Shown: piece after piece, positions 1 through 64,000 of the stretch
Layout of the letters: each line of letters opens with the position of its first letter
Position numbering within the stretch: position 1 is the first letter of the stretch
Source: a virus
Reading direction: 5' to 3' (one strand)
DNA length: 64,000 nt
IMG/VR virus record: IMGVR_UViG_3300034101_003554
Coordinates: 64,001 to 128,000 of that record
Program-made: the position numbers and the translations under genes
Notes under the pieces: model-generated
What the model saw: only the letters and a program-made list of their open reading frames with translations
Databases searched by the model: none
What the model was told of the DNA's origin: nothing

Positions 1-2
1 CA

Positions 3-125
3 ACTAATACAACAACAATTGATTCATCAATACCAAATGTATATGATACAATTGCAAAAAGTATATTTCCTGTTAATGAAGAAAAACTTTTTGAAAATAT
101 AAATCGAATAAAACAATTATTTTAA
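3..125 (+). CDS. 3' end of a gene truncated by the window (…LFENINRIKQLF*), putative head-associated protein
   Basis: Open frame from 3 to TAA at 123-125; C-terminus nearly identical in pattern to the next ORF (EEVNRIKQLMK). Confidence 0.75.
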   Translation, partial: TNTTTIDSSIPNVYDTIAKSIFPVNEEKLFENINRIKQLF

Positions 126-126
126 T

Positions 127-690
127 ATGAAAATTAGTACTTCAAACAGATTACAAAAACTTAGCGCGCAAGTAGCTGCTTGTACGCCTGTTAAAGATAG
201 TAATATTATTTCACCTATTAGTGGTGTAATTGAGAATGTTACAGATAAATCAATTAAAATTAATTATAGTTCATCAGATTGTAAATTTTCAGTAATTATT
301 AATCATTTTACCCCAGATAAAAATATACATATAAATGATAATGTAGAGGAAGGTGATGAGATTGGTAAGGCCACAGGAGAACAAATAAAATTATCGATTA
401 AAAAAGGACTATATTCAAACGAAAATATTGATTCATATTTATCAGGAGAATATTGTCCAAGTAAAAAAACCTCAACAGACAATAAAACAAGTTCAGGTAC
501 TAATAAAAAAGAAACTACAGATGATTTAGGAATTATGAACCCATACAAAGTTGCTGCATTACCTTTTCTTGGACTTCAAAAAGGTGCTAAAGCTATTATG
601 CGTTTTGTTCCTGGACTAAGTACTGAGAGTGAGGAAGAAATAACGAATATTGTTGAAGAAGTTAACAGAATAAAGCAACTAATGAAATAA
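127..690 (+). CDS. Degenerate M23-peptidase-like (hybrid-motif) protein, probably non-catalytic
   Basis: IISPISGVI…H…NVEEGDEIGKA resembles the M23 fold; the HxxxD and HxH zinc ligands are absent. Confidence 0.5.
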   Translation: MKISTSNRLQKLSAQVAACTPVKDSNIISPISGVIENVTDKSIKINYSSSDCKFSVIINHFTPDKNIHINDNVEEGDEIGKATGEQIKLSIKKGLYSNENIDSYLSGEYCPSKKTSTDNKTSSGTNKKETTDDLGIMNPYKVAALPFLGLQKGAKAIMRFVPGLSTESEEEITNIVEEVNRIKQLMK

Positions 691-725
691 AAAAATCCCC
701 ATTTCAATTAAGAGTGGGGATTTTT
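691..725. terminator. Bidirectional intrinsic terminator
   Basis: AAAAATCCCCATTT…AGAGTGGGGATTTTT between convergent genes. Confidence 0.8.
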
Positions 726-740
726 AGTTAGAAATTAAAA

Positions 741-905
741 TTATTTCTCAACTTTTGCAGAATCAACAGATGGTGTTGTTACTGTAGTTGTTTCAACTTT
801 AGTTGAATCTTCAGTTGATTTAACTTCTTCAGTTTTAGTTTGTGATTCACAAGATGTGAAAATAGCACCAAGTACCAATGCTGCTCCAAAAATTACTTTT
901 TTCAT
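741..905 (-). CDS. Small lipoprotein (54 aa; start corrected to ATG at 905)
   Basis: MKKVIFGAALVLGAIFTS-C lipoprotein signal; T/E/K-rich body with DST and DSA; TTGACT-17-TATTTA upstream (979-951). Confidence 0.75.
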   Translation of the reverse strand: MKKVIFGAALVLGAIFTSCESQTKTEEVKSTEDSTKVETTTVTTPSVDSAKVEK

Positions 906-1031
906 TTTTTTTCTTTGTTTTAAAATTGATTTGTTATTTTTTATAGACAATAAATAGATAATAATTCCAAAGAAGTCAAATAGTTTTAACATTTTTTTAA
1001 AAAAAATATACTTATAAATAAAACATAAAAT

Positions 1032-1385
1032 ATGAATTGGAAACACACCCTAATTATTGTGGTATCAATATTATTGATTGGGATTATTTTGGGTTATATG
1101 ATGAATACAAATCATCAAGATAACAAGAAATTACAACAACAAATTATTGATGCAGAAAAGAAAGCCATAGATTCTCTATATAAAAAATTGGACATAATGA
1201 AATCTGAGAGAGAAAAAATGGAATCCCAGTTGGATATCTTAACTACAAACATTCAAATGAGTGAAAGTAATCTAACATCAAAAATAAACCAATTAAAAAT
1301 TCAAAACAATGTTAAGATTGACGCTATTATTAATAGTTCTAATGACCAGCTCCTGGATGGTTTACGCACAAGGTTTAACCAATAA
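1032..1385 (+). CDS. N-terminally anchored membrane coiled-coil protein (i-spanin-like topology)
   Basis: Single N-terminal hydrophobic helix then heptad-rich region; 3' end overlaps the next gene. Confidence 0.5.
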   Translation: MNWKHTLIIVVSILLIGIILGYMMNTNHQDNKKLQQQIIDAEKKAIDSLYKKLDIMKSEREKMESQLDILTTNIQMSESNLTSKINQLKIQNNVKIDAIINSSNDQLLDGLRTRFNQ

Positions 1386-1800
1386 GACAGATACAATTAA
1401 ACCCAAAATTGATTTAATAATTGTCAATGGTGATACCTCTTTTGTTATCAATAGAAAATTTGCTGAGAAAATTGCCATACAATATGATTCATTGAAAATT
1501 GTAATCGCCAAACTATCTGAGTATAAAATTGTATTGGATGATTGTGTTAAAGTAAAAGACCAATATAAAGTAGCCTTGGACAAATCAATGGACATTACAG
1601 ATATGTTAAAAAGAGAGGCTGAAACCAAAGACCAAATTGTTCAAGGATATAAGAAAATTGAAGAGTCACAACAAAAGATTATTACCGATTTGAATACTGA
1701 ATTCCGTAAAGTAAAAAATAGGAATAAATGGTTAACTGGATTAAGTATTGGCGGGGTAACATTTGGATTTACTTCATTTATCCTTTTACTACTAAAATAA
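1309..1800 (+). CDS. Secreted coiled-coil protein with C-terminal transmembrane helix (possible spanin partner)
   Basis: Signal peptide ending VYA-Q, coiled coil, C-terminal WLTGLSIGGVTFGFTSFILLLLK. Confidence 0.5.
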   Translation: MLRLTLLLIVLMTSSWMVYAQGLTNKTDTIKPKIDLIIVNGDTSFVINRKFAEKIAIQYDSLKIVIAKLSEYKIVLDDCVKVKDQYKVALDKSMDITDMLKREAETKDQIVQGYKKIEESQQKIITDLNTEFRKVKNRNKWLTGLSIGGVTFGFTSFILLLLK

Positions 1801-1853
1801 GTTTATTATATTTTTTAGGTCTTCGGACATAAAAAATTAAATAATTTATTATT

Positions 1854-2168
1854 ATGGGAATTACTTATTTCGCTTTAGGTATGCTCTCGATGGTGGCTCT
1901 AGTATTTGTTGGAGTTATTGTTTGGGGTTTGGTTAAGGTATTAAGAATTGAAAGGCAGATTGTTGCCATAAAAGAAAATCAAAGATTTGATGTTAATAGT
2001 GTCCAACGTCAATTTGATAGTGTTTATAGAACTATTGGTGAACTTAAAGATAATTCATCTAGGGACTATTCCGAATTGTTAGCAATAGTTAACAACAAAT
2101 TTGATGACTCAATACGTTATACTGACAAAAGAATTGACAAAGCATTAAATCAAAAAGAAATTCAGTAA
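1854..2168 (+). CDS. Hypothetical membrane-anchored protein
   Basis: N-terminal hydrophobic helix then amphipathic helix; followed by a terminator. Confidence 0.7.
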   Translation: MGITYFALGMLSMVALVFVGVIVWGLVKVLRIERQIVAIKENQRFDVNSVQRQFDSVYRTIGELKDNSSRDYSELLAIVNNKFDDSIRYTDKRIDKALNQKEIQ

Positions 2169-2171
2169 AAC

Positions 2172-2206
2172 AAAAAACCCCTTCTTAACGGAGGGGTTTC
2201 TTTTTT
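2172..2206. terminator. Bidirectional terminator shared by ORF 1854 and the tmRNA
   Basis: AAAAAACCCCTTC-TTAAC-GGAGGGGTTTCTTTTTT. Confidence 0.8.
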
Positions 2207-2209
2207 AAA

Positions 2210-2590
2210 GGTGGAGGTAGAGAGATTTGAACTCTCGTGTTGTCCGTTTTAACTATTAAGGACTACATGTTTAGGACAACATTATTCGCAGTGTTCCGAG
2301 CTATTTGATTTTTATACACCCAAAATCAACAAAATCGGTCAATTCATTTTTAGGGATGAGAATTGATTAGACAACCCTATAGTGCTCCTGTTCCTGAGTT
2401 AATGCACCCCGACTCGAAAGTAATACCCTATTAACTAGGCTACTACTGCTTCTTCAGCACGGATTAAACCTACTGCAGAAAGTTTGTTGATAACGTTGCC
2501 GTGTATCGTTTCAAACCAGTTTAACAGACTTAGTTTAGGTCTGACATGCCCCAAATAACTAACAACGTCAGTCAATTCCAGATTACCCCC
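2210..2590 (-). ncRNA. ssrA: tmRNA; predicted tag (A)GNVINKLSAVGLIRAEEAVVA* at 2500-2435
   Basis: 5' GGGGGTA pairs with 3' TACCTCC-A, giving the G3.U70 alanine identity; D-loop-like GGAATTGAC; T-arm GAGAG-TTCAAAT-CTCTC; GCATG/CATGTAG helix; pseudoknot CAGAC/GTCTG plus TAAAC/GTTTG just before the resume codon. Confidence 0.93.
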
Positions 2591-2669
2591 TTTTGTAAAG
2601 TACTACAATAATAAATATAATGATTGATAATTCCAAGTTTTGATTATATTTATTTTAATAAAAAAATGT

Positions 2670-4040
2670 ATGGATTATTCTAATAACGATATATTGTTTG
2701 AAAATGACAAATACTTGGCCATTAAATCTCCAAATATGGAAGAGGGTTTAAAAGTAGGTCCAGAATTCTTAACAACAACAAGACATGGTAAAGATGTCTA
2801 TAATAATAGAACAGTATACTTTTTCATTAATAAAGAAGAAAAAGATACTAGATATGGAATTATAACTCTAGCATTTGGAGAATATTTTGAAGTCTATGAT
2901 AATTATGGCGATGATATTCAATTAAGGGATGCTTTCCATTATTTTCCAGATTTAGATAAAACAATTACAGACATAGTCGGTAATGTTGATTTAATAACAA
3001 CATTAATCTTGATTGAGCAGGGGAAAGAATTTGATAAATATAAATTACAGAGGATAGATTCTAATATTGATTATATACAATATAATAAAAAAGTACCAGC
3101 TAATAGTAAAATTTATTTAGAATTTAATGGTGACGCAGGTATTTTGAGTTTAATGGATTTTAATAGTGATGATCTTTATTATATTAATGCTGTTTTAAGT
3201 AGATATGGATATAGTTCTAATTTATGGGAAGGAGATACAGATTACGATTGGAAAGAAGGTAATTTATTACATTATTTTAATGATGGAAGTAATAAACTTT
3301 TGGATAAAATTGTTTCATATATTAAACCTGAATTTTTTAATTGGAGGGATGATTATAATATAAAGGGTGAATTATGTGAATTATTATATAATCAATTTGA
3401 TAATGAAATAAGTAGAATACTAGACGATTATAGTAATCATTATGAACAAGCTGGGATTAATGCACTAAAAGAAGAATTATATAGTGATTTTTGTAATCCA
3501 TTTGATGGATATCAAATACATGTTGTTAAAAGAAATGAAATAGTTAGATGTTTTTATGAATATCGTACTTGGGTTTCACAATTAAAAGATTTATTAATCG
3601 CGACTAATACTAGTACTATTGAAGAGTTGATAACAAAATTATCTGAGTTCGTTGGTGGTGGTTTAAGAACTGAGATTTACGAGTATCCATATCGTGGTGA
3701 ATTTGACACAGAATCTTTTAATAGAGAAGTTGAATACGAACTTGAAAATATAATTGATAAGATTGAAGAAAATCCTGAAAAATATTCCAAGAATCTTAGT
3801 GAGAATTTAAAATTAATACAAATAATTAAAAAGTATCAATTGAATACTCCTGTCAAAATTGATGATGAAAGAGGTTCATTTATTATCACAGGAATTAAAG
3901 ATGGAAAACTTCTTGTAACACACATTAAAAAGAATGGTGAAAAAACAAACAAGAGTTTCAATTTTGAAGAATTTAATAATTTTATGTCAATGGGTGAATT
4001 ATTTGAACATTTAGTTAGAAAATTAAAAAGAATGTTGTAA
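2670..4040 (+). CDS. Hypothetical acidic phage protein (start corrected to ATG 2670)
   Basis: Long ORF; ATATTTAT at 2646-2653; ends LFEHLVRKLKRML. Confidence 0.75.
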   Translation: MDYSNNDILFENDKYLAIKSPNMEEGLKVGPEFLTTTRHGKDVYNNRTVYFFINKEEKDTRYGIITLAFGEYFEVYDNYGDDIQLRDAFHYFPDLDKTITDIVGNVDLITTLILIEQGKEFDKYKLQRIDSNIDYIQYNKKVPANSKIYLEFNGDAGILSLMDFNSDDLYYINAVLSRYGYSSNLWEGDTDYDWKEGNLLHYFNDGSNKLLDKIVSYIKPEFFNWRDDYNIKGELCELLYNQFDNEISRILDDYSNHYEQAGINALKEELYSDFCNPFDGYQIHVVKRNEIVRCFYEYRTWVSQLKDLLIATNTSTIEELITKLSEFVGGGLRTEIYEYPYRGEFDTESFNREVEYELENIIDKIEENPEKYSKNLSENLKLIQIIKKYQLNTPVKIDDERGSFIITGIKDGKLLVTHIKKNGEKTNKSFNFEEFNNFMSMGELFEHLVRKLKRML

Positions 4041-4049
4041 TATTGTGTT

Positions 4050-4865
4050 ATGAAACACAATTACGATTTACTCAAAAAGGTTTTGTCCATACCTACCAAG
4101 ACATACAAAGAGGACTTAATGATTCAATTCCTAGGTGAATGGTTAACAGAAAACAACATCCCTTATCAAGTTGATAAGATGGGTAATGTTTATGCGACCA
4201 AACAAACGAATGATATTGAATATTTCCCCTGTGTTGTTGCACATACCGACACAGTACACGAATTGGATACAATCAACATTAAAGAAATGATGTTACCCAA
4301 TGACCAAAAAGAATTAAAACCAGCATTAAAGGCTTTTAATGATAAAGGAGAACCCACGGGTATTGGTGGGGATGACAAATGTGGTGTTTATGTATGTTTG
4401 GAATTATTGAAAAATTTACCAAATGTAAAAGCCGCATTTTTTGTCTCAGAAGAAACTGGTTGTCACGGGTCAAAGAATGCTGATAAAGAGTTTTTCTCAA
4501 ATGTTGGTTATGCTATTCAATTTGACGCTCCAGGTAATTGGATGGTTAGTGAATATTGTATGGGAACAAAATTATTTGATAAGAAGTCTGAATTCTTCAG
4601 CAAATGTGACAAGGTGTTAACTGAGGGATTTGATAACCGAAACAAATACCAATCACATCCTTATACTGATGTTTATGCTCTTAAAAATCAATTTGATTTT
4701 TCTTGTATAAATTTTGCTGTAGGATATTATAACTACCACACAAAACATGAATATGTGATTGTTGAGGATGTTTTTAATACATTGGATATTGCAAAGAAAA
4801 TGATTAATGATTTGGGTAGTGTGAAATATTTTGAGGAAGTTAAATCAAGTAAATTTTTACTATAA
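4050..4865 (+). CDS. Zn-dependent peptidase, M20/M28/M42 clan
   Basis: AHTDTVH, GGDDKCG, SEETG, QFD and YHT metal-ligand motifs. Confidence 0.85.
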   Translation: MKHNYDLLKKVLSIPTKTYKEDLMIQFLGEWLTENNIPYQVDKMGNVYATKQTNDIEYFPCVVAHTDTVHELDTINIKEMMLPNDQKELKPALKAFNDKGEPTGIGGDDKCGVYVCLELLKNLPNVKAAFFVSEETGCHGSKNADKEFFSNVGYAIQFDAPGNWMVSEYCMGTKLFDKKSEFFSKCDKVLTEGFDNRNKYQSHPYTDVYALKNQFDFSCINFAVGYYNYHTKHEYVIVEDVFNTLDIAKKMINDLGSVKYFEEVKSSKFLL

Positions 4866-4893
4866 AAAAAAGGGACTATTCAGTCCCTTTTTT
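4866..4893. terminator. Bidirectional terminator overlapping the clpC stop codon
   Basis: AAAAAAGGGACT-ATTC-AGTCCCTTTTTT. Confidence 0.8.
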
Positions 4894-6906
4894 CTTTTTT
4901 GATTTTTTAACTTCTTTTTCTTTAAACACTATGTTTTCTTCATTGGTTGTGAGTTCATATTTTTCATTCTCAGCAACATTTCCGTTAAGTACTTCCTCCG
5001 ATATGAAATCTTCAATTTTGTCTTGTATGGCTCGTTTTATTGGCCTTGCACCATACGTTTCATCAAATCCAACTTTTGATATTAAATCATAAACAGATTC
5101 ATCACAAGTTATATTATAATTTAATCCATTCAATCTATTAATTAATTTTTCAATTTCAAGTTTTACAATTTGTTTAACTTCTTCTTCTTTCAAAGTATTA
5201 AATACAATAATTTCATCAATACGATTTAAGAACTCTGGGGCAAAAAACTTTTTAAGTTCTTTCTTAAGCATATCCCTTTTTTCTTCTTCCTCAATATAAG
5301 AATTTGAACTTGTTTTAAATCCAACACCAGTTCCAAATTCTTGGAATTTTTTAACCCCAAGATTGGAGGTCATAATTATGATACAATTTTTGAAATTGAT
5401 TTTTCTTCCCAATCCATCAGTAAGATGTCCATCATCCAACACTTGAAGTAATGTTGAGAATACATCTTTATTCGCCTTTTCAATTTCATCAAATAGAATA
5501 ACTGAATATGGTTTATTTTTAACTTGTTCAGTTAATTGTCCACCTTCATCATAACCAACATAACCTGGAGGTGAACCAATCAATCTTGATATTGAATGTT
5601 TTTCTTGGAATTCTGACATATCAACTCGGATAAGGTTTTCTTCACTACCGAATATTTCTTTGGCCAATTGTTTTGCTAAATACGTTTTACCCACACCAGT
5701 TGAACCCAAGAAAATAAATGAACCTATAGGTTTACTTGGGTCTTTGATACCAAGTCTATTTCTACGGATTGATTTGGCAATTTTGGATACAGCTTCAGAT
5801 TGACCAATGACTTTGGAAGATAGATTATCAGCCAATGATGAAAGTTTATTTGTTTCATCTGAGTTCATTTTTGATACGGGTATTTTGGTCATATTAGATA
5901 CAACTTCATATACCAATTCAAATGAAATATCTTTCTTCTTGGTTAATAAATCAGATTCAAATTTTTTCTTTTCTGATTCTAATTTATCCAATATTTTTGT
6001 TTCTTTATCTCGTAAATCTGCAGCTTGTTCATAATTTTGACTTTTAACAACCTCAATCTTTTGTTGTTTAATATCCAACGCTTGAAGTTTCAAGTCTTCA
6101 ATTATTTTAGGCATTTTTATTTCCACTTGACTTCTTGCTCCAACTTCATCAATAATGTCAAAAGCTTTATCAGGGAATTCTCTATCTGTGATATATCTTT
6201 CAGCCAAATCAACACAAAGTTTTAGAATATCATCACTATAATTTACTTTATGATAATTTTCATATTTGTCTTTAACATTAATTAGTATCTGTAAGGTTTC
6301 TTCTTTTGTAGATGGGTCAACAATTACTTTTTGGAAACGTCTTTCTAATGCCCCATCTTTTTCAAAATTCTTTCTATATTCATCCAATGTTGTCGCACCA
6401 ATACATTGTATTTCACCCCGGGCCAAAGCTGGTTTAAATATGTTTGAGGCATCCAATGAACCTGATGAATTCCCAGCACCAACAATTTGGTGTATTTCAT
6501 CAATGAAAAGAATTATGTTTGGGGCAGATTGTAGTTCTTCAATGATAACTTTCATTCTTTCTTCAAATTGTCCACGATATTTTGTTCCCGCAACAATAGA
6601 TGTCATATCCAAAGACATAATTCTTTTATCCATCAAATTTCTTGGACATTCCCCATTCAATATTTTTAAAGCCAAACCTTCCACTATGGCAGTTTTACCA
6701 CAACCAGGTTCACCTATTATGATTGGGTTATTCTTTTTTCTTCTTGATAATATTTGAGCAATTCTTGTTATTTCTCTATCTCTACCTACCACGGGATCTA
6801 ATTTTCCTTCTTCGGCAAGTTTGATTAAATCCTTTGCAAAGTTATTTAACACTGGGGTATCACCTTTACCTTTTGTTGAGTAATCTCCATCTTTTGATTC
6901 TATCAT
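4876..6906 (-). CDS. clpC: ClpC-type AAA+ unfoldase lacking the N-terminal repeat domain
   Basis: Two NBDs (GEPGCGKT/FIDEIH; GSTGVGKT/LFDEIEKA); pore loops KYRG and GYVG; UVR-type M domain (QNYEQAADLRD); VGF ClpP-docking loop; begins directly at TPVLNNFAKDL. Confidence 0.92.
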   Translation of the reverse strand: MIESKDGDYSTKGKGDTPVLNNFAKDLIKLAEEGKLDPVVGRDREITRIAQILSRRKKNNPIIIGEPGCGKTAIVEGLALKILNGECPRNLMDKRIMSLDMTSIVAGTKYRGQFEERMKVIIEELQSAPNIILFIDEIHQIVGAGNSSGSLDASNIFKPALARGEIQCIGATTLDEYRKNFEKDGALERRFQKVIVDPSTKEETLQILINVKDKYENYHKVNYSDDILKLCVDLAERYITDREFPDKAFDIIDEVGARSQVEIKMPKIIEDLKLQALDIKQQKIEVVKSQNYEQAADLRDKETKILDKLESEKKKFESDLLTKKKDISFELVYEVVSNMTKIPVSKMNSDETNKLSSLADNLSSKVIGQSEAVSKIAKSIRRNRLGIKDPSKPIGSFIFLGSTGVGKTYLAKQLAKEIFGSEENLIRVDMSEFQEKHSISRLIGSPPGYVGYDEGGQLTEQVKNKPYSVILFDEIEKANKDVFSTLLQVLDDGHLTDGLGRKINFKNCIIIMTSNLGVKKFQEFGTGVGFKTSSNSYIEEEEKRDMLKKELKKFFAPEFLNRIDEIIVFNTLKEEEVKQIVKLEIEKLINRLNGLNYNITCDESVYDLISKVGFDETYGARPIKRAIQDKIEDFISEEVLNGNVAENEKYELTTNEENIVFKEKEVKKSKKKKGTE

Positions 6907-6990
6907 ATTTTTCTTTTTAATTAATTATAATATTTATTTTTACATTTTCAACTATGATAAACTGACAATTTGTTAATATTATTTTTATTC

Positions 6991-7019
6991 TTGACTAGTT
7001 AATTTAATTGATATATAAT
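6991..7019 (+). promoter_or_regulatory. sigma70-like promoter for the UVR-domain gene
   Basis: TTGACT-N17-TATAAT; a divergent TTGAAA-N16-TATAAT (6951-6924) precedes clpC. Confidence 0.6.
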
Positions 7020-7061
7020 TGAATTATAACAATAAAAATAAACTTTAAAAAATATATTATT

Positions 7062-7496
7062 ATGAACGGAAAAGATTTTCATAAAAGATTCGAGGAATTT
7101 TTCAATCAATTTTTCAATCAAGACAATCAAAAATTTAATACGCCTATGGATGGATTTTTAAAAGCATTAAATCCAGATGACATTTCAAAAGAAATGAAGA
7201 AATATAGAAAATCGATTAAAGAATCTAATGATGGGTTATTTACAACTATTAGTTTCATTTTTACTAATCCACCATTTAGTGATAAGAGTGAAGCTAATGA
7301 GTTGAAATCTAAATTAGATGAATGTGTATCAAATCAAGATTTTGAGGAAGCAGCAAGATTAAGAGATAAAATTAAAGAACTTGAAAATAACTCATCTAAG
7401 GTTAAAGATTTGAAAAAAGAGTTAGATATTGCAATTAAAGAACAAAATTTTGAAAGGGCAATTGAAATCCGAGATGAATTAAAAAAAATAAACTAA
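7062..7496 (+). CDS. Protein with two tandem UVR (UvrB/UvrC, McsA-like) coiled-coil motifs
   Basis: LDECVSNQDFEEAARLRDKIKEL and LDIAIKEQNFERAIEIRDELKK. Confidence 0.88.
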   Translation: MNGKDFHKRFEEFFNQFFNQDNQKFNTPMDGFLKALNPDDISKEMKKYRKSIKESNDGLFTTISFIFTNPPFSDKSEANELKSKLDECVSNQDFEEAARLRDKIKELENNSSKVKDLKKELDIAIKEQNFERAIEIRDELKKIN

Positions 7497-7500
7497 TCAT

Positions 7501-7525
7501 AACCCCTCGTAATTGAGGGGTTTTT
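7501..7525 (+). terminator. Intrinsic terminator
   Basis: AACCCCTC-GTAATT-GAGGGGTTTTT. Confidence 0.75.
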
Positions 7526-7538
7526 AAATTTAAAAATT

Positions 7539-7781
7539 ATGGCAATATTAAGAGAAGAAATCAGAGGTACAAAAATTATTAATGAAATTCAGTCAAGTAA
7601 TATTAGAAAGACAGAATTTGATACAGAATCAAAAGAGTTAATTGTGGAATTTAACAACGGACTCATATATTCCTATGAAAATGTTCCTCATCAATTGTAT
7701 ACCCAATTTAGGATGTCGGAATCCCAAGGTAAGTTTTTTAATTCCAAAATAGCAAAAGTATATAAATACAAAAGATTGTGA
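7539..7781 (+). CDS. KTSC-domain protein
   Basis: SSNI…D…LIVEFNNG.IYSYENVP…SQGKFFN pattern. Confidence 0.88.
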   Translation: MAILREEIRGTKIINEIQSSNIRKTEFDTESKELIVEFNNGLIYSYENVPHQLYTQFRMSESQGKFFNSKIAKVYKYKRL

Positions 7782-7813
7782 TAATTATAGTGGTACACTA
7801 ATATTTATCATTT

Positions 7814-9760
7814 ATGGAAAGTTTAAATAAAGTCATATCTAGTTTTAAATTAAATTCAACATTACAACCAAAAATTTGGATTGATGGGGGTTCAAAAATA
7901 AATCCAAATGTTAGAAAAAATTTATTAGAAATAGCATATCAATTCATTGATTCCTTTGGGATGGATGTTGTAATTGATGATATCATAGTAACAGGTTCAA
8001 TTGCAAATTATAATTGGTCAGAGTATTCGGATGTTGATTTACATATTTTGGTAGATTACAAACAGTTTTCAAATAAACTTAAAGATATGTATGTTGAATA
8101 TTTTGATTTAAAAAAAATAGTTTTTAATCAAAAAAGAGACATAAAAATGTTTGGTTATGAGGTTGAGGTTTTTGTTGAAGATACTGATGTAAAAGGTGTA
8201 AGTGGTGGTTTGTATTCTGTATTAAATGATGAATGGATAAAAAAACCAACAAAAGAATCTGTTAAAATTTCAAAAGAAGAAATTATTAAAGGGGCTAAAA
8301 AATGGATGAGTATTATTGATACTTTGATTAAAAACTCTGACGATGATGATATTGAAGGTATTCAAAGTAGTGTTAAAAATTTAAAAAACAAACTCAAAAA
8401 GTTTAGATTAAGTGGTCTTAAGGAAGGAGGTGAGTTAGGGTTACAGAATTTAATATTCAAAGTTTTAAGAAGAAATGGGTATATTGAAAAACTTTATTCA
8501 ATTCCATTACAAAAAATAGATAAAAAACTTTCAATTAAAGAAATTACATTATCATCTCCACTTGAAAACTTGGAGGTTGCTGCTAAATTTGGCGTTGTTA
8601 GACCTGGATTGGATACTACAAGACCACATTCTGGTACAGATTTTAGAGCAAGTACTGGTACACCAATTTATGCCCCAGCTGATGGAACAATAGTTAAAGC
8701 TGATATGGGTGAAAATGGTGGATGTGGGGGTTCAATATTCATTGAACATAGTGATGGTTTAGAAAGTCGATTCTGTCATAGTAGTAAAATTATGGTGAAT
8801 GTTGGTGATATAGTTAAAAGAGGTGAAGTTGTAGGACTTGTAGGTGGTGGACAAGGTGACCCAGGTAGAGGGTTTTCAACAGGTTCACATTTACACTATA
8901 CTTTAGTCAAAAATGGTGAATTGGTTGACCCTATTGACTATATTGATAAAGATTTTGATATACCAAATATTGAGGCTGAAGAATATGAGGCGACAGAATT
9001 AAATATATCTTTAGATAAAATATCCGAAATAAAGGAAAAGATATATGATTATGATTCTAGTTTAGAAGACAATGATGACCCTGAAATTTTGGAGGATTCT
9101 AAACAAAGTAAATTTATGTCAGATTTTTTAAAAATGGTTAAAAGTGATATTGATGTATCTGAAGATGATAAAATTATTACCAATAATCCTGAAGTTGAGC
9201 AAATACAAATAGCTTTACAATTTTTAGAGTATTTAGATTTAAATTATGGTATTGATGGATTTTATGACGAAAAAACAATAAATGCTTTAAATGAATTTAG
9301 AGATGATTTTGATTTACCAAAAACAAGTGAAATAAATAAAGATGATTTATTATATATGTACTATTTGTTATTATACAAATTATTTGATGACACAAAATTA
9401 TCTAGAATAAACAAAACAATTAATTTTGATGAGTTAAAAATAACAAATATAAATAATTTTTATCAAATGGTTTTAATTACTATTGGGGCTGATATAACAT
9501 ATAATAATGTTAATTTTTTAAATGCTTGGAATGATGCAACTTCAATTGGGGGTGAAGAAAATCCATTTGGGTTACCATATAAGAAAGAAAAAAATATATC
9601 AAGTCCTTTGTATAATACAATAGATATTTTAAACACTGTTGAATATAGTTGTGTTAGATTTGGTTTAACAAAAAATAAAAAAATTGATGAAATTTTAAGT
9701 TGTCCTATATTTAGGACTAATGATTTAAAAGAAAAAATTAAAAATTTTTTACATAAATAA
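7814..9760 (+). CDS. Fusion: Pol-beta-type nucleotidyltransferase + M23 peptidase + peptidoglycan-binding-like domain
   Basis: TGSIANYNWSEYSDVDLH (GS…DxD); HSGTD…HLH; VEQIQIALQFL…IDGFYDEKTINALNEF. Confidence 0.8.
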   Translation: MESLNKVISSFKLNSTLQPKIWIDGGSKINPNVRKNLLEIAYQFIDSFGMDVVIDDIIVTGSIANYNWSEYSDVDLHILVDYKQFSNKLKDMYVEYFDLKKIVFNQKRDIKMFGYEVEVFVEDTDVKGVSGGLYSVLNDEWIKKPTKESVKISKEEIIKGAKKWMSIIDTLIKNSDDDDIEGIQSSVKNLKNKLKKFRLSGLKEGGELGLQNLIFKVLRRNGYIEKLYSIPLQKIDKKLSIKEITLSSPLENLEVAAKFGVVRPGLDTTRPHSGTDFRASTGTPIYAPADGTIVKADMGENGGCGGSIFIEHSDGLESRFCHSSKIMVNVGDIVKRGEVVGLVGGGQGDPGRGFSTGSHLHYTLVKNGELVDPIDYIDKDFDIPNIEAEEYEATELNISLDKISEIKEKIYDYDSSLEDNDDPEILEDSKQSKFMSDFLKMVKSDIDVSEDDKIITNNPEVEQIQIALQFLEYLDLNYGIDGFYDEKTINALNEFRDDFDLPKTSEINKDDLLYMYYLLLYKLFDDTKLSRINKTINFDELKITNINNFYQMVLITIGADITYNNVNFLNAWNDATSIGGEENPFGLPYKKEKNISSPLYNTIDILNTVEYSCVRFGLTKNKKIDEILSCPIFRTNDLKEKIKNFLHK

Positions 9761-9826
9761 ATAAATGTATTTATTTAACTTGTTATATATTTATATAAAA
9801 ATAATTTCATAAAAAAAAACTAAAAT

Positions 9827-11074
9827 ATGGGAAATTTAAAACCTATCGGTAGTGAAAAATTACAAGGTATAGACAAAATAAAAAGAATGATTGAGATTTC
9901 ACAATATAATCTTAATATTCCACAACCAATCAATGAAGTAACATCAAATGAATTTAAAAAAACATTGTCAGATGGTAACACATATCACATTGTAAAAGAA
10001 AAAAGTGGATATGTTTTAAAGAAAGGAATTAATGAATCTACTGCAGAATATATTGAACCTATAAAAAATAGAAAATATTATCCATCATATTCGCAAGCAT
10101 TAAAAAGACTAAATCTAATAATTAAAGAAGTTAATTCATTGACTGGTTATGATAATAATTTATCATTATTTAATGAGTCTGATGATGTCAAATATTTTTT
10201 GAAATACGGAGAACAAACAGAACAACAACAACCAGCAGGTAGACAACAACCAGCGCCAGCCCCACAACCAGCACCAGCTCCACAACAACCCGCACCTGCA
10301 CCAGCTCTACAACAACCAGCACCATCTGTTGATGGTGAACCTGAGATTGATACAGATATAGACTCTGAAATGGACACTGATATGGATATGGGTGATGAGG
10401 CAGATATGGAAGAACCTATGGATGATACTAGCGGAGAAAAAGAAGAAGTCGTAACATATAAAACAATCCAAAAATTGGTGGGTAAATTAGGACAAAAAAC
10501 AAGAGAATTTTTGTCTAATGAAGAAAATCAAATGGATTCAAATCAAATAAAATATGTTATTAATTCTATTTTATCTGCATTGCCCTTAGATTCACTAGAA
10601 GAAGAAGACAGAGAAGAAATTATGTCAAGTTTTGAAGGTGGTGAAGAAGAAGAAGGTGATATGACTGATATTAGTGGTGAAGAAATGCCTGATATGGGTG
10701 ATGAAGAAGGTTACGAACAAGAACCTATGGATCAACTACCACCACCCCCTCCAGCACCAGAAACTGCGGAATCGTATCACCATAGAAAGATGGGTAGTAG
10801 AAATATAAAAGATAGAACAGATAGGATGAAAGAAGTTATTGAAAATGTTTTTTCTGAATCAAAAGTTGATAGAGTTTTAAAAAAATATTTCAAAAATAAC
10901 AATTTAGCTAAAATTAAAAATTTAACAGAATCATATAAACAAGAAAAAGCGGTATCAAACTTTATGGATAATAATCCAAATGCTAAATTTTTGGGAAAAA
11001 CTTCAAAAGGTCAAATGGTATTTGAAGTTCTCAATGAGAGGTTTTATATTTTTGCAAATGGTAATGTTATATGA
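9827..11074 (+). CDS. Hypothetical head/core-associated protein with P/A/Q and D/E/M low-complexity tracts
   Basis: Position before the terminase; several [ILV]xE sites; QQPAPAP repeats. Confidence 0.65.
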   Translation: MGNLKPIGSEKLQGIDKIKRMIEISQYNLNIPQPINEVTSNEFKKTLSDGNTYHIVKEKSGYVLKKGINESTAEYIEPIKNRKYYPSYSQALKRLNLIIKEVNSLTGYDNNLSLFNESDDVKYFLKYGEQTEQQQPAGRQQPAPAPQPAPAPQQPAPAPALQQPAPSVDGEPEIDTDIDSEMDTDMDMGDEADMEEPMDDTSGEKEEVVTYKTIQKLVGKLGQKTREFLSNEENQMDSNQIKYVINSILSALPLDSLEEEDREEIMSSFEGGEEEEGDMTDISGEEMPDMGDEEGYEQEPMDQLPPPPPAPETAESYHHRKMGSRNIKDRTDRMKEVIENVFSESKVDRVLKKYFKNNNLAKIKNLTESYKQEKAVSNFMDNNPNAKFLGKTSKGQMVFEVLNERFYIFANGNVI

Positions 11075-11481
11075 TGTATTTAGTATTTGTTAATGAACTA
11101 GGACCAAATTATAAAGGAGATAATATATACGAATTTATTTTTTCTGATACAATTGATGATATTTGGGGGGAGTCTTGGGAGTCAGCACCATCTAATGGTT
11201 ATCCTCATCCACCAAACATTGAATTGATAAAGAAAGTAGGTGTTTTAAAAAATGATAAAATTGTATTATCTGTCATTCAAAAATCTGATTATTTTTCAAT
11301 GATGGACGCTATTGATGATGTAATTGCGTTGGCTTGGGAAAATGAATCTGAAAGTGTAAATTTTGATGTGAATAAAAGATTGGTTTTTAGATTTGGTGAA
11401 AACATTGAGACAATAAAAAATAAATTATACGAAAGAGACATCGTATTAGAATTTGAAAGGAAAGTGCAATATGAATCTTAA
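11071..11481 (+). CDS. Hypothetical protein
   Basis: Overlap-coupled ORF in the operon. Confidence 0.75.
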   Translation: MMYLVFVNELGPNYKGDNIYEFIFSDTIDDIWGESWESAPSNGYPHPPNIELIKKVGVLKNDKIVLSVIQKSDYFSMMDAIDDVIALAWENESESVNFDVNKRLVFRFGENIETIKNKLYERDIVLEFERKVQYES

Positions 11482-12694
11482 TAAAAAAATCGGTTTCTTA
11501 TTAGATAAAGGATTAAATCCTAAATTTATATCTTCATTAAATGAAAACAAAATTAATTTTTTGTTTGAAACAATGTCAAAAAAAGAAAATAAAGAACAAG
11601 TTACGCAAGTACCATCAAAACCTTCATTTAAGGTTGGTGATAAAGGAGGGACATTACCACCAAATGACAAAGGATATGCCATAAAAAAGAATACAGATAA
11701 TACAGTAACCGCAACACCTATGGAATCCGAAATAAAAGAGGATAATATTAAAGAAAAATTTGAATCTAAAGCTCAACAAGGATTATTTTGGGCACGTTGT
11801 AATAAATGTAAAAGTGAAGATTGTAAGTGGTGTAAAATGGCAAAAGAATTTTCAAAAAGTACATCAAAGAAACATCCTGAAAAGACTGTAAAATACAAAA
11901 AGAAAGAAACTAATGAGGAGTTTACTATGGCAAATTATTTTGATAAATTGACTAGTACATATACCAATAATGTAAAAAATAAACTAACTAAAGAAGAGAT
12001 ATTAAATAAACATTTAACAACTCTTGTTGAAAACAATTTAAGACCAACTATGAAAAAAAGAGATTTATTAAAACTAATTGAATCTAAAATCAAACGTAAA
12101 AAAGGTTTGAATGAAGATTTTTATTATGGTAGTGAATTAGGGGAATCATCATATGGTGAACCAATGACATTAGACCCTATGACTACATTTGATACAGAAA
12201 CTGACATTGAAACTAAGAGAGAGTTATCAAAAGTTGCTGAAGTTGAGGATTGTGAAACTGGTCAAACATTTTATATTAAACCAAAAAAATCTACTAGTCC
12301 TAGTGACATTTATATGATTAGTGATGGTGGAAGTAACTATTGTGTTCAAGTTATCAAAATGGTTAAAAAAGAACCTAGTGATTTTAGAATAATTGAATCA
12401 TATAGTGAATGTAATGATTGTATAATAGATTTAAAACTTAATAAAAAAGAAGGAGGTGGTAAATCACAATTTGGGGTAGAGACATCTTATGGTACAGATA
12501 CTAGTAGTGATAGTGGACCTAGAATAAAAAAATTTGGTAAATTTACACCAGATGTTGACAAACATAGTACTATTGATCCAGACACATTAAGGTTACCAAA
12601 AGCTGGTCGTGAAAATACATCAAAATTTACGGCAAGTTTTAGAAGAAACTTGGATAAAATAAATGAAATTTTAAACAGAAGAAATAATATTTAG
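11471..12694 (+). CDS. Hypothetical head-associated protein with Cys clusters (start corrected to ATG 11471)
   Basis: CNKC…CKWC and CNDC; IKE/LNE sites. Confidence 0.7.
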   Translation: MNLNKKIGFLLDKGLNPKFISSLNENKINFLFETMSKKENKEQVTQVPSKPSFKVGDKGGTLPPNDKGYAIKKNTDNTVTATPMESEIKEDNIKEKFESKAQQGLFWARCNKCKSEDCKWCKMAKEFSKSTSKKHPEKTVKYKKKETNEEFTMANYFDKLTSTYTNNVKNKLTKEEILNKHLTTLVENNLRPTMKKRDLLKLIESKIKRKKGLNEDFYYGSELGESSYGEPMTLDPMTTFDTETDIETKRELSKVAEVEDCETGQTFYIKPKKSTSPSDIYMISDGGSNYCVQVIKMVKKEPSDFRIIESYSECNDCIIDLKLNKKEGGGKSQFGVETSYGTDTSSDSGPRIKKFGKFTPDVDKHSTIDPDTLRLPKAGRENTSKFTASFRRNLDKINEILNRRNNI

Positions 12695-12712
12695 TTATTA
12701 AAATTATATAAA

Positions 12713-14083
12713 ATGAAAAGAATTTTGTATGAAGCCCCAATTGATGATTTTATCAGTAAAGAATCAATGGAAAAAATAAACGTGGCTCAAATTAGAAAAT
12801 ATAATACCAACAAAACTGAAGGTGGTAGTAGCTATGAAATGGGAAATTTAATGCGTGGGTTACCAAATAAGGAAGCACCATACAAAAGACAATTAGTCCA
12901 ATTGGCCATTGATAAATTTTTAGAAAATTTTTATGAGATTAAAGAAAAGATAGACGAGGGATTAGTTTCGTTAGATGTTCAAATTTCAACAACACCAGCC
13001 GCTAGAAGACCTCAAAAAAAGGTTACACCTGAAGAAATAGAGCAAGCACAAAAAAAAGACCCATTATTTAATGAACGAATAAAAGGAAGAAATTTTCAAA
13101 ATGCTATAACACAAGGTAATAGTTGGAATCGTGGTTTTGATTTTGAAAATGATAAAGAATTTTTAGATGATATTGAAGATATTATTAACTATGTTGATTC
13201 AACCCAAGGTGGTGAACGTAACCGTAGATATGACGATGACGATGAGGGATTAGTTGAAAAATATAAAAAATTTGGTAAATCTGCAACAGTTTTTTATAAT
13301 GATAATTTAGCTCAATTGGAGAGTATGGCAAAAAACGCGTCAGGTGTTGCTGCGTATTGTGAAATTGTTAATGACCCAACGAATCCTAAAGCTTATATAT
13401 TAGTAGTTAGAGCCCCTAACTTTCCTTTATTAATGCACGAATTAGAAAAAGTTGGTGAGGATTTTCTAACTTATCTTTATATGTCAAAAGATAAAGTTGT
13501 AAAAGATGCTCTTGTAAAAACAACTGATGTTCATGACCATGAAATAAGAAATATGCTTACAGGAAAACAAATAAGTTTAGGACTTAATTATCATATTAAA
13601 CCTCACATTGATACGGCAATTAATCAATTTATAAAAGAAAAAAGATTACCAACCAATGAAAAAGGAGAAGTAACTGAATCAACTATAAAAAAATATGAAA
13701 GATGGTTATATAATATCATAATCAAAAATTTCAACAAATTGGCAAATGATGAAATATTAATGTATAATATGATTATGTATGATGGTATTATTGATGGAAA
13801 GAATAAAGTTAAATTTGAAGGTGAAATGGTAAATCCAATGGAATATTTTGATGAATTTATTGAAATGATTATATATGGTGGAGATGGAAATAAAGGTGCT
13901 GTTGATGTTTTACCAATAATGCAAACAACAACGAGAACAACAACGAGAACAACAACGACAACAACAACTCAAAAATATGAACCTCCAACTTATGATTTTG
14001 ATGACGAAGATGATGATGATGATGATGAACCTCCAACAGATGATATTGATGACGAAGATGGAGAAAGATGGTGGGAAGATTAA
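12713..14083 (+). CDS. Hypothetical protein with Thr-rich and Asp-rich tail
   Basis: 456-aa ORF starting MKRILYE. Confidence 0.75.
   Translation: MKRILYEAPIDDFISKESMEKINVAQIRKYNTNKTEGGSSYEMGNLMRGLPNKEAPYKRQLVQLAIDKFLENFYEIKEKIDEGLVSLDVQISTTPAARRPQKKVTPEEIEQAQKKDPLFNERIKGRNFQNAITQGNSWNRGFDFENDKEFLDDIEDIINYVDSTQGGERNRRYDDDDEGLVEKYKKFGKSATVFYNDNLAQLESMAKNASGVAAYCEIVNDPTNPKAYILVVRAPNFPLLMHELEKVGEDFLTYLYMSKDKVVKDALVKTTDVHDHEIRNMLTGKQISLGLNYHIKPHIDTAINQFIKEKRLPTNEKGEVTESTIKKYERWLYNIIIKNFNKLANDEILMYNMIMYDGIIDGKNKVKFEGEMVNPMEYFDEFIEMIIYGGDGNKGAVDVLPIMQTTTRTTTRTTTTTTTQKYEPPTYDFDDEDDDDDDEPPTDDIDDEDGERWWED
13925..13969 (+). repeat. In-frame 12-bp/ACA tandem repeat encoding TTTRTTTRTTTTTTT
   Basis: ACAACAACGAGA twice, then an ACA run. 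Confidence 0.8.
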
Positions 14084-14087
14084 AATA

Positions 14088-14120
14088 AAAACCCTCATTT
14101 AGAAATAAGTGGGGGTTTTT
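14088..14120 (+). terminator. Intrinsic terminator, immediately followed by the ATATTTAT motif
   Basis: AAAACCCTCATTT-AGAAAT-AAGTGGGGGTTTTT. Confidence 0.7.
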
Positions 14121-14141
14121 ATATTTATATAAAAAGATTAT

Positions 14142-15905
14142 ATGAGTTTAACAAAAGAACAAGTAATGATTGAATATCTTAAGTGTATGAAAGATACCCC
14201 ATACGCGTTAAGAACATATCTGGAAACCTATGATAATACTGTATCAAAATATGTTCCATTAGAGTTATTTCCAGACCAAATATCATTATTAAAAGATTAT
14301 GAAGATTTTAATGAAAACATCGCATTAAAGTATAGACAAGCTGGTGTATCAACAGTAACTGCAGCTTGGGTGTCGTTAAAAATTGCTTTTGCCAAAAAGA
14401 CAAAACCTGAAAAGATTCTAATCATTGCCAACAAATTGGATACATCTATGGAGATGGCAAATAAAATAAGAATGTTTATTGGTCAATGGCCTAGTTGGGT
14501 TGGAATTGATTTTTCAACTGATAAAAATTCACAAAAACATTACAAGACAAACAATGGATGTGAAGTAAAAGCTGTGGCGACATCAAAGGATGCTCTACGT
14601 GGTTTTACACCAACAATCCTAGTATTTGACGAAGCCGCATTTATTGACGCGGATTCAGACTTTTGGGCGGCTTGTATGGCCTCACTATCAACTGGGGGTA
14701 AAGTTATTGTAGTGTCAACTCCAAATGGATATGACCCAATTTATTATGAGATTTATAACCAAGCAAATAGAGGAATGAATGATTTCAAAATTTCTGAAAT
14801 GTATTGGTTTAGAGACCCAAGATATACAAAAGATTTATATCTAGTCAAAACACAAGATGTTGTTCATTATCTTCGTAATAAAACGGAATATAGTGATAGT
14901 GATGTTATAAGTTGGGAACATATTCCATTTGAAAAAAGAAATTACGAGGAACTTAAATTAATGATGAATTCAGGGTACAAACCTTGTTCATCTTGGTTTG
15001 AGGGAATGGTAAAGAAACTTAAGTATGATAAAAGAAAAGTTTCCCAAGAATTAGAATGTAATTTTCTTGGGTCAGGTGATAATGTATTTGATTCTCTTTT
15101 AATGCAGAGAGTTAAAGAAAATATGATTAAAGAACCCCAAAATAAAATGATGGGTAATTCTTTATGGATATGGAAAGAACCTGTAATGGGACACAAGTAT
15201 GTTATGGGTGTGGATGTCAGTAGAGGGGATAGTGAAGACTTTAGTTCTTTCCAAATTATTGATTTTGATACAAGAGAACAAGTTGCAGAATATGTTGGGA
15301 AATTACCTCCAGATACAATGGCTGAAATATGTTATAAGTGGGGTAATATGTATAATTGTTTTATTGTAATAGATATAACTGGTGGTATGGGGGTTTCAAC
15401 ATCAAGAAAATTACAAGAGTTGGGTTATAAAAATTTATATGTGGATGGGGTTGATTTGGCGAACAAATGGAAGTATGACCCCAAGGCATTGGATAAAATT
15501 CCTGGACTTAATTTTAATAATAAACGTGTTCAGATAATTGCATCATTTGAGGAAGCAATGAGACATGAATTTAAGATATATAGTTCAAGGTTATTTGATG
15601 AGATGAACACCTTTATTTATGTAAATGGAAGACCAGACCACCAAAAGGGACAACACGATGACTTAATAATGTCAATTGCAATGGCGACTTATGTTGCCGA
15701 ATCATCTTTCAGCAGTTTGGAAAAAGTTACAGAACAAACAAAAGCAATGTTGGAATCTTGGTCTGTAAGTAATAATGAAAATATGGGGAAACAATTGGAG
15801 TTTAATCCAGTAATACCATATGGGCATGAAAGAATTAACCAAAGAAATCAAAATCTAAGTAGAGAAGATTATCAAAAATATGGTTGGTTATTTGGTGGAA
15901 GATAA
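14142..15905 (+). CDS. terL: Terminase large subunit (T4 gp17-like)
   Basis: LFPDQ, deviant Walker A RQAGVST, Walker B LVFDEAAF, VSTPNG, QELECNF, nuclease GVDVSRG and HDDLIMS. Confidence 0.95.
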   Translation: MSLTKEQVMIEYLKCMKDTPYALRTYLETYDNTVSKYVPLELFPDQISLLKDYEDFNENIALKYRQAGVSTVTAAWVSLKIAFAKKTKPEKILIIANKLDTSMEMANKIRMFIGQWPSWVGIDFSTDKNSQKHYKTNNGCEVKAVATSKDALRGFTPTILVFDEAAFIDADSDFWAACMASLSTGGKVIVVSTPNGYDPIYYEIYNQANRGMNDFKISEMYWFRDPRYTKDLYLVKTQDVVHYLRNKTEYSDSDVISWEHIPFEKRNYEELKLMMNSGYKPCSSWFEGMVKKLKYDKRKVSQELECNFLGSGDNVFDSLLMQRVKENMIKEPQNKMMGNSLWIWKEPVMGHKYVMGVDVSRGDSEDFSSFQIIDFDTREQVAEYVGKLPPDTMAEICYKWGNMYNCFIVIDITGGMGVSTSRKLQELGYKNLYVDGVDLANKWKYDPKALDKIPGLNFNNKRVQIIASFEEAMRHEFKIYSSRLFDEMNTFIYVNGRPDHQKGQHDDLIMSIAMATYVAESSFSSLEKVTEQTKAMLESWSVSNNENMGKQLEFNPVIPYGHERINQRNQNLSREDYQKYGWLFGGR

Positions 15906-15927
15906 TATTTATTAAATAAAATAACTT

Positions 15928-16074
15928 ATGGGATACATTAGAAGAAAAAAAAGTGGTAAAATAATTAATGGTTCAAATATGATTGTACCTAATCAAGGGA
16001 TTAGTTTAGTTAATCCTGGGGGTGATAATAAAATAAATCAACAAAAAAAAATAGATACCAACGCACCTAGTTAA
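15928..16074 (+). CDS. Small basic 48-aa ORF below the track cutoff (MGYIRRKKSGKIING…)
   Basis: ATG 15928 to TAA 16074 fills the terL-portal gap; own ATATTTAT at 15905-15912; A-rich leader. Confidence 0.6.
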   Translation: MGYIRRKKSGKIINGSNMIVPNQGISLVNPGGDNKINQQKKIDTNAPS

Positions 16075-16111
16075 TTATTTATTTAAACTAAAATGGTGTT
16101 AAAATGTTTTT

Positions 16112-17938
16112 ATGGAACAAAATGAAAAAAATTTAACAATATGGCAAAGGTTAACTCAAACCTTTGGACCTAATTCTTTATTAAATCAAGATTATCCAAC
16201 ATATAAGTTTGATAAAAAAGAATTATTACGTACTACATCTAAACAAGAATATGATAAAGAGTTATTACAAGCTCAACAAACATATTACTTGGCAAATCAA
16301 TGGACTAAAATAGAAAGTAATTTATATACTCAAGCGGTGTATTATGAACCAACTAGATTAGCTTCATTTTACGATTACGAATCTATGGAATATACACCTG
16401 AAATATCTGCAGCTTTGGACATTTATGGTGAAGAATCAACTACTGTTGACCATAATGGTAATATGTTACAAATATACTCAGAGTCAAAAAGGATTAAATC
16501 AATTTTAACTGATTTATTTAACAATGCTTTAGACATTAATACAAACCTACCAATGTGGACAAGAAATACTTGTAAGTATGGTGATAATTTTGTTTATCTT
16601 AAACTTGACTCGGAAAAAGGTATTGTTGGTTGTATGCAACTACCAAACATTGAAATTGAGCGTTTGGAACGAGGTACGCCAGCTCAGGCTACAAGACAAA
16701 ATACTGAAGAACCCGCAGAAAACAAAGGTTTACGATTTAAATGGAAAGTGAAAGATATGGAATTTAATGCTTGGGAAATCGCTCATTTCCGTTTACTAGG
16801 TGATGATAGAAAACTTCCATATGGTACATCAATGTTGGAAAAAGCAAGACGTATTTGGAAACAATTATTATTATCTGAGGATGCTATGTTGATATATAGA
16901 ACTTCACGCGCACCAGAAAGACGTGTATTCAAAGTATTTGTTGGTAATATGGATGATAAAGATGTTGAATCGTATGTACAACGTGTTGCCAATAAATTTA
17001 AACGTAGTCAAGTAGTTGATTCTCAGACAGGTAATGTAGATATGAGATTTAATCAAATGGCGGTTGACCAAGATTATTTTATCCCAGTAAGGGATGCCGC
17101 AACAGCAAGTCCAATTGAAACTTTGGCGGGTGGTACAAACTTGGGTGAAATTGCCGATATTGAATACATCCAAAAGAAATTATTGACAGCACTTCGTGTA
17201 CCTAAAGCTTTCTTAGGTTTTGAAGAACCCGTTGGTGATGGTAAAAATCTTTCTTTGATTGATATAAGATTCGCTAGAACAATCAATAGAATACAAAAAT
17301 GTATGATAGCTGAATTAAATAAGATTGCAATTATACATTTATTCCTTTTAGGTTTTGAAGATGAGTTAAATAATTTCACATTGGGATTAACAAATCCATC
17401 AAGTCAGGCTGATTTATTAAAACTTGATGTTTGGAAAGAAAAATTTGTGACATATAAAGAGGCGACAACTGCCGATCAAACTGGTTTTATGCCAGTATCA
17501 ATCACTTGGGCTAAAAAACATATTTTAGGATTCTCCGATGAAGAATTAAAACTTGATTTACAACAACAAAGAATTGAAAGGGCTGTTGGGGCTGAATTAA
17601 CTAATACCGCAACAATTATTACTAAAACAGGAATATTTGATAATATTGATAAATTGTATGGTTCAACAACAGGTACTACTGAAGGAGCAGCACAACCACC
17701 ATCTAGTGATATGGGAGGTTCTGGTGATATGGGTTCATCAATACCTCCTCCTCCACTAGGAGGAGCTGAAGAACCAGCAGGGGGTGGACTTACACCTGAA
17801 TCAAATCAAAAGGACAATTTAAATATACTATTAGAAAGCGATAATTTATTGGATGATGACTCATATATTGATTTATCCAAAGCAAGAAATTATTTAGGTG
17901 AAATTGAATCGCAATTAAATAAACTATTAAACTCTTGA
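16112..17938 (+). CDS. Portal protein (T4 gp20-like)
   Basis: PEISAALDIY, EDAMLIYRTSRAPERRVF.V.VGNM, DYFIPVR, IETLAGG.NLGEIADIEY, AL.VP. Confidence 0.95.
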   Translation: MEQNEKNLTIWQRLTQTFGPNSLLNQDYPTYKFDKKELLRTTSKQEYDKELLQAQQTYYLANQWTKIESNLYTQAVYYEPTRLASFYDYESMEYTPEISAALDIYGEESTTVDHNGNMLQIYSESKRIKSILTDLFNNALDINTNLPMWTRNTCKYGDNFVYLKLDSEKGIVGCMQLPNIEIERLERGTPAQATRQNTEEPAENKGLRFKWKVKDMEFNAWEIAHFRLLGDDRKLPYGTSMLEKARRIWKQLLLSEDAMLIYRTSRAPERRVFKVFVGNMDDKDVESYVQRVANKFKRSQVVDSQTGNVDMRFNQMAVDQDYFIPVRDAATASPIETLAGGTNLGEIADIEYIQKKLLTALRVPKAFLGFEEPVGDGKNLSLIDIRFARTINRIQKCMIAELNKIAIIHLFLLGFEDELNNFTLGLTNPSSQADLLKLDVWKEKFVTYKEATTADQTGFMPVSITWAKKHILGFSDEELKLDLQQQRIERAVGAELTNTATIITKTGIFDNIDKLYGSTTGTTEGAAQPPSSDMGGSGDMGSSIPPPPLGGAEEPAGGGLTPESNQKDNLNILLESDNLLDDDSYIDLSKARNYLGEIESQLNKLLNS

Positions 17939-18000
17939 TATTTATTTTAATAATTTGTTATTGTTTAACAATAAAATAAAAAAAGAAAAAATATAACAAA

Positions 18001-18714
18001 ATGAATTTTGGTTCAATTAAATCAAAAATAGAAAAATTACTTTCGGAGTCTTATTCAAAACAAGAATTAAAACTTGATATGAAAGTATTTAAAACTTTAG
18101 TTTTAGAAAATAAAAATATTAGTAAGTTATTTTATTTATACGATGAGTTAAGTAGTAACAAGGGTATGAGTGAAACTATTGTGAATGATTACATTAATGA
18201 ATGTATCATTATGTATGAAAATATAATAAATAAAATATCTAAAAAAGATTTAAACCAATTAAAATTGTGGGTTTCAGATATTAAATCTGATAATAAATAT
18301 GAAAAAATTGATAATTTGTTTGAGACAAATATTTTCAAATTAGAACATAAAATTTTAAGTAGAAAATTAATTGCAGAATCTCTTAAAAAATCTAACAAAG
18401 AATCAAAAGAAGTTATTAATTTACCAATAAGTACGATGATAAATTTGGCAAACAAAACTATCAATAATTATATTGGTAATATGAATGAATCAGAGAAAGA
18501 AGAACTATCTAAGTTATTAAAGATAGATGAAAAAGATATAAAAGATTCATATCTAAACATTAAAGAAAATGTTTTAGATAAATTAAATAAATTGTTAATT
18601 GACTCCGATACAGAAACATCTGAAAAAATTAGTGAATCAATTTCAAAAATTAAAGATGAGAAATTTGATAAACTAAATTATTACAGATTAAAATCACTTA
18701 ATGATAGTATTTAA
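18001..18714 (+). CDS. Hypothetical head-module protein
   Basis: Helical ORF after the portal; ATATTTAT at 17938-17945. Confidence 0.75.
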   Translation: MNFGSIKSKIEKLLSESYSKQELKLDMKVFKTLVLENKNISKLFYLYDELSSNKGMSETIVNDYINECIIMYENIINKISKKDLNQLKLWVSDIKSDNKYEKIDNLFETNIFKLEHKILSRKLIAESLKKSNKESKEVINLPISTMINLANKTINNYIGNMNESEKEELSKLLKIDEKDIKDSYLNIKENVLDKLNKLLIDSDTETSEKISESISKIKDEKFDKLNYYRLKSLNDSI

Positions 18715-18715
18715 T

Positions 18716-18901
18716 CTAATTTAAATTTATTTTTTCCACATACTTTGCTTTATTTACTAAATTTCTTCTAGTTACTGAAGGTTTTGTAAATTCTTTTCTA
18801 TTTCTTAACTCAGACATCAATTTAGTTTTGATTACCTTACTCTTAAATAATTTAAGAGCTTTTTCTATTGGTGTCTTATTATCTACGTGTACAATTAACA
18901 T
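18716..18901 (-). CDS. rpsU: Ribosomal protein bS21, Bacteroidia-type
   Basis: IEKALKLFKSKV…ELRNRKEFTKPSVTRR signature; C-terminal KAKY with Tyr at position 54. Confidence 0.92.
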   Translation of the reverse strand: MLIVHVDNKTPIEKALKLFKSKVIKTKLMSELRNRKEFTKPSVTRRNLVNKAKYVEKINLN

Positions 18902-18934
18902 AAGTTTTAATTTTATTTTGATTTATTATTGTTT

Positions 18935-18963
18935 TTGACTTATTTAATAAATTTAATTACATT
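18935..18963 (+). promoter_or_regulatory. sigma70-like promoter candidate
   Basis: TTGACT-N17-TACATT upstream of ORF 18997. Confidence 0.45.
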
Positions 18964-18996
18964 TAATTAAAATAAACAGAAATTAATTTTTTTTTA

Positions 18997-19446
18997 ATGA
19001 AAAAGGGTAAAACCTCAAAAATTATAGGATTCAAAAACACTAAAGTCACTTATGGTACAGTTGATTCATTTGAATTAAAATCAATTTACTTAAATATCCA
19101 AACTTGGGTTGAACCCTATAAAGATTCAGATAATTGGAACAGAGTGGTTTTAAATCTATCTAGGTCAATAAAACATATTGTATTACGGTCAATAAACCAA
19201 AAATTTTTTAAAGAAAATTTTATAGTTGATTTAGACCTAAGACCTAGTGGTATTAACTTAAATAAAAAATCATTTTTAAATCTTGAAATCAATTTATTTA
19301 CAAATATTGAGAGTCTTGACTTTAAAGATAATTTTTTAAAAGAGTCATTGAAAGACTTAACAAAAAATATAATTAATTCAAATTTTAGTAAAAATGATTA
19401 TTTTAATTTCTCAATAACCAAAAAGACTAAGTCTCCAAATGTATAA
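18997..19446 (+). CDS. Hypothetical protein
   Basis: 149-aa ORF divergent from bS21. Confidence 0.75.
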   Translation: MKKGKTSKIIGFKNTKVTYGTVDSFELKSIYLNIQTWVEPYKDSDNWNRVVLNLSRSIKHIVLRSINQKFFKENFIVDLDLRPSGINLNKKSFLNLEINLFTNIESLDFKDNFLKESLKDLTKNIINSNFSKNDYFNFSITKKTKSPNV

Positions 19447-19468
19447 ATATCAAATTTATGATATTTAT
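19443..19468. promoter_or_regulatory. Back-to-back pair of putative late promoter motifs
   Basis: ATAAATATCA-AATTTA-TGATATTTAT, a perfect 10-bp inverted repeat. Confidence 0.55.
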
Positions 19469-19482
19469 GTTAAAAAACATAT

Positions 19483-20202
19483 ATGGACTTAAAAATAATT
19501 AAACCTGGAGAAATTGGTAAGGGAATTTTAATTGAATATGATGCAGGTTATGTATCACCAAGAACTGAACATAATTCATTTATATTAGAACAAAAATCTT
19601 ATTTAGACCATTCCAAACCATTTGAATTCTACGCTGTATTACAAAAATATAATACACCAAATCGTAATGGTAGAATTTATCCAGAAAAGATATTAAAGAG
19701 AGAAGCCGAGAATTATAAAAAGATAATTCAAAAAGGAACATCTTTATCTGAATTAAATCACCCAGAATCATCTTTAATTGACCTTGATAGAGTATCTCAT
19801 ATCATAAATGAAGTTTGGTGGGAAGGTCCTATATTAATGGGTAAACTCAAATTATTAACATCACCAGGATTCCACGAAAGAGGTATAGTATCAACTAAAG
19901 GTGATATGGCGGCAAATTATTTAAGACAAGGTGTTACCCTTGGTATTTCTTCTCGTGGAGTTGGTTCGTTAAAAAAAGTTGGTGAGCAAAATGAAGTCCA
20001 AGATGATTTTGAATTAATTTGTTTTGATTTGGTTTCTTCACCATCAACACCTGGTGCTTATCTTTTCTTAAATAAAGATGATAAACATATGTATGAAGAA
20101 AATCTTGAAGAAGAGAAAAAAATGTCAATAGAAAGAAATGTTGGTGATAGTGGTAATAAATCACTTGATTTAATGAAAAAATTGTCTAAACTTGGGTATT
20201 AG
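19483..20202 (+). CDS. Prohead core protease (T4 gp21-like)
   Basis: NRNGRIYP, ELNHP, GISSRGVGS, FDLVSSPSTPGA. Confidence 0.95.
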   Translation: MDLKIIKPGEIGKGILIEYDAGYVSPRTEHNSFILEQKSYLDHSKPFEFYAVLQKYNTPNRNGRIYPEKILKREAENYKKIIQKGTSLSELNHPESSLIDLDRVSHIINEVWWEGPILMGKLKLLTSPGFHERGIVSTKGDMAANYLRQGVTLGISSRGVGSLKKVGEQNEVQDDFELICFDLVSSPSTPGAYLFLNKDDKHMYEENLEEEKKMSIERNVGDSGNKSLDLMKKLSKLGY

Positions 20203-20226
20203 TTAATTTAAAAAAATAATATCAAA

Positions 20227-20442
20227 ATGGAAGATGGACAAAAATATTTTGTAGCAAAAATCGCCGAAGATTTGGTTGATGATGAAACAGGTAAAGTTAA
20301 AAAAGTAAAATTGGAAAAATTAGTTATGGGTTACACCCCAACAGATGTTGAAGCTAAAATAACCAAGGTTTACGAACATTACACTTTCAATTGGAGAATT
20401 ACTGCAATAGTAGAAAGTAAAATTGATGAGGTAATTGACTAA
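20227..20442 (+). CDS. Small protein, DUF4494-like
   Basis: YFVAKI…ETGKVKKVK…LV…TDVEAKI recalls the Bacteroidota DUF4494 pattern (from memory, unverified). Confidence 0.5.
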   Translation: MEDGQKYFVAKIAEDLVDDETGKVKKVKLEKLVMGYTPTDVEAKITKVYEHYTFNWRITAIVESKIDEVID

Positions 20443-20461
20443 AAGTTTTATTACAAATTTT

Positions 20462-20502
20462 AATAAGGATAATCCAAAATAAGGGTTATCCTTATTTTTT
20501 TT
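20462..20502 (+). terminator. Intrinsic terminator
   Basis: AATAAGGATAATCC-AAAATAA-GGGTTATCCTTATTTTTTTT. Confidence 0.75.
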
Positions 20503-20609
20503 GTTATATCATAATATTTATTTTATATAAAAACATATTTTTTTGATTTATTTAATCTTAAAAAATATTTTTTTAAAAAATTAACATATTTATAGAATAA
20601 AAAATAAAA

Positions 20610-22205
20610 ATGACAGAAAAAAAATCATTAGTAGAAGAAGCGATAATCCAAATGAAAAATTTGGAGGAATTAGTCGCTGAAAATGCAAAAGGAATACTTG
20701 CGTCAACAATGACAAAAGAAATCAAACAACTAGTAAAAGAATCTCTTAACGAACAAGATGAAGACGAAGAAGAAGTTGAAGATGAAGAAGAAATTGAAGA
20801 CGAAGAAGACATAAACATGGGTGACGAAATGGATATGGAAGACGAAATGGATATGGAAGACGAAATGGATATGGATGATGAAATGGATGGTATGAGTCAA
20901 GTGCAGATGGGGGACGATAAAACCTTAGACTTGACAAATATGGATACAGATTCTGTTGTCAAGATTTTTTCAGCATTAGATAGTGAAACTGAAGTTGAAG
21001 TCATTCCTGACCAACAAAAAGGTAAAGTGCATTTTAAAGATAAACGCACAAATAAAGAATATATTGTTATGTCAGAAAGCGAAATTGAAAGAGAAGTTAC
21101 TAGTGCAATACATGATACTTTTTCTGAAAGTGATTACATTGACGATGAAGAAGATTTTGACTTCATTCCTGAATACGAAGAAGATGAAGAAGAAGATTTT
21201 GACTTCATTCCTGAATACGAAGAAGATGAAGAAGAAGAATTTGATTTTCCTAAAGAGGAAGAAGGTTTTGAAAGTTCTTATGGAATCCAATACGAAGATG
21301 AAACTTTATACGAAATTGAAATGGAAGACGGAATGGACATGATGGAAATGGACAATGAGATGGATATGATGGAAATGGATATGGAAGATGAAACTTTATA
21401 CGAAATTGAAATGGAAGAAGACGATGAAGACTTTGAAAGTGATGAGTATATGATGGAATCAAAAAAATCAACAAAAAAACCAAAAGGTATGGGTTTTGGT
21501 TCAGCATCTAAATTCAAATTTCCAAGTAAAACTACTGATTACCCAACTAAAAAACAAAAACAAGGCACTAAAGGTGTAGGTATGGGTAAAGGTCCTAAAA
21601 AAGACATATATAAATCTGACTCTCCAAGTTTTGATGGTGAATTCTCTAAGAAACCAACCAAATCAAAAGAAACAAAAGGAAGTATGATGATGAAGCCTAA
21701 AAAAGTAGAAACAAAAGAGGCCGCACGTACTTTAGGAAACGGAAAATATTGGGGTAGAGATGGTCTTCCAAAACCAAGAACAGCTCCTCGTCATCTAAGA
21801 AATGAATCTGTTGAGTCTCAAGAATTAAATTTACTTAGAGAAAAAAACGAAGAGTACAGAAAAGCATTAAACATTTTTAGAACTAAACTTGATGAAGTAG
21901 CAATCTTTAATTCAAACTTAGCGTACGCAACTAGATTATTTACAGAACATTCTACATCAAAACAAGAAAAAATTAACATTCTACAAAGATTTGATGGTGT
22001 TGAAACTCTTAAAGAATCTAAAAATCTTTACAAAGTAATTAAAGACGAATTATCGAACACTAAGACTCAACAAGTTAATGAATCAATTGAAAGAACTATT
22101 ACGAAGACACCTTCTACCGGTTCTGCAATTAATTTAATTGAATCAAAAACATATGAAAATCCACAATTCTTAAGAATGAAGGATTTAATGTCAAAATTAA
22201 AATAA
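20610..22205 (+). CDS. Prohead scaffold/core protein (gp22-like position)
   Basis: Between protease and capsid genes; acidic D/E/M tracts, Lys-rich block, C-terminal coiled coil; many [IL]xE sites. Confidence 0.8.
   Translation: MTEKKSLVEEAIIQMKNLEELVAENAKGILASTMTKEIKQLVKESLNEQDEDEEEVEDEEEIEDEEDINMGDEMDMEDEMDMEDEMDMDDEMDGMSQVQMGDDKTLDLTNMDTDSVVKIFSALDSETEVEVIPDQQKGKVHFKDKRTNKEYIVMSESEIEREVTSAIHDTFSESDYIDDEEDFDFIPEYEEDEEEDFDFIPEYEEDEEEEFDFPKEEEGFESSYGIQYEDETLYEIEMEDGMDMMEMDNEMDMMEMDMEDETLYEIEMEEDDEDFESDEYMMESKKSTKKPKGMGFGSASKFKFPSKTTDYPTKKQKQGTKGVGMGKGPKKDIYKSDSPSFDGEFSKKPTKSKETKGSMMMKPKKVETKEAARTLGNGKYWGRDGLPKPRTAPRHLRNESVESQELNLLREKNEEYRKALNIFRTKLDEVAIFNSNLAYATRLFTEHSTSKQEKINILQRFDGVETLKESKNLYKVIKDELSNTKTQQVNESIERTITKTPSTGSAINLIESKTYENPQFLRMKDLMSKLK
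21147..21251 (+). repeat. 42-bp in-frame tandem repeat (two perfect copies plus a partial)
   Basis: GAAGAAGATTTTGACTTCATTCCTGAATACGAAGAAGATGAA at 21147 and 21189; also 18-bp repeats near 20823-20885 and a ~35-bp duplication at 21295/21385. Confidence 0.9.
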
Positions 22206-22241
22206 ACAATAAACAAAATTAAAACAAAAATCAAATACAAA

Positions 22242-24089
22242 ATGGGAGCATTATTAGAAAGCGGTCTTGTTGGTAACATTGGTTTAAAACACCTTAAAGT
22301 TATCAAAGAAGATACTATTAACAAATGGGATAGATTAGGATTCCTTGATGGCCTTAGAGGTCACCTAAAAGAAAATGTTGCACAGTTATATGAAAACCAA
22401 GCATCATTCTTAATCAATGAGGCAACAGCTGATGGAAGTTCTGGTTCATTCGAAACAGTTGTATTTCCAATCGTTAGACGTGTATTCTCTAAATTATTAG
22501 CAAATGATATCGTATCTGTACAAGCTATGAACTTACCTATCGGTAAATTGTTCTACTTCGTACCTAAAATCCAAGGTTATAATGGTGGTGGTAATACCAA
22601 TTCTGGTGAACATTACGGTCCGTTTGGCGCTCCAGGAGGTCCTAGTGAAGTAAACGCAGGTTATGGTGATAGTGCTGGAGCTTATCAAAAAAATCTTTAT
22701 GATTTATTTTACGAAGGTAATGAACCTAGTTTAAATCCTGCCGGATTATTTGATTATTCTAAAGGTCAATGGTCTGCGATTACAACTGGTACAACAGTTC
22801 AAGTTTGGAGTAATGGTCTATTAACAGGTGCTACAGATCAATTTACAGCTAACACTACTATCAGAAAAGTAATCGTTAAACTTTGTAATTTCACTAACTT
22901 AGGTGTTGGTAAACTTATTGCTCCTGATGGTAATGAAATTGACACAGAATCTTTCTTGTCTGATTTGAAGCTTATGGCGACTAGCGCTAAAAGTGAATCA
23001 GCATTCTCATCAGATACTTGTGATGCAATATACAATGTCGATGGAAGTAAAAAATCATTATTGTTTAGAGTTGTAACTCAACAATATGGTAAAGGTATTG
23101 TTTCTCCAACATCAACACCAAATAAAACTACATGGGCTTCTAATGGTGGTGGTGGAACATTCAATGACATTTGTGGTCAAGATGGTTGTATCTATTTAGA
23201 AGTTGACCTTTCTTGTCCAGTATGTGCAACTTGTGATAATTCTAACACAATTGATGGTTACACTGGTACAACTTTAACAAGTACTTTATCTGGAGACGCT
23301 TTCACAGCTGTTTGGAGAAGATACGAAGAACTTGAATTCGAAGATAAAATTGGTGAAGTTTCTTTCGACCTTGAATCAGTAACTGTTTCTGTAACTGAAA
23401 GAAAACTTAGAGCTCAATGGTCTCCTGAACTTGCTCAAGACGTTGCAGCATTCCATAACATTGATGCTGAAGCTGAATTGACGGCTCTTCTTTCTGAACA
23501 AGTTGCTGCTGAAATCGATAGAGAAATCCTTCGTGACCTTAGAAAAGGTGCGGCTTGGAACTTGAGATGGGACTACAACGGATGGAGAAGAATTCAAAAT
23601 ACAACTTCTTACACTCAAAAAGACTGGAACCAAACGTTGATTACTGCTATCAACCAACTTTCAGCTCAAATTCACAAATCAACTCTTAGAGGTGGTGCTA
23701 ACTGGATTGTTGTTTCTTCTGAGGTTTCTGCAATCTTTGATGACTTGGAATACTTCCACGTATCAAATGCTTCTCCTGAGCAAGACCAATACAACATGGG
23801 TATTGAAAGAGTAGGTACATTAGCTGGTAGATACCAAGTATATCGTGACCCTTACTTCCCACCTAACCAAGTGTTAATCGGACATAAAGGTACATCACTT
23901 CTTGATACTGGTTACATCTACGCTCCGTATGTTCCACTTCAATTAACTCCAACAATGTATAATCCATTCAACTTTACTCCTATTAAGGGTATTATGACAC
24001 GTTACGCCAAAAAAATGGTGAACAACAGATTTTATGCCAGAATTACAGTTGATGGTGTTAGAACATTTGACTTACAAGAATTGAGATAG
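22242..24089 (+). CDS. Major capsid protein (T4 gp23-like) with Cys-rich insertion
   Basis: IVRRVF, VSVQAMNLPIG, RKLRAQWSPELAQD, DAEAELTALLSEQVAAEIDREI, GYIYAPYVPL, GIMTRYA; optimised codon usage. Confidence 0.97.
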   Translation: MGALLESGLVGNIGLKHLKVIKEDTINKWDRLGFLDGLRGHLKENVAQLYENQASFLINEATADGSSGSFETVVFPIVRRVFSKLLANDIVSVQAMNLPIGKLFYFVPKIQGYNGGGNTNSGEHYGPFGAPGGPSEVNAGYGDSAGAYQKNLYDLFYEGNEPSLNPAGLFDYSKGQWSAITTGTTVQVWSNGLLTGATDQFTANTTIRKVIVKLCNFTNLGVGKLIAPDGNEIDTESFLSDLKLMATSAKSESAFSSDTCDAIYNVDGSKKSLLFRVVTQQYGKGIVSPTSTPNKTTWASNGGGGTFNDICGQDGCIYLEVDLSCPVCATCDNSNTIDGYTGTTLTSTLSGDAFTAVWRRYEELEFEDKIGEVSFDLESVTVSVTERKLRAQWSPELAQDVAAFHNIDAEAELTALLSEQVAAEIDREILRDLRKGAAWNLRWDYNGWRRIQNTTSYTQKDWNQTLITAINQLSAQIHKSTLRGGANWIVVSSEVSAIFDDLEYFHVSNASPEQDQYNMGIERVGTLAGRYQVYRDPYFPPNQVLIGHKGTSLLDTGYIYAPYVPLQLTPTMYNPFNFTPIKGIMTRYAKKMVNNRFYARITVDGVRTFDLQELR

Positions 24090-24111
24090 TAAATCTTAAT
24101 AAAAAATGACG

Positions 24112-24141
24112 AGAGGGACAAGTTTTTGTCCCTCTTTTTTT
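24112..24141 (+). terminator. Capsid gene terminator
   Basis: AGAGGGACAA-GTTT-TTGTCCCTCT-TTTTTT. Confidence 0.85.
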
Positions 24142-24196
24142 ATTAATTTAACATAAATAATTGATTTTATGTTCTTATTTCATATATTTATATTAT

Positions 24197-24877
24197 ATGA
24201 AAAGAATAGAATTAGATAAAAACGTTATTGATGAGATTATACGATTATACAACGAGGAAATGTTGGGTAGTCCATCAATATCCGAAAAATTGGGTATAAA
24301 TAGACATATTGTTTTACGAGTACTTAAAGAAAATAATATTAAGGTTGGAGTGCCTGGTCAAAAGTTTAAAGGTGGGAAATATGCTTCATATAAAAGAAAT
24401 TGTCATAAACATAAAGATAAAAAAAATGAGTATCATAAAGAATGGTCAAAACAAAATAGAAACAGACTTAATGAATACCACAAAGAGTGGAGAGAGAAGA
24501 ACATTGACAAACATAGAGAGAAAAAACGTAACTACGAAAAATACAAAAAAAGTACAGATCCAATATACAAACTAATATCTAATTTTAGAACTGCAATATA
24601 CATTGTTCTAAAAGAGAACAAATTGGATAAGTATACCAACTATTTCAATATGGTTGGGTATTCCGCATTAGATTTAAAAAAACATTTAGAAAAACAATTT
24701 ATTGATGGTATGACTTGGGACAATTATGGTGAATGGCATATTGACCATATTAAACCAATATCATTGTTTGTATTTGAAAGTGTGGATAATAAAGAGTTTA
24801 AAGAATGTTGGTCTTTGGATAATTTACAGCCAATGTGGGGTGTTGAGAATATAAAAAAAGGAAATAAACTATTTTAG
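24197..24877 (+). CDS. Free-standing HNH endonuclease with N-terminal HTH (start corrected to ATG 24197)
   Basis: MTWDNYGEWHIDHIKP…NLQPMWGVENIKKGNK; HTH-like SISEKLGINRHIVLRVL. Confidence 0.85.
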   Translation: MKRIELDKNVIDEIIRLYNEEMLGSPSISEKLGINRHIVLRVLKENNIKVGVPGQKFKGGKYASYKRNCHKHKDKKNEYHKEWSKQNRNRLNEYHKEWREKNIDKHREKKRNYEKYKKSTDPIYKLISNFRTAIYIVLKENKLDKYTNYFNMVGYSALDLKKHLEKQFIDGMTWDNYGEWHIDHIKPISLFVFESVDNKEFKECWSLDNLQPMWGVENIKKGNKLF

Positions 24878-24927
24878 TTTATTTTTATCCAACTAATAGA
24901 TATTTATAAAGAAAAAAATTAATCAAT

Positions 24928-26742
24928 ATGAAAAAATTATATTATTTAGATGAATCTGAGAAAGAACGAATTCTCAATATGCACAAAGACGCAACAAAAA
25001 ATAATTATTTAATTAAAAAAAATGATGATGAAAATTTAATAATTGAACGTCCATTAAAAAAAGTTCGTAATTTTCTTTTTGGTACAGGTCCATATAAAAA
25101 ATATGGTGGTGTTACTGTTGGTAGTAAAACCAAAGATTACATAACTACATTACAAACGGAATTATCTAATAAATTAAATAGTTATTTAGATAATGGTGAT
25201 ATCTATATTGCCACAAAAAGAATTAAAGGTTCTGATAGTCCTGAGATGATAGAATGGAGAACAGAACTTATAGACTTGAAAAACGAAATTATAACTCTTC
25301 AAAGAAAGTTAAGAGACGAAAAAATGGAGTTAAGCATAAGTGATAAAGCAACAGAGAAAAAGAACCTTAAGATTAAAATTTCACTTTATGAGGATCAGTT
25401 AATTGAAACTCAAAAAAGAGCCGTTGAATTAGAAAAAAATATTCTAAATTATAATACAATGAAACATGAAATCTATGGTGTTCAAGATGTTAAAATAATT
25501 ACTTTAGAGCAATTAAAACAAATAATTGATAAAAATGTTCAAAAAATCGACTTGGATGAAAATGAGGAAGAAATTCTTGCTTATTTGTTTGAAAAAGAAG
25601 CAAATATAATAAATCCAAACGAAATTAAAATATCCGGTGATTATTATGTCCCTATAGACTCAAGTAAAAAAATATCAAAATTAAATCCTAGTACAGACCC
25701 AGATTTTATAGATAAGTTTAAAAAAACTGCACCTAGTTATCGTGCTCACCCTAAAAGTGTAGGGAATAGAAAATTAGCTAGATGGGCAAAAAAACATCCA
25801 GTGCGTGCAATTATTTGGAGTTTAGCGATTATATCAAAAATTGGAATTATTCTTTGGTATTTTTATACATCAGCAGAAATGTTTGGTAAGTCAATTGCAG
25901 CCTCATTTGATGGGTTTAAAAAAACTACGGATGGTGAAGGAGCTGATATGTATTTAGAAGAAATGTGTGGAGTACTACAAAATGACCCAAGTATTGGAAA
26001 ATGGGTTGGGGATGATAAGAGTAAAAATAATTATGCTTTTTTAAAAGGAATTTTACCTAATATTGATAAAAATCAGTTTAAAGAACAATTAAATAGAAGA
26101 TTTTTAATTCCCGCTAACATTTGTAAGTGTGTTGCAACTTCTAAAAACGAGGGAAAAGAAGGTGGAATCAACACAATTATTTATAATAAAAATAAAGATT
26201 TGTTTGACATTATGAAAAAACATATAACTTTTGTTATGAACGATTCTGTCAGCGGTAATCAATTAAAAAGAGCTTGGGATGAGTTATCTAAAAAACAAAT
26301 TGTAACTACTTTTAAAAATAAACAATATGGTCTTGGTGTGGATAAAGGTACTGATGTATCAATTTCAGGAGCTGAAGCTATAAGATATGCAAGGTTAGAT
26401 GATGTAACCGATCCAGTTTGTAAACAGAATTTTTTAAATGTTTTTACCGAAGGAAATAATTTTGATGTAAAATTACTTGGGGTGTTCTCACATGATGGTA
26501 AAATTTATCAAGAGACAACCTGGAATAAGGCATTAGTACCTGTTTTAATTTATCAAGCTTATGATGAAAATTATAATAAAAAATGGTATTTAGGTTGTAA
26601 GGTTATTAGTGAAGAAATTTTTGAAAAAGTACAAGAAATAAATAGACTTGTTAATTCTAATATTTATAAGGATGAGTTTGAAGCAAAAGCAAAAGAATTT
26701 CAGGCTAAGGCGGATACAATTATTTCTATGATACAAAGATAA
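24928..26742 (+). CDS. Putative internal virion protein with coiled coil and one hydrophobic helix
   Basis: N-terminal LDESEKERILNMH; AIIWSLAIISKIGIILWYFY; ATATTTAT at 24900-24907. Confidence 0.6.
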   Translation: MKKLYYLDESEKERILNMHKDATKNNYLIKKNDDENLIIERPLKKVRNFLFGTGPYKKYGGVTVGSKTKDYITTLQTELSNKLNSYLDNGDIYIATKRIKGSDSPEMIEWRTELIDLKNEIITLQRKLRDEKMELSISDKATEKKNLKIKISLYEDQLIETQKRAVELEKNILNYNTMKHEIYGVQDVKIITLEQLKQIIDKNVQKIDLDENEEEILAYLFEKEANIINPNEIKISGDYYVPIDSSKKISKLNPSTDPDFIDKFKKTAPSYRAHPKSVGNRKLARWAKKHPVRAIIWSLAIISKIGIILWYFYTSAEMFGKSIAASFDGFKKTTDGEGADMYLEEMCGVLQNDPSIGKWVGDDKSKNNYAFLKGILPNIDKNQFKEQLNRRFLIPANICKCVATSKNEGKEGGINTIIYNKNKDLFDIMKKHITFVMNDSVSGNQLKRAWDELSKKQIVTTFKNKQYGLGVDKGTDVSISGAEAIRYARLDDVTDPVCKQNFLNVFTEGNNFDVKLLGVFSHDGKIYQETTWNKALVPVLIYQAYDENYNKKWYLGCKVISEEIFEKVQEINRLVNSNIYKDEFEAKAKEFQAKADTIISMIQR

Positions 26743-26788
26743 AATAAGTAATGATATTGGTAGTATTACTTACGTAAGTAAATGAAAG

Positions 26789-26998
26789 TTATGATAAACT
26801 TAAAACTCTAATACTTTTTGATATTATTTCAGCTTCGGCTAATGAAAAAGTACCTTCGTGGTAAGCATGTTTAACCGCTTGTACTAAAAAATAAATTGAG
26901 GAATCTTTATCTAATGTCTGGAGTAGTACATCTAGGTGGTTTTCGGATAGTAATGTTACGGTATTGAATAGTTTTCCATATATTTTTTCTTCTTCCAT
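26789..26998 (-). CDS. Hypothetical protein
   Basis: 69-aa ORF filling the intergenic gap. Confidence 0.7.
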   Translation of the reverse strand: MEEEKIYGKLFNTVTLLSENHLDVLLQTLDKDSSIYFLVQAVKHAYHEGTFSLAEAEIISKSIRVLSLS

Positions 26999-27012
26999 AA
27001 TTTTTTATTAGA

Positions 27013-27906
27013 ATGATAAATAAAATAAAAGATATAGTCAAACAAATTTTAAAAGAGGCTACAAGTAATTTAACAGGTAGTAGAGGTTCGTTTGTACCCC
27101 CACTTAGACAAGGTAAAAAAAATTTTGAGAAAACTCAATTAGACCCATATAGTGAGTCTGTATCAAAGTATTATAGTCAAGAATTAGCGACAGATAGTTA
27201 TGATGGTAAAATGTCAACATCCAAGAAGGACATCAAAAAAATTGAATCTAAGGTAAAAAAAACTTCAATCTATGCCAAGAATCATCCAGTGCAGAATGAT
27301 GACGATGGTGAGGTAATTAACCCCTATCCAAAGGGTAAATCAAAGAAAATAAATGAGGCGACATTTGGATATGGTGGGGAATATAATGCACCACTTGAGA
27401 TTGGGATGAAAAAATGGAAAAACCCTGAATTACAACCATTTTCAGATTTTGTTGATACTGAAGCAAATATAAATAAAGTTAAGTCAACAACCAAAAACAA
27501 TATAAGAAGAACTGTTGGAATGTGGGAGAAAGGGAAGGATGGTAGTTATAAAATTGATAAACATTATGTCCATACGGTTAATGAGTGGGATTATGAAGAA
27601 GCTCCAATATTAACTGAAGATTTGGCTGTATGGTTTGGAACAAAGAAAAAACCCAAGGGGTCATCACAACCAAAAGGACCTTGGGTTAATATCTGTAAAA
27701 AGGTAGATGGAAAACATCCCCCTTGTGGAAGGAGTGAGGCAGATACCAAGAGTTACCCCAAATGTAGGGCAGCAGGAGTTGCTGGTAAGATGTCAGATTC
27801 TGAGAAGAAATCGGCTTGCGCTCAGAAACGTAGGGCTGAAAAGAAAGACCCCAAAATTGGTACTGGTAACAAACCAACAATGACTTCTTATAAACCTAAG
27901 AAATAA
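27013..27906 (+). CDS. Hypothetical head-associated protein with C-terminal basic Cys/Trp domain
   Basis: LAVWF…WVNIC…CGR…YPKCR; LKE/INE/VNE/LTE sites. Confidence 0.7.
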   Translation: MINKIKDIVKQILKEATSNLTGSRGSFVPPLRQGKKNFEKTQLDPYSESVSKYYSQELATDSYDGKMSTSKKDIKKIESKVKKTSIYAKNHPVQNDDDGEVINPYPKGKSKKINEATFGYGGEYNAPLEIGMKKWKNPELQPFSDFVDTEANINKVKSTTKNNIRRTVGMWEKGKDGSYKIDKHYVHTVNEWDYEEAPILTEDLAVWFGTKKKPKGSSQPKGPWVNICKKVDGKHPPCGRSEADTKSYPKCRAAGVAGKMSDSEKKSACAQKRRAEKKDPKIGTGNKPTMTSYKPKK

Positions 27907-28320
27907 TTATTGTTTTATTTTATTAAGTATCACATCCAATGAGTGAACAATTTGTGACATAATTTCATCTTCATCTTTTTGACGTATTGTTTCAACTTTT
28001 TCATCATACATTTTTGTGAACCTATCATAATTTCTATCACTTATAACTATATCGTGATGATGAACGTGGTTCGTTATGCTTAATAATCTTCCATCCAATA
28101 TTAAAAATAACCCCAAAGTTTTATTTATGATATATCTTTTTTTGCTTAAAAAAGTAAGTCGAAAACTAGAATCTGGATGTAGAATCAATAATCTTGCAAT
28201 TGACATACATTTTTTTTGAGTCTCGGAGACTTTGTCATAATCTGGGTTATTCATTTTTCTATTGAAAAGAACCCATTTAACGTAAGCACGTTTTAAAAAC
28301 CTTTTTATAAATTTTTTCAT
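27907..28320 (-). CDS. Hypothetical protein, probably early
   Basis: 137-aa ORF with a host-type promoter upstream. Confidence 0.75.
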   Translation of the reverse strand: MKKFIKRFLKRAYVKWVLFNRKMNNPDYDKVSETQKKCMSIARLLILHPDSSFRLTFLSKKRYIINKTLGLFLILDGRLLSITNHVHHHDIVISDRNYDRFTKMYDEKVETIRQKDEDEIMSQIVHSLDVILNKIKQ

Positions 28321-28344
28321 AAGATGTTATTTTTTGATTCATCA

Positions 28345-28376
28345 CAAAGATAAAAAGGTTTTCTTATTAAAACAAA
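28345..28376 (-). promoter_or_regulatory. Bacteroidota primary-sigma promoter
   Basis: TTTG-N20-TATCTTTG matches the -33/-7 consensus TTTG-N19-21-TAnnTTTG. Confidence 0.75.
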
Positions 28377-28405
28377 AAAAGGTAGAATATTTTTCTACCT
28401 TTTTT
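28374..28405 (-). terminator. Intrinsic terminator
   Basis: AAAAAAAGGTAGAA-TATT-TTCTACCTTTTTT. Confidence 0.8.
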
Positions 28406-28423
28406 ATATGAAAAAAATAGTAA

Positions 28424-28894
28424 TTAACAATAAGGTGGTGAACATTTCTTTTTACCATCTAATCCCTTGAATCTACCCTGACACACTTGTACAGCAAACG
28501 CATTAGAATATGCTGAGGGATAGACCTTATATTTAGCTTTTGCAGCTTTATATCCTCTTGAACATAATTCAGTTCCAGTTTTCTTTTTTCCCTCCATCAT
28601 AACCACATCTTCTTCCTCATCATAGAATTCATCAGAATGTTTAGTTTCATTCATCATAAAGTCAAATACTTGGTCTAGGTTTTCTTTTGCCGTTGCAATA
28701 TGGTCATCAGCCCAATCGTGACCACCTTGAAGTATTTTTTCAACTTGCATTGGGTCTAATTCTAATAACAATTGTGCTTGTCTTATCATTTGTTCAAGAT
28801 TACTGAAAAACATATAGTTTTGTACTTTTCCATAATCTTTTTCGTTAACTATTTTTTTAACTAGATTGTTAAGTTGTGATTCTGTAATTCTCAT
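28424..28894 (-). CDS. Hypothetical head-associated protein with YPSAY domain
   Basis: N-terminal MRITESQLNNLVKKIVNE; C-terminal AAKAKYKVYPSAYSNAFAVQVC. Confidence 0.7.
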   Translation of the reverse strand: MRITESQLNNLVKKIVNEKDYGKVQNYMFFSNLEQMIRQAQLLLELDPMQVEKILQGGHDWADDHIATAKENLDQVFDFMMNETKHSDEFYDEEEDVVMMEGKKKTGTELCSRGYKAAKAKYKVYPSAYSNAFAVQVCQGRFKGLDGKKKCSPPYC

Positions 28895-28899
28895 ATAAT

Positions 28900-29082
28900 T
28901 TAATTGTTTAAACCATTAATTCCACCCAATGTGATTGCATTTAGTTGAATAACAACATTATTTTGTCCATCAGTCCAAATTGGATGTGGGGGAATGATTT
29001 CTTGAGTTGTACCACTACAAATTTCACATATAATAACTTCTGTATTTGCACTAGTACCTGTTGGATAAAAATAATTTGACAT
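28900..29082 (-). CDS. Small putative virion protein with CxxC
   Basis: 60 aa; ATATTTAT on the minus strand at 29102-29095. Confidence 0.65.
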   Translation of the reverse strand: MSNYFYPTGTSANTEVIICEICSGTTQEIIPPHPIWTDGQNNVVIQLNAITLGGINGLNN

Positions 29083-29109
29083 AATGTTTTATTTATAAAT
29101 ATTTACTTT

Positions 29110-30576
29110 TTATTTATAGTTCACAATTTGGAACTTTATTTGTCTTTTATATGTGTTAACCTCCCCACTACTTTCAACTTTAATATCAATATAATATTCA
29201 TTTGGAATTTTATCTCTTGTATCAAAGATGAAATAGTATTCATTAGGAGTTCTATTAATTTGAGTCCAATCTTGAACTTGAACTTCAGTTTGTCCTTCTC
29301 TTACATATACACGATAATAAGCACTTACTTTTGGTAATAATTTATTTGTTGTATAAGCTTGTTTAATAATAACACCAACTTTTCTTATATCGGTATTAAA
29401 TATTTTTTCATCTTGTTTAATTCCATAATAATCAAATCCATATATTTTGGGGTCAATTGAATTTGTACCTATAGTAAATCCATTTTTAAATGGTTGTAAT
29501 GTAAAATCATTAAGTACATTAGGTAATGGAAATCCGTTATAAGTTAATCCGGTCCATTTATCTGAGAATGTACAAGGTGTTTTATACCCAATAAGTGGGG
29601 GAATAGTTACTTCATACACCCCTTGAGTTTTTTGACAACCAGTTAGACCTGATAAACTTGGTATAACATTTCCACTATTGTCAAGGATTGCTACACTTGG
29701 TAAGTTGTCTAAATTTATTGGGTTACCATCTTCATATAAATAAAGATATAACTTATTAACTTTTCCTAAAGTAAAATTATTTCTATCGTCTTCTATTAAA
29801 TCATCATATGATGTCTCCAAATAAGGTTCATAAAATGTTTGTGTATGTCTAGTAAAGAATTGAACTTCATATGTATCTGACGCACCAATTAATAATTCCA
29901 ACTGAGGTTTATAAGCAATAATCCAACCTGTAACTCCACTTAATGAACCATTTATAATTGTGTTTATTTCATTTGTCATATCAAATTCAATATTTTCATC
30001 ACCAAATTCAAAATGTTGTGTATCAACAATAGTTAATGCGGAGTATGGATAAGACCCTATATTATTATTGTTATAAATCCCAGGTTCAGTCCAAGTATCA
30101 ATTGTTGTTGTTTGATACCAATTTGATGGTCTATCTGAAAAATTTCTATCAATTGTGTTTAATTCATAAACTAAATTTCCGTAATCATAACCAACACCTT
30201 CATCCCACATTTGAGGGATTGATTCGTCAAAATCAATTGGTGGAATTCGTAATAAAACCAAATCAAAGGATGTTGCACGTTTTCTACTTTGAGATGTGGA
30301 AGTATTTAATAATTCTTTGTTAAATGTAGAAGTATTTGTCATTCTTAATGTATGTTTAACATTTAAAGAACAATCTAAAGATATAATTTTGTTATTATAT
30401 TTTTCTTTTAATAAATCTAAATTAAGATTAAAAATAAATCTACTAAATCCATTTGGGTATGGTGAAATTGGGGTATTACCATAAAAAAGTTCTGTCACAG
30501 GATTTCTCCCTGTATTGACAGAACTTTGAAAAATAATTGTATTATTTTTATTGAAATATGAATTATTGATTGACAT
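29110..30576 (-). CDS. Putative structural (baseplate/tail) protein
   Basis: Beta-rich composition, SGxT/TGxT motifs, late motif at 30600-30593. Confidence 0.6.
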   Translation of the reverse strand: MSINNSYFNKNNTIIFQSSVNTGRNPVTELFYGNTPISPYPNGFSRFIFNLNLDLLKEKYNNKIISLDCSLNVKHTLRMTNTSTFNKELLNTSTSQSRKRATSFDLVLLRIPPIDFDESIPQMWDEGVGYDYGNLVYELNTIDRNFSDRPSNWYQTTTIDTWTEPGIYNNNNIGSYPYSALTIVDTQHFEFGDENIEFDMTNEINTIINGSLSGVTGWIIAYKPQLELLIGASDTYEVQFFTRHTQTFYEPYLETSYDDLIEDDRNNFTLGKVNKLYLYLYEDGNPINLDNLPSVAILDNSGNVIPSLSGLTGCQKTQGVYEVTIPPLIGYKTPCTFSDKWTGLTYNGFPLPNVLNDFTLQPFKNGFTIGTNSIDPKIYGFDYYGIKQDEKIFNTDIRKVGVIIKQAYTTNKLLPKVSAYYRVYVREGQTEVQVQDWTQINRTPNEYYFIFDTRDKIPNEYYIDIKVESSGEVNTYKRQIKFQIVNYK

Positions 30577-30599
30577 TGATTCTCTTTAATCAATAAATA

Positions 30600-32126
30600 T
30601 CAATTAATTCTAATATTTTGATTTAATATACTATTTTCAGCATTTGATAATAAAATCTCAATTTCAGCTGAGGATTGTCCATTTCCAGATGCGATTGGTA
30701 CTGGTGGCAAAGTTGCTATTGGGTGAACGTGTCCAGTTATAAATGCCATCATTTTTCTTAATAATATTATCAATTGATCACCTCTAACCGTTGGGTAGGT
30801 TTGAATTTCAATATTTTCGTTAGGCTTGGTAAATAAATTTTGTTCTAATCCATATATTGATGTACCTAAATCAAGTTTACCATTTGGTCCTACAGAATCA
30901 TGTGATAATAAATAAATTTTTTGTGCACCAACAATACCATAAGTTATTGGGGCGTCTACAATATCTTGTGGTGTGGATTCAATGGTTTTAAATTGAGCTG
31001 GAATACCAATAACAGGACTTCCATTATTATTACCTGAAACCAAAAAAAATCCACTTTTATTAATACCCCTATCAAGAATAATTTTACTATAAAAATTAAT
31101 ATAGTTATTTAATTGAGCTAAATCATTTTCATCATTTAGCTGAAGTAAGTTTCCTTTTCTATATGTTTGGTCTGATGGTGTAACAATAAATGGAAATACA
31201 TTTTGATTAAAAATATTTTTTATAAAGTTATTAATTAGAATAACTACGTCATCAAAACTTTTACCAATAAAAGTTTCACCAATACCAGTTTCTTTGTAAT
31301 CAATTCCAATACTTAAGTTTGATATTGTGTTAATTGAAAAATTTTTAGTGTTAATTAAATCACTATTTGGTATTATATCATATAATTTAACATATCCTGT
31401 ATAATTAATTAAACTTTCTAAATTTTCAATATGCCAAACTATCATTTTTTTTACAGCTAAAACTGGAAATTCTTGTATTATTTCACTTTTAGTCGGTAAG
31501 TCTACTACAGTTTGAGTGAAATTAGACAATTGAATGAATGCTTGTTTATTATTAGCTTTAGGAAATTTATTTTGATTTAATAAATTTGTTTTTCCAGCAC
31601 GTATTAAAACTTCATCAGATTTTAAGACAAGGTCAGTAGAACCTCTACCTAATATTGCATTATCTCCAGGTTCAGGGAATACACCTTTAGACACAGCTTC
31701 ATTATATTCATTATTTGAATCTTTCAAAGCTATTGAAGCTTTAAATATGTCACCACTTGCCAAATATTTCATTGCTGGTAAGTAGTGTTCACCTTTTAAA
31801 TTCATTGGAGATGACAATAACCCAGGAATATAAAATTGGTTTTGGAATTTAAATTTTTTGTTTTGATAAATTATATGAACATATTCATCTTTTTCTTTTG
31901 GTACAAAATAACAATAATAAGGTAATAATGGTAAAAAAATGAATGGGTCATTTGATTTCCATTTGTCAGTATCTTCGTTGAAGTTATTAGCTTTTTTTAC
32001 CGCTTCATAATCAATTAGTTTTTCAGGACGTGCTCTAATTCTTCCTAATACCATTGGGTCATTTACATCTAGCACTACCCCAGGAAAAATTATTTGTTGT
32101 ATGTTGTCAGCTGTTATTTCCCCCAT
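30600..32126 (-). CDS. Baseplate central spike/hub protein (gp5/gpV-like)
   Basis: N-terminal OB-like GVVLDVNDP…GRIRAR; C-terminal HVHP (HxH spike-tip motif). Confidence 0.65.
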   Translation of the reverse strand: MGEITADNIQQIIFPGVVLDVNDPMVLGRIRARPEKLIDYEAVKKANNFNEDTDKWKSNDPFIFLPLLPYYCYFVPKEKDEYVHIIYQNKKFKFQNQFYIPGLLSSPMNLKGEHYLPAMKYLASGDIFKASIALKDSNNEYNEAVSKGVFPEPGDNAILGRGSTDLVLKSDEVLIRAGKTNLLNQNKFPKANNKQAFIQLSNFTQTVVDLPTKSEIIQEFPVLAVKKMIVWHIENLESLINYTGYVKLYDIIPNSDLINTKNFSINTISNLSIGIDYKETGIGETFIGKSFDDVVILINNFIKNIFNQNVFPFIVTPSDQTYRKGNLLQLNDENDLAQLNNYINFYSKIILDRGINKSGFFLVSGNNNGSPVIGIPAQFKTIESTPQDIVDAPITYGIVGAQKIYLLSHDSVGPNGKLDLGTSIYGLEQNLFTKPNENIEIQTYPTVRGDQLIILLRKMMAFITGHVHPIATLPPVPIASGNGQSSAEIEILLSNAENSILNQNIRIN

Positions 32127-32325
32127 CTGTTCTTTTTTTGTATTCTTTTAATAGTATATTATATGTTGATTCTAATTTTGATAAATGAGATTCAAGTACC
32201 AACATATTATCTTTTGTTTTTTCAAAATCATTTTTAATAAAATCCATGGCCTTAATCAAATCTTTATTTGATTTGGTTTTGTGGTCATTAATTATTTCGA
32301 TTATTTTTTTTAATTCTTCATTCAT
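32107..32325 (-). CDS. Small coiled-coil hypothetical protein (start likely 32325)
   Basis: Tightly coupled ORF. Confidence 0.65.
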   Translation of the reverse strand: MNEELKKIIEIINDHKTKSNKDLIKAMDFIKNDFEKTKDNMLVLESHLSKLESTYNILLKEYKKRTDGGNNS

Positions 32326-32326
32326 A

Positions 32327-34252
32327 TTAAAAGTATTTTCCATAAACTTTTAAACCATTTACAACTCTAGTTGGCGATACACTCTGAGGCGATATTGCGA
32401 TTTCAACTTGTCCGTTCTCAGATTTTTCTCTTTGGGATGCTTTTAATTGACCAAATCTAGACAATAAATCTAAATTTGGACTACCATCAGGTAATGCACC
32501 AGTAGGGAGTCCCATTTTTTGATATTCTTCAATTGTACCAATGAATTCTCTTGATGCTGATGATCCATCCAAAAACTGTGAAAAAATTAAAAGTGGGTAT
32601 GGAATTTTACCAGCAAATCCTGGTATTTTTATACCTGTTGTTGCTATTTTTAATAACCAAAGTAATTCATCAATTACACTTTTACATTTTCTCCAATCAC
32701 GTACAAACTCCGCAACAACTATAGCTAATTGTATTAATTTAAGAATAATAATTATTATTATACTTGCTTTTTCTTTGGCTAAATCTTTGATAATTTGTTG
32801 TAGTAATTGTTTAACATCTTTACTTATTATATCAAATAATTTTTGAACAAAAACTGCCCCAATTTTTGAGACAATATTTATTAAAAACTTACCAAAATTT
32901 TTAGCAAAAACCATAATTGAATTAATACCATCAGTTACATATTGACCAATAGATTCGACCATTACATATATTGGTAATAAAACTTTTGGACTTAGTAAAG
33001 AAAATACTAAACCATCAACAATTAATTTAATAAAACTAAAATCAATTTTAGCTTTAAAGTCAGCTTCTAATTCTAAACCAAAACCATCAACAGATTTTGA
33101 AAATGCGTCTAACACTTCATTTGCTGCTTCAATTTCATCTTCATCAGGTACTAAACGTAAATTGTTTAAGGCGTCAAGTATTGATTTGGTATTAACATTT
33201 ACTTTAATATTATCACAATCTTCTAATTCAGTAACTCCATTTGAAATATTAGCCACAATTTCTTCAATTTGAATTAAATCTAGTTCGTCAAATTCATAGA
33301 ATGAATCATCAATACCATCTAGTTCGGATACTTTAGCATTCCCACTGACATCAATTTCAGAAACATTATCAAAACATAATCCCAATATTCTTTGTATAAA
33401 TAATGAGAATTTTGTTGTTTCGGTATTTTGATTTACACCCAAGTTAGCCGAAATTGAAATACACCCAGATAAAGCATTCATTATATTGGCAATAATTGAA
33501 GAGAAATCAATTATTGATATTGAGGTATAATAGTCAACTAAAAATTGTTTAATATTATTAACACCATCGGCTCTATTTTTTAATGATATTTTATACCAAG
33601 GTCCAGTTTCACCTATATTATTTGTTTGTACAAATTGAATATCAAACAAATCTTGTCCCGACGCTCCTTTATAAAAAGCTCCATTATAATCCTGAGAAAA
33701 TGAATTATTACTTTGAATACGAGCATATAATTCACGATTCATTGAAAACTTAAATTCTTGAGTACTACCTAATGGTTTTTTTTCGTACAGAGTATTACCT
33801 GGGTCTGTATCTGGGTCTAATTTTAGTAAACCACTTAAATCTAAAGATGATACTTTAATATATATGTCTCTAGTATCATATTTTTGGTCTAAATCACAAC
33901 CAACGGCATTAATAGCTTCCTCTAATAAAAGTTGTTTTATGATAGGTTCTATAGTTTTAAGAACTTTCATAAATGTATTTTTAACAAACCTTATAGAAAA
34001 ATTACCTTTACCAGCTATTATATTATTAATTTCTAAAAGTTTTTCTAATTGACTTTTAATTCTTTTTTTAAATCTTTTAAAATCTTTTTTCTTTTTGTCA
34101 TAACTTTCTTTTAGATTTTTTACATCATCTTCAAATGAATCACCTTTAGGTTCAGTAATGTTTTTATATACTGAATTAGCATCACTAAATGTTTTTAATG
34201 AATTTATAGTACGTTTAGCTTTACTGTAGTCATCATTTATATCTAAACTCAT
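32327..34252 (-). CDS. Hypothetical, probably baseplate-associated protein with hydrophobic C-terminal helices
   Basis: 641-aa ORF upstream of the spike gene. Confidence 0.6.
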   Translation of the reverse strand: MSLDINDDYSKAKRTINSLKTFSDANSVYKNITEPKGDSFEDDVKNLKESYDKKKKDFKRFKKRIKSQLEKLLEINNIIAGKGNFSIRFVKNTFMKVLKTIEPIIKQLLLEEAINAVGCDLDQKYDTRDIYIKVSSLDLSGLLKLDPDTDPGNTLYEKKPLGSTQEFKFSMNRELYARIQSNNSFSQDYNGAFYKGASGQDLFDIQFVQTNNIGETGPWYKISLKNRADGVNNIKQFLVDYYTSISIIDFSSIIANIMNALSGCISISANLGVNQNTETTKFSLFIQRILGLCFDNVSEIDVSGNAKVSELDGIDDSFYEFDELDLIQIEEIVANISNGVTELEDCDNIKVNVNTKSILDALNNLRLVPDEDEIEAANEVLDAFSKSVDGFGLELEADFKAKIDFSFIKLIVDGLVFSLLSPKVLLPIYVMVESIGQYVTDGINSIMVFAKNFGKFLINIVSKIGAVFVQKLFDIISKDVKQLLQQIIKDLAKEKASIIIIIILKLIQLAIVVAEFVRDWRKCKSVIDELLWLLKIATTGIKIPGFAGKIPYPLLIFSQFLDGSSASREFIGTIEEYQKMGLPTGALPDGSPNLDLLSRFGQLKASQREKSENGQVEIAISPQSVSPTRVVNGLKVYGKYF

Positions 34253-34626
34253 TACTTATTTAGTTTATAAGTTGTATCTTTTTGGTTTATATCTTTTTCC
34301 AAAAGTTCTTTAATTGTTTCATCATCCATATTAATGTCTGAAATTGAAAAAGATTCTTTATTTGAATTAGATTTATCCCAAATTGATGATTGTAATTTAG
34401 ATAGGGATAATTTTTTCTCAACACAATCATTAATAATCTTTTGTTGTTTTTCAATGACAGGACCTATTAGTGTCATATCTTCAGGTTCTTTCATCATTGT
34501 TAACATTTTATTTTGAATTCGTATTGCAGTATTCCTTTGTTCTACTAATTCATTATAAATTTCTTGCATTAAGGATAAAATTGACTCCTTATTGAACTGA
34601 ATTTGTTTTTTTAAAGGTTTAGGCAT
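34252..34626 (-). CDS. Hypothetical coiled-coil protein
   Basis: TAATG stop/start overlaps on both sides. Confidence 0.75.
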   Translation of the reverse strand: MPKPLKKQIQFNKESILSLMQEIYNELVEQRNTAIRIQNKMLTMMKEPEDMTLIGPVIEKQQKIINDCVEKKLSLSKLQSSIWDKSNSNKESFSISDINMDDETIKELLEKDINQKDTTYKLNK

Positions 34627-35375
34627 TATTTAATAATTTTTTGTAACATATTAATATATATCGTCTTATATTTTTTTAATGAAGCCCTAATTTCTTTTGT
34701 TGATAAATTAGTCATTTCTCTCAAAGACAATAAAATAATATTTTTGTTAAATTTATTGTTTTTTGTACTTAAGAAAATTTCATCATATCTTTGGAAAATT
34801 TCGATTAATGCTTCACCTAATTTCATTTCATTTTCAGATAAATTTTGATTGGTTATATATCTTTTTAATTCCAATAAAAAACTTTTTATTGTCATTTCAG
34901 AGTCAATAACATCGTCATCAATTGAATATGAGAATGTTGGGTTGTTTTCTAAGTCAGTGGATATGTCTTCATATGATACCTTCCTATTAATTTCTTTTTG
35001 GTCTTTTAACATCTGTCCCATTAAATAATTTTTACAGATAGTACCAAAATAAGAATATGCCTTTTTTTCCTTTGAGGGTTGAAATTTTTCAATTTTAGTT
35101 ATAAGAAAAGAATGGGTATCCGCATGTAAGTCTACGAACTCCATATCTTTTCTATATAACTTATATCTTCTTATAATTGAAGAAATCATTTTATCCAAAG
35201 GGTCTTTTAAAAACTCATTGTAAATTCTATTTTTTTCAGTTACGGAATCGGTAGATAAAAATTCAACAACCGCATTTTCCTCGGCAACATCAAAATAATT
35301 TTTTTGTTTTGTTTTACGTCCTTTTTTTGGAATTAAATTGTTTTTTTCTTCATTGTTAACTTTTTCATTTGACAT
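34626..35375 (-). CDS. Phage sigma factor (T4 gp55-like)
   Basis: Region-2-like DLHADTHSFLITKIEKFQPSKEKKAYSYFGTICKNYL, comparable to gp55 NF.PEK..NP.AYFT. Confidence 0.7.
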   Translation of the reverse strand: MSNEKVNNEEKNNLIPKKGRKTKQKNYFDVAEENAVVEFLSTDSVTEKNRIYNEFLKDPLDKMISSIIRRYKLYRKDMEFVDLHADTHSFLITKIEKFQPSKEKKAYSYFGTICKNYLMGQMLKDQKEINRKVSYEDISTDLENNPTFSYSIDDDVIDSEMTIKSFLLELKRYITNQNLSENEMKLGEALIEIFQRYDEIFLSTKNNKFNKNIILLSLREMTNLSTKEIRASLKKYKTIYINMLQKIIK

Positions 35376-36175
35376 TATATGGTTGTTTCAAACTTTATTT
35401 GTCTATCTATAGTGAAGAAATATTCTTTCTTGGCGGACTCTAACCAAAATTTAACTTGAGGTTCATTAAGTTTTTCATCACCATTTTTGTAATTCCAAAA
35501 TATAGAACCTTGTCTCAAATTGGTATGTTTGTAACCAATCCTAGGTATAGTCATTGTTTTAACAGAATTATGTGTTAATCTCAAGAAAAATTCATAACCA
35601 AATGTTAAAACTATTGATGGTTTAAGCATTCCAACTTCAATAAATTTATCTTTTTTAATAGTAAGTCCAGATAATTGAAAGTTTTGAAATGTCTGTAAAA
35701 TTTCATTCGTTAAAACACCAATTTCATTATTTAAATTTAATGCAAATGTTGCCTCATTAGTAAATCCAATAAAGACACCCTTATCATCAGTATCAACAAC
35801 GATTGGTAAGAAACATCCAACATCTTTATATGAATCTGTATATTTCTTAACATTCTTAAACCATATTTTTGAATATTCATCATCAACCTCTAAAATACTT
35901 ACCCATTCAGATTCAGCATTTTCAACACCATAATTCACTTGTGAACAAAAATTTGGTTCATTGTTCCATTGTAGTTTTTTCACATTCAAATCACCAAAAT
36001 CATAACTATTAATATGATTAATTAAATTACTTTCAGGTGTATGAACAATAATAACTTCATTTGGGAGAACTTCTTGTTCTTTTATTGATTTTATTGCTTT
36101 CTCAAAATATTCCTCAAAGAATGGGAATACTGATGATTTAATTGGTAATATAACTGATAAATTAAGCTTGTCCAT
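35375..36175 (-). CDS. Glycosyltransferase, GT-A/GT2-like
   Basis: LSVILPI, VNYGVENAESEWVSILEVDDEY. Confidence 0.85.
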   Translation of the reverse strand: MDKLNLSVILPIKSSVFPFFEEYFEKAIKSIKEQEVLPNEVIIVHTPESNLINHINSYDFGDLNVKKLQWNNEPNFCSQVNYGVENAESEWVSILEVDDEYSKIWFKNVKKYTDSYKDVGCFLPIVVDTDDKGVFIGFTNEATFALNLNNEIGVLTNEILQTFQNFQLSGLTIKKDKFIEVGMLKPSIVLTFGYEFFLRLTHNSVKTMTIPRIGYKHTNLRQGSIFWNYKNGDEKLNEPQVKFWLESAKKEYFFTIDRQIKFETTI

Positions 36176-37235
36176 TTTCTTCTAATTCTTTAAATTTGTT
36201 TATTTGTTCTTCAAAGTTTTCTGCTCGTTTGGTCAAATAACTATCAAAAAGATTAATGACGTTATTATTAAATTCCTCCTCAGTTTGAAGTTTGGTTATC
36301 GTTTCATCCATATAACCATTTATGTTGTCATTAACGTTATCCTCTAACCAATTCTGTAAATAATCAGCAACAAAATCAACGATTTCATTTTTATTGTTAA
36401 TCCAAAAACCATTGTTCTCATTCATCCAATCTGGAACTATATTTGGTACTAATCCAATAACAGGTATTCCCATTTTCATTGACTCTAGAGGGAATGTACC
36501 ATATGAGCTAATTTCATCAATCCAAACTGAAAGGAAACATTCTTCCATATTTCTACTCATTTCAATCTCAGTCATACCTCTTAAATCTCTAAAACTTACC
36601 CATCTGTATTGTGGGAATTTGAGATAGAATGTTTTGATAAAATTGATTGTATCTCTTTGTTCTCTTGTATGGATACCAATAACTGGTTTAGCTGGTAATT
36701 TTGGTTTTTTAAAACTACCAGAAACCATTGGGGTTACAATATCAAACGATATATTACGCATAACGTTTGAAATATATTCTTTCATTTTTTCAGATGTAGT
36801 AATACATTTTAAAAACCCAAATTGATTCCAACTTTCACCAGGACGTAAGGTTTCAACAATGTAATCATACGATTGACATAATACAATTTTACCACAACCA
36901 ACTTTTGTAATTTGTGGCATAATAAATCCAAACAACTCAGGAACTATAATAAAATCTTCAGGTGATATTGCTAAGTTTTGATTTTCAATTGAACTATGTG
37001 TTAAATTTTTATACTTATCACCTAACCAATTTTCAACACCAACATAATCATTTTTCTCATGTAACATAATAATGTTAAACCCATTTTCATATAGGGTGTA
37101 GGCCATTCTGTATATGTGAGATAATGAGGCTTTGGCATTCCCCTTAGTGTCTTGTACAAAAAAGAAAATTTTTGATTGTTTTGTACGTAGTTTTTCAATA
37201 GATTGTTCTATTTTTGTAATTTGTTCTTGATTCAT
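36162..37235 (-). CDS. Glycosyltransferase, GT-B-like
   Basis: DFIIVPE; SYGTFPLESMKMGIPVIG donor-binding motif. Confidence 0.75.
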   Translation of the reverse strand: MNQEQITKIEQSIEKLRTKQSKIFFFVQDTKGNAKASLSHIYRMAYTLYENGFNIIMLHEKNDYVGVENWLGDKYKNLTHSSIENQNLAISPEDFIIVPELFGFIMPQITKVGCGKIVLCQSYDYIVETLRPGESWNQFGFLKCITTSEKMKEYISNVMRNISFDIVTPMVSGSFKKPKLPAKPVIGIHTREQRDTINFIKTFYLKFPQYRWVSFRDLRGMTEIEMSRNMEECFLSVWIDEISSYGTFPLESMKMGIPVIGLVPNIVPDWMNENNGFWINNKNEIVDFVADYLQNWLEDNVNDNINGYMDETITKLQTEEEFNNNVINLFDSYLTKRAENFEEQINKFKELEENGQA

Positions 37236-37501
37236 ATTTTATTAATTAATTTTTTATATAGTAATGAATTAAATGCTAATCTAAATGGTATTGATAATTC
37301 TGTACTTTTCATTCCTAATGCTTCATCCGCTTCTTCGTTTTCAACAATAAGTGTTTCTGTCATCATTTTAACTATTTCATATTTAACAACACTTATATGA
37401 TTCTCTGGAGCACCAGTAAAATCGATTGGAGGTTCTACTTTGATATATTTTTCAATTGCGTCAATATCAAAGTAATAATTTTCACCTAATATTTTTAACA
37501 T
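37232..37501 (-). CDS. Hypothetical protein
   Basis: Coupled 89-aa ORF. Confidence 0.7.
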   Translation of the reverse strand: MLKILGENYYFDIDAIEKYIKVEPPIDFTGAPENHISVVKYEIVKMMTETLIVENEEADEALGMKSTELSIPFRLAFNSLLYKKLINKI

Positions 37502-38145
37502 TCTATTATTTGTTTTAAAATTCCTTTTAAATCTTTAATTGATTTAATGGAAAAATCTTTATTTATATCCATATTATAATTTGTTTCAAATTTTATTATA
37601 ATTTTATCTTTTGGATAATGTAATAATAAGTTAGGGTTTGCCGTAAGTAAAACATCAAATTCATTCCAAATTGAATTTATTGTGAAATTGGAATAAAAAA
37701 ATACTTTTTCTAATTCACAACCAAACTTGGATAAAAAGAAAAGCGTTGCGGGTTTTGATTTTCCAATTTCATCGGACAATACCATAAAATCCCATTGTCT
37801 CCTATTCTTAACATAAATGTCATTTAAGTCATTAAATGTTGTCATTTCAGTTGATGGTGCATGTCCAAACAACTCCATACAATATTCTTCATACATAAAT
37901 GAATAATATTCTTCCTCACTTTGAAAGGCAAAATGATTTTGTAAATCTAAAGTCGTTACTAGTGATAATATCTTATATTCGAATGGCTCAGATATTACTT
38001 CCAATTCAGTATTGCCTGATAAGTCAATTGTATAGGTTTGGGATGGTATATCTTGATAACTCTCTATTAAATGTTTTTCATATAAATGTGTGAATTTACC
38101 AATGGTATCTCTTAATACACCATTTACATCTATAGCAATTCTCAT
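37495..38145 (-). CDS. HAD-fold 5'(3')-nucleotidase-like protein
   Basis: MRIAIDVNGVLRD (DxN variant of motif I). Confidence 0.6.
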   Translation of the reverse strand: MRIAIDVNGVLRDTIGKFTHLYEKHLIESYQDIPSQTYTIDLSGNTELEVISEPFEYKILSLVTTLDLQNHFAFQSEEEYYSFMYEEYCMELFGHAPSTEMTTFNDLNDIYVKNRRQWDFMVLSDEIGKSKPATLFFLSKFGCELEKVFFYSNFTINSIWNEFDVLLTANPNLLLHYPKDKIIIKFETNYNMDINKDFSIKSIKDLKGILKQIIEC

Positions 38146-38867
38146 TCTTCGTATCTTTTTAATATTTTTCCGATTAATGGATTTCTAACCACATCTTTAT
38201 TATCAAATTCAAAAACTCCAACATCATCTAAACCTTTGAATTTTTTGATTGCATCATACAATCCTGAGTGTGTCTTATCTTTATATCTATCGGTCTGTTC
38301 TAAGTCACCACTGATAAAAAATTTACTATTGAACCCAATCCTTGTCAAGAGTAATTTCATTTGATTAGGAGTTGAATTTTGAGCTTCCTCAAATATAAGA
38401 ATTGAATTATCAATGTTCATACCTCTCATATAAGCCAAAGCGAAAACTTCAATAGCATCAATGTCTTTTAATTTTTCTCTATTTTCTTTACCAATGATTT
38501 TATTCATTAAGTAATATGAGGGGAAAATATAAGGGTCTAGTTTTTCTTCAACATTTCCAGGAAGAGAACCTAGTTTTTCTTCAGCTTCAACAGCAGGTCT
38601 AACAATGATAATTTTTTCGTAAGGTGAAGTTGGGTCTGATAAAATATCTAATGCGGCTTTCATCGCAATATATGATTTACCAACACCTGCAGGACCTGAA
38701 CAAATTGTTATTTGATTTTTTTTCAGTAAATCATAATATATTTTTTGATTGTCAGATAAGAACTTTTCTTTGGATTTCTTTTTGATTATTTCACAAATAA
38801 TCTCCTTTCTTGTTTTTTTTGTTTCCTCGGTATTTTGAGGTTGTGTTGGTTTTTTTCTTGCTGCCAT
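38142..38867 (-). CDS. phoH: PhoH-family ATPase
   Basis: GPAGVGKS, RPAVEAEEKLGSLPG, LAYMRG, EEAQN, GDLEQTD, VVRNPLI. Confidence 0.95.
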   Translation of the reverse strand: MAARKKPTQPQNTEETKKTRKEIICEIIKKKSKEKFLSDNQKIYYDLLKKNQITICSGPAGVGKSYIAMKAALDILSDPTSPYEKIIIVRPAVEAEEKLGSLPGNVEEKLDPYIFPSYYLMNKIIGKENREKLKDIDAIEVFALAYMRGMNIDNSILIFEEAQNSTPNQMKLLLTRIGFNSKFFISGDLEQTDRYKDKTHSGLYDAIKKFKGLDDVGVFEFDNKDVVRNPLIGKILKRYEE

Positions 38868-38925
38868 TTATTTAAAAATTTGTTTAATCTTAAAATAAAT
38901 GACTTTTTGGGTAAGTAAAATAATC

Positions 38926-39717
38926 CTATATTATTTTTTTCTCAGATAAGATTTTTAGAATATAATTTGCGTTCGCTTGTGGACTTAGATATTTTTGATA
39001 ATAATTCAAACTTTTTTCTTTTTCAATTAACAAATCTAATTCTAAAATTTTGTCTATAAATTCATCATTAACTTCATTCCAATTCTGTACAAAAAAAGCT
39101 GGTGAATTTTCATAAAACCATGTTGAAATTTTTTCAGTTGTTATAACTATACAACCAGACGCAAATGCTTCGGTATATCGAAATGTTTCACTACTTAGTC
39201 CTTTTGGGACTAAACAAATCTTGGAATTTGATAATGTTTCTAAATAATCTTCTATGGTATCCCCTTGTCTAAATCCTGTAGTTTTTACAATATTTTTTTT
39301 ATATTTTTTTAATGCTAAGTTATTAAAAAAATTGTTTCTGTGAGTACTTTGTCCTTTGAAAAAAACATCAATACTTCTTTCATTAATGTTTTTTAGACTA
39401 ATAAAATATATTTGATTATTTCCAGATGAATTGTATCCAATATTAATCGGAAAAATTTTTATGTTGTCACATTTTTCTGATTGGTAAAATCTAAAAATTA
39501 TATCTAACTTATCATAATTTTTTGTATCCCACCCAACTTCATTTCCTATATGAATACCTACTTTAGTATTGTTGTTTAAAGTAATTGGTAAATTAAAATC
39601 ATTATTTAAAATATATAGTTCCAAATTGTTAGGTAATTTATCTTCTAATATTTTAATTATGTTTTCAATATAATCTATTTCACAATAATGTTTAGGTAAT
39701 TCATTTTTTAAAATCAT
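38926..39717 (-). CDS. Exostosin/GT47-like glycosyltransferase
   Basis: DVFFKG, SKICLVPKG..SETFRYTEAFASGCIVI. Confidence 0.7.
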   Translation of the reverse strand: MILKNELPKHYCEIDYIENIIKILEDKLPNNLELYILNNDFNLPITLNNNTKVGIHIGNEVGWDTKNYDKLDIIFRFYQSEKCDNIKIFPINIGYNSSGNNQIYFISLKNINERSIDVFFKGQSTHRNNFFNNLALKKYKKNIVKTTGFRQGDTIEDYLETLSNSKICLVPKGLSSETFRYTEAFASGCIVITTEKISTWFYENSPAFFVQNWNEVNDEFIDKILELDLLIEKEKSLNYYQKYLSPQANANYILKILSEKKII

Positions 39718-39743
39718 AATGTTTTTTTTATTTAAAAATTTTA

Positions 39744-40370
39744 TTAATTAACCCAAATCATCCCCCACTTATTTTTTCTATTTACATCTATATCATTATG
39801 AATTTCTAAATCATACCAATTTGTGTATTTTTTTGGTTTAGTGAGATACTCATCACCTTCAATATAACCAAATTCACTATAACCAATATTCATAAGATGT
39901 TCACAAGTTTGATTAATTCTAAGATATTGTTCTTCAGCCCACTCAAAACAAATCTCATTTACTTTAGATGTTAATCCACTAATAACTTCCAATTCATAAC
40001 CTTCAACGTCAATTTTAATCAAATTAGGTATTCCGTAATCTTTTATTAATTTATCAAGATTTGTTGAAAGTACTTGTATAGTTTGATTCCACTTATAGTG
40101 ATTAGTAAATCTGGATGAATTTATCCAGTCTTTAGATGCCGTTGAAATTGTATCCGCATTACTGATATGAAAATCAATTACCTCGTCAAAATTTTGTGAG
40201 ACAATATAATTTAATACAATAATGTTAGTATTTGTTTTGTATTTTTCACGTAGAAAATTAAATAAAGATGGATTAGGTTCAATTAAAATTATTTTTATAT
40301 TTGGGTAGTTGTTTAAACACTTATCAGTAAATAAACCTCGATTAGCTCCTATATCAAAAATTAAATTCAT
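39744..40370 (-). CDS. FkbM-family methyltransferase
   Basis: FDIGANRG, IEPNP, IKIDVEGYE. Confidence 0.92.
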   Translation of the reverse strand: MNLIFDIGANRGLFTDKCLNNYPNIKIILIEPNPSLFNFLREKYKTNTNIIVLNYIVSQNFDEVIDFHISNADTISTASKDWINSSRFTNHYKWNQTIQVLSTNLDKLIKDYGIPNLIKIDVEGYELEVISGLTSKVNEICFEWAEEQYLRINQTCEHLMNIGYSEFGYIEGDEYLTKPKKYTNWYDLEIHNDIDVNRKNKWGMIWVN

Positions 40371-40384
40371 ATTAATATATTTTT

Positions 40385-41437
40385 TTATAAATTTTTATTA
40401 TGTAAGTATATGTCATCAATAATGTCATATATATTATTTTTTATTTCCCAATTAGGATAATCTTTTTTGAATTTTGAATTATCTGATATATACCAAATGT
40501 GGTCTCCTTCTCTATTCTTATTGTCAATAGTATAATTTAATTTTAAATTATATCTATCTTTTAATAGATTAATTAATTCTAATATAGATATTGAGTTATT
40601 TCTACTACCACCAATATTGTAAACTGATGCTGATTTTGGATTATTATGGTAAAACCAAAAAGCATTAACCAAATCAAAAGAATGGATATTATCCCTAACT
40701 TGTTTTCCTTTATAACCATAAATGGTGTATGGTAAATCATTAATAGCTGTTTTGATTATGTAAGATAAAAATCCATGTAATTCACTTCCTTTATGATTTG
40801 GTCCTGTTAAACAACCACCTCTAAAACATACTGTATTCATATCAAAATATCTACCATACTCTTGTACTAATAAATCCCCTGATAATTTACTAACACCAAA
40901 TAAGCTATGTTTTGTATAATCAATTGACATAGTTTCATCTATACCATTATAAAATTTATGATTATTAATTATTTCATATCTAAAATCGGTTTCAATTAAT
41001 GGTAATAAATTAGGATTATCTCCATACACTTTATTTGTACTTGTATATATAAATGAAGCTTCTTTACAATATAATCTAGTTAATTCTAATAAATTTAAAG
41101 TACCATTAGCATTTATTGTAAAATCAGTTAAAGGTTCTTTTGCAGCCCAATCGTGAGATGGTTGTGCTGCGGTATGTATTATTGATACTATACTTTTTTT
41201 ATACTTTTTAAAGATTGTAGATAACTCATCATAGTTTCTAATATCAATATCAAAATGAGTATAATTTTGAAATGTTTTTATATCTTTCAAAGTATCTTTA
41301 GTACTACTTTTCACCCCAAAAAAATAAGACCTCATATCATTATCAATACCTATAATGTGATAACCCTTATCCAAAAAAAATTTAACAGATTCAGACCCAA
41401 TCAATCCATTAGAACCTGTAACAATAATCGTTTTCAT
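40385..41437 (-). CDS. NAD-dependent epimerase, CDP-paratose/tyvelose 2-epimerase-like
   Basis: VTGSNGLIG, HTAAQPSHDWA, STNKVYGD, GKQVRDNIH; F instead of Y in the YxxxK motif (FGVSK). Confidence 0.8.
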   Translation of the reverse strand: MKTIIVTGSNGLIGSESVKFFLDKGYHIIGIDNDMRSYFFGVKSSTKDTLKDIKTFQNYTHFDIDIRNYDELSTIFKKYKKSIVSIIHTAAQPSHDWAAKEPLTDFTINANGTLNLLELTRLYCKEASFIYTSTNKVYGDNPNLLPLIETDFRYEIINNHKFYNGIDETMSIDYTKHSLFGVSKLSGDLLVQEYGRYFDMNTVCFRGGCLTGPNHKGSELHGFLSYIIKTAINDLPYTIYGYKGKQVRDNIHSFDLVNAFWFYHNNPKSASVYNIGGSRNNSISILELINLLKDRYNLKLNYTIDNKNREGDHIWYISDNSKFKKDYPNWEIKNNIYDIIDDIYLHNKNL

Positions 41438-41439
41438 AT

Positions 41440-42270
41440 TTAACAATATTTTTTTAATTCATTATTAATTCTATCGAAGAAAAATGCGTAATTATTTTTT
41501 GCAATTTCATAATTTTCTACTATAGCTTTCTTTTTCTCAATGTACATTTCAGGTGTTAAATTTTCTAATATTGTTTTCAATTCATTTTCATTATTAAAAA
41601 CAATGACACCTTCCATATTAAAATAATCACCAATGTTAGGACATCCCCAATAAATAGGAATGGTATAACTCATAAAACAATCTATTATTTTTTCAGTAAA
41701 ATAATTAACTACTTGAGAATTTTCAATTGTCAAATGAAACATACTATCTTCAAATAGTAATTTTTTTTCAGTATTTTTAACGTAATTAGGGAAAAGTATT
41801 TCATATGGTTTATCTTTTAAAAGATAAGAAATCTGATGCCTTAATTTATGTCCTGGTAAATTATTTTTATTACTCTTAACAAAACTTAATTTAAATTTTT
41901 TTTCTAATGAAAAATGGTTATAATATTCATCAAATAAATTTATATGAGTATTTGATTTATCTGTCATAATCCACGATGAACCAAAACAAAATTTTTCACA
42001 CTTAATTGATTGGTTTATTAGATTTTCATCAAATGTTAAAACTTTATCAAAAAAAGAAATATTTTCTAAAATTTTTTCAGAAATATTGTTTATCAATGGT
42101 GGTTCACAACCATGTATTAAAATTACTTTATCAAATTTTAATCTAATTTCTTTTAATTTTTCTTTGTTAAAAAAAATAACATTAGGGTCTATCGCTAAAA
42201 AAATTTTTAACTCACAATTTCCTAAAAAGAAATTGTTAGGAATTCCAAACGGAGAATATAATTCTATCAT
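41440..42270 (-). CDS. GT10 (alpha-1,3-fucosyltransferase-like) glycosyltransferase
   Basis: FHLTIENS…YFTEKIIDCF…IPIYWG. Confidence 0.8.
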   Translation of the reverse strand: MIELYSPFGIPNNFFLGNCELKIFLAIDPNVIFFNKEKLKEIRLKFDKVILIHGCEPPLINNISEKILENISFFDKVLTFDENLINQSIKCEKFCFGSSWIMTDKSNTHINLFDEYYNHFSLEKKFKLSFVKSNKNNLPGHKLRHQISYLLKDKPYEILFPNYVKNTEKKLLFEDSMFHLTIENSQVVNYFTEKIIDCFMSYTIPIYWGCPNIGDYFNMEGVIVFNNENELKTILENLTPEMYIEKKKAIVENYEIAKNNYAFFFDRINNELKKYC

Positions 42271-43028
42271 TTTTTAATCCAAAAAATACCACATTTATCA
42301 ATAACATTTATTTCATTAGTTATTTCATTTTTAGTTCTGAAGTCAGTAACCGCTTTCACACAATTAGGTAAACAATAATCATCAACAATTATAACACCTT
42401 TATCCACAACCTTATGGTAACAAGAATCAAAAACATCCATAGTTGATTTGTACATATCACCATCCATACGTAATAAACAAATGTTTTTTATATTTTCATT
42501 ATTTGGTAAGGTATCTGAGAACCAACCTTTTATAAAAATTACATTATCATCTAATACTTTATATAATTTAAAGTTATTTTGAACTTCTTCTAATGATACT
42601 TTTAGGAAATCAATAGTGTGATGATTGTCATTTAAATCTTCTTGTATTTCTGGTTTAGGTAACCCATTAAAAGAGTCGGCTAATATTACTCGTTTATTAA
42701 TATTATATAAATCACAATAAAATTTTATAAAAATACACGCACCTCCTCTCCATACTCCTGTTTCAATCAAATCACCATCTATTTTATTTTCTCTAATATA
42801 ATCTAAAGATTTGTGTAGATTATCTAATCTTTTAATACCAATCATAGTATGAGCATTTTTAGGCCAATCTAGACCCTCATATCTTTTTGAATCTACGTTT
42901 GACTGAATCACATTATTCATAATTTCAAGATTTGGAAATCCTTCAGTATAAAAATTATGTTTAATTTTTTCATTTGTAGTATCAGTTAAAATACGTTTTA
43001 AAAAATCTAATTTAATTTTATTTTCCAT
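42267..43028 (-). CDS. TylF/MycF-family sugar O-methyltransferase
   Basis: AHTMIG..RLDNL, GDLIETGVWRGG, ADSFNGLP, KGWFSDTLP, LRMDGDMYKST. Confidence 0.92.
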   Translation of the reverse strand: MENKIKLDFLKRILTDTTNEKIKHNFYTEGFPNLEIMNNVIQSNVDSKRYEGLDWPKNAHTMIGIKRLDNLHKSLDYIRENKIDGDLIETGVWRGGACIFIKFYCDLYNINKRVILADSFNGLPKPEIQEDLNDNHHTIDFLKVSLEEVQNNFKLYKVLDDNVIFIKGWFSDTLPNNENIKNICLLRMDGDMYKSTMDVFDSCYHKVVDKGVIIVDDYCLPNCVKAVTDFRTKNEITNEINVIDKCGIFWIKK

Positions 43029-43590
43029 TTTTTTCTAAAATTATTAATCCATTATTGTTTTCAAATTTTTCTATTAAAGTCCAATCTTCATTATCGTTTA
43101 GAAATTCATTAATTGCTGGTAGAATTCCTTTAGTGTTGGGTTCTTTAAATGTTTCACCAAATTCACCATAGGTTGTAGTATCGTGAAAAATTAAATACTT
43201 TTTTACTTTTTTTGAATGCAACCTCAACTCATTTTTCAATTGATTATATTCATGATACGTATCAATAAATAATAAATCAGTCTCTTCTATTATTTTCTCA
43301 AGAACATCTCCAGTATTGAATTCAAAACTTATATTTAATTCCTCACTTATTTTTTTAATTCTATTAATATTTTCTTCAACAATTGTTAGATTTAAACCTA
43401 ATAATAAATCATAACAAACTAATTTTTCAGGATATCCGTATAAAAATGCCCATGTTGATACAACATATCGAGTACCAAATTCAGTAATGTGCTTACATCT
43501 TTCAGCATATTTTTTTAAGGTTGGTAAATGTTCATTGATATCTGATGGTTTATCACATAATTCATTAAAAATTTTATCAATTTCGTTCAT
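43018..43590 (-). CDS. Class I SAM-dependent methyltransferase-like protein
   Basis: SDINEHL, EFGTR, DLLFIDTYH, IFHDT. Confidence 0.8.
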   Translation of the reverse strand: MNEIDKIFNELCDKPSDINEHLPTLKKYAERCKHITEFGTRYVVSTWAFLYGYPEKLVCYDLLLGLNLTIVEENINRIKKISEELNISFEFNTGDVLEKIIEETDLLFIDTYHEYNQLKNELRLHSKKVKKYLIFHDTTTYGEFGETFKEPNTKGILPAINEFLNDNEDWTLIEKFENNNGLIILEKNGK

Positions 43591-44272
43591 ATGAATATTT
43601 TTCATTTATATATTTATTTTCATTTATTTTTACGTCTTCACTAATCTTCATTGTTATTTGATTTTTATGTTGAGTTACAAATACCAAATAATCATTAATA
43701 ATATTAGGGTAACCAAATTTTTTTTCTAGTTTATAATAATACTCACAATCCATCAACCATATTAAATTCTCATCAAACATTTCTAGTTCTTTATTTCTAA
43801 AGGTTAAAACTGAAGGACTACCAACTGTATTAATACCAAATTTCACATTTTCAGTATATTTTGGAATCATATTTCCTTTAACATCATTTAATGATTTACC
43901 ATAAAGACAACCATTCAACACCCAATTGGAACTTTTGTTAGATAAAAAAAAATCATTTATTTTTTTTAAAGCATTTTCCATCATAAATTCGTCTTGTAAT
44001 AATATTTTTATAATATCTCCTTTAGCGTGTTTCAAACCATTATTTAAATTGGCTGAAGAGTTACCATAATTTTTATTGTAAGATATATAATTTATATTCA
44101 AATCATTATCATAATTCTTAACACAATTTTTTATAACATCATCTTTACTATGGTCTGAAATAATAACTTCAAAATCATTTATTGATTGTTTTTTTAATTG
44201 GTTTAAACTTATTTTTAGGAAATTTTCACCATCCCCATACATTTCATATGTTGGTATTACTACAGATATCAT
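43577..44272 (-). CDS. GT2 glycosyltransferase
   Basis: ISVVIPTY, FEVIISDHS, NLNNGLKHAKGD. Confidence 0.88.
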   Translation of the reverse strand: MISVVIPTYEMYGDGENFLKISLNQLKKQSINDFEVIISDHSKDDVIKNCVKNYDNDLNINYISYNKNYGNSSANLNNGLKHAKGDIIKILLQDEFMMENALKKINDFFLSNKSSNWVLNGCLYGKSLNDVKGNMIPKYTENVKFGINTVGSPSVLTFRNKELEMFDENLIWLMDCEYYYKLEKKFGYPNIINDYLVFVTQHKNQITMKISEDVKINENKYINEKYSYERN

Positions 44273-44889
44273 TTACTTATTTTTTTTATGAAAAAGGCAT
44301 CACCCCAGGTGTTACCAACCCAATCAACTTCAGCAAGTTCAAATCCAAAATTATTCAAAAATTGTTCTAGTTCATTTATTTTTGCACAATCTTTATAAAG
44401 TTCCGCTCTATTGACTTCACTAATAATATAATCAATTTTTTCTAAAACATTTTTAGCCCCACAAAAAACTTCAAGTTCGTATCCTTGGACATCAATATTA
44501 ATAAAATTAAATTTTTCATAATCTATTTCAATATCATCAAGTTTTTTCATAATTACTTTCTCTTTTTTGTCAAAAGTAATATTCGGATATTGTTTTAAGT
44601 GTAATATAGGTTCTAATATTGATGATGATTGTCCTTTATTATTTGATTCAACAAACATTTCAATTTCTTTATTTTCACAACCTAATGCCATATTGTATAA
44701 TGTAGCATCATCATTTACATTATTTTTTAATTTCAAAAAATTATCAGACAAGGGTTCAAAATAAATTATATTTTTAATTTCATTTTTTATATATAATTTA
44801 TGTTCTTGACCATAATGAGCCCCAATGTGAATAATTCCTTTAATATTTAAATTATATTTTTTAATTATTTTTTCAAAATCTAATAACAT
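44269..44889 (-). CDS. FkbM-family methyltransferase
   Basis: IHIGAHYGQE, FEPL, INIDVQGYELEV. Confidence 0.9.
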   Translation of the reverse strand: MLLDFEKIIKKYNLNIKGIIHIGAHYGQEHKLYIKNEIKNIIYFEPLSDNFLKLKNNVNDDATLYNMALGCENKEIEMFVESNNKGQSSSILEPILHLKQYPNITFDKKEKVIMKKLDDIEIDYEKFNFINIDVQGYELEVFCGAKNVLEKIDYIISEVNRAELYKDCAKINELEQFLNNFGFELAEVDWVGNTWGDAFFIKKISK

Positions 44890-45701
44890 ATAAGTTTTCC
44901 ATTTTCAAAATTTACGTTTATTTTAATCCATTCTTTTTCATATATATTTTCTATATTTTTTTCACCTTGAGGCCCAAACCACAAACTTGGAAAATATATC
45001 TTTGAGTCATTGTATCTATTCAAATAAGCCCCCCACCAAGAAAATGTTGAGTTTGACATTATTAAATTTTTGAATAAGGAAATCAACCATAGTTCCTCAT
45101 AATCTTCCAAACCCTTAACAATTGTAATATTATTAAAATTTAAATTTTTAACACACCATTCTTTATCATCAGAAACAACAAAAATGTTATCGTAGTCTTT
45201 TAAATTAATTAAACATTTTTCAATATAACTAATATCAATTGTTGGATGTATATTTGAGAATTTTAAATAATCTCCTCTTCTAATATGAATTATAACACTA
45301 TTAGGATAAAAAACTTGTGGATAAATTAATTTAATCTTTTCTAAAAACTCTGTAGTTGGTGAAAATAAATCTTTGATTTTTTCATCAAAACCATAAAAAT
45401 TTTTACTACTTTGGAAGTAACCTCTAAATTCTGTTGAATATTTTGGAATAGGATTTATTTCTCTAAAATCCCAATCGGAAGTAACATATAAATCGGTAGA
45501 TTCAAAATCTTCAAATTTTAAATTTCTGTAAATATTATCTAAATATTTGTTAGGTTGATACCCTTGTAAATTTGTATTTGATTTAGGTTTTAATTTATAG
45601 TCAATATTAAAACGTTTACTTTGAGCATAAACGTGAGCAATTTGAAACATTTGATTACCTAAACCACCCATTAATTCTGTGGTAAAAAAAACTTTACTCA
45701 T
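44880..45701 (-). CDS. GT11 alpha-1,2-fucosyltransferase-like
   Basis: GGLGNQMFQ, GYFQS, HIRRGDY, SNSTFSWWGAYL. Confidence 0.92.
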   Translation of the reverse strand: MSKVFFTTELMGGLGNQMFQIAHVYAQSKRFNIDYKLKPKSNTNLQGYQPNKYLDNIYRNLKFEDFESTDLYVTSDWDFREINPIPKYSTEFRGYFQSSKNFYGFDEKIKDLFSPTTEFLEKIKLIYPQVFYPNSVIIHIRRGDYLKFSNIHPTIDISYIEKCLINLKDYDNIFVVSDDKEWCVKNLNFNNITIVKGLEDYEELWLISLFKNLIMSNSTFSWWGAYLNRYNDSKIYFPSLWFGPQGEKNIENIYEKEWIKINVNFENGKLICY

Positions 45702-46324
45702 TTAATTAACCAATTATAATCTACATTTCTATTCTGAATATCTGAAAATCCAATTCTTTGTTTGGCTATTGCAGGATAGAAAGAATATACATTTTTATTT
45801 TTTTGTATTCCAGTATAACAAACATCTAAAGGTTCATTTGTTATATTCAGAATAAAATCTAACTCCTCAAATAAACTACGATTGATTGCAACAAAATGAG
45901 TCGAAAATGTGTGATGTAGTTTACAAACTTTTTCATTAATAATTTGAGGAGGATTGACATTTACGTGTGTATTATGATTTCCCCCCATATATAACATATC
46001 CCAATCATTAGGTAGGTGTTTAAAATATTCATCAATATTTAGTACTTCCTCACTAAACATACAATCGTCCTCAATTATTAAAACATTATTGTATTTTTTT
46101 TGAATACATTCTTTAATTATTTTCAAATTACTTTCAATCAAACCTTGTTCACTTGATTTTAATTGTCTTCTCGTGTTTTTAATATTATTACCATCTATTG
46201 CTTCAAAAACTTCAAATTCACCAAGATTAAATTTATTTACCTCTTCTGTAAATTCTTGTAATCTTTCAGGTCTTCTTTTAAGATTGATACAATAAACTTT
46301 GTCAAATCTGTCAAATAATTTCAT
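45698..46324 (-). CDS. GT25 glycosyltransferase
   Basis: YCINLKRRPER, FEAIDG, LIIEDD, WDMLYMG. Confidence 0.88.
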   Translation of the reverse strand: MKLFDRFDKVYCINLKRRPERLQEFTEEVNKFNLGEFEVFEAIDGNNIKNTRRQLKSSEQGLIESNLKIIKECIQKKYNNVLIIEDDCMFSEEVLNIDEYFKHLPNDWDMLYMGGNHNTHVNVNPPQIINEKVCKLHHTFSTHFVAINRSLFEELDFILNITNEPLDVCYTGIQKNKNVYSFYPAIAKQRIGFSDIQNRNVDYNWLIK

Positions 46325-46890
46325 TAGTGTCTAACATTATACATTACTTCAGGAGTAATTACAAATTTATTTGATTGTTTTTTAAGTTCTGTCAAAAAAT
46401 CAAAATCTTCACCATCTCTGTTTTGAGAAAAAAACAACTCCTTAAAAATAGTTTTTTTGTAACAGAAAGAAATACCAACTGTTGCAAATTTTAATTCATT
46501 TAAATGAAATGGGGGTAAAACTAAGCCATTTTCATATGCCATTCTCCAAACAACAAAATCATACTTATTATATTTTTCAAATAATATTTTTACATAATTT
46601 TTGTCAATACTATCATCATCATCCAAAAAACCAATCCATTCAGTATCAACTAATTTTATACCTTCATTACGTACTAAACCTGATTGACCATTGTTAGGTC
46701 CGATTAAGCCTGTTTTTTCTATTTTAATTGTTTTGACTCTATCATCATCAAATGATTCACCATCTACACCATCATAAACAACAATAGCTTTCCAATTTGG
46801 CACAGATTGTTGTACTAAAGATTCTATAGTTCTTTTAAGTGTTGGTCTATTTAATGATGGTATTATAAATGTTATATTATTCTCAATCAT
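46324..46890 (-). CDS. GT2 glycosyltransferase
   Basis: ITFIIPS, RNEGI, WIGFLDDDD, GEDFDF. Confidence 0.88.
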   Translation of the reverse strand: MIENNITFIIPSLNRPTLKRTIESLVQQSVPNWKAIVVYDGVDGESFDDDRVKTIKIEKTGLIGPNNGQSGLVRNEGIKLVDTEWIGFLDDDDSIDKNYVKILFEKYNKYDFVVWRMAYENGLVLPPFHLNELKFATVGISFCYKKTIFKELFFSQNRDGEDFDFLTELKKQSNKFVITPEVMYNVRH

Positions 46891-46891
46891 A

Positions 46892-48403
46892 TTATTGTGT
46901 AAATAAAATTTTATCTTTTAATTTCATTAAATTTTTCTTAATAAATGGCGTTAAAGTTTGATTAAAGTCATATTTAATCACTTTCATATTACCCTCAACA
47001 TATCTGGTTTTACTTTCGTAATGATAGGCGGTATGTGTTCCTACGTTATAATTTTCAAAACCTATAAGTAATAATTTTAGATTTAATTCAACATCTTCAA
47101 AACAATCAATATATTCCTCATTAAACATACCAATTTGTCTAAATGTATTTGTATTAATCATCATTAATCCCGCAGTATTTCCAATACACTTTGTAATATC
47201 TTTATTAAAATTATAATATGACCATCTATTACGATTAACAATAGTAAGTCCCATATTTGATAATTTAAGTCCAACTAAAATTCCATCGTGTTGAATAGTA
47301 TTGTCATCATAATGTAGTCTGCAACCAACAGTACCAACTTTTGGTTTAGTATTATAAACATTTAACATTCCACTAATAACATCAGAAGTAAGTTTAATAT
47401 CATTATTACTGAATAAAATATACTGATGTGTTTTATCTAAATGATTTTTAACAACATCATTGTTTATCTTTGCAAAATTATAATAATCATATTTGATTAA
47501 TTTTATATTATCCAAACTATTAACCAATTCTTCAATTACATTAATTTCTTCCTCAGTTGAACCAGTGTCAGCAATAAAGATATCAAATAATTTAGGATTA
47601 CAATATTCATAAAAAGAATCAATACATTGAATTAACAATTCTATATTACCCTTTGTTGGTATAATTACCCCAACTTTACCTTTTAATTTAACATCTTTAA
47701 TTTTGACTTTAGGAGTATAAATTGATGTTGGTTTTAAATCCAAAGGTAATACATCTTTATATTTTTCAACAAACTTAATTTTACTATCAAAGAATTCCTG
47801 ATTAGGTTGTCCCACAGATTCGTGAGTTATTTCAAATGAAGATGTGACCCCAATTTTAATTCCATCCAAATAGTTTGGAACACAAAATCCGTGGTCATAA
47901 AAATGGAATTTACCAATTGTTTCATCAAACTTATGTTTAATTTTTGTCTTATCAAATGATATAAATAACCCATCAATAGTAACAACAGGAATTATAAATG
48001 GAAGTTTTGGTGAATAGTTATTAATCCACTTCTTTTGTCCTTCAGGATGATGCCAAACTTGACCAACCATAGTTAAATTCATTCTCTCCCAATAAACTCC
48101 TGATTCAGGAAAATAACAAGAACCAGCCTTCCCAATTACCCCAAATTCGGAGTAATTGGAATAGTCCTCCAATAATTTTTTACCCCAATTTTTTTCAAGT
48201 TTAATATCATTATGACAACAAACAACGATGTCATATATTGATTCCGTTATTCCACTATTGTAAACTTCGGCCAAAGAATATTGATTATTATTTTGGTATT
48301 CCAATATCTGAACGTCATTAAGACCCACACTAGTTTGAAGGTGGGTCTTAAATTTTTCGTTATATTCTTTATCTTTGTGTGTTGAGTAAATTATTGTTAT
48401 CAT
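46892..48403 (-). CDS. Two-domain GT-A glycosyltransferase
   Basis: Domain 1 YNSGI…CCHNDI…FHFYD; domain 2 VIIPTK, ADTGS, FSNNDI, FEDVEL. Confidence 0.88.
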   Translation of the reverse strand: MITIIYSTHKDKEYNEKFKTHLQTSVGLNDVQILEYQNNNQYSLAEVYNSGITESIYDIVVCCHNDIKLEKNWGKKLLEDYSNYSEFGVIGKAGSCYFPESGVYWERMNLTMVGQVWHHPEGQKKWINNYSPKLPFIIPVVTIDGLFISFDKTKIKHKFDETIGKFHFYDHGFCVPNYLDGIKIGVTSSFEITHESVGQPNQEFFDSKIKFVEKYKDVLPLDLKPTSIYTPKVKIKDVKLKGKVGVIIPTKGNIELLIQCIDSFYEYCNPKLFDIFIADTGSTEEEINVIEELVNSLDNIKLIKYDYYNFAKINNDVVKNHLDKTHQYILFSNNDIKLTSDVISGMLNVYNTKPKVGTVGCRLHYDDNTIQHDGILVGLKLSNMGLTIVNRNRWSYYNFNKDITKCIGNTAGLMMINTNTFRQIGMFNEEYIDCFEDVELNLKLLLIGFENYNVGTHTAYHYESKTRYVEGNMKVIKYDFNQTLTPFIKKNLMKLKDKILFTQ

Positions 48404-48990
48404 ATTCCAGTTGAGCCAAATCCATTTGAGTTTCTATCTTTATCTTCAATATTTGAAACTTCTTCAAAGTTAATCCATTTCCCATTAAGAACAGGACAAA
48501 CAACCGCTTGAGCAATTTTCATTCCTTTTGATATTTGATATGGATATTGATTTGTATTAAATATAATAACTTTTATCATACCATTATATCCACTATCAAT
48601 AGTTCCTGGAGAGTTTAAAACCATAAGACCTTCATTTATTGCCAAACCACTTTTTGTTCTAATTTGGATTTCATATCCATCTGATATGTCAAAATAAAGT
48701 CCAGTTGGAATTAAAGCCCTACCAAGAGGTTCAATTGTCATATCAATGGTTGAATACAAATCAAACCCTGAATCTGTTGGGTAATTATAAATGGGGTGAT
48801 TAATTGCTATATCGTCACGTTTAAATCTCAATAATAGTCTAGGGTCAGGATTCATCATTTTATCTTCTAATTCCTGTAAATCCAATCCAGCTTCATTAAA
48901 CAATCTATCTAAGTCAATTTCACCATTTTCGTCAGTGTTTAAGTTTCCTTGTAGTTTTTTTATATTTCCATATAATTCAAATAAATCCAT
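48400..48990 (-). CDS. dut: Trimeric dUTPase with N-terminal extension
   Basis: SGFDL, QIRTKSGLA, NSPGTIDSGYNG, KIAQ, RNSNGFGSTG. Confidence 0.93.
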   Translation of the reverse strand: MDLFELYGNIKKLQGNLNTDENGEIDLDRLFNEAGLDLQELEDKMMNPDPRLLLRFKRDDIAINHPIYNYPTDSGFDLYSTIDMTIEPLGRALIPTGLYFDISDGYEIQIRTKSGLAINEGLMVLNSPGTIDSGYNGMIKVIIFNTNQYPYQISKGMKIAQAVVCPVLNGKWINFEEVSNIEDKDRNSNGFGSTGI

Positions 48991-48991
48991 A

Positions 48992-49702
48992 CTATTTCAA
49001 TTCTTTTAATTTTTTAATTATTTCTATTAATACATTTACATCTTTTTCACAATATTCTTTTATTCCTTCCAAGTTTTGTTTTTCCCAATATTCATTATGA
49101 ACATTCTGACCAATTACTTCACCATTCTTTGGTGTCTCAACTCCAATATTTGAACATAACAAATCCAAAGAACCAATAGATGTATAAGCACCATATTGCC
49201 AAATTTCTTTGGTATCAATGGCTTTTATTTCCCAAGGTTTGGTATCATAAGAAGGTAATATTGATGGTGGCATTAAACCATTGATAATCATACGTTTTGC
49301 CAACATTGGAATGTCAAAATTTTTGAGGTTATGACCACACAACCAAAAATCAAGTTTCCCACATTTAATTAATAATTTTTGAACATCTAACAAAAGTTTA
49401 TGTTCGTCATTACCATAAAATGTTTGTTTTCTAACTGATTCATCATCCAAGACAAATGCAAAACTTATACAGATAATTTTAGCAAACTCAGGTACAAGTC
49501 CAGTTCTTGTTCTAAAGACATCATTTTTTTTGTCGTATTGAATATGAGAATCTTCAGGAAATCTTTTTAAGAACCAATCAAAATATTTATCAAATTGGTC
49601 AGCAACAGATGGATTCAATGTTGAACATACATCATAGTTTGGACAACACCCAACGGTTTCAATGTCCATAAAAAGAATCTTAGTTATTGGTTGTTTAATC
49701 AT
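48992..49702 (-). CDS. 3'-5' exonuclease (PolB exonuclease-like, DEDD)
   Basis: FMDIETV, GHNLKNFDIP, YCEKDV. Confidence 0.88.
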   Translation of the reverse strand: MIKQPITKILFMDIETVGCCPNYDVCSTLNPSVADQFDKYFDWFLKRFPEDSHIQYDKKNDVFRTRTGLVPEFAKIICISFAFVLDDESVRKQTFYGNDEHKLLLDVQKLLIKCGKLDFWLCGHNLKNFDIPMLAKRMIINGLMPPSILPSYDTKPWEIKAIDTKEIWQYGAYTSIGSLDLLCSNIGVETPKNGEVIGQNVHNEYWEKQNLEGIKEYCEKDVNVLIEIIKKLKELK

Positions 49703-49706
49703 AATT

Positions 49707-50921
49707 TTATTTTATTAATGTTTTGTACCATTCAGCTCTAGTCTTAGTTACATTTCTTAAATCGTACTTGTCTTTAACACTCTCGTACAATCTTTCCCCA
49801 AGGTCGGTAATATAATTGGGATTATAAACTAAAGTCTTAATATATTTTGCCCAATCACTATGATTTCTATTTTCATGAACCAAAAGAGCATTACCATCAC
49901 CAAAAATACCATTTTTCATTGTATGTTTCAAATCAATAGTGTAAGGACCTACTTCAGATGCAATTAAAGCTTTTTTATAAAATCCAGCCTCAATAACTTT
50001 TAATTGTGACTTAACCCTATTAAAAATATGGTTTTTAATTGGGGCCATTGAAATATCAAACTTGGAATAATTTGTTGCGTAAGTATTAATATGTTTTGTC
50101 CAAACACGTCTATAAGGTAATGCTGTTGGATTTGGATATTCTTCATCTTTAAATTGATTTAAAAAGTTTTTATAACCTTCGTCAATAATTGAATAATTGT
50201 TTGTGAAAATTTCTTCATATCTAACCCATACAGTTTCTTCAGGTTTAATTGGCCTTTGTTTTCTTTCCCCAGTTGTTTGGTTTATTTCAGTCACCGAACC
50301 TCTAATATCAAAACCACATAAGACATATTGAACTTTGTCTTTCAAATTTGCATTCTTACCAACAAATCCCTCCAATAACTTTAAGTCGTGAAGATGTGAA
50401 GAACCACCTAACCATCCAACTCTAACTCTTCCAGATTCTTCTGTAGGTTGATTAAATTGGGGTTCGGTAGGGTTAATTGCATTAGGTAATACCACAACAT
50501 TCCTATTTAATTTTCTTATCTCATCCGCAAAGATACTTGTAGTTGTTGTAACATAACTTGCGACTTTTAAGTTCGCCATAATCTTTTCGTGTATCTTATC
50601 TTGAACAATCAATGAATGTATTGGGTGTTCTTTTCCAGGTAGCCAATAATCATCCAAATCTACAATAACAACAATACCAAGTGATTTTAAAAAATTAATT
50701 AAGGTTGGGGTCTGTTCATAAGTGTGTCCAATATTTCTATGAATATGAACAATTTGATATTGTTTCCAATAATTAACATTATTAATCTGTGGTTGATAAT
50801 CTATATCCACATGAAAGTCATCTGGATACATATTTTGTAACATAACATGGGGATCTACAGAACGAAATTTTCCTACACCGGTTGTGTCACTTGGGAGTAC
50901 AAGTACTTTTATTTTTGACAT
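49707..50921 (-). CDS. Glycosyltransferase, GT-B
   Basis: DLDDYW, VLPNAI, VGWLGGSSH, DISMAP…FNRVKSQLKVIEAG. Confidence 0.85.
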   Translation of the reverse strand: MSKIKVLVLPSDTTGVGKFRSVDPHVMLQNMYPDDFHVDIDYQPQINNVNYWKQYQIVHIHRNIGHTYEQTPTLINFLKSLGIVVIVDLDDYWLPGKEHPIHSLIVQDKIHEKIMANLKVASYVTTTTSIFADEIRKLNRNVVVLPNAINPTEPQFNQPTEESGRVRVGWLGGSSHLHDLKLLEGFVGKNANLKDKVQYVLCGFDIRGSVTEINQTTGERKQRPIKPEETVWVRYEEIFTNNYSIIDEGYKNFLNQFKDEEYPNPTALPYRRVWTKHINTYATNYSKFDISMAPIKNHIFNRVKSQLKVIEAGFYKKALIASEVGPYTIDLKHTMKNGIFGDGNALLVHENRNHSDWAKYIKTLVYNPNYITDLGERLYESVKDKYDLRNVTKTRAEWYKTLIK

Positions 50922-50942
50922 ATTTTATATTATTTATCCCAA

Positions 50943-50971
50943 ATTATAACCATAACTTTTTATTAATTCAA
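50943..50971 (-). promoter_or_regulatory. sigma70-like promoter heading the glycosylation operon
   Basis: TTGAAT-N17-TATAAT, 21 nt before the start codon. Confidence 0.55.
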
Positions 50972-50983
50972 TAGAATTGGAAT

Positions 50984-51030
50984 AAAAAAACGAAACCCCA
51001 CACTTTGAATTTCTTCAGGGAATGTGGGGA
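50984..51030 (-). terminator. Intrinsic terminator separating late genes from the glycosylation operon
   Basis: CCCCACATT…TGAA-GAAA-TTCA…AGTGTGGGG then TTTCGTTTTTTT. Confidence 0.7.
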
Positions 51031-51054
51031 ATAAGAATTTTAAATTTATAAAAT

Positions 51055-51675
51055 CTATTTAACTTTTTTAATACGAGTTACTTTACCTTCAAATATATGA
51101 CTACCTACTCTAAATTGAAATACATCATTTGATTTACTTGTACTTTCAACTAGTAACCCATTTTCACCTAACACTTCCTCAATAGTTTCTCTAATCATAT
51201 CTTTCAATGTATTCTTATCAACATTTAAACCAGTATTTTGAGGTTTTGTATATTCTTGGATTGGTTGTTTTTGTTTTTTAAATGGGTCAACATTATTAGC
51301 GACATCATTTTTCATTAACCTTGATGCTTTTTCAATTAAATCATTACTTAATACTGAAGAACCACCCATACTTGTTGGTTGAGCTATTGGGTGTTCAATC
51401 ATTAAACGTTTAATTTCATCAGGTAATTTTGATGCCATTATTCTATCCTTAGTTGGAACTTCATTATTTTGTCTAATTGGTGTTTGAGCTTCCATCATAT
51501 ATTCTTGAGGAATATTAAATTTTGCTTGAGGTACGTCAAACTCTTTAACATCAGTATCGTAATTATACGTTTGTTGGTTTGTATTTCTTGGTGTGGCGTT
51601 ATGTCTATCCATAATTTTTTTGGATATTGCCAATTTATTTAATAAATCATTTTCATTCATATTATTCTGTATCAA
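51055..51675 (-). CDS. Hypothetical protein
   Basis: 206-aa ORF; SKLPDEIKRLMIEHPI. Confidence 0.75.
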   Translation of the reverse strand: MIQNNMNENDLLNKLAISKKIMDRHNATPRNTNQQTYNYDTDVKEFDVPQAKFNIPQEYMMEAQTPIRQNNEVPTKDRIMASKLPDEIKRLMIEHPIAQPTSMGGSSVLSNDLIEKASRLMKNDVANNVDPFKKQKQPIQEYTKPQNTGLNVDKNTLKDMIRETIEEVLGENGLLVESTSKSNDVFQFRVGSHIFEGKVTRIKKVK

Positions 51676-52051
51676 ATTTTGCGTTTATTTCTACCCTAGA
51701 CATAGATTTATCACCATTAGGGTTATAATTTGGTCTTGGGGTGTTAAATTTTTCACCTGTTAAAGATATTGAATTTACTCTATCAAGTCTAAATAATCTC
51801 CAACTAGGTAGTGGTTTTTTTCCAATAAAATCTCTATGTGATGCTCCAGTTATATCCCAAGCACGTAGTACGGGATTTCCAGCTTTACTATAACCAAAAC
51901 AAACAGGCTCAATTTCACGTAAACCACGTCCTCCAGGTTCATCACCATCGTAATAAATGACAAGAACATTTTTAGACTTAATAGCATCAATCACACTTTC
52001 AATAGATGCTATTTCTAAGATAAGAGATTTGGTTATATTGTAAAGTTTCAT
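51662..52051 (-). CDS. Stand-alone WYL-domain protein
   Basis: IYY…REIEPVCFG…VLRAW…WRLFRLDRV. Confidence 0.8.
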   Translation of the reverse strand: MKLYNITKSLILEIASIESVIDAIKSKNVLVIYYDGDEPGGRGLREIEPVCFGYSKAGNPVLRAWDITGASHRDFIGKKPLPSWRLFRLDRVNSISLTGEKFNTPRPNYNPNGDKSMSRVEINAKFDTE

Positions 52052-52347
52052 TAAGCACTTGGTGTTGTGTAAGGTGAATTTGGTTTGTATGGATTTCTAA
52101 CAATATTAGAATTTCTTTCTAAGATATCTTTAGATGACCCAGCATTTCTATTGTTCACGTCTAAATCTCCACCAGTTCCTTTACCATATAAATCCCCATC
52201 ACCTATTGCGTCTGGGTTTGTTGCCGAATATTCATTAGCGTTACTTTTGTAATCATTTCTAGTATTTAATGTATTTCTTTGACTATTGGCAATTTCGGTT
52301 AATTTATTATTTGGTTGTGTAATAATTAATGGATCGTAAGTTGGCAT
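52051..52347 (-). CDS. Hypothetical virion protein
   Basis: 98-aa N/G/D-rich ORF in the late operon. Confidence 0.7.
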   Translation of the reverse strand: MPTYDPLIITQPNNKLTEIANSQRNTLNTRNDYKSNANEYSATNPDAIGDGDLYGKGTGGDLDVNNRNAGSSKDILERNSNIVRNPYKPNSPYTTPSA

Positions 52348-52348
52348 A

Positions 52349-52819
52349 TTAAAGTATTTTTTTAATTATTTCATTTATCCTTTTTAAGTCTTCGGTGACT
52401 TGTAAATTATATTTTTCTAATGTATTGCTATGACTTTTTGATGGTCTATTCATATTTGATAAGTTATCTTTTTGATGTGGTGCGTTGTATTGATTAGGTA
52501 AAACAATCGATTTTATTTCTTTACCTAAATCTACATTATTTCTCATTGAATTTAAATTTTGGTTAACCCAATTTTTAACATAATGCCCACCATTAAGAAT
52601 AAATGGTAAATCGTTATCATTTCCTGTAAAATTATCAAAAAAATTTTTCATTCTTTTGAGTTGTTGATACGTTACGTGTCTACTATTTCTTAATTCAATG
52701 TTTCGTCTGTACCCTTCAGTTTTATCATTACTACCTTGGGCGGCATCATAACATTGTTTTAAGTAGCCAACAACTTCTTCAGGGAGCTCAATTTTTTTAC
52801 CGTATAAATCTTTATTCAC
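52349..52819 (-). CDS. Hypothetical head-associated protein
   Basis: Ends VTEDLKRINEIIKKIL. Confidence 0.7.
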   Translation of the reverse strand: MNKDLYGKKIELPEEVVGYLKQCYDAAQGSNDKTEGYRRNIELRNSRHVTYQQLKRMKNFFDNFTGNDNDLPFILNGGHYVKNWVNQNLNSMRNNVDLGKEIKSIVLPNQYNAPHQKDNLSNMNRPSKSHSNTLEKYNLQVTEDLKRINEIIKKIL

Positions 52820-53627
52820 CTTTTTTTAGTATGTTTAATAATTTATCTATACTAATACCTTCTTTCTCGGCCAATTTTTTAATAGATTCCAAATTCTTTA
52901 CAAGAAGTTTACTGATAGGTGTATCTTTTTTTAATATATCGGATTCACCTCTTTTTTTGGTTAACATATCCTCAACCATTTTTATCATTTTTTGTTTTTT
53001 AGCCTCTTGTAATTCTTTCTCAAAAAGATTTAAATTTTTAACTATTGTTTCACCTTTTTTGTTTTTAACAACTTTAGTACTTTTTTTCTTACCAAAATTT
53101 TTAGCTCTTTCCATTCTATTTTCAGAGTCATCAATTCCCATTTTATCTAAAGTTTTTAATGTATCTTTTAAATCTTTAAATTCAGTTTCTTCGTAACCGA
53201 AAGTTTTTTTCATATTAATTTCTTTTAAGTTATCATCATCTTCAATGTTTTCACCATAAAGTCTACGTCCACCACCATATATAAATGTAAGTCCTGGAGT
53301 TCTTGTCGCTTTAATGGTTTGATCCATTGTTTTTTTGGGTGTTAACCATTTATTTAATATTGGTATCCTTGACGATAGAAATGTCCCATCACTATCAACA
53401 AGTTCATCAATTTCACTTTTTGTAACTTTTTTGTTTTTATTTAAAATACTTTGTATTTTTTTTTCTATATTTTTTAAATTTTCTTTCTTAATTCTTTTTT
53501 TGTTTTGACTATTTTTTGATTCTGATATTACACTATATAATGAGTAATTTAGATAAAAATTATCTCCATCACCTTCTAAAAGAAAATAACAATAATCGTT
53601 AAAGTATTCTTTTCTATAATTGTTCAT
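52812..53627 (-). CDS. Hypothetical head-associated protein
   Basis: First gene after the minus-strand GTATTTAT; LLE/ISE/LKE sites. Confidence 0.7.
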   Translation of the reverse strand: MNNYRKEYFNDYCYFLLEGDGDNFYLNYSLYSVISESKNSQNKKRIKKENLKNIEKKIQSILNKNKKVTKSEIDELVDSDGTFLSSRIPILNKWLTPKKTMDQTIKATRTPGLTFIYGGGRRLYGENIEDDDNLKEINMKKTFGYEETEFKDLKDTLKTLDKMGIDDSENRMERAKNFGKKKSTKVVKNKKGETIVKNLNLFEKELQEAKKQKMIKMVEDMLTKKRGESDILKKDTPISKLLVKNLESIKKLAEKEGISIDKLLNILKKGE

Positions 53628-53642
53628 TATTAATTTTTCTTA

Positions 53643-53669
53643 ATAAATACTTCGTTTCGGAGTATTTAT
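53643..53669. promoter_or_regulatory. Divergent pair of putative late promoters
   Basis: ATAAATACT-TCGTTTCGG-AGTATTTAT inverted repeat in the 54-bp gap between divergent operons. Confidence 0.65.
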
Positions 53670-53681
53670 CATAAAAAAAGA

Positions 53682-55892
53682 ATGTCCTATCAAAATATAA
53701 GACAATTTGTACCAAGAAATGATTTTCCAATATTATCGTTGGAAGTATTCGATATGTCATTAACCTCGGATGAAATGGATTTCAATCAAGAGGTTGTATT
53801 TTCCCCATATTTAATTGCTCAAACATATGGGAATAAGTTACCGATTTATTTTGATATCAATAGTACGGCATCAACACAAAATATAACTCTTACGTATAAA
53901 AACTATAATTTCAATAATATATTTGTATCTGAAAATTATTACAACCTAAAAAACGAAATATTAAGTTGTGAATTATCTGGTAGTTCTTGTGATATTGGAT
54001 TAGTTGGGATTGATAATGGTTTAGTAACTGGAATGACAGGGCAAACAATTATTTTTACTAATGGTTTATTACCAAATAATTTAAAATTTAATAGATTGTA
54101 TTTTGATAGAAGATTGAAATTACATCAAGTAACTGGATTTACATCATCTAATATAAAATTTTCAGGTTTTAATAAAACAATTTTGTATGAGGTTGTAAGT
54201 AAAGAAAGTCCTTTTGAGGGTAGATATCACGAACTATATGGTGGATTTTACCAAGGGTTCTATAAGTTATTTGGATATGATTATGAAATTTTCCCTGAAA
54301 GGATGAATAAAGGTTGGTCAGTTGAAATGGTTTTAAAACCAAGATTGATTAATGAATACAACCCAAATAGTGGGGAGACTACCTTAAATCAAATCTATCC
54401 CAATAATAAAAATATGTTCTTTTACATTGGTACTAGAGCGGAGAATAAATTTTATCATCACGCTGATGGTAGTCCAAATTGTTTTACTGGTTATACTAGA
54501 ATTACATCAGGATTGACTGGGTTATCAACTTGTGCTTGTTGTGATGAAAACATTAAAAGTAGATGTATCTTTGTATATCCACCACGTTCAGTAAATGGTA
54601 TACACGACCCGCATCTTAATTATGGTTGTAATAAGTGTGGAGGTAATAAAGAAACACAGATAACTTGTGGTTGTAGTTGTAATGATTTACCTTGTCAGAA
54701 TTGTGGTTGGGAATGTAAAACACATACTTGTGGTACAATAATTCCATTAACACCAACTCCAACACCTGAACCAACACCAACTCCAGTTTGTAACCCATTC
54801 CCACCTCAAACGACTTGTACACCAACTTGCACGAATTGTAATGATTGTACAAGTTGTGATGATTGTGCGACAAGTGGGTTTACATCAATTGAAGATACTT
54901 GTGAGAAGAATCCATTATTGGATACGATGAGTAATGCTTTGGGTATCAAACTATGTGGTGACCCAAAAAATCCTGGTATTGGTATTAGATTTTTAAGATT
55001 TACTGGTGGTTGTGAAATGACTGGAACTTGTACAACAGGGATGACTTATGAAACAGGCTATACAATAACTGAGATATGTACACCACCAATTTATCCTGAT
55101 TGTGAAAAAATAAATCCAGCTTGGTTAGAAGAAGAGCATTGGTTTCAAGTTAATATTGTCTGGGAACGATATGAATTTTTCAAAGATTGTGATTTATCTT
55201 TTAAAGGTGGATTAGGTGAAATAACTGAAAGAAAATATTTGGAATCTTTGGCTAATAATACAACATCGTTGATTGCCCCACCATATACAAGAGACAAAGT
55301 TGGTTTACAAGTTGATATTATCAATTTGAATGAGATATGGTTACAAGAAGAGAAATATAGAAAGGGTAGATTAAAGATTTATATCAATGGTAAAATATTT
55401 TATACGATTGAAGATTTTGAAGAGATTATACCTAGAGGATTAAATACAGATAAAGAAAAACAAGTCGGTGTTCCGTTTAATATTTCTTGGGGTGGAGGTA
55501 CTCAAGGGTTAAGAGAAAATTTAACCTTTACTGATATGTTAGGTACAGGTTATACTCAAGACCCAGAATGTTTTCCAACTAATGATTTGAGTGGTACTAC
55601 TTTAAGTGGATTAAATACAAACATATTAATTGAACAAAATTTTGCTGGAACATTTGAGGGTGGTATATCTCAATTTAGAATGTATGTTGAACCACTAACA
55701 GCACCAGAGGTTAAACATAATTTTATTTTATTAAAAAATACATTTAGGATGTTTAATCCTGATTGTCCTGATTGTACAACAATTCCTTGTGAAGTTAATG
55801 ATTTCACATACCAAATTATTAATAATAATATATTAACAGAAAATGGTAATAATATAATAACAGAAGATGGAAACAATATAATTATAGAATAA
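53682..55892 (+). CDS. Structural protein, LamG/ConA-like fold with Cys-rich and Pro-Thr insertions
   Basis: GWSVEMVLKP, LKIYINGK, FEGGISQFRMY…LT…EV; many CxxC; PTPTPEPTPTP. Confidence 0.6.
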   Translation: MSYQNIRQFVPRNDFPILSLEVFDMSLTSDEMDFNQEVVFSPYLIAQTYGNKLPIYFDINSTASTQNITLTYKNYNFNNIFVSENYYNLKNEILSCELSGSSCDIGLVGIDNGLVTGMTGQTIIFTNGLLPNNLKFNRLYFDRRLKLHQVTGFTSSNIKFSGFNKTILYEVVSKESPFEGRYHELYGGFYQGFYKLFGYDYEIFPERMNKGWSVEMVLKPRLINEYNPNSGETTLNQIYPNNKNMFFYIGTRAENKFYHHADGSPNCFTGYTRITSGLTGLSTCACCDENIKSRCIFVYPPRSVNGIHDPHLNYGCNKCGGNKETQITCGCSCNDLPCQNCGWECKTHTCGTIIPLTPTPTPEPTPTPVCNPFPPQTTCTPTCTNCNDCTSCDDCATSGFTSIEDTCEKNPLLDTMSNALGIKLCGDPKNPGIGIRFLRFTGGCEMTGTCTTGMTYETGYTITEICTPPIYPDCEKINPAWLEEEHWFQVNIVWERYEFFKDCDLSFKGGLGEITERKYLESLANNTTSLIAPPYTRDKVGLQVDIINLNEIWLQEEKYRKGRLKIYINGKIFYTIEDFEEIIPRGLNTDKEKQVGVPFNISWGGGTQGLRENLTFTDMLGTGYTQDPECFPTNDLSGTTLSGLNTNILIEQNFAGTFEGGISQFRMYVEPLTAPEVKHNFILLKNTFRMFNPDCPDCTTIPCEVNDFTYQIINNNILTENGNNIITEDGNNIIIE

Positions 55893-55904
55893 AACAAATA
55901 CAAA

Positions 55905-57281
55905 ATGGCGAATGTAAAAATAACTGACTTACCACTTATAACTGGAATAACAATCAATGATGTAATACCGATTGTTGATGTTGATACTCTTGTTACTTCT
56001 AAAGTAACAATTGGTGACCTTAAAAATTATTTAGATACATCATTTACTGGTGGTACAGTTAGTGGCGAAACAACATTTATTAATGGATTAAGTGCAACAA
56101 CTTTTTCGGCCACCACAATTGATTTATGTTCTACTAGTGGGACTTTGTTTACAAGTAGTATTTCAGGTTGTTCACCAATTGAATTTTTAAGTGAATCATT
56201 TTTTACTAAAGGTTTATCAGCATTAACATTAAGTTCATCCACGATTTATGTTGATGGTCAAATTTTAGAATCGTTTACTGGTGGCACTGTTAGTGGTAAT
56301 ACTGAATTTACTAATGGATTAACTGCAAACACTATATCCGCGACAACATATTTTGGGTTACCTACTGATGTGTATGTGACTGGTGGAACATATTCAAATG
56401 GTGATATTACATTCACAAACAATACTGGTGGTACATTTAATGTAAATGGGTTATTTACTGGAAGTACTGATGTGTATGTGACTGGTGGAACATATTCAAA
56501 TGGGGATTTAACATTAGTTAATAATACTGGTGGCACATTTAATGTAAGTGGATTTTATACTGGTGGGACTGATGTATTTGTTACTGGTGGGACTTATAAT
56601 AATAATACATTTACCTATACAAATAATACAGGTGGAACTTTTGATGTGTCATTTAATTCGGTTAGTGGATTAACATCAAATGGTACTATTGAGAGTAATG
56701 TCATATCAGCAACAACAATAAGTGGTGGAACATTGTATGGGGATGGTAGTAATTTAAGTGGAATTAGTCAAACACCATTTTATCAAGAGTCTATATGGAC
56801 ATCATTTCAAACATCAGTAAGAACCACATCATCAACAAATTATGGTTCAGGTGGAGCAATGGCGGTACCATTTTATGTGAATAAAACAGTTACAATTTTA
56901 AATTGTAGTATTGAATGTTCACTAATAGCCGTAAATCCTACAAATTGTGAATTTGCAATTTATGATGTAATAAGTGGTACTGTAACTAATAGATTATACC
57001 ATCAAACATTCCAAATAACAGGAACTGGTATTGTTACATTTAGTAGTGTTAATTTAACATTACAACCAGGTATTTACGCATACGCTACAACTCAAGATAT
57101 AATACTTGGATGGAGAAGTTTCACCCTCCCTAATAGTGTATTAGGAGTTAATTCAAGTATGGGTACGGATACATTTATTTCGGCAAAGACACAAGCGTCA
57201 AATAATTTGTTGAATCCATTTGGTTCTCAAACTAATAATAATAGTAATTGCCCATTAGCAATTTTTGAAATTCAAATTTAA
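55905..57281 (+). CDS. Fibre/decoration protein with 34-aa VTGGT repeats
   Basis: N-terminal KITDLP…IPIVD; TDVYVTGGTYSNG repeats at 102-bp spacing. Confidence 0.65.
   Translation: MANVKITDLPLITGITINDVIPIVDVDTLVTSKVTIGDLKNYLDTSFTGGTVSGETTFINGLSATTFSATTIDLCSTSGTLFTSSISGCSPIEFLSESFFTKGLSALTLSSSTIYVDGQILESFTGGTVSGNTEFTNGLTANTISATTYFGLPTDVYVTGGTYSNGDITFTNNTGGTFNVNGLFTGSTDVYVTGGTYSNGDLTLVNNTGGTFNVSGFYTGGTDVFVTGGTYNNNTFTYTNNTGGTFDVSFNSVSGLTSNGTIESNVISATTISGGTLYGDGSNLSGISQTPFYQESIWTSFQTSVRTTSSTNYGSGGAMAVPFYVNKTVTILNCSIECSLIAVNPTNCEFAIYDVISGTVTNRLYHQTFQITGTGIVTFSSVNLTLQPGIYAYATTQDIILGWRSFTLPNSVLGVNSSMGTDTFISAKTQASNNLLNPFGSQTNNNSNCPLAIFEIQI
56363..56680 (+). repeat. 102-bp tandem coding repeat (3 units), also present in ORF 58442
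   Basis: TACTGATGTGTATGTGACTGGTGGAACATATTCAAATGG at 56363 and 56465; a degenerate third unit follows. Confidence 0.85.
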
Positions 57282-57286
57282 ATATT

Positions 57287-57595
57287 ATGAGTATTATATT
57301 TACACCAACAAATGGTTTAACACCACAAGAAAAATTACAAGTTGATATACAATTTGGAAATGGTTTAGTTGAAGAGTTTTTAATTGATAATCGATTAATT
57401 ACTCCACCAGTTACTGAACAAGAATCTTTACAATTATTAAATCAATTCAGTAATGTTGAGAGGTTGGCAAAACTTGGAGATATTAAATCGGTTAAAATTT
57501 TATTAGGACAAATACAAACCGATAATAAAATTTTTACACAATCAAGAAAAGATAAATATCTATTACAAATAGACGAACATTTATTATTACGATAA
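57287..57595 (+). CDS. Hypothetical protein (fibre chaperone-like position)
   Basis: Small helical ORF directly after the fibre gene. Confidence 0.6.
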   Translation: MSIIFTPTNGLTPQEKLQVDIQFGNGLVEEFLIDNRLITPPVTEQESLQLLNQFSNVERLAKLGDIKSVKILLGQIQTDNKIFTQSRKDKYLLQIDEHLLLR

Positions 57596-57621
57596 GTGTA
57601 ATCAAAATTTAAATAAATTTA

Positions 57622-58428
57622 ATGAGTCAAACGATAATAATAAGTAGTATCAATTATGATGGAGAATTAGCTAGTGTTATATTCACACCACAAGGTAGTG
57701 TGAATGTTATTAATTTGGGAAATGTTACATTACCTTTTACATTCCAAGCGGGGTTATTAACACCACCCCAAGATGTTTATGGTACTTATACAATATTGGT
57801 TGAGAATGGTGATTGTCCAAACATTTTAAATGTTCCAAGACCTACGCCTACCCCAACCCCAACTGTTACACCAACAAGAACGGTTACCCCAACTCCTACA
57901 GTTACACCAACACCTACTTCAACGTTTGACCCTTGTAGAGTTACTCAAACACCAACAAATACTCCAAGTAATACACCGACAAGGACTCCAACAAGAACTC
58001 CTACGGCAACACCAACAAGTACTTGTCCAGGACCTTCACCTACAAATACTCCGACACCAACAACAACTCCAACTCCAACACCTTCAAGAACTCCTGAAGA
58101 GTCAAAGATTTATTGGGGTAAATTTAGTGGTGGTACTATTACAAGTGGTGATACAACTTTATTATCAAGTGGTTATACTTCTAATCCAACAAATACTTAT
58201 AGAAGTATTCCGAGTGGTTTCGCTTATGGTTATATTCTAATACCAACTGGTTTAACGCAACCATCAGAATTTAGAAATAGTAATGTAGGTTGTTCAGGTA
58301 GTAATATACCATTTAACAATATAGGTACGATAATCATAGTTGACGCTAACGGATTTAGCATAACATATAATGTTTACAGAACTTTCTTCCAAATCACTGA
58401 TGGTTTCGATGTATGGTTATGTAGTTAA
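57622..58428 (+). CDS. Virion surface protein with a long mucin-like Pro-Thr linker
   Basis: About 85 aa of PTPT repeats between two beta-rich domains. Confidence 0.7.
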
Positions 58429-58441
58429 AATAAAATAATTA

Positions 58442-60466
58442 ATGGGTTCTTTTAGTTTATCAGGTGGTGTTGAAGTTTTTGGTTTTATTTCTCCAAGTAA
58501 TACCACAGACCAATATCCAGTTATTGACCCCTTATATGGTATTGATGGTTTAAGAAACGTTAATACTTTAAGTGATTTAAATTTAATTCCGACACTTAGG
58601 AGAAGGGCTGGTATGCTTGTGGGTGTAAGTGGAGGGACTATTTATTATAAACTAAATTTACCCCCTTGGAATGGCACACTATCGGATTGGAGTTTATTTG
58701 AGTTAGGTTTTACTGGTGGTACTGTAACTGGAAATACAATTTTCACTAATGGTATTACAGCTAATACTATTTCCGCTTCAACATATCTTAATTTACCTAT
58801 TGATGTTTTTGTAACTGGAGGAACTTATGATAATGTATTAGGTATTGCAACATTTACAAATAATACTGGTGGAACATTTAATGTCAGTGGTTTATTCACA
58901 GGGGCGACTGATATATTTGTTACAGGTGGGACTTATAATGATAATACATTTACATTCACAAATAATACTGGTGGAACTTTTGATGTTTCATTTAATTCTG
59001 TAACTGGATTAACAATTAATGGGGATTTAAATGTAACTGGTAATACGATAGTTGATGGTATTACTGCAAATACTATTTCAGCTACAACTTATGAAAATTT
59101 ACCAATTGACATCAGAGTAACTGGTGGAACATATTCTTTAGGTACTGCAACCTTCACAAACAATACTGGGGGTACATTTAATGTCACAGGATTTTATACG
59201 GGAAATACTGACAACTATATCACAGGTGGAACTTTTGATAAAAATACTGAAACTTTAACATTGACTGATGTAACTGGGGGTACGATTAGTATTTCAGGTT
59301 TCAGTGATGTATTTGTAACGGGTGGTACATTTTCAGGTGGTAGTATAGTTTTTACAAATAATAGTGGTGGAACATTTAATGTATCAGGCATATCATCATT
59401 TGATACATTTGTCACAGGATTTTCTTATTCAAATAATACATTCACAATATCTCAAAATAGTGGTACATCATTAACGGCAACAATTAATTCGGTAACGGGA
59501 TTAACGGCATCAACAATATCCGCAGCAACATTTAATGGGGATATTGTTGCGCTAAATGGAACATCAGTTACAAATCCAACATATAGAACATCATTAGGTG
59601 GTTCTAATTTAAGTCCAAGGGCGACATTTGGTAGTGAATCAAATGCCGCAAGTTTACATAGGTATATTTTTGACCCAGTTAATCAAAATGGATTAGTATT
59701 TTCTATAGCAAATAATGGTAGTGTTTATATCGCAAGAGGTGGAATTGTTGCTGGTGGTTCAGGTTCTATATCACAAGAAATTGGTGATTTAAGATTTTTT
59801 ACTTTAAATTCACCTAATGCTACTTTATTCTCAGAAAGAATGAGATTAGACCATTTTGGTAATCTTGGTATTGGTACAACATCTCCATCTGAAAAATTAG
59901 ATGTTGTTGGAAAAACAAAAACAACAAGTATTCAAATAACATCAGGGGCAACAAATGGATATGTTTTAACTTCAGATGTTAGTGGTAATGGTACTTGGCA
60001 ACAAATACCTTCATTTACTGGTGGTACGATAACTGGTAGTACAAATTTCACAAACGGATTAACCGCGAATACAATATCTGCAACGACATATCAAAATCTT
60101 CCAATTGATTATAGGTCGTTTGGTGTTGTTGTTGATGGTGCTGGTTCAGTAATAACAACTGGTAATAAAGGGTATTTAAGTTTACCATATTCAGGTTATA
60201 TTACAGGGTGGAGAATACTTGGTGACCAATCAGGTTCAACATCAATTGATGTATGGAAGACTAATTATATTGGATTTCCTCCAACATCTGGGGATAGTAT
60301 AACTGGAGGTAATTATCCAAATTTAACTTCACAACAAATAAATGAGGATTATTCTTTATTAGGTTGGACAACAGGTTTTACAAGTGGTGATATAATTTCA
60401 TTTAATGTTTTATCCGCTAGTACAACAACAAGAATAAACTTAACAATTAATGTTATTAAAACATAG
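58442..60466 (+). CDS. Fibre protein with VTGGT/TANT repeats
   Basis: IPTLRRRAGMLVGV N-domain, multiple VTGGT units, ERMRL…GNLGIGTTSPSEKLDV. Confidence 0.7.
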   Translation: MGSFSLSGGVEVFGFISPSNTTDQYPVIDPLYGIDGLRNVNTLSDLNLIPTLRRRAGMLVGVSGGTIYYKLNLPPWNGTLSDWSLFELGFTGGTVTGNTIFTNGITANTISASTYLNLPIDVFVTGGTYDNVLGIATFTNNTGGTFNVSGLFTGATDIFVTGGTYNDNTFTFTNNTGGTFDVSFNSVTGLTINGDLNVTGNTIVDGITANTISATTYENLPIDIRVTGGTYSLGTATFTNNTGGTFNVTGFYTGNTDNYITGGTFDKNTETLTLTDVTGGTISISGFSDVFVTGGTFSGGSIVFTNNSGGTFNVSGISSFDTFVTGFSYSNNTFTISQNSGTSLTATINSVTGLTASTISAATFNGDIVALNGTSVTNPTYRTSLGGSNLSPRATFGSESNAASLHRYIFDPVNQNGLVFSIANNGSVYIARGGIVAGGSGSISQEIGDLRFFTLNSPNATLFSERMRLDHFGNLGIGTTSPSEKLDVVGKTKTTSIQITSGATNGYVLTSDVSGNGTWQQIPSFTGGTITGSTNFTNGLTANTISATTYQNLPIDYRSFGVVVDGAGSVITTGNKGYLSLPYSGYITGWRILGDQSGSTSIDVWKTNYIGFPPTSGDSITGGNYPNLTSQQINEDYSLLGWTTGFTSGDIISFNVLSASTTTRINLTINVIKT

Positions 60467-60469
60467 AAT

Positions 60470-63400
60470 ATGGCTAAAAATTTAATTGAGTTTAATGTTT
60501 ACGATGCCGATGTAGTCCCATATAGTGGTTATAATTCAAATAAAACTGTTTTAGGACCTCAGATTTATAAATTTACTGGTTCAAATTCATCCGACTTTTA
60601 TATTGGGCCAAATGAAACTACATTCAGAGATATAACTCAAGATACTGGTGTTTCAAACTGGGGGGATATTGCAGTTATTCCTTATAGTACTAATAAACAT
60701 TGGTTATTTGCATTAAAAGGGTTTGCAACAACTCTTATACCAACTGAAATATGTATGTACGAATTTGATAAATTAACATACACATATACATATGTTGGTG
60801 CGGTATCTTGTTCTAGTACAAATACACCAGGGAGTCGTAGTCATTATGGATTTAGTGCTAATTTAACATATTATACTGGAGGGACGGTTGAGGTTCTCGG
60901 AAATTCAGTTACAGGGACAAGTACAGATTGGATTACAAATAGAATACCAATTGGTGTAAGGATAGGCTTTGGGTCGAATAATCCTCAAGATATTACTACT
61001 TGGTATAGAATTGGTAATTATCCATTAATGAATTCAACTCCATCGTTATTAAATGGTGGGGTTACAGCAATCGCATTTGATACTTCAGGTAACACATATA
61101 TTGGTGGAGCATTTACAACTTATAGTGGTATTTCAGTTGGCCGTTTGGCTAAGATAACAAGTGGTGGAACTTTGGATACAACATTCAATACTAATATTGG
61201 TACCGGATTAAATGCGTTTCCACATACAATAAAAGTCGATTCAAGTGGTAACTTATATATTGGAGGGACGTTTACAACATTTTCAGGTTTAGCCAACAAC
61301 TTTATAATTAAACTAAATAGTAATGGGACTAAAGATACTTCATTTGATAATACAACAGGTTTTAATTTGACTGTTTATGAAATTCAATTAGATAGTACTG
61401 GTAAATTATATGTTGGGGGTGACTTTACAACATATAAAGGTGTTACGAATAATCGTATAATAAAATTAAATACTGATGGATCAAAAGATGTATCTTTTGA
61501 TAACTCAACTGGATTTAATAGTAATGGGGTATATACTATTGAGGTTGTTGAAAACAATAGTATTTATGTTGGGGGTGGTTTTACAACATATAAAGGTGTT
61601 ACAAACAATAGGTTGATTAAAATATTAAGTGGTGGAACTAAAGATGCAACATTTGATAATACAACAGGACTAAATGTTAGTGCTTATAAAATAATATACA
61701 AACCATCAACAGGTTCAATTATTGTTGCCGGTGAATTTACTACTTGGAAAGGTGTTAGTAATGTGTATTTAACCGAAATTTCATCTGGAGGTACGGCTTT
61801 GATTTCCTCAATGTCCTCTCAAATTATATATAAGATGACTAAAGATTCTTCAGATAATATATATTGTTATGGAGCAAATCAAATAATAACAAAAAGAAAT
61901 ATAAATACATTAATAGCTAATCCTAATTTTAATCCAAATATAATATACACAACAAATGCGACTGTAGGTGAAATTATTGCTGTAGATCCAACTGGAACAA
62001 GATTATATGTTAGTAGTGGTAATATTACTATAGATAGTGGTATAGTTTGTGTTAGTACATCAGATGGTGAAAGAACTCCTAATTTTATTACAAATGCACA
62101 AAACATAACAAGTCAAGTTATAACATTAACTTCATTTGCTGGAACTTTCCCTATCGGAACTCCTTATGTTATTGAAAATTTAATATTTTCACAATATAAT
62201 AACACTTATGGTGTCTGTTTAATTCAAGGTTTAAGTAAAGACGATTTTACAGTATCACCAACTTCTATACCAACACCAGCATTTAATTACGCTGGTTTAT
62301 CCAAAGGTAAATATGTTTTATATGATGGATTTTATACATCAGGTAGTGGGTATAATACCCTAGGTATAAGTACTACAATTAAAGATACTATGTTGTTAGT
62401 ACCTGAAAATTCATCAACACAATATTTGTATTCTATGAATACCACAGGTCGTGTAGCTAGATTTAATATTAAAAATCCATTAATAACACAATTAGGTACT
62501 AATACTCAAGGTCTTCTGAGATATAGTATTCCATCTCAATTATTATTAACAGGAGTCCCTATTATAACCCCAACTGGAGCTGCTATAAGTGGTTTAGGCA
62601 CAGGTAAATTTGATATAGGTACGATGCAAAGTGGTTCTGCCATAGGTATTCCATCATTGTTTACTGATAATACTGGGATAGTACAAACCCCAATATCTGG
62701 GTTAACAAATGAAGGTGTTCCTTTATATACTTATATGCCTGAAGTTCCTCCAGGTTCAACAACAACATATACCGCAGCGGGTAATGTTGGTAGGGTTTAT
62801 TATATACCTAATATAGATAGAATTATAGTATTAAACTCTTCATCAACTGCTAAAAGTTATATCACAAAGTATCAATTAAATATGATACAACCCACGTTAA
62901 GTAGTACTCTTTATGGTAGAGATACCTTTAATAATTTAGCTTATAATAATTCGTTTGATACTACATTTTTATTTAATGGGGGACAATTACAAGGTAATAC
63001 ATCAAGTAGTTTAGCACCAAAATATCCTGATACATTAGGTACTGGTTTCTTTGGTAAGATATTAGATGGTGTTTTACATTTATGTAGACCATTGGCAACA
63101 ATTCAAAATAATTTGTATGCAGTTCCTCTTGCTTGTGAGGCTTTATATGTTGATTATTCTAATAATGTTTTTATAACTCCTAAAATTACATTACCTAATG
63201 CTATTGCGATAAATGGATTATTTATCAATTCACAAAAACAATATGGAAGTTATCCATTCGCAATACCACCTGAACCAATTGTAATTCATTATAGGACTAC
63301 AGGCATAACTGGAAACACTGGGGTTTGGACAGAATTTACTGATGTCCAGTCACTAAATGATGATATAATTTGTGATGGGGTTCTTAACTCAATAGATATA

Positions 63401-63802
63401 CAATTTAGATTTTCATATAAAGTTGCGGGTAATACTTGTTTAACTAACAAAATATATGGATTTAGTTTATTGTATGAAGACGATAGAACCGATTCACATT
63501 ATAGTCCATCTGTATCTAAATCTAGTTTAAGTAATAGAACATTTGCATGGAGACAAGAGCAATTATGGAATAGTAGTATTCCTGATTTGAGGATTAGATT
63601 ATATAACTCAACTAATAGTAATATTGTATTTTATGATACTGTATTAACATCATCATCAGGTACTTGGGAATACTCAACCGATAATGGTGTTACTTGGTTA
63701 CCTTGGTCTTCATCTGCCGATGTGATTGGTAATTATATTCGTTATGTTGCCGACTTTATACCTGTTGGAATAAAATTGAGAGTAGGATTAAATAGAATTT
63801 AA
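60470..63802 (+). CDS. Large adhesin/tail protein with delta-60-type beta-propeller repeats
   Basis: Repeated YIGG.FTTY.G…IIKLN.DG.KD.SFDN.TG units. Confidence 0.7.
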   Translation: MAKNLIEFNVYDADVVPYSGYNSNKTVLGPQIYKFTGSNSSDFYIGPNETTFRDITQDTGVSNWGDIAVIPYSTNKHWLFALKGFATTLIPTEICMYEFDKLTYTYTYVGAVSCSSTNTPGSRSHYGFSANLTYYTGGTVEVLGNSVTGTSTDWITNRIPIGVRIGFGSNNPQDITTWYRIGNYPLMNSTPSLLNGGVTAIAFDTSGNTYIGGAFTTYSGISVGRLAKITSGGTLDTTFNTNIGTGLNAFPHTIKVDSSGNLYIGGTFTTFSGLANNFIIKLNSNGTKDTSFDNTTGFNLTVYEIQLDSTGKLYVGGDFTTYKGVTNNRIIKLNTDGSKDVSFDNSTGFNSNGVYTIEVVENNSIYVGGGFTTYKGVTNNRLIKILSGGTKDATFDNTTGLNVSAYKIIYKPSTGSIIVAGEFTTWKGVSNVYLTEISSGGTALISSMSSQIIYKMTKDSSDNIYCYGANQIITKRNINTLIANPNFNPNIIYTTNATVGEIIAVDPTGTRLYVSSGNITIDSGIVCVSTSDGERTPNFITNAQNITSQVITLTSFAGTFPIGTPYVIENLIFSQYNNTYGVCLIQGLSKDDFTVSPTSIPTPAFNYAGLSKGKYVLYDGFYTSGSGYNTLGISTTIKDTMLLVPENSSTQYLYSMNTTGRVARFNIKNPLITQLGTNTQGLLRYSIPSQLLLTGVPIITPTGAAISGLGTGKFDIGTMQSGSAIGIPSLFTDNTGIVQTPISGLTNEGVPLYTYMPEVPPGSTTTYTAAGNVGRVYYIPNIDRIIVLNSSSTAKSYITKYQLNMIQPTLSSTLYGRDTFNNLAYNNSFDTTFLFNGGQLQGNTSSSLAPKYPDTLGTGFFGKILDGVLHLCRPLATIQNNLYAVPLACEALYVDYSNNVFITPKITLPNAIAINGLFINSQKQYGSYPFAIPPEPIVIHYRTTGITGNTGVWTEFTDVQSLNDDIICDGVLNSIDIQFRFSYKVAGNTCLTNKIYGFSLLYEDDRTDSHYSPSVSKSSLSNRTFAWRQEQLWNSSIPDLRIRLYNSTNSNIVFYDTVLTSSSGTWEYSTDNGVTWLPWSSSADVIGNYIRYVADFIPVGIKLRVGLNRI

Positions 63803-63805
63803 AGG

Positions 63806-64000
63806 ATGAATATTAATTTTATTGAATACGACTTTAGTACTGATACTGTAAGTTATCCGTCAAATTATAATCCAACAAAATTAAATTTGGGTTATTTGAT
63901 GACAAAAAATACTGATAGTGATGGTAATGTTTATGTGTCTCCAGTTGAACCAATATTTTTGAGAGGATATGAGGTTGTGGGTAATCCACCATTTTCCTAT
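63806..64000 (+). CDS. 5' part of a gene truncated by the window; N-terminus resembles ORF 60470
   Basis: MNINFIEYDF…YNPTKLNLG…YVSP.E vs MAKNLIEFNV…YNSNKTVLG…YIGP.E. Confidence 0.65.
   Translation, partial: MNINFIEYDFSTDTVSYPSNYNPTKLNLGYLMTKNTDSDGNVYVSPVEPIFLRGYEVVGNPPFSY

Follow-up and report, generated by a model that had tools for sequence, protein, structure and literature searches.

A basic amphipathic helix of 15-22 residues is shared by dozens of unrelated small proteins, at the N-terminus of which it stands as a leader. One of these proteins is encoded in a stretch of 64,000 nucleotides (the window; position 1 is its first letter) from an uncultured freshwater T4-superfamily jumbo phage, whose genome sequence of 141 kb belongs to a record about 48% complete according to CheckV. 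Because the helix ends in the motif expected for the head protease, it is probably an address tag for the virus head. From its sequence, we lean, with reservations, toward a capsid-targeting leader like the T4 CTS, which would be cut off by a gp21-type protease.

The leader and body of the window protein are placed as follows:
28841..28894, minus strand: leader MRITESQLNNLVKKIVNE of a 156-residue protein (28424-28894), profile E=7.9e-7, ATG start
28424..28840, minus strand: body (cargo) of the same protein, matching PHROG 27331 at residues 108-150

Used as a profile, this leader gave 19 copies among 2,471 six-frame segments of the genome (E<1e-4), each beginning with an ATG start codon. Eighteen of them lie upstream of the window, at 1-37.7 kb of the genome, and the 28424-28894 product is the sole full member of the family within the window. 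The range of positions 3-53627 given by the earlier note thus holds one copy, while most of the phenomenon lies upstream of it. Four related phage records contain 16, 27, 2 and 16 copies, and all 74 profile matches in 1.24 Mb of clade DNA start at Met. A database search returned 1,604 word-sharing candidates, and the leader was present in all 120 among the matches listed. Together with the query, these make 121 tagged proteins in 60 unrelated body clusters (median length 159 aa, median pI 8.5). The idea of portable tags is supported in silico for the N-terminal leader, one helix being carried by many unrelated proteins, and is weak for a C-terminal form. In the nearest cultured phage, immuto (38% capsid identity), no leader was found.

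The long form of the leader reads MKKIIRLTESDLTRIVKRVI-x-E, and the short forms read MKIIITESQY-x-x-I-x-E or M-x(2-6)-hh-K-K-hh-x-E. Among 71 distinct leaders, 69 have [ILVM]-x-E after the anchor, with peaks at +13 (40) and +8 (20). Conservation ends at a Glu that is invariant; P3 before it is I, L or V, and P2 is free. This is illustrated by the 120 listed database proteins, in which P3 is I in 119, P1 is E in all and P2 is variable (2.6 bits), the information falling below 1 bit three residues past the Glu. Synonymous codon differences run along the whole leader, which indicates selection at the protein level. In 39,664 residues, the core hh-[KRQ]-x-hh-x-E was found seven times ending by residue 27, against 0.06 expected from shuffles, and once elsewhere. 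In several short-form members, conservation does not stop at the Glu but extends into an HTH-like segment, in which 2 of 38 tagged proteins from relatives match Pfam DUF6576; hence the short form may belong to a folded domain. The invariant Glu could also have another role, e.g., as a helix cap or in a salt bridge.

The earlier note had proposed several terminal peptides as tags, each of which is present at its ORF. As a shared feature, a helix beside [ILV]-x-E is no commoner than chance would give. With 0.019 motifs per residue, 76 of 150 proteins of at least 80 aa (51%) have one that ends between residues 4 and 25, and 58 of 150 (39%) have one among their last 25 residues. Besides the family member at 28894, three N-terminal examples had been put forward:
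27013..27057, plus strand: short leader MINKIKDIVKQILKE of a 297-residue basic protein (27013-27906), with the core hh-K-x-hh-x-E
12713..12733, plus strand: leader MKRILYE (7 residues) before AP in a 456-residue acidic protein, its gene directly preceding that of the large terminase
51662..52051, minus strand: WYL-like protein, with a weak WYL match from residue 18

In all 23 aligned orthologues of the 28424-28894 product, E18 is kept and P3 is I, L or V, and leaders of 8 to 22 residues, long and short forms being exchanged, are followed by a variable linker of 3-8 residues. Its AlphaFold model has a helix at residues 5-21 (the leader being modelled with low confidence, pLDDT about 60) and then a separate helical core; in the body, this core is followed by a hypervariable acidic linker and a basic, Cys-containing C-terminal domain. 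In relatives, the gene is conserved beside that of the capsid protein (29 hits). The 27013 example is upheld by its core: among the 14 distinct orthologue N-termini shown, the leaders differ in length and sequence and each ends in [IL]-x-E, with AT[SGT] as the next residues in 12 and VTS and MDS in the other two, and a conserved ATS-x-SGSRGS comes directly after the leader. The 12713 protein has L-x-E/AP (the slash marking the presumed cut) in all three orthologues with a recovered N-terminus (4 listed; 5 BLAST hits), which, with so few orthologues, is suggestive only. The WYL-like protein was rejected, since conservation of its N-terminus in 4 orthologues crosses the E and carries on unbroken as part of the domain.

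The genome encodes a T4-type head module with TerL, a portal protein (PF07230, 3.6e-76), an S77 protease and a gp23-type capsid protein. The features concerned are:
18001..18714, plus strand: helical protein of 237 residues, encoded between the portal and protease genes, where T4 has gp67/gp68
19483..20202, plus strand: prohead serine protease of the T4 gp21/Peptidase_S77 type (PF03420, E=2.9e-22; PHROG 207, E=2.6e-42)
20610..22205, plus strand: candidate scaffold/core protein of 531 residues, its gene placed between protease and capsid like T4 gp22
22143..22202, plus strand: C-terminal 20-mer of the scaffold candidate, SKTYENPQFLRMKDLMSKLK, immediately 3' of an invariant LIE site
22242..22421, plus strand: probable major capsid propeptide (first 60 residues, ending LINE/A), from the gp23* alignment and [ILV]-x-E density
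22422..24089, plus strand: mature part of the gp23-type major capsid protein (PF07068, E=2e-73; PDB chains of T4 gp23, E about 1e-24)

The assignment of a head protease to 19483 was confirmed: this S77-type enzyme aligns with T4 gp21 (PDB 5jbl, E=1.5e-13), including the LNHPES (His) and SSRG (Ser) motifs, and is the proposed remover of the tags. Its cutting rule is probably conserved, judging by sites in the capsid propeptide, their equivalent in immuto and sites in the scaffold. In the alignment with mature T4 gp23*, residue 68 of this capsid protein is the counterpart of residue 24, and residues 1-60, the probable propeptide, contain five [ILV]-x-E, against four in the remaining 555 residues (Fisher p=7e-4) and 1.45 expected from the segment's own composition. 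INE/A is invariant in 45 N-termini, and Flavobacterium phage immuto, in which the protease-scaffold-capsid gene order is the same, has IVSE/A at the position equivalent to LINE/A. The scaffold candidate gave no match in family searches (Pfam, PHROG). It consists of a conserved N-terminal helix, a hypervariable acidic middle and a conserved C-terminal domain, and holds 15 [ILV]-x-E sites, LVKE/SL and NLIE/SK being invariant in 16 aligned sequences. The likeness of the tags to a scaffold segment, also claimed earlier, was not borne out by hhalign profile comparison (probability 0.1%). Assigned by position alone, the 18001-18714 product may be a core protein whose leader ends in LLSE at residue 16; L-x-E is found there in all 14 orthologue N-termini shown (of 46 hits).

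A promoter-like motif, RTATTTAT-N4-AAA (142 copies genome-wide, both strands), lies 11-32 nt before 41 starts. It precedes TerL, portal, protease, scaffold and 8 of 18 leader genes, and 7 further leader genes lie, by coordinates, just downstream in the same runs as motif-bearing ones; none was found before the transferase block, dUTPase, PhoH, ClpB or DnaK. The cargo consists mostly of small orphan proteins, with LRR-like proteins and cell-wall hydrolases (GDSL+PG-binding+SLT; NlpC/P60; tail-lysozyme-like, with Phage_lysozyme2 in a relative). Acidic proteins prevail in the genome's own cargo (16 of 18 with pI 4.3-5.9), and basic ones among the bodies of the database sample, a difference that counts against head loading. 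We infer targeting, cleavage and ejection of the leader-bearing proteins along the following lines. Leader genes would be co-expressed with head genes, and through its leader a protein would have affinity for the scaffold core under assembly and would thus be enclosed once the gp23-type shell closes. The protease (19483-20202) would then cut after the terminal Glu of the leader, as it would in the capsid propeptide and scaffold, and the freed cargo would remain in the head and be expelled with the DNA.

It is unlikely, though worth weighing, that the N-terminal helix is instead a working part of the mature protein, neither cut off nor sending proteins to the capsid, such as a helix that docks onto a phage or host partner, that serves oligomerisation or that, being amphipathic, binds membrane or DNA. 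Indeed, the leader is basic and amphipathic, and C-terminal basic amphipathic helices target MinD and FtsA to the membrane. The continuation of short-form conservation into the HTH-like segment, with its DUF6576 matches, speaks for such a helix, and so does a result that counts against head loading: depletion of [ILV]-x-E, which proteins enclosed along with the protease might be expected to show, was sought in cargo bodies and not found (observed/expected 1.23 in own and 0.93 in database cargo, compared with 1.17 for untagged proteins). However, an uncut helix leaves unexplained why conservation stops at the Glu with that pattern at P3 and P2, why long and short leaders are exchanged among orthologues with the end kept, and why the capsid propeptide has the same type of E/A junction; besides, the promoter motif common to leader and head genes fits a virion role better.

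More improbable still is a real leader with another late target (tail/baseplate lumen, neck, or a step at which cell-wall enzymes are chaperoned or exported), whether or not the protease removes it. Peptidoglycan hydrolases, which are tail-borne in many phages, do occur among the cargo, and the genome encodes ClpB- and DnaK-type chaperones. However, the leader is not hydrophobic and thus is neither a signal nor a SAR sequence, most of the cargo are small orphans with no link to tails, and the [ILV]-x-E end suits a head protease acting inside proheads, as such enzymes are described. DNA-level features or chance in an AT-rich genome (recombination cassettes, start context, Lys/Ile/Glu-rich composition) suffice for the loose [ILV]-x-E criterion, stand for the WYL example and the rule of a helix next to x-x-E, and could draw on the cassettes between terminator hairpin and promoter-like motif in which tagged genes occur, but for the leader family this reading is largely refuted, and has hardly any probability left, given the synonymous differences common in the profile-defined leader, the N-terminal excess of the core and the 60 unrelated bodies.

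As a capsid-targeting leader, the helix has its parallel in T4, which carries a handful of CTS-tagged genes, fewer than the roughly 16-27 tagged genes per genome here, and which has the same gp20/gp21/gp22/gp23-type head module. As described for IPI, IPII, IPIII and Alt, the T4 CTS is likewise a short N-terminal peptide on otherwise unrelated proteins, removed by gp21; the internal proteins of T-even phages are reported to be diverse, sharing only a CTS (PMC3012670). In the account of PMC9026906, which covers the CTS as well as C-terminal processing of Alt and gp21, the gp21 cutting rule is L/I-X-E, and both the T4 CTS and this leader end in the corresponding hydrophobic-x-Glu. Like the database cargo, T4 internal proteins are described as small and often basic, with variable, accessory genes (PMC9026906, PMC3012670). 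The T4 CTS has 10 residues against 15-22 here, the likeness coming from placement and end motif; unlike in T4, the phage's own cargo is mostly acidic, and C-terminal versions are possible. In the phiKZ-like phages SPN3US, 201phi2-1 and phiKZ, a diverged homologue of gp21 is reported to cut many head proteins behind Glu; some N-terminal propeptides are as short as 20-24 residues, and the protease carries a propeptide at its C-terminus (PMC10052503, PMC9026906). The propeptides described there are protein-specific and mostly long (111-254 residues), with another P3 preference, whereas one portable leader is used here, and the head of this phage is of the gp23/gp20 type, not the phiKZ type. Since 42 head proteins of SPN3US are reported to be packaged without cleavage (PMC10052503), a leader is not the sole way into a head.

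A few proteins may use a C-terminal form of helix behind a cut site, as scaffold and protease appear to, which is much less certain than the N-terminal leader. Short terminal helices serve as addresses for the shell interior in the P22 scaffolding C-terminus, the HK97 protease tail and encapsulin cargo-loading peptides; similarly, scaffold and protease have conserved C-terminal helices here, with very few other cases. The candidates are:
87..122, plus strand: LFE/NINRIKQLF, end of a 146-residue protein starting upstream of the window (NRIK-motif profile, E=0.001)
649..687, plus strand: IVE/EVNRIKQLMK, end of a 187-residue protein, 127-690 (NRIK-motif profile, E=2e-4)
3999..4037, plus strand: LFE/HLVRKLKRML, end of a 456-residue protein, 2670-4040 (homologue conservation)
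52352..52399, minus strand: VTE/DLKRINEIIKKIL, end of a 156-residue protein, 52349-52819 (orthologue conservation)

Conservation sustains two of these candidates. In all four orthologues of 52349-52819 (40-76% identity), [IV]-T-E is followed by [DS]-L-[KN]-R-I-N-x-[IL]-[IM]-K-K-[IL]-[IL] and the stop, and two of three homologues of 2670-4040 (25-29% identity) end in ELFE, a basic helix and the stop, the third having a different, longer end. Otherwise the C-terminal claim is weak: the loose criterion is enriched (10 of 150 proteins vs 1.2-1.5 expected) and also selects an IMPDH-like enzyme and an exonuclease. The ends of 3-125 and 127-690 have E-x-x-N-R-I-K-x-L in common, of which about 1.24 Mb of clade DNA holds only 7 copies. 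The two database homologues of 127-690 provide no independent test, since their C-terminal halves are near-identical and invariant from residue 132, and the protein is absent from four related records. When residues 1-40 of a GNAT protein, which hold the NRIK motif in its N-terminal form, served as query, the database returned five orthologues only. The protease ends in the helix NKSLDLMKKLSKLGY, its C-terminus being conserved among relatives (14 shown of 62 hits). The scaffold end SKTYENPQFLRMKDLMSKLK is near-invariant across 35 distinct scaffold ends of relatives, and in a diverged relative (L073) it reads IRRIKEMMGIVK, near the NRIK motif.

Many proteins in the whole-genome ORF list start like the one encoded at window 28424-28894, with an N-terminal helix of 15-22 residues ending in [ILV]-x-E (the leader), and this one short peptide is common to otherwise unrelated proteins. 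The window corresponds to bases 64001-128000 of a single virus record (141,041 bp, 29% G+C, completeness of about 48% by CheckV). A leader profile built from 18 starts was run against the 2,471 six-frame segments of this record and gave 19 matches at E<1e-4, every one at an ATG. Eighteen of these copies fall outside the window (genome 1-37.7 kb), the remaining one being at window 28894. In four related records (321, 296, 194 and 150 kb), the same profile detected 16, 27, 2 and 16 copies, respectively; the 1.24 Mb of genome and related DNA held 74 matches, all at a Met and representing 71 distinct leaders. The profile gave no match in Flavobacterium phage vB_FspM_immuto (hereafter immuto), the closest cultured phage (capsid protein identity of 38%), and a search for it in cultured phages, by tblastn with 26 residues against 50,697 records, gave none; low-complexity filtering may have hidden the query in that search. 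Besides the 19 copies, two leader remnants were detected in the genome with the profile. At 7865-7963 of its whole record (L001), a 33-aa ORF holds a perfect long-form leader and then a stop, just before ORF 7926-8303, and a truncated MKKIVRLTEFDSI stands at L001:9004-9042; both are possibly tagged genes that have decayed or undergone a frameshift.

The earlier note had linked unrelated ORFs through terminal helices lying beside [ILV]-x-E sites. All the peptides that it quoted are present in the sequence, and the linking rule is too weak alone: the motif occurs at a rate of 0.019 per residue and, in proteins of at least 80 aa, ends within residues 4-25 in 76/150 and lies in the last 25 residues in 58/150. 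Its WYL example, whose N-terminus belongs to the domain, is not counted as tagged. In 39,664 residues, the core hh-[KRQ]-x-hh-x-E ends by residue 27 seven times and is found elsewhere a single time, vs. 0.06 N-terminal matches in shuffles; since this pattern was composed after the data had been seen, the contrast between N-terminal and internal positions is the fair control.

Two forms of the leader were distinguished, a long one, MKKIIRLTESDLTRIVKRVI-x-E, and a short one, MKIIITESQY-x-x-I-x-E. A conserved Thr-Glu anchor is followed by [ILVM]-x-E in 69 of the 71 leaders, with peaks at +13 (n = 40) and +8 (n = 20). The copies show synonymous codon differences throughout the leader; hence, selection acts on the peptide, and an explanation of the likeness at the DNA level was rejected. 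In a structure model of the 28424-28894 protein, the leader forms a helix at residues 5-21 (pLDDT ~60, mean 61.4) ahead of a confident helical core. An ESM Atlas look-up of the leader alone was uninformative (scores <=0.87, clusters without names).

When residues 1-40 of a long-form protein were used as a database query, 1,604 candidates sharing words with it were returned (90-287 aa; E<=10 for 1,587), with no Pfam family among them and with "hypothetical protein" as source name except for one HAD-hydrolase label. The detail of the leader was drawn from 120 listed proteins out of the 1,604, ranked by likeness to the query, so that conservation within the leader is inflated whereas the position at which it drops is not. 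Among these 120, the leader begins at residue 1 in 118, and, counting up to the presumed cut, P3 is Ile in 119, P2 is the single variable position (2.6 bits) and P1 is Glu in all 120; information falls below 1 bit three residues past the Glu. One database protein, P0005 (255 aa), carries the long leader twice, at its start and in mid-protein just after a Met, probably because two neighbouring tagged genes were read as a single one.

The terminal Glu is also kept among orthologues. Those of 28424-28894, the sole full member of the leader family in the window, have leaders of 8 to 22 residues in the long or the short form, with [ILV]-x-E kept in 23/23, then a variable linker and a conserved body. 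Orthologues of 27013-27906 have variable leaders, all ending in [IL]-x-E, and then a conserved body start, which reads AT[SGT] in 12 of the 14 shown. Further along the 28424-28894 (-) product, at residues of about 87-105, Glu101 is invariant in 23/23 orthologues; it follows a hypervariable acidic linker and starts a conserved E-G-[KR]-K-K segment (one row deviates) ahead of a basic Cys-containing domain, with a Met two residues before it in most rows. This region could be a second processing site.

Clustering the bodies of the 120 listed proteins and the query at BLAST E<1e-3 gave 60 unrelated groups (median length of 159 aa and median pI of 8.5 for the 121). The genome's own bodies comprise three LRR-like proteins and one GDSL+PG_binding+SLT protein, the rest being orphans, mostly acidic; an NlpC/P60 protein has a hybrid start. 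Among 38 tagged proteins of the relatives, 35 are without a family, one has a Phage_lysozyme2 domain and two have DUF6576 (PF20216), matching just past a short-form leader, once above the cut-off and once just below it; the genome itself gave 0 matches to this family at E<=1. No depletion of [ILV]-x-E cut sites was found in the cargo bodies. Outside the window, L001:946-3093 (-) holds three tandem tagged genes for LRR-like repeat proteins, with an HTH-like segment directly after the leader.

According to PMC9026906 and PMC3012670, T4 gp21 cleaves after L/I-X-E, and a 10-residue capsid targeting sequence (CTS) directs the internal proteins to the core. The leader ends in this L/I-X-E, which would be the motif cleaved by the prohead protease, as this phage's protease presumably follows the T4 rule. 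The phage carries a T4-type head module, with a gp20 portal, a candidate core/scaffold gene and a gp23 capsid protein with a probable N-terminal propeptide, and encodes a gp21-type (Peptidase_S77) prohead serine protease with its catalytic His and Ser.

Predicted genes of the T4-type head module (window coordinates)
14142-15905, large terminase (TerL)
16112-17938, gp20-type portal (PF07230, 3.6e-76)
19483-20202, Peptidase_S77 prohead protease (PF03420, 2.9e-22, above the cut-off)
20610-22205, scaffold candidate of 531 aa without a family match, between the protease and capsid genes
22242-24089, gp23-type capsid protein (PF07068, 2e-73)

The order of the head genes is the same in immuto, and the capsid gene has at least 799 relatives in IMG/VR, the 80 kept being 61-86% identical. 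Besides its family match, the protease aligned with T4 gp21 (PDB 5jbl, E=1.5e-13) with LNHPES and SSRG opposite the matching T4 segments. The scaffold candidate is assigned by position and composition only. A gene for ribosomal protein S21 (PF01165, 1.2e-13) lies on the opposite strand within the module, at window 18716-18901 (-), with the portal-side genes to one side and the protease to the other.

Residue 24 of mature T4 gp23* was aligned with residue 68 of this capsid protein, whose first 60 residues hold five [ILV]-x-E sites vs. four in the other 555 (Fisher p=7e-4), 1.45 being expected from the composition of the segment itself. The alignment and the clustering of sites point to an N-terminal propeptide. 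The last of the five sites, INE/A (the stroke marking the presumed cut), is invariant in 45 N-termini, though the whole segment is highly conserved, and the capsid protein of immuto has IVSE/A at the equivalent place. The scaffold candidate carries invariant LVKE/S and LIE/S sites on either side of a hypervariable acidic middle. The resemblance of the leader to a scaffold segment, also proposed earlier, was dropped as an argument because a profile comparison between the two showed no likeness (probability 0.1%); both end in L-x-E-Q.

On balance, we favor with moderate confidence the reading of the leader as a capsid-targeting peptide that is removed by the protease. The system would work like the T4 CTS with regard to position, end motif and portability, with differences in length (10 residues for the CTS according to PMC9026906, 15-22 for the leader) and in scale, about 16-27 genes being tagged per genome and the tag being used across a large uncultured clade. 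Many of the head proteins of SPN3US are packaged without cleavage (PMC10052503). Within the searched literature collection, a term search retrieved only work on T4 and SPN3US, and no paper containing the leader motif strings or DUF6576/PF20216 was found. Should the leader be a capsid address, it would provide a sequence rule for listing the proteins carried into hosts by a large and abundant group of uncultured lake phages, a list of some 16-27 proteins per genome and 60 or more unrelated families among the 121 proteins sampled. The tagged proteins would then be first-minute effectors, with candidates for anti-defence, cell-wall opening and take-over, nearly all without a known family. The CTS principle, documented so far in T-even phages, would extend to a much larger scale and a longer tag, and phage engineering would gain a new packaging tag.

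A promoter-like motif, RTATTTAT-N4-AAA, was found 11-32 nt ahead of 41 start codons, out of 142 TATTTAT copies on both strands. It stands upstream of the TerL, portal, protease, scaffold and tail-region genes (e.g., window 14142, 19483 and 20610), and directly upstream of 8 of 18 leader genes, 7 more lying downstream in the same runs by their coordinates. It was not found ahead of the transferase block, dUTPase, PhoH, ClpB or DnaK. This distribution suggests a late-type promoter. The transferase block spans about 15 kb (window 35375-50921 (-)) and comprises glycosyltransferase, methyltransferase and sugar-epimerase genes, with PhoH, dUTPase and exonuclease alongside. The ClpB-like gene at window 4876-6906 (-) encodes a two-AAA ATPase (AAA_2 4.7e-68, ClpB_D2-small) and adjoins a small protein with two UVR motifs at 7062-7496 (+); the DnaK-like gene lies at genome 27182-29041. 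At window 7814-9760 (+), a 648-aa protein has Peptidase_M23 and PG_binding_1 together with a nucleotidyltransferase/SidM_N-like N-terminal part, and its start has the TATTTAT motif upstream.

The earlier note, whose observation was confirmed in part and whose interpretation was supported in part, had extended the address code to C-terminal helices. The end of the scaffold candidate, LIE/SKTYENPQFLRMKDLMSKLK, is almost invariant in 35 relatives, one diverged copy reading IRRIKEMMGIVK, similar to the NRIK motif, and the C-terminal end of the protease is conserved too. In the protein at 52349, [IV]-T-E plus a basic helix is kept in 4/4 orthologues, in the form ...ITE/SLKRINEIIKKII, and the end of 2670-4040 is kept in 2/3 homologues. 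A loose C-terminal criterion selected 10/150 proteins, compared with 1.5 for shuffled sequences and 1.2 for pseudo-ends inside proteins, but an IMPDH-like enzyme, an exonuclease and a UVR-motif protein are among those selected. The NRIK motif was rejected as a second large tag class, since a small profile retrieved its 7 training copies and weak matches in 1.24 Mb, and as a wide family, a database search with its N-terminal form giving 5 orthologues only. Informative orthologues were lacking for 3-125 and for 127-690; only two homologues of the latter were found, with near-identical C-terminal halves, and none in four relatives. The C-terminal half of the idea is regarded as less likely than not. 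Some 27013 orthologues have extra C-terminal helices, one of them, in a related phage record (L021), ending in a leader-like KKTIKLTENDLIRIVKKVLVN. A code in which one helix type serves at either protein end, the N-terminal copy being cut at its terminal hh-x-E and the C-terminal copy at its leading I-T-E, seems unlikely; the ends of the 52349 orthologues and of the L021 protein would be examples of the C-terminal kind. If true, such a code would allow a widespread clade of freshwater jumbo phages to package and deliver by injection dozens of exchangeable effectors in each virion, from a repertoire of tagged protein clusters numbering well over a thousand.

A third short N-terminal motif, E-K-x-R-I-L-x-x-H, was observed at residues 7-11 in four otherwise different proteins, one of them in a related phage record (L002).

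Copies of the E-K-x-R-I-L-x-x-H motif
window 24928-24987 (+)
L001:7222
L001:17995
L002:2309

What the first reader, a model, noticed from the sequence alone, without database searches (positions are those of the whole stretch)
2210..7781. Clustered ribosome-rescue and proteolysis module: tmRNA, Zn peptidase, ClpC lacking its N-domain, double-UVR protein, KTSC
Seen: within 5.6 kb lie ssrA, an M20/M28-clan peptidase, a ClpC with intact ATPase, pore and VGF motifs, a UVR partner and a KTSC protein. No ClpP is present in the window. Inference: a tag-unfold-degrade-recycle pathway that borrows host ClpP and SmpB and gives the phage its own quality control or targeted destruction of host proteins. 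With bS21 it would form a translation take-over kit.
Basis: partly seen in the sequence, partly recalled or inferred. Interest (0 to 1): 0.72.

Follow-up and report, generated by a model that had tools for sequence, protein, structure and literature searches.

The report
Phage tmRNA beside N-domain-less ClpC
A giant lake phage really does carry, within 5.6 kb, its own ribosome-rescue RNA with an unusually long tag, a ClpC protein unfoldase lacking its regulatory head, a zinc exopeptidase and two small proteins, but related phages keep these genes far apart or lack some, so a dedicated tag-and-destroy pathway is plausible and testable, not shown.

Summary
They are a full-length tmRNA (2209-2590, minus strand), an MH-clan PepT-like peptidase, a ClpC without its N-domain, a double-UVR protein and a KTSC protein. 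The tmRNA's 21-codon tag is kept in frame in 38 relatives.

The order tmRNA-orf-peptidase-ClpC-KTSC holds in about 80 related contigs of one clade of roughly 320-kb lake phages. Two complete members have no ClpP, yet the ClpC keeps the ClpP-docking [VILM]GF loop. Both complete members encode SmpB about 95 kb away, so SmpB is probably not borrowed.

The linkage is specific to this clade:
- In five more distant phages with both genes, tmRNA and ClpC lie 81-212 kb apart.
- Six near-complete ClpC phages have no tmRNA.
- The UVR protein is missing from complete clade members.
- The genes lie on both strands, with terminators between them.

Two things keep the coupling idea alive. One distant phage has DnaJ-ClpP-tmRNA-peptidase on one strand. 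Published work shows that an engineered N-less ClpC with broken M-domain contacts degrades SsrA-tagged protein without an adaptor.

Earlier notes of this scan describe the same module on other DNA many times.

Verdict: a new variant of known kinds, of moderate interest.

The parts
2175..2199 (.). GC-rich hairpin between the end of the upstream ORF (1854-2168, +) and the 3' end of the tmRNA; a terminator-like site usable from both sides
   Evidence: 10-bp stem followed by a T run; sequence
2209..2590 (-). One-piece tmRNA (ssrA). The acceptor stem GGGGGUA/UACCUCC has a G3:U pair. Only CC of the 3' CCA is encoded.
   Evidence: 83.8 bits, full model length; sequence read directly; homologues 67-99% identical in 61 related loci
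2435..2500 (-). Tag reading frame of the tmRNA: GGC resume codon, 21 codons (GNVINKLSAVGLIRAEEAVVA) and a UAG stop. U-A lies at positions -5/-4 before the resume codon.
   Evidence: 19 distinct tags in 38 sequences, all in this frame, 21-22 codons, with synonymous changes and 3-nt indels. The U85/A86 frame-setting rule is from PMC2481249.
2670..4040 (+). ORF of 456 aa (466 aa from the TTG at 2640). No family or fold match. It evolves fast, lies 9 bp upstream of the peptidase gene and is probably co-transcribed with it.
   Evidence: no family; family found only in this clade, 23-31% identity where ClpC is about 80%; pLDDT 86 model, best Z 5.3
4050..4865 (+). MH-clan (M20/M28/M42) di-zinc exopeptidase, PepT-like catalytic domain without the lid/dimerisation domain
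   Evidence: ligand and catalytic residues invariant
4866..4893 (.). Hairpin terminator shared by the convergent peptidase and ClpC genes
   Evidence: 12-bp stem, T runs on both sides
4876..6906 (-). ClpC-type class I Hsp100 unfoldase lacking the N-domain. It has D1, an M-domain with a UVR motif (Y292 corresponds to S. aureus F436), D2, and the ClpP-docking loop VGF at about residues 528-530.
6907..7061 (.). Divergent intergenic region between ClpC and the UVR gene. It holds sigma-70-like hexamers on both strands, but such sites are no more frequent here than in shuffled sequence.
   Evidence: 42 sites found against 40.7 expected
7062..7496 (+). 144-aa protein with a variable N-terminal part and two UVR helical hairpins. 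Residues 75-143 resemble the M-domain of the phage's own ClpC.
   Evidence: two UVR motifs; matches the McsA C-terminal motif only; 15 homologues; 34% identity over 70 aa, E 6e-5; helices 77-90, 94-126, 130-143; low confidence
7501..7522 (+). Terminator-like hairpin after the UVR gene
7539..7781 (+). 80-aa KTSC-domain protein. Of all the neighbours, it is the one kept next to ClpC over the widest range of relatives.
   Evidence: KTSC next to ClpC in 78 of 80 clade loci and 31 of 80 more distant loci

Best explanation
This is a real gene neighbourhood in one clade of roughly 300-320-kb lake phages. It holds auxiliary genes for ribosome rescue and proteolysis, but it is not an obligatory single machine.

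Shown:
- The tmRNA is complete and its long tag is under coding selection.
- Complete relatives carry their own SmpB.
- The ClpC has working-looking ATPase and pore motifs and a conserved ClpP-docking loop. It has lost the N-domain, and the clade has no ClpP.
- The peptidase has an intact di-zinc site.

Inferred mechanism:
1. The tmRNA, with phage SmpB, frees ribosomes stalled during infection and adds a 21-residue tag ending in VVA. Host ClpXP-type proteases could read such an end. The pore of any Clp unfoldase, including the phage ClpC, could also read it.
2. The N-less ClpC docks on host ClpP without the adaptors that act through the N-domain. It then unfolds substrates recognised by its pore.
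3. The peptidase trims the released peptides.
4. The double-UVR protein, where present, modulates M-domain contacts of ClpC.
5. KTSC has an unknown role.

The adjacency reflects a shared theme and perhaps shared ancestry, not a strict dependence.
For: Parts:
- Component identities.
- Tag frame conserved through synonymous changes and 3-nt indels in 38 sequences, 19 variants.
- SmpB found in both complete relatives.
- No ClpP in the own contig, in two complete clade members or in eight partial ones.
- [VILM]GF docking loop in 125 of 126 unique phage ClpCs; G527, G529 and F530 invariant.
- Peptidase ligands invariant.

Loose linkage:
- Genes lie on both strands with three terminators between them.
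- tmRNA and ClpC are 81-212 kb apart in G035, G038, G040, G044 and G047.
- No tmRNA over the cut-off in six near-complete ClpC phages.
- UVR2 occurs in only 29 of 80 clade loci and is absent from the complete genomes G001 and G002.

A shared theme still recurs:
- G047 has DnaJ - x - ClpP - tmRNA - orf - orthologous peptidase on one strand.
- The peptidase lies 1.6-7.6 kb from ClpP in four of four sister genomes, and next to ClpC in this clade and in L174.

Published biochemistry (PMC12583610): N-less ClpC binds ClpP without an adaptor, and the SsrA degron is read by the pore, not by the N-domain.
Against: - No expression, binding or degradation data exist. No RNA run holds this DNA.
- The host, and so the compatibility of its ClpP, is not established here.
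- In S. aureus, N-less ClpC alone is proteolytically inactive because it forms head-to-head rods (PMC12583610). The phage protein keeps an aromatic residue (Y292) at the contact position, so it may need an activator that I cannot identify in UVR-less relatives.
- Conserved adjacency across a clade in which the neighbouring ORF has diverged to about 25% identity could reflect selection for linkage. That would favour the tighter rival.
Confidence: 0.55

Rival explanations
1. A dedicated phage-private circuit. The long tag written by the phage tmRNA is recognised by the pore of the N-less phage ClpC docked on host ClpP. The double-UVR protein acts as an M-domain decoy that stops ClpC rings from pairing head-to-head and so switches the protease on. 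The peptidase recycles the products.
For: - Adjacency in about 80 related loci.
- The N-terminal 14 tag residues (GN[VI][ILF][ND]K[LM][SA]x[VI]GL[IV]R) are more conserved than the C-terminal third, which suggests a specific reader.
- Tags of sampled Bacteroidota are only 8-10 aa and unrelated in sequence.
- Engineered N-less ClpC carrying F436A degrades GFP-SsrA as well as MecA-activated wild type, whereas N-less ClpC alone forms inactive rods through its M-domains (PMC12583610).
- UVR2 carries two copies of the F436-type tip motif (QDFEEAARLRD, QNFERAIEIRD). Its C-terminal half aligns to the ClpC M-domain.
- tmRNA lies next to ClpP and the same peptidase in G047.
Against: - tmRNA and ClpC are 81-212 kb apart in five other phages, and six near-complete ClpC phages lack tmRNA.
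- UVR2 is absent from complete clade members, and the slot between ClpC and KTSC holds unrelated genes or none.
- 16 other phage ClpP loci have no tmRNA within 6 kb.
- Tag ends such as VVA, VAA and MAA are close to ordinary ClpXP degrons (own knowledge).
- The genes form separate transcription units.
Confidence: 0.2
2. The phage ClpC and the UVR protein act on the host's protease system instead of on tagged proteins. The N-less ClpC occupies host ClpP, or mixes with host ClpC. The UVR protein binds host ClpC M-domains. Together they redirect or blunt host proteolysis to protect phage proteins or to destroy chosen host proteins. The tmRNA is an unrelated neighbour.
For: - A phage protein that modulates host ClpCP is documented for SPO1 (PMC6873191; seen by title and abstract only).
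- ClpC has lost its N-domain at least twice among phages.
- There is no phage ClpP in this clade although the docking loop is conserved.
- Small stand-alone UVR proteins occur far from ClpC in G035, G038 and G047.
Against: - Host identity, and whether the host has a ClpC, were not established here.
- No direct evidence exists for any target.
- This reading does not explain why the peptidase follows the Clp genes in several lineages.
Confidence: 0.1
3. ClpC works without ClpP, as an unfoldase, disaggregase or assembly chaperone for the very large virion. The peptidase serves virion maturation or nutrient scavenging.
For: - The cluster borders virion and lysis-type genes (the M23 fusion at 7814-9760).
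- In G044, ClpP and the peptidase lie among tail-tube and baseplate genes.
- A published review suggests that jumbo-phage ClpA and ClpX aid virion assembly (PMC7824862).
Against: The ClpP-docking tripeptide is kept in 125 of 126 phage ClpCs, including the clade that lacks a phage ClpP. Stand-alone disaggregases such as ClpB and ClpL lack this loop (own knowledge).
Confidence: 0.1

Closest known systems
Bacterial trans-translation with Clp degradation (tmRNA-SmpB; tag read by ClpXP or ClpAP, helped by SspB)
   Same: - One-piece tmRNA with an alanine-type acceptor stem (G3:U).
- U-A frame-setting bases before the resume codon.
- A tag ending in small hydrophobic residues plus Ala.
- An SmpB partner encoded in complete relatives.
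   Different: - The tag is 21-22 residues, against 8-10 in 33 sampled Bacteroidota tmRNAs, and is unrelated to them in sequence.
- It is phage-encoded.
- The neighbouring unfoldase is a ClpC, not ClpX or ClpA.
- No SspB-like adaptor was identified.
ClpC-ClpP of Firmicutes (S. aureus, B. subtilis) and the engineered N-less ClpC of Jenne et al. 2025 (PMC12583610)
   Same: - Aligns over residues 157-800 of S. aureus ClpC at E 1e-224.
- Has both AAA+ modules, the pore loops, an M-domain with a UVR motif, and a [VA]GF-type ClpP loop.
- The natural protein starts almost where the engineered deletion does and keeps a short flexible tail.
   Different: - It lacks the N-domain that defines adaptor (MecA, McsB/pArg) control.
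- Tyr replaces Phe at the M-domain tip (Y292 for F436).
- It is encoded by a phage without ClpP.
- The best cellular matches in my sample are only 45-50% identical.
tmRNA and SmpB genes of huge phages (Al-Shayeb et al. 2020, PMC7162821)
   Same: Phage-borne tmRNA and SmpB, together with other translation genes such as bS21.
   Different: That survey found tmRNAs with ARAGORN, which misses this one. It did not report tag length or linkage to Clp genes.
Clp-system genes of jumbo phages (ClpP, ClpS, ClpA, ClpX; Iyer et al. 2021, PMC7824862)
   Same: Phage-encoded Clp components thought to act on host or phage proteins. The review also notes KTSC proteins as possible translation or rescue factors.
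   Different: Here the component is an N-less ClpC, without ClpP, sitting beside a tmRNA. ClpC is not mentioned in that review (0 occurrences).
McsA and other UVR-motif partners of ClpC (chloroplast ClpF, own knowledge)
   Same: A small protein with a UVR helical hairpin encoded next to clpC. The best NCBIfam match is to the McsA C-terminal motif.
   Different: - No zinc fingers and no McsB kinase.
- Two UVR motifs.
- The score (41.5) is far below the McsA cut-off (210).
- Present in only part of the clade.
Peptidase T (M20B) and TET/M42 aminopeptidases
   Same: Shares the HxD, DDK, EE, D and YNYH metal and catalytic motifs, which align to PepT and FrvX.
   Different: At 271 aa it lacks the lid/dimerisation domain. 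All NCBIfam scores are far below the curated cut-offs.

Membership tests
tmRNA (Rfam RF00023) | Full-length covariance-model match above the gathering score | tested here: met
   83.8 bits against 47, model positions 1-374 of 374
tmRNA (Rfam RF00023) | tRNA-like domain with a G3:U70 alanine identity pair and a T-arm | tested here: met
   5' GGGGGUA pairs with UACCUCC at the 3' end, giving G3:U. T-arm GAGAGUUCAAAUCUCUC (read).
tmRNA (Rfam RF00023) | Internal tag reading frame with U-A at -5/-4, kept as a coding sequence | tested here: met
   19 tag variants in 38 relatives, all in frame, 21-22 codons, ending in Ala plus stop. The frame rule is from PMC2481249.
tmRNA (Rfam RF00023) | SmpB partner available | tested here: inconclusive
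   None in this 48%-complete contig. Present in both complete relatives, 113-138 bits.
ClpC (class I Hsp100 with ClpP loop) | Two AAA+ modules with Walker A/B motifs, pore loops and arginine fingers | tested here: met
   GEPGCGKT, ILFIDEIH, KYRG, GSTGVGKT, VILFDEIEKA and GYVG are conserved in 126 phage sequences
ClpC (class I Hsp100 with ClpP loop) | Short M-domain with a UVR motif between D1 and D2 | tested here: met
   PF02151 at residues 279-305. Aligns to the S. aureus M-domain, with Y292 opposite F436.
ClpC (class I Hsp100 with ClpP loop) | ClpP-docking [LIV]-G-F loop in D2 | tested here: met
   VGF; [VILM]GF in 125 of 126 sequences
ClpC (class I Hsp100 with ClpP loop) | N-terminal Clp_N repeat domain | tested here: not met
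   The alignment starts at S. aureus residue 157. Only 13 residues precede that point. 102 of 126 phage ClpCs lack the domain and 24 have it.
ClpC (class I Hsp100 with ClpP loop) | Physical binding to ClpP and proteolysis | not testable with these tools
   Needs biochemistry
McsA (protein-arginine kinase activator) | N-terminal zinc fingers, a C-terminal UVR motif and a partner McsB | tested here: not met
   Only the UVR motif matches (profile positions 137-176 of 182; 41.5 bits against a cut-off of 210). The sequence has one Cys and no CxxC motif.
MH-clan metallopeptidase (M20/M28/M42; PepT-like) | Co-catalytic metal ligands H, D, E, D, H plus a catalytic Glu | tested here: met
   H65, D108, E135, D159, H230 and E134 are invariant in 57-58 homologues. 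Motifs align to PepT and FrvX.
MH-clan metallopeptidase (M20/M28/M42; PepT-like) | Lid/dimerisation domain and family-level score | tested here: not met
   271 aa. The PepT matches fall at 135-192 and 366-396 of PepT, with nothing between them. NCBIfam scores are 15-35 against cut-offs of 255-400.
KTSC domain (PF13619) | Domain match above the curated cut-off | tested here: met
   63.3 bits against 25, profile positions 1-58 of 58
Dedicated tag-unfold-degrade operon | Co-transcription, or linkage kept in distant relatives | tested here: not met
   Genes on both strands with three terminators. tmRNA and ClpC lie 81-212 kb apart in five other phages.

The most novel reading that the evidence does not exclude
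Nature has built, in a phage, the same protein that biochemists engineered. It is an N-domain-less ClpC that docks on the host's ClpP and, once its M-domain contacts are capped by the neighbouring double-UVR 'M-domain decoy', becomes an adaptor-free protease. That protease would be specific for the phage's own 21-residue tmRNA tag. The phage would then own a private route that turns the products of stalled ribosomes into amino acids through the PepT-like peptidase.
Probability: 0.17. Interest if true: 0.8.

Novelty: new variant of a known kind. Interest (0 to 1): 0.5.

Why it matters
Phage tmRNAs and phage Clp genes are each known. How a phage uses them is not.

This clade offers a concrete, testable pairing. 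The tmRNA tag is conserved and twice the usual length. The ClpC has lost the very domain that keeps bacterial ClpC switched off and adaptor-dependent. Recent biochemistry shows that such a truncation can shift ClpC towards SsrA-type degrons.

If the coupling holds, it would be the first viral tag-and-degrade system and a natural example of M-domain control by a decoy protein. If it does not hold, the repeated loss of the ClpC N-domain in phages still points to deliberate deregulation of the host ClpP machine.

A practical point: ARAGORN misses this tmRNA, so surveys that rely on it may undercount phage tmRNAs.

Tried and rejected
- Complex prediction of ClpC residues 1-345 with the UVR protein (own alignments): score 0.15, below the mark. 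No verdict, so it is not evidence either way.
- AlphaFold2 model of the UVR protein: mean pLDDT 58. Only the secondary structure is usable, so I ran no fold search.
- The 456-aa ORF: no Pfam, PHROG or NCBIfam match. ESM Atlas look-alikes scored 0.81 or less and were uninformative. A confident model (pLDDT 86) gave no Foldseek match at E <= 0.001 and a best VIA Z of 5.3, which is in the noise range. Its function stays unknown.
- ARAGORN at default and relaxed settings finds no tmRNA here.
- Sequencing runs: no RNA holder is listed. The DNA is held by lake-water metagenomes of about 19 studies besides the probable source.
- Origin of ClpC: a genome-contig scan gave only 45-50% identical hits across many phyla, so neither donor nor host can be inferred.
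- blastn of the phage tmRNA against 33 Bacteroidota tmRNAs gave no hit. I did not verify the Bacteroidota host proposed in the scan's earlier notes.
- Sigma-70-like promoter matches are no more frequent than in shuffled sequence, so I drew nothing from them.
- tmRNA as a prophage integration-site remnant: rejected, because the gene is full-length with a conserved tag frame in lytic-type jumbo genomes.
- A literature search for the function of the KTSC domain found nothing useful.


Full report
**Setting.** The window is bases 64001-128000 of a 141-kb IMG/VR phage contig that CheckV rates 48% complete. G+C is about 28%. Near-identical DNA is held by lake-water metagenomes from about 19 studies besides the probable source. 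Complete relatives are 321-322 kb, one of them with terminal repeats.

**Observation.** All the named parts are present.
- Rfam finds a full-length tmRNA at 2209-2590 on the minus strand, 83.8 bits against a gathering score of 47. ARAGORN misses it even at relaxed settings.
- The acceptor stem (GGGGGUA/UACCUCC) has the G3:U pair that specifies alanine. Only CC of the 3' CCA is encoded.
- The other genes are a 456-aa ORF (2670-4040, +), a peptidase (4050-4865, +), ClpC (4876-6906, -), a double-UVR protein (7062-7496, +) and a KTSC protein (7539-7781, +).
- Terminator-like hairpins lie at 2175-2199, 4866-4893 and 7501-7522. The cluster is therefore several transcription units on both strands, not one operon.

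**tmRNA and tag.**
- Aligning the tmRNAs of 61 related loci (41 distinct sequences) fixes the frame: GGC AAC GUU ... GCC UAG, which gives GNVINKLSAVGLIRAEEAVVA.
- The 38 sequences I could parse give 19 different tags. All are in this frame and 21 or 22 codons long. They differ by synonymous or conservative changes and by 3-nt indels, and all end in Ala plus stop.
- U-A lies at -5/-4 before the resume codon in all of them. These match U85/A86 of E. coli, and A86 sets the frame (PMC2481249).
- The first 14 residues are more conserved than the last third.
- ARAGORN gives tags of 8-10 residues ending in (L/M)AA for 33 tmRNAs sampled from the phylum of a Bacteroidota MAG. None resembles the phage tmRNA by blastn.
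- Long tags are general in these phages. Five more distant phage tmRNAs encode tags of 21-26 residues that start with Gly and end in VVA, VAA, MAA or YAA.

**ClpC.**
- The protein aligns to S. aureus ClpC residues 157-800 at E 1e-224. Only 13 residues precede that point, so the N-domain is absent.
- In 126 unique phage ClpCs the Walker motifs, pore loops and arginine finger are conserved. The ClpP-docking tripeptide is [VILM]GF in 125 of them.
- 102 sequences lack the N-domain and 24 have it.
- In a FastTree phylogeny (midpoint-rooted, ten bacterial ClpCs falling outside), the phage sequences form one clade. The window's N-less group (59 sequences, long stem branch) is nested among N-domain-bearing phage ClpCs. 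The N-less group related to LR745206 forms a second branch. The N-domain was therefore lost at least twice.
- No ClpP is present in the own contig, in the two complete clade members or in eight partial ones. In contrast, 7 of 10 near-complete records of the other lineages have a canonical ClpP.
- A conserved docking loop in a clade without its own ClpP is best explained by use of the host's ClpP. This step is an inference.

**SmpB.** Both complete relatives encode SmpB (113 and 138 bits), about 95-100 kb from the cluster on the tmRNA side. In this contig that position lies beyond the end. 'Borrowed SmpB' is therefore probably wrong.

**Peptidase.**
- Pfam places it weakly in M42 and M28, and PHROG in 'peptidase'.
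- The best solved and curated matches are PepT and FrvX, through the DDK, EE and YNYH motifs. All are far below family cut-offs, and nothing matches where the PepT lid domain would be.
- H65, D67, D108, E134, E135, D159 and H230 are invariant in 57-58 homologues.
- I read it as an active di-zinc exopeptidase that consists of the catalytic domain only.

**UVR protein.**
- It has two UVR motifs. Fifteen homologues share these and a variable N-terminal part.
- Residues 75-143 align to the M-domain of the phage's own ClpC: 34% identity over 70 residues, E 6e-5.
- Both motifs carry the aromatic residue that corresponds to F436 of S. aureus ClpC.
- It is not McsA, because only the C-terminal motif matches.
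- It is also not a constant partner. Profile searches find it in 29 of 80 clade loci. The slot between ClpC and KTSC holds unrelated small genes or nothing in the rest. The complete genomes G001 and G002 have no UVR motif outside ClpC.

**Linkage.**
- Within the clade (ClpC 73-100% identical) the order tmRNA - ORF - peptidase - ClpC - (variable slot) - KTSC - M23 fusion is kept in essentially every contig long enough to show it. This holds although the 456-aa ORF has diverged to 23-31% identity.
- I then collected 80 loci around more distant phage ClpCs (52-60% identical). None has a tmRNA within 10 kb.
- Searching the whole records with the Rfam model found tmRNAs in five of them, 81-212 kb from ClpC. 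It found none over the cut-off in six near-complete records.
- The tmRNA-ClpC adjacency is therefore specific to one clade and counts as one evolutionary event.
- KTSC is the most persistent neighbour of ClpC: 78 of 80 clade loci and 31 of 80 distant loci. In those loci the M23 fusion and the next gene are syntenic too, so this may be backbone synteny.

**Signs of a shared theme.**
- In the complete 362-kb phage G047 the genes DnaJ, a small ORF, ClpP, tmRNA, an ORF, the orthologous peptidase (42% identical) and CoaE lie on one strand within 6 kb. Its ClpC is 181 kb away.
- The orthologous peptidase lies 1.6-7.6 kb from ClpP in four of four sister genomes, and next to ClpC in this clade and in L174. 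In G044, however, tail-tube and baseplate genes lie between them.
- 16 other phage ClpP loci have no tmRNA within 6 kb.
- The other four tmRNAs have unrelated neighbours: a nuclease, a phosphoesterase, a RimK-like ligase and an SLT domain.
- Of four tmRNA lineages, two have a Clp gene and this peptidase within 3 kb. By my rough estimate chance would give that about 2% of the time, but the estimate is post hoc and the sample is small.

**Mechanistic context from the literature.** Jenne et al. 2025 (PMC12583610) deleted the N-domain of S. aureus ClpC.
- The truncated protein binds ClpP without an adaptor. It then forms head-to-head ring dimers and long rods through its M-domains, and these are proteolytically inactive.
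- Adding F436A at the M-domain tip gives an autonomous protease that degrades GFP-SsrA as well as MecA-activated wild type.
- The SsrA degron is read by the pore, not by the N-domain.
- The phage protein is a natural counterpart of that truncation. It has Tyr at the tip position, and in this sub-clade it is flanked by a protein made of two tip-bearing hairpins.
The evidence is by analogy only. My complex prediction gave no verdict.

**What is known already.** tmRNA, SmpB and bS21 in huge phages were reported in PMC7162821. ClpP, ClpS, ClpA, ClpX and KTSC in jumbo phages were reported in PMC7824862. A phage adaptor-like protein that acts on host ClpCP is described in PMC6873191. I found no paper on N-less phage ClpC, on the long phage tags, or on their linkage. 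Earlier notes of this scan describe the same module on many other contigs, with conclusions similar to mine.

**Verdict.** The most likely reading is a clade-specific neighbourhood of related but separable auxiliary genes. These are tmRNA with phage SmpB for ribosome rescue, and an N-less ClpC working on host ClpP with a trimming peptidase. A private tag-to-ClpC route is a minority possibility, at about 0.2, and it can be tested directly.

Noticed in passing
window 2209-2590: ARAGORN fails to find this tmRNA, although it scores 83.8 bits with the Rfam model. The huge-phage survey PMC7162821 assigned tmRNAs with ARAGORN, so tmRNAs of this phage group may be undercounted.
   Followed up: partly
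L083 18795-19200 and L084 22259-22665: A GOLLD RNA (275-287 bits) with adjacent tRNAs lies 2-6 kb from the N-less ClpC gene in the 634-kb and 642-kb phages LR745206 and LR756502.
   Followed up: no
L247 5485-10963 (G047:C1:78434-83912): A one-strand block in a complete 362-kb phage: DnaJ, a weak phage-metallopeptidase-like ORF, ClpP, tmRNA, a 208-aa ORF, the orthologous MH-clan peptidase and CoaE.
   Followed up: partly
L248 10456-11916 and L249 10393-11850: A RimK-like ATP-grasp ligase (RimK modifies ribosomal protein S6 in bacteria) lies about 2 kb from the tmRNA in two 350-370-kb phages.
   Followed up: no
window 2670-4040: The 456-aa ORF gives a confident predicted fold (pLDDT 86) with no match in solved structures. 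Its family is confined to this clade and diverges far faster than its neighbours.
   Followed up: partly
window 7814-9760: A 648-aa fusion of a nucleotidyltransferase-like N-terminal part (SidM_N/NTP_transf_2, phrog_36119), an M23 peptidase and a peptidoglycan-binding domain. It is syntenic with ClpC and KTSC even in distant relatives.
   Followed up: no
window 9827-11074: A 415-aa protein with a PAPAPQ-type proline/glutamine tract and long acidic Asp/Glu/Met runs. It matches no family.
   Followed up: no
L028 9590-9931, L062 9556-9888, L070 9458-9904: In clade members without the UVR protein, the slot between ClpC and KTSC holds unrelated genes of 110-148 aa (one family contains ...EGWTE.DL..PPYYP.DIM...), or nothing (L040).
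   Followed up: no
L246 569-1048 (G044): A 159-aa protein of the UVR2 family lies about 7 kb from the tmRNA in a phage whose ClpC is more than 200 kb away.
   Followed up: no

Follow-up and report, generated by a model that had tools for sequence, protein, structure and literature searches.

Does an uncultured jumbo phage of freshwater coat its own virion with sugars, and, if so, is the tetrapeptide [ST][GA]xT, which recurs in its capsid and fibre proteins, the acceptor of those sugars? The question was raised by a window of 64,000 nucleotides (positions 64,001 to 128,000 of IMG/VR record IMGVR_UViG_3300034101_003554), in which the motif lies on either side of a cluster of glycosyltransferase (GT) and methyltransferase genes. 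The source contig measures 141 kb and was estimated by CheckV to be 48% complete; relatives with complete genomes reach 290–309 kb. The phage is T4-like and its host very probably belongs to the Bacteroidota; the closest cultured relative of its capsid protein is found in Flavobacterium phage immuto (38% identity). GT-rich jumbo phages of the Bacteroidota were described in the moraphage paper, which did not settle the roles of the enzymes. In the present contig, which holds about 13 GT genes in total, head genes are followed by the GT/methyltransferase island, the fibre operon and a GT60-type module (Table 1). The T4 late promoter TATAAATA was uninformative, the DNA being too AT-rich; a better-fitting promoter-like motif of the structural genes is [AG]TATTTAT.

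Table 1. Features of the window discussed in the text (positions are those of the window)
Feature	Position	Strand	Family match or motif sites
Major capsid protein, T4 gp23 type	22242..24089	+	PF07068, E 2e-73
60-aa ORF, promoter-like motif in front	28900..29082	-	two motif sites
488-aa conserved protein, family unassigned, putative virion protein	29110..30576	-	4 motif sites
Conserved block: 249-aa protein without assigned family, GT2 (35375-36175), GT-B-like (36162-37235)	34626..37235	-	Pfam
Variable sugar-tailoring cassette	38926..46890	-	Pfam
Two-domain GT2, conserved, anchors the cassette	46892..48403	-	PF13712 + PF00535
Core glycosyltransferase, conserved	49707..50921	-	phrog_7162 glycosyltransferase, E 8e-44
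Fibre or baseplate-distal protein, non-repetitive	53682..55892	+	12 motif sites
Repeat fibre protein	55905..57281	+	22 motif sites, mainly TGGT repeat core
Protein with Pro-Thr tract of ~80 residues (residues ~70-150)	57622..58428	+	4 motif sites after the tract
Repeat fibre protein	58442..60466	+	32 motif sites; phrog_10330 virion structural protein
1,110-aa beta-propeller (DUF5122), fibre-type	60470..63802	+	PF17164, E 8e-33

All tetrapeptides listed in the original prediction are present in the ORFs named there, and their frequency was compared with that in whole-protein shuffles (n = 2000) and local shuffles of 30 residues (n = 500). The excess survived this correction for composition. Ten capsid- and fibre-type ORFs (5,683 aa), most of them labelled as virion proteins by gene position and composition rather than by proteomics, contain 104 sites against 22.6 expected, a 4.6-fold excess, whereas the remaining 167 ORFs of the contig (35,210 aa) contain 20 against 19.3; the predicted confinement to virion-type proteins was thus borne out. 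When every a-b-x-c pattern was ranked without preselection, TGxT and SGxT came first in protein 53682 and, once the non-repeat virion proteins were pooled, just below Pro-Thr patterns. Control motifs made by reversal, shifting or substitution showed no enrichment over the shuffles. The final Thr is required, since variants with Ser or with Val, Ile or Leu at position 4 were not enriched, nor were those with Asn or Asp at position 2. At position 1, Ser and Thr interchange while the Gly and the last Thr stay constant. A DNA-level origin was rejected because the sites are encoded by a variety of synonymous codons. The tetrapeptide of the outer virion proteins is a real motif, under selection as protein sequence.

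The strongest single case is the non-repetitive protein 53682, whose 12 sites (1.1–1.2 expected) were reached in 0 of 2000 whole-protein and 0 of 500 local shuffles. Its 32 orthologues carry 5–14 sites each against about 1.5 expected (7.05-fold), while 12 control motifs in the same sequences gave ratios of 0.25–2.2. Seven sites are conserved in the family and others vary by lineage; these extra sites, at shifting positions, average 5.1 per orthologue against 1.0 expected. The protein, which also has Cys-rich inserts and a short Pro-Thr tract, is preceded at 20 nt by the promoter-like motif and matched no PHROG or Pfam family. An AlphaFold2 model built with the 32 orthologues had a mean pLDDT of 50, too poor for mapping sites; 9 of the 12 fall in low-confidence segments, but such segments make up 62% of the protein. 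A Foldseek search of this model against the PDB returned nothing below E 0.015 and lectin-type jelly rolls only, by which a lectin-like jelly-roll core is weakly suggested. A similar pattern was seen in 29110, which matched no Pfam or PHROG family: 4 sites are present against 0.5 expected from shuffles, and its five orthologues have 1–7 sites each at differing positions, against 0.7 expected. In the capsid protein, the variable insert (approximately residues 150–345) holds 5 sites against 1.2–1.4 expected, and relatives of 560–638 aa have 3–4 sites apiece, two positions being conserved.

The dozens of sites claimed for the two repeat fibre proteins were counted as 22 in 55905 (3.4–4.1 expected) and 32 in 58442 (5.4–5.5 expected), and most of them are the TGGT core of a repeat of about 17 residues. 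Among 120 homologues, TGGT was retained in 437 of 481 and 418 of 464 repeat units (about 91–96%). The repeat family of 55905, which matched no PHROG or Pfam entry, has more than 1,592 homologues among metagenomic fibre proteins. The C-terminal domain of 58442 is common to cyanophage virion structural proteins; in tblastn searches of cultured phages only the end domains of the repeat fibre were matched, since low-complexity filtering hides the repeats. Beyond these proteins, the next ORF after the propeller (63806-66817) has 10 sites against 3.9–4.1 expected and ORF 67205-68020 has 5 against 1.1. Two fibre-region proteins did not show the excess: 57622, which had been listed with the others, has 1.5 sites expected for its 4 and was not significant by whole-protein shuffling (125 of 2000; local shuffles 15 of 500), and propeller protein 60470 has 8 against 4.2–4.6, no significant enrichment.

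It could be supposed that every fibre protein carries such an excess. This was ruled out by T4, where gp34 has 1 site (4.0 expected), gp12 has 2 (2.0) and gp37 has 7 (3.3), by S-SSM7, whose fibre proteins show no excess, by XacN1 ORF325 (8 sites, 5.8 expected) and by immuto, whose fibre proteins are mostly without enrichment. Immuto could not serve as a GT-free control because it carries two GT2 genes.

The tetrapeptide was originally predicted to be the acceptor motif of a phage cytoplasmic O-glycosyltransferase, for example one of the core GTs 49707, 46892, 36162 or 35375, with many sites on the fibres and the capsid insert. The direction of the motif, its need for Thr at position 4, the exchange of Ser and Thr at position 1, its chance-level frequency outside the virion-type ORFs and the missing excess in fibres of the phages named above all suit this reading, as does the presence of several conserved soluble GTs without an assigned acceptor; moreover, the sites of 53682 and 29110 turn over at maintained density in the manner of glycan-shield sequons. 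However, we know of no O-glycosyltransferase with such a sequon. Phage enzymes made in the same cytoplasm do not avoid the motif, the proteins richest in it carry it as a fixed part of a repeat, and its presence in a phage does not go with that of the GT60/HtrL module described below. The comparison with the core GTs that had been proposed as a check did find both in all family members, but for that very reason the link to 49707 and 46892 is inseparable from common descent. Hence, the acceptor role is regarded as distinctly unlikely. Most likely the motif is structural, with a Gly turn capped by Thr at the start of beta-strands; in a low-confidence model of the repeat region of 55905 (67 sequences, pLDDT 58, too poor for mapping sites), TGGT stands immediately before beta-strands. 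Against this, turnover of sites at maintained density in the two orthologue families is not easily explained by a structural role, which also fails to account for an excess shared by proteins without homology to one another, the capsid insert among them.

The enzymes of the island are real, soluble and placed between the head and fibre modules, and the predicted count of about ten GTs and four methyltransferases agrees with that obtained from Pfam and PHROG. The GTs are 35375, 36162 (weak), 38926, 41440, 43577, 44880, 45698, 46324, 46892 (two domains) and 49707 (PHROG match); the methyltransferases are 39744, 42267, 43018 (weak) and 44269, and one epimerase/dehydratase is encoded at 40385. The block at one end is 53–70% identical in five relatives and free of membrane segments. 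The adjoining cassette comprises, in order, a GT47/RXYLT1-like gene, an FkbM methyltransferase, an NAD epimerase/dehydratase, GT10, a TylF O-methyltransferase, a weak methyltransferase, GT2, FkbM, GT11, GT25 and GT2. In one relative (L103) other methyltransferases and a GT stand in its place, between flanking genes that are 94–97% identical, and in another (L122) an acyltransferase and BKACE occupy its position. Protein 46892 is 42–97% identical among relatives, and 49707, for which no Pfam family was found, has 144 relatives in IMG/VR. The island had no megablast match among cultured phages.

This content allows another explanation, namely that the island, and possibly the GT60-type module too, modifies host envelope glycans (LPS, capsule or general O-glycans), thereby blocking superinfection or keeping progeny from sticking to debris, with the tetrapeptide structural and the Pro-Thr tracts mere linkers. 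The polymorphic GT clusters of jumbo cyanophages, which likewise combine several families and vary among related phages, have been assigned to host surface polysaccharide (PMC7824862). Fucosyltransferase-type GT10 and GT11, GT25, the FkbM and TylF methyltransferases and the dehydratase/epimerase are typical of a surface-polysaccharide locus, and the cassette is exchanged among near-identical phages as in O-antigen loci. The island also has no internal copy of the promoter-like motif of structural genes, but it may be transcribed by read-through from such a site at 53627, which is divergently paired with that of fibre gene 53682; no convincing terminator was found between the two. Against the explanation, no 19-residue hydrophobic segment was found in any ORF from 34252 to 50921 or in the three genes of the GT60-type module, apart from a buried-type stretch in an exonuclease, and no candidate for an initiating polyprenyl-phosphate transferase, flippase, polymerase or ligase was found in the 141 kb, about half of the genome.

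The island also includes that exonuclease and a dUTPase/dCTP-deaminase-like gene, and a thymidylate-synthase-family protein is present in complete relatives; it could therefore be asked whether the GTs hypermodify bases of phage DNA. Precedents are the glucosylated or arabinosylated hydroxymethyl-pyrimidines of T-even phages and metavirome GT clusters, and diverse DNA glycans made by viral GTs are the subject of a published paper. However, the thymidylate-synthase matches score as ordinary ThyA (E 1e-56 to 1e-90). No known DNA glycan, to our knowledge, calls for anything near ten GT genes, fucosyltransferase-type families among them, and four O-methyltransferases of the sugar type.

A different kind of enzyme is encoded just outside the window. 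The gene at L001:5079-6329, which starts 58 nt past the last fibre gene, matches PF11397, the family of GT60-type polypeptide GlcNAc transferases, with 249.5 bits against a cut-off of 21 (E 8.7e-74; profile positions 95–351 of 352) and also phrog_24687 glycosyltransferase (E 3.5e-170). It is followed by a GT25 and an HtrL_YibB gene. Characterized members of the family transfer alpha-GlcNAc onto Thr of mucin-like peptides (PMC3769586). The protist enzymes are the polypeptide alpha-GlcNAc transferases of T. cruzi and Dictyostelium and the cytoplasmic Skp1-hydroxyproline GlcNAc transferase Gnt1. The phage protein has D-S-H at residues 92–94, which may correspond to the D-x-H metal site of the GT-A type. 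Mucin-type chains are initiated by the protist enzymes on peptides rich in Thr (PMC3769586), and candidate acceptors rich in Thr and Pro adjoin the phage enzyme. It differs in being phage-encoded and without a membrane anchor, with the bacterial cytoplasm as presumed site of its predicted activity. A sequence search of the PDB gave no match. The Skp1-type route through hydroxyproline was dropped as unlikely, because neither the contig nor any of four complete relatives yielded a prolyl 4-hydroxylase.

The 76 relatives of this enzyme in IMG/VR are nearly always co-oriented behind fibre genes, which argues against base modification, although the GT60-like gene of XacN1 lies less than 10 kb from DNA polymerase and RNase H; a role on DNA is considered very improbable. 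Among 36 non-redundant loci, a Pro-Thr-tract ORF occurs within three genes upstream in 26, whereas a motif-enriched ORF lies upstream in only 17. DNA encoding (PT)3 occurs 24, 27 and 31 times in three phages with the GT60-type enzyme and is absent from T4 and immuto, both of which lack a tblastn match to it. The GT60/HtrL module thus tracks Pro-Thr tracts and not the tetrapeptide, and is present without motif excess in another metagenomic record (L055) and beside XacN1 ORF325. Since Pro-Thr tracts, on which the original prediction did not draw, agree with the known acceptor type of the sole family here with characterized members acting on proteins, they are a likelier target of glycosylation than the tetrapeptide.

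A parallel is offered by XacN1, a jumbo phage of Xanthomonas, which encodes homologues of the GT60-like enzyme (ORF334, 48% identity) and of the HtrL-like protein (ORF330, 41%), both beside a baseplate-adjacent protein of 3,313 aa with Pro-Thr tracts. Its virions contain PAS-positive glycoproteins, the bands of which were not matched to proteins (PMC5852040). XacN1 belongs to another phage lineage and host phylum, has a carbamoyltransferase inside the module and has no homologue of core GT 49707; a second GT is carried by this phage. The position of the module after the fibre operon, its tracking of Pro-Thr tracts and the PAS-positive virions of a phage with homologues make cytoplasmic virion glycosylation by phage enzymes plausible, and somewhat favoured, so that this part of the original prediction stands, though not by way of the tetrapeptide. 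The tracking of Pro-Thr tracts, the PAS-positive virions and the action of characterized PF11397 members on proteins weigh against a target in the host envelope, a reading that is possible but unlikely. The jumbo cyanophage clusters differ from the present locus, which has a protein-type GT module and Pro-Thr tracts.

Other viruses provide partial likenesses. In mycobacteriophages, one or two phage GTs near structural genes reportedly decorate capsid and tail subunits on C-terminal acceptor tails (Freeman et al. 2023); the present phage differs in its roughly 13 GT genes, its swappable cassette and its candidate acceptors in fibres. The general O-glycosylation of proteins in the presumed host phylum uses the motif D-(S/T)-(A/I/L/V/M/T) (PMC8550257), which shows no excess among the orthologues of 53682 (ratio 0.63). 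The capsid of Chlorovirus PBCV-1 carries glycans N-linked to Asn at an atypical sequon, made by virus-encoded cytoplasmic GTs and sugar methyltransferases. The likeness to that eukaryotic virus lies in ER-independent machinery with fucose-type and O-methylating enzymes and an unconventional, here candidate, acceptor motif. The host system of the Bacteroidota, for its part, is periplasmic.

The reading preferred here, for and against which the chances appear about even, combines a structural tetrapeptide with separate glycosylation of the virion by the GT60-type module. The GT60-type enzyme would add the initial sugar to Thr residues within the Pro-Thr tracts of adjacent fibre proteins, and variable GTs together with the conserved HtrL-like two-domain protein would lengthen the glycan. 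The 16-kb island, in which conserved GTs (35375, 36162, 46892 and 49707) surround an exchangeable cassette of GTs and methyltransferases, would either elaborate the Pro-Thr glycans or build another glycoconjugate. Motif statistics, enzyme families, synteny and cassette exchange are observed; the acceptor, the sugars and, for most of these proteins, the place in the virion are deduced. A second, family-specific system, in which these four soluble GTs act on the tetrapeptide beside the GT60/Pro-Thr system and produce a dense glycan coat whose chemistry is re-tooled by cassette exchange, is improbable.

If the fibres are sugar-coated, glycans become a variable in the host range of these phages, in their adhesion to particles and mucus and in their evasion of host recognition, and abundant freshwater jumbo phages are concerned. 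The swappable cassette would, if this is true, be the phage counterpart of bacterial O-antigen diversity. Mucin-type glycosylation would gain a small, soluble tool in a GT60-type enzyme from a bacterial virus. The tetrapeptide itself, with its 7-fold, directional signal and positional turnover, indicates either that the motif is an acceptor of a new kind or that phage fibres have a structural element not described before.

The tetrapeptide [ST]-[GA]-x-T, which the original prediction had read as a cytoplasmic O-glycosylation sequon on virion proteins, was counted against 2,000 whole-protein shuffles and, in a second test, against shuffling inside 30-residue windows, with which the first agreed. 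All the tetrapeptides quoted in that prediction were found. None of the 2,000 whole-protein shuffles was as high as the number of sites in the fibre-type ORFs 53682 (12, with 1.06 expected), 55905 (22, with 3.4 expected) and 58442 (32, with 5.4 expected). By the same shuffles, the capsid protein 22242 holds 5 sites vs 1.2 expected, the conserved protein 29110 holds 4 vs 0.5, and two ORFs just past the window end hold 10 vs 4.1 and 5 vs 1.1. By whole-protein shuffling, the excess was not significant in ORFs 57622 (4 vs 1.5) and 60470 (8 vs 4.2). Across the full contig, 104 sites fall in the 5,683 residues of ten virion-type ORFs (22.6 expected), whereas the remaining 167 ORFs carry 20 sites in 35,210 residues (19.3 expected). 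The excess is therefore upheld and limited to virion-type proteins, and the observation stands on firmer ground than could be known when it was made.

In 53682, control versions of the motif (reversed, shifted or substituted) were at chance. When all 8,000 a-b-x-c patterns were scanned without bias, TGxT (7 vs 0.6) and SGxT (4 vs 0.29) were among the top three in this protein; across the non-repeat virion proteins taken together, SGxT and TGxT ranked right after Pro-Thr patterns. Every synonymous codon choice is used at the motif sites, in background proportions, and selection therefore acts at the protein level. The excess is lineage-specific and not general to fibres: it is absent from the T4 fibre and baseplate proteins gp34 (1 vs 4.0), gp12 (2 vs 2.0) and gp37 (7 vs 3.3), the motif is at 1.4-1.5-fold in S-SSM7 proteins, and in phage immuto just two proteins show an excess, a fibre protein (10 vs 3.9) and a small structural protein.

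In the repeat fibres 55905 and 58442, the sites form the T-G-G-T core of a unit of about 17 residues; in addition, there is a conserved module where four sites follow one another. Metagenomes contain more than 1,592 members of this repeat family. Across 120 homologues, two repeat Thr were retained in 437 of 481 and 418 of 464 units, which looks like a structural repeat. The non-repetitive 53682 has 32 orthologues, the lowest at 46% identity, with 5-14 sites each (about 1.5 expected); the family excess is 7.05-fold, compared with 0.25-2.2 for twelve control motifs, the host sequon among them. In seven alignment columns, the motif is present in half or more of the sequences, and at these conserved sites position 1 alternates between Ser and Thr while Gly and the final Thr are invariant. 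Outside the seven columns, a mean of 5.1 more sites per orthologue is found at shifting positions (1.0 expected). The same behaviour is shown by 29110 orthologues (1-7 sites, 0.7 expected) and by the variable capsid insert (3-5 sites). Such turnover at steady density is the strongest point for a functional linear motif; it is left unexplained by a plain structural reading. In 53682, Cys-rich inserts adjoin a short Pro-Thr tract, and several motif sites lie one to three residues past a Cys.

The motif did not track the GT60/HtrL module, which consists of a PF11397 gene, a GT25 gene and an HtrL_YibB-like gene: the 164-kb record of locus L055 has this module and a Pro-Thr protein, yet its fibres are not motif-enriched, and ORF325 of phage XacN1 is likewise without excess (8 vs 5.8). 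No homologue of the core glycosyltransferase 49707 was found in the L055 record; in that of locus L056, 49707 is present and the fibres are enriched. As every family member has both the motif and the core enzymes, their association cannot be told apart from common ancestry. The phage's own enzymes show no avoidance of the motif, which counts against a simple four-residue signal for a cytoplasmic enzyme. The tetrapeptide is probably a structural turn element and is unlikely to be a glycosylation sequon.

Coordinates of features (window positions unless a locus or the contig is named)
Feature	Position	Strand	Match or remark
Major capsid protein, T4 gp23 type	22242-24089		PF07068, E 2e-73
Endonuclease VII-like gene	24161-24877	+	phrog_1035, E 1.7e-14; directly 3' of major capsid gene
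[AG]TATTTAT	7801, 9787, 14121, 19461, 20586, 24900, 29102, 30600, 53650, 53662		also elsewhere on contig
Glycosyltransferase island	34626 to 50921
Exchanged stretch	38926-46890; L103:14617-19384; L122:14742-18575		7-12 unrelated genes, still sugar-tailoring
Core glycosyltransferase 49707	49707-50921	-	27% identical homologues in about 140 cultured phages, two in each genome
Small conserved gene between fibre operon and island	51662-52051	-	weak match to a WYL domain (E 1e-3), under the cut-off
Fibre-type ORF 53682	53682-55892	+	Cys-rich inserts with invariant Cys columns within lectin-like jelly roll, residues about 280-480
PF11397 GlcNAc-transferase-family gene	L001:5079-6329 (outside window)		E 8.7e-74
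ORF with C-terminal type IX secretion sorting domain, 404 aa	L001:8708-9922 = contig 135708-136922	-	PF18962, E 3.5e-9
Diverged second paralogue after GT60-like gene, more distant clade	L055:11215-12180; L056:11244-12527		32-41% identity

The IMG/VR record spans 141,041 bp at 29% G+C (the window being bases 64001-128000), with a completeness of 48% (CheckV); complete relatives measure 290-309 kb. The PF07068 match assigns the capsid protein to the T4 (gp23) type, and its closest cultured relative is that of Flavobacterium phage immuto (38% identity). A Bacteroidota host is suggested by a DUF5122 propeller protein and by the gene with the type IX secretion sorting domain, close to the end of the contig; a phage product destined for this host secretion system would be unusual.

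Pfam and PHROGs assign ten glycosyltransferase genes, four methyltransferases and one epimerase/dehydratase to the island, in line with the predicted number, and no membrane segments were found in these enzymes. PhoH, a dUTPase-like gene and an exonuclease are scattered among them. Across 80-plus related loci, the shared order runs from fibre gene 53682 and, divergently, five small genes to glycosyltransferase 49707, exonuclease, dUTPase, the two-domain glycosyltransferase 46892 and a content-variable stretch, and ends with PhoH, two small genes, glycosyltransferases 36162 and 35375 and the 29110-32327 genes. In locus L103, the genes on either side match the window at 94-97% identity, and the stretch between has other methyltransferases and another glycosyltransferase; in L122, it carries an acyltransferase and a BKACE enzyme. 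This stretch is a swappable sugar-tailoring cassette. Most of the cultured phages with 49707 homologues infect E. coli, are of the Phapecoctavirus type and measure about 150 kb.

Of 78 occurrences of a promoter-like motif, [AG]TATTTAT, 35 precede a start codon on the same strand by 8-45 nt (mostly 20-26). It is found 5' of 20610, 24928, 28900, 29110, 53682 and, divergently, 52812-53627; the 54 nt separating 53627 from 53682 hold two copies in divergent orientation. None occurs within the island, and no convincing terminator was found between the island and the 53627 site, so the island may be co-transcribed with late genes. It was proposed for cyanophage clusters that such enzymes act on the host surface (PMC7824862), and this is a serious rival to virion glycosylation here.

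The genes of the GT60/HtrL module, the last coding for a two-domain protein, are co-oriented and begin 58 bases 3' of the last fibre gene. Those PF11397 members that have been characterised glycosylate proteins, initiating mucin-type chains on Thr-rich peptides (PMC3769586). Among 76 relatives in IMG/VR, the PF11397 gene is always behind fibre genes where these are present, and one to four variable genes separate it from the conserved HtrL-like gene. A Pro-Thr-tract ORF lies within the three genes directly upstream in 26 of 36 non-redundant loci; a tetrapeptide-enriched ORF lies within 10 kb in only 17 of the 36. A Pro-Thr ORF is directly upstream in L055, whereas neither L056 nor the 55-57% identity group has one nearby. 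DNA coding for (PT)3 occurs 24, 27 and 31 times in three enzyme-bearing phages (two relatives and XacN1) and 0 times in T4 and immuto, with 0-1 for a reversed-pattern control. In XacN1, ORF334 (48% identical to the PF11397 enzyme) and ORF330 (41% identical to the HtrL-like protein over its full length, E 1e-154) lie on either side of variable genes and adjoin a baseplate-adjacent protein of 3,313 aa with Pro-Thr tracts. Glycoproteins were revealed in XacN1 virions by Schiff reagent, and phage glycosyltransferases were proposed as their makers (PMC5852040). A prolyl hydroxylase was sought in four complete relatives and not found; the acceptor is therefore likely to be Thr rather than hydroxyproline. 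The original interpretation is upheld in part: the tetrapeptide is an unlikely sequon; that the phage encodes a virion glycosylation system is plausible and held with moderate confidence, and the Pro-Thr tracts are its best-supported acceptor.
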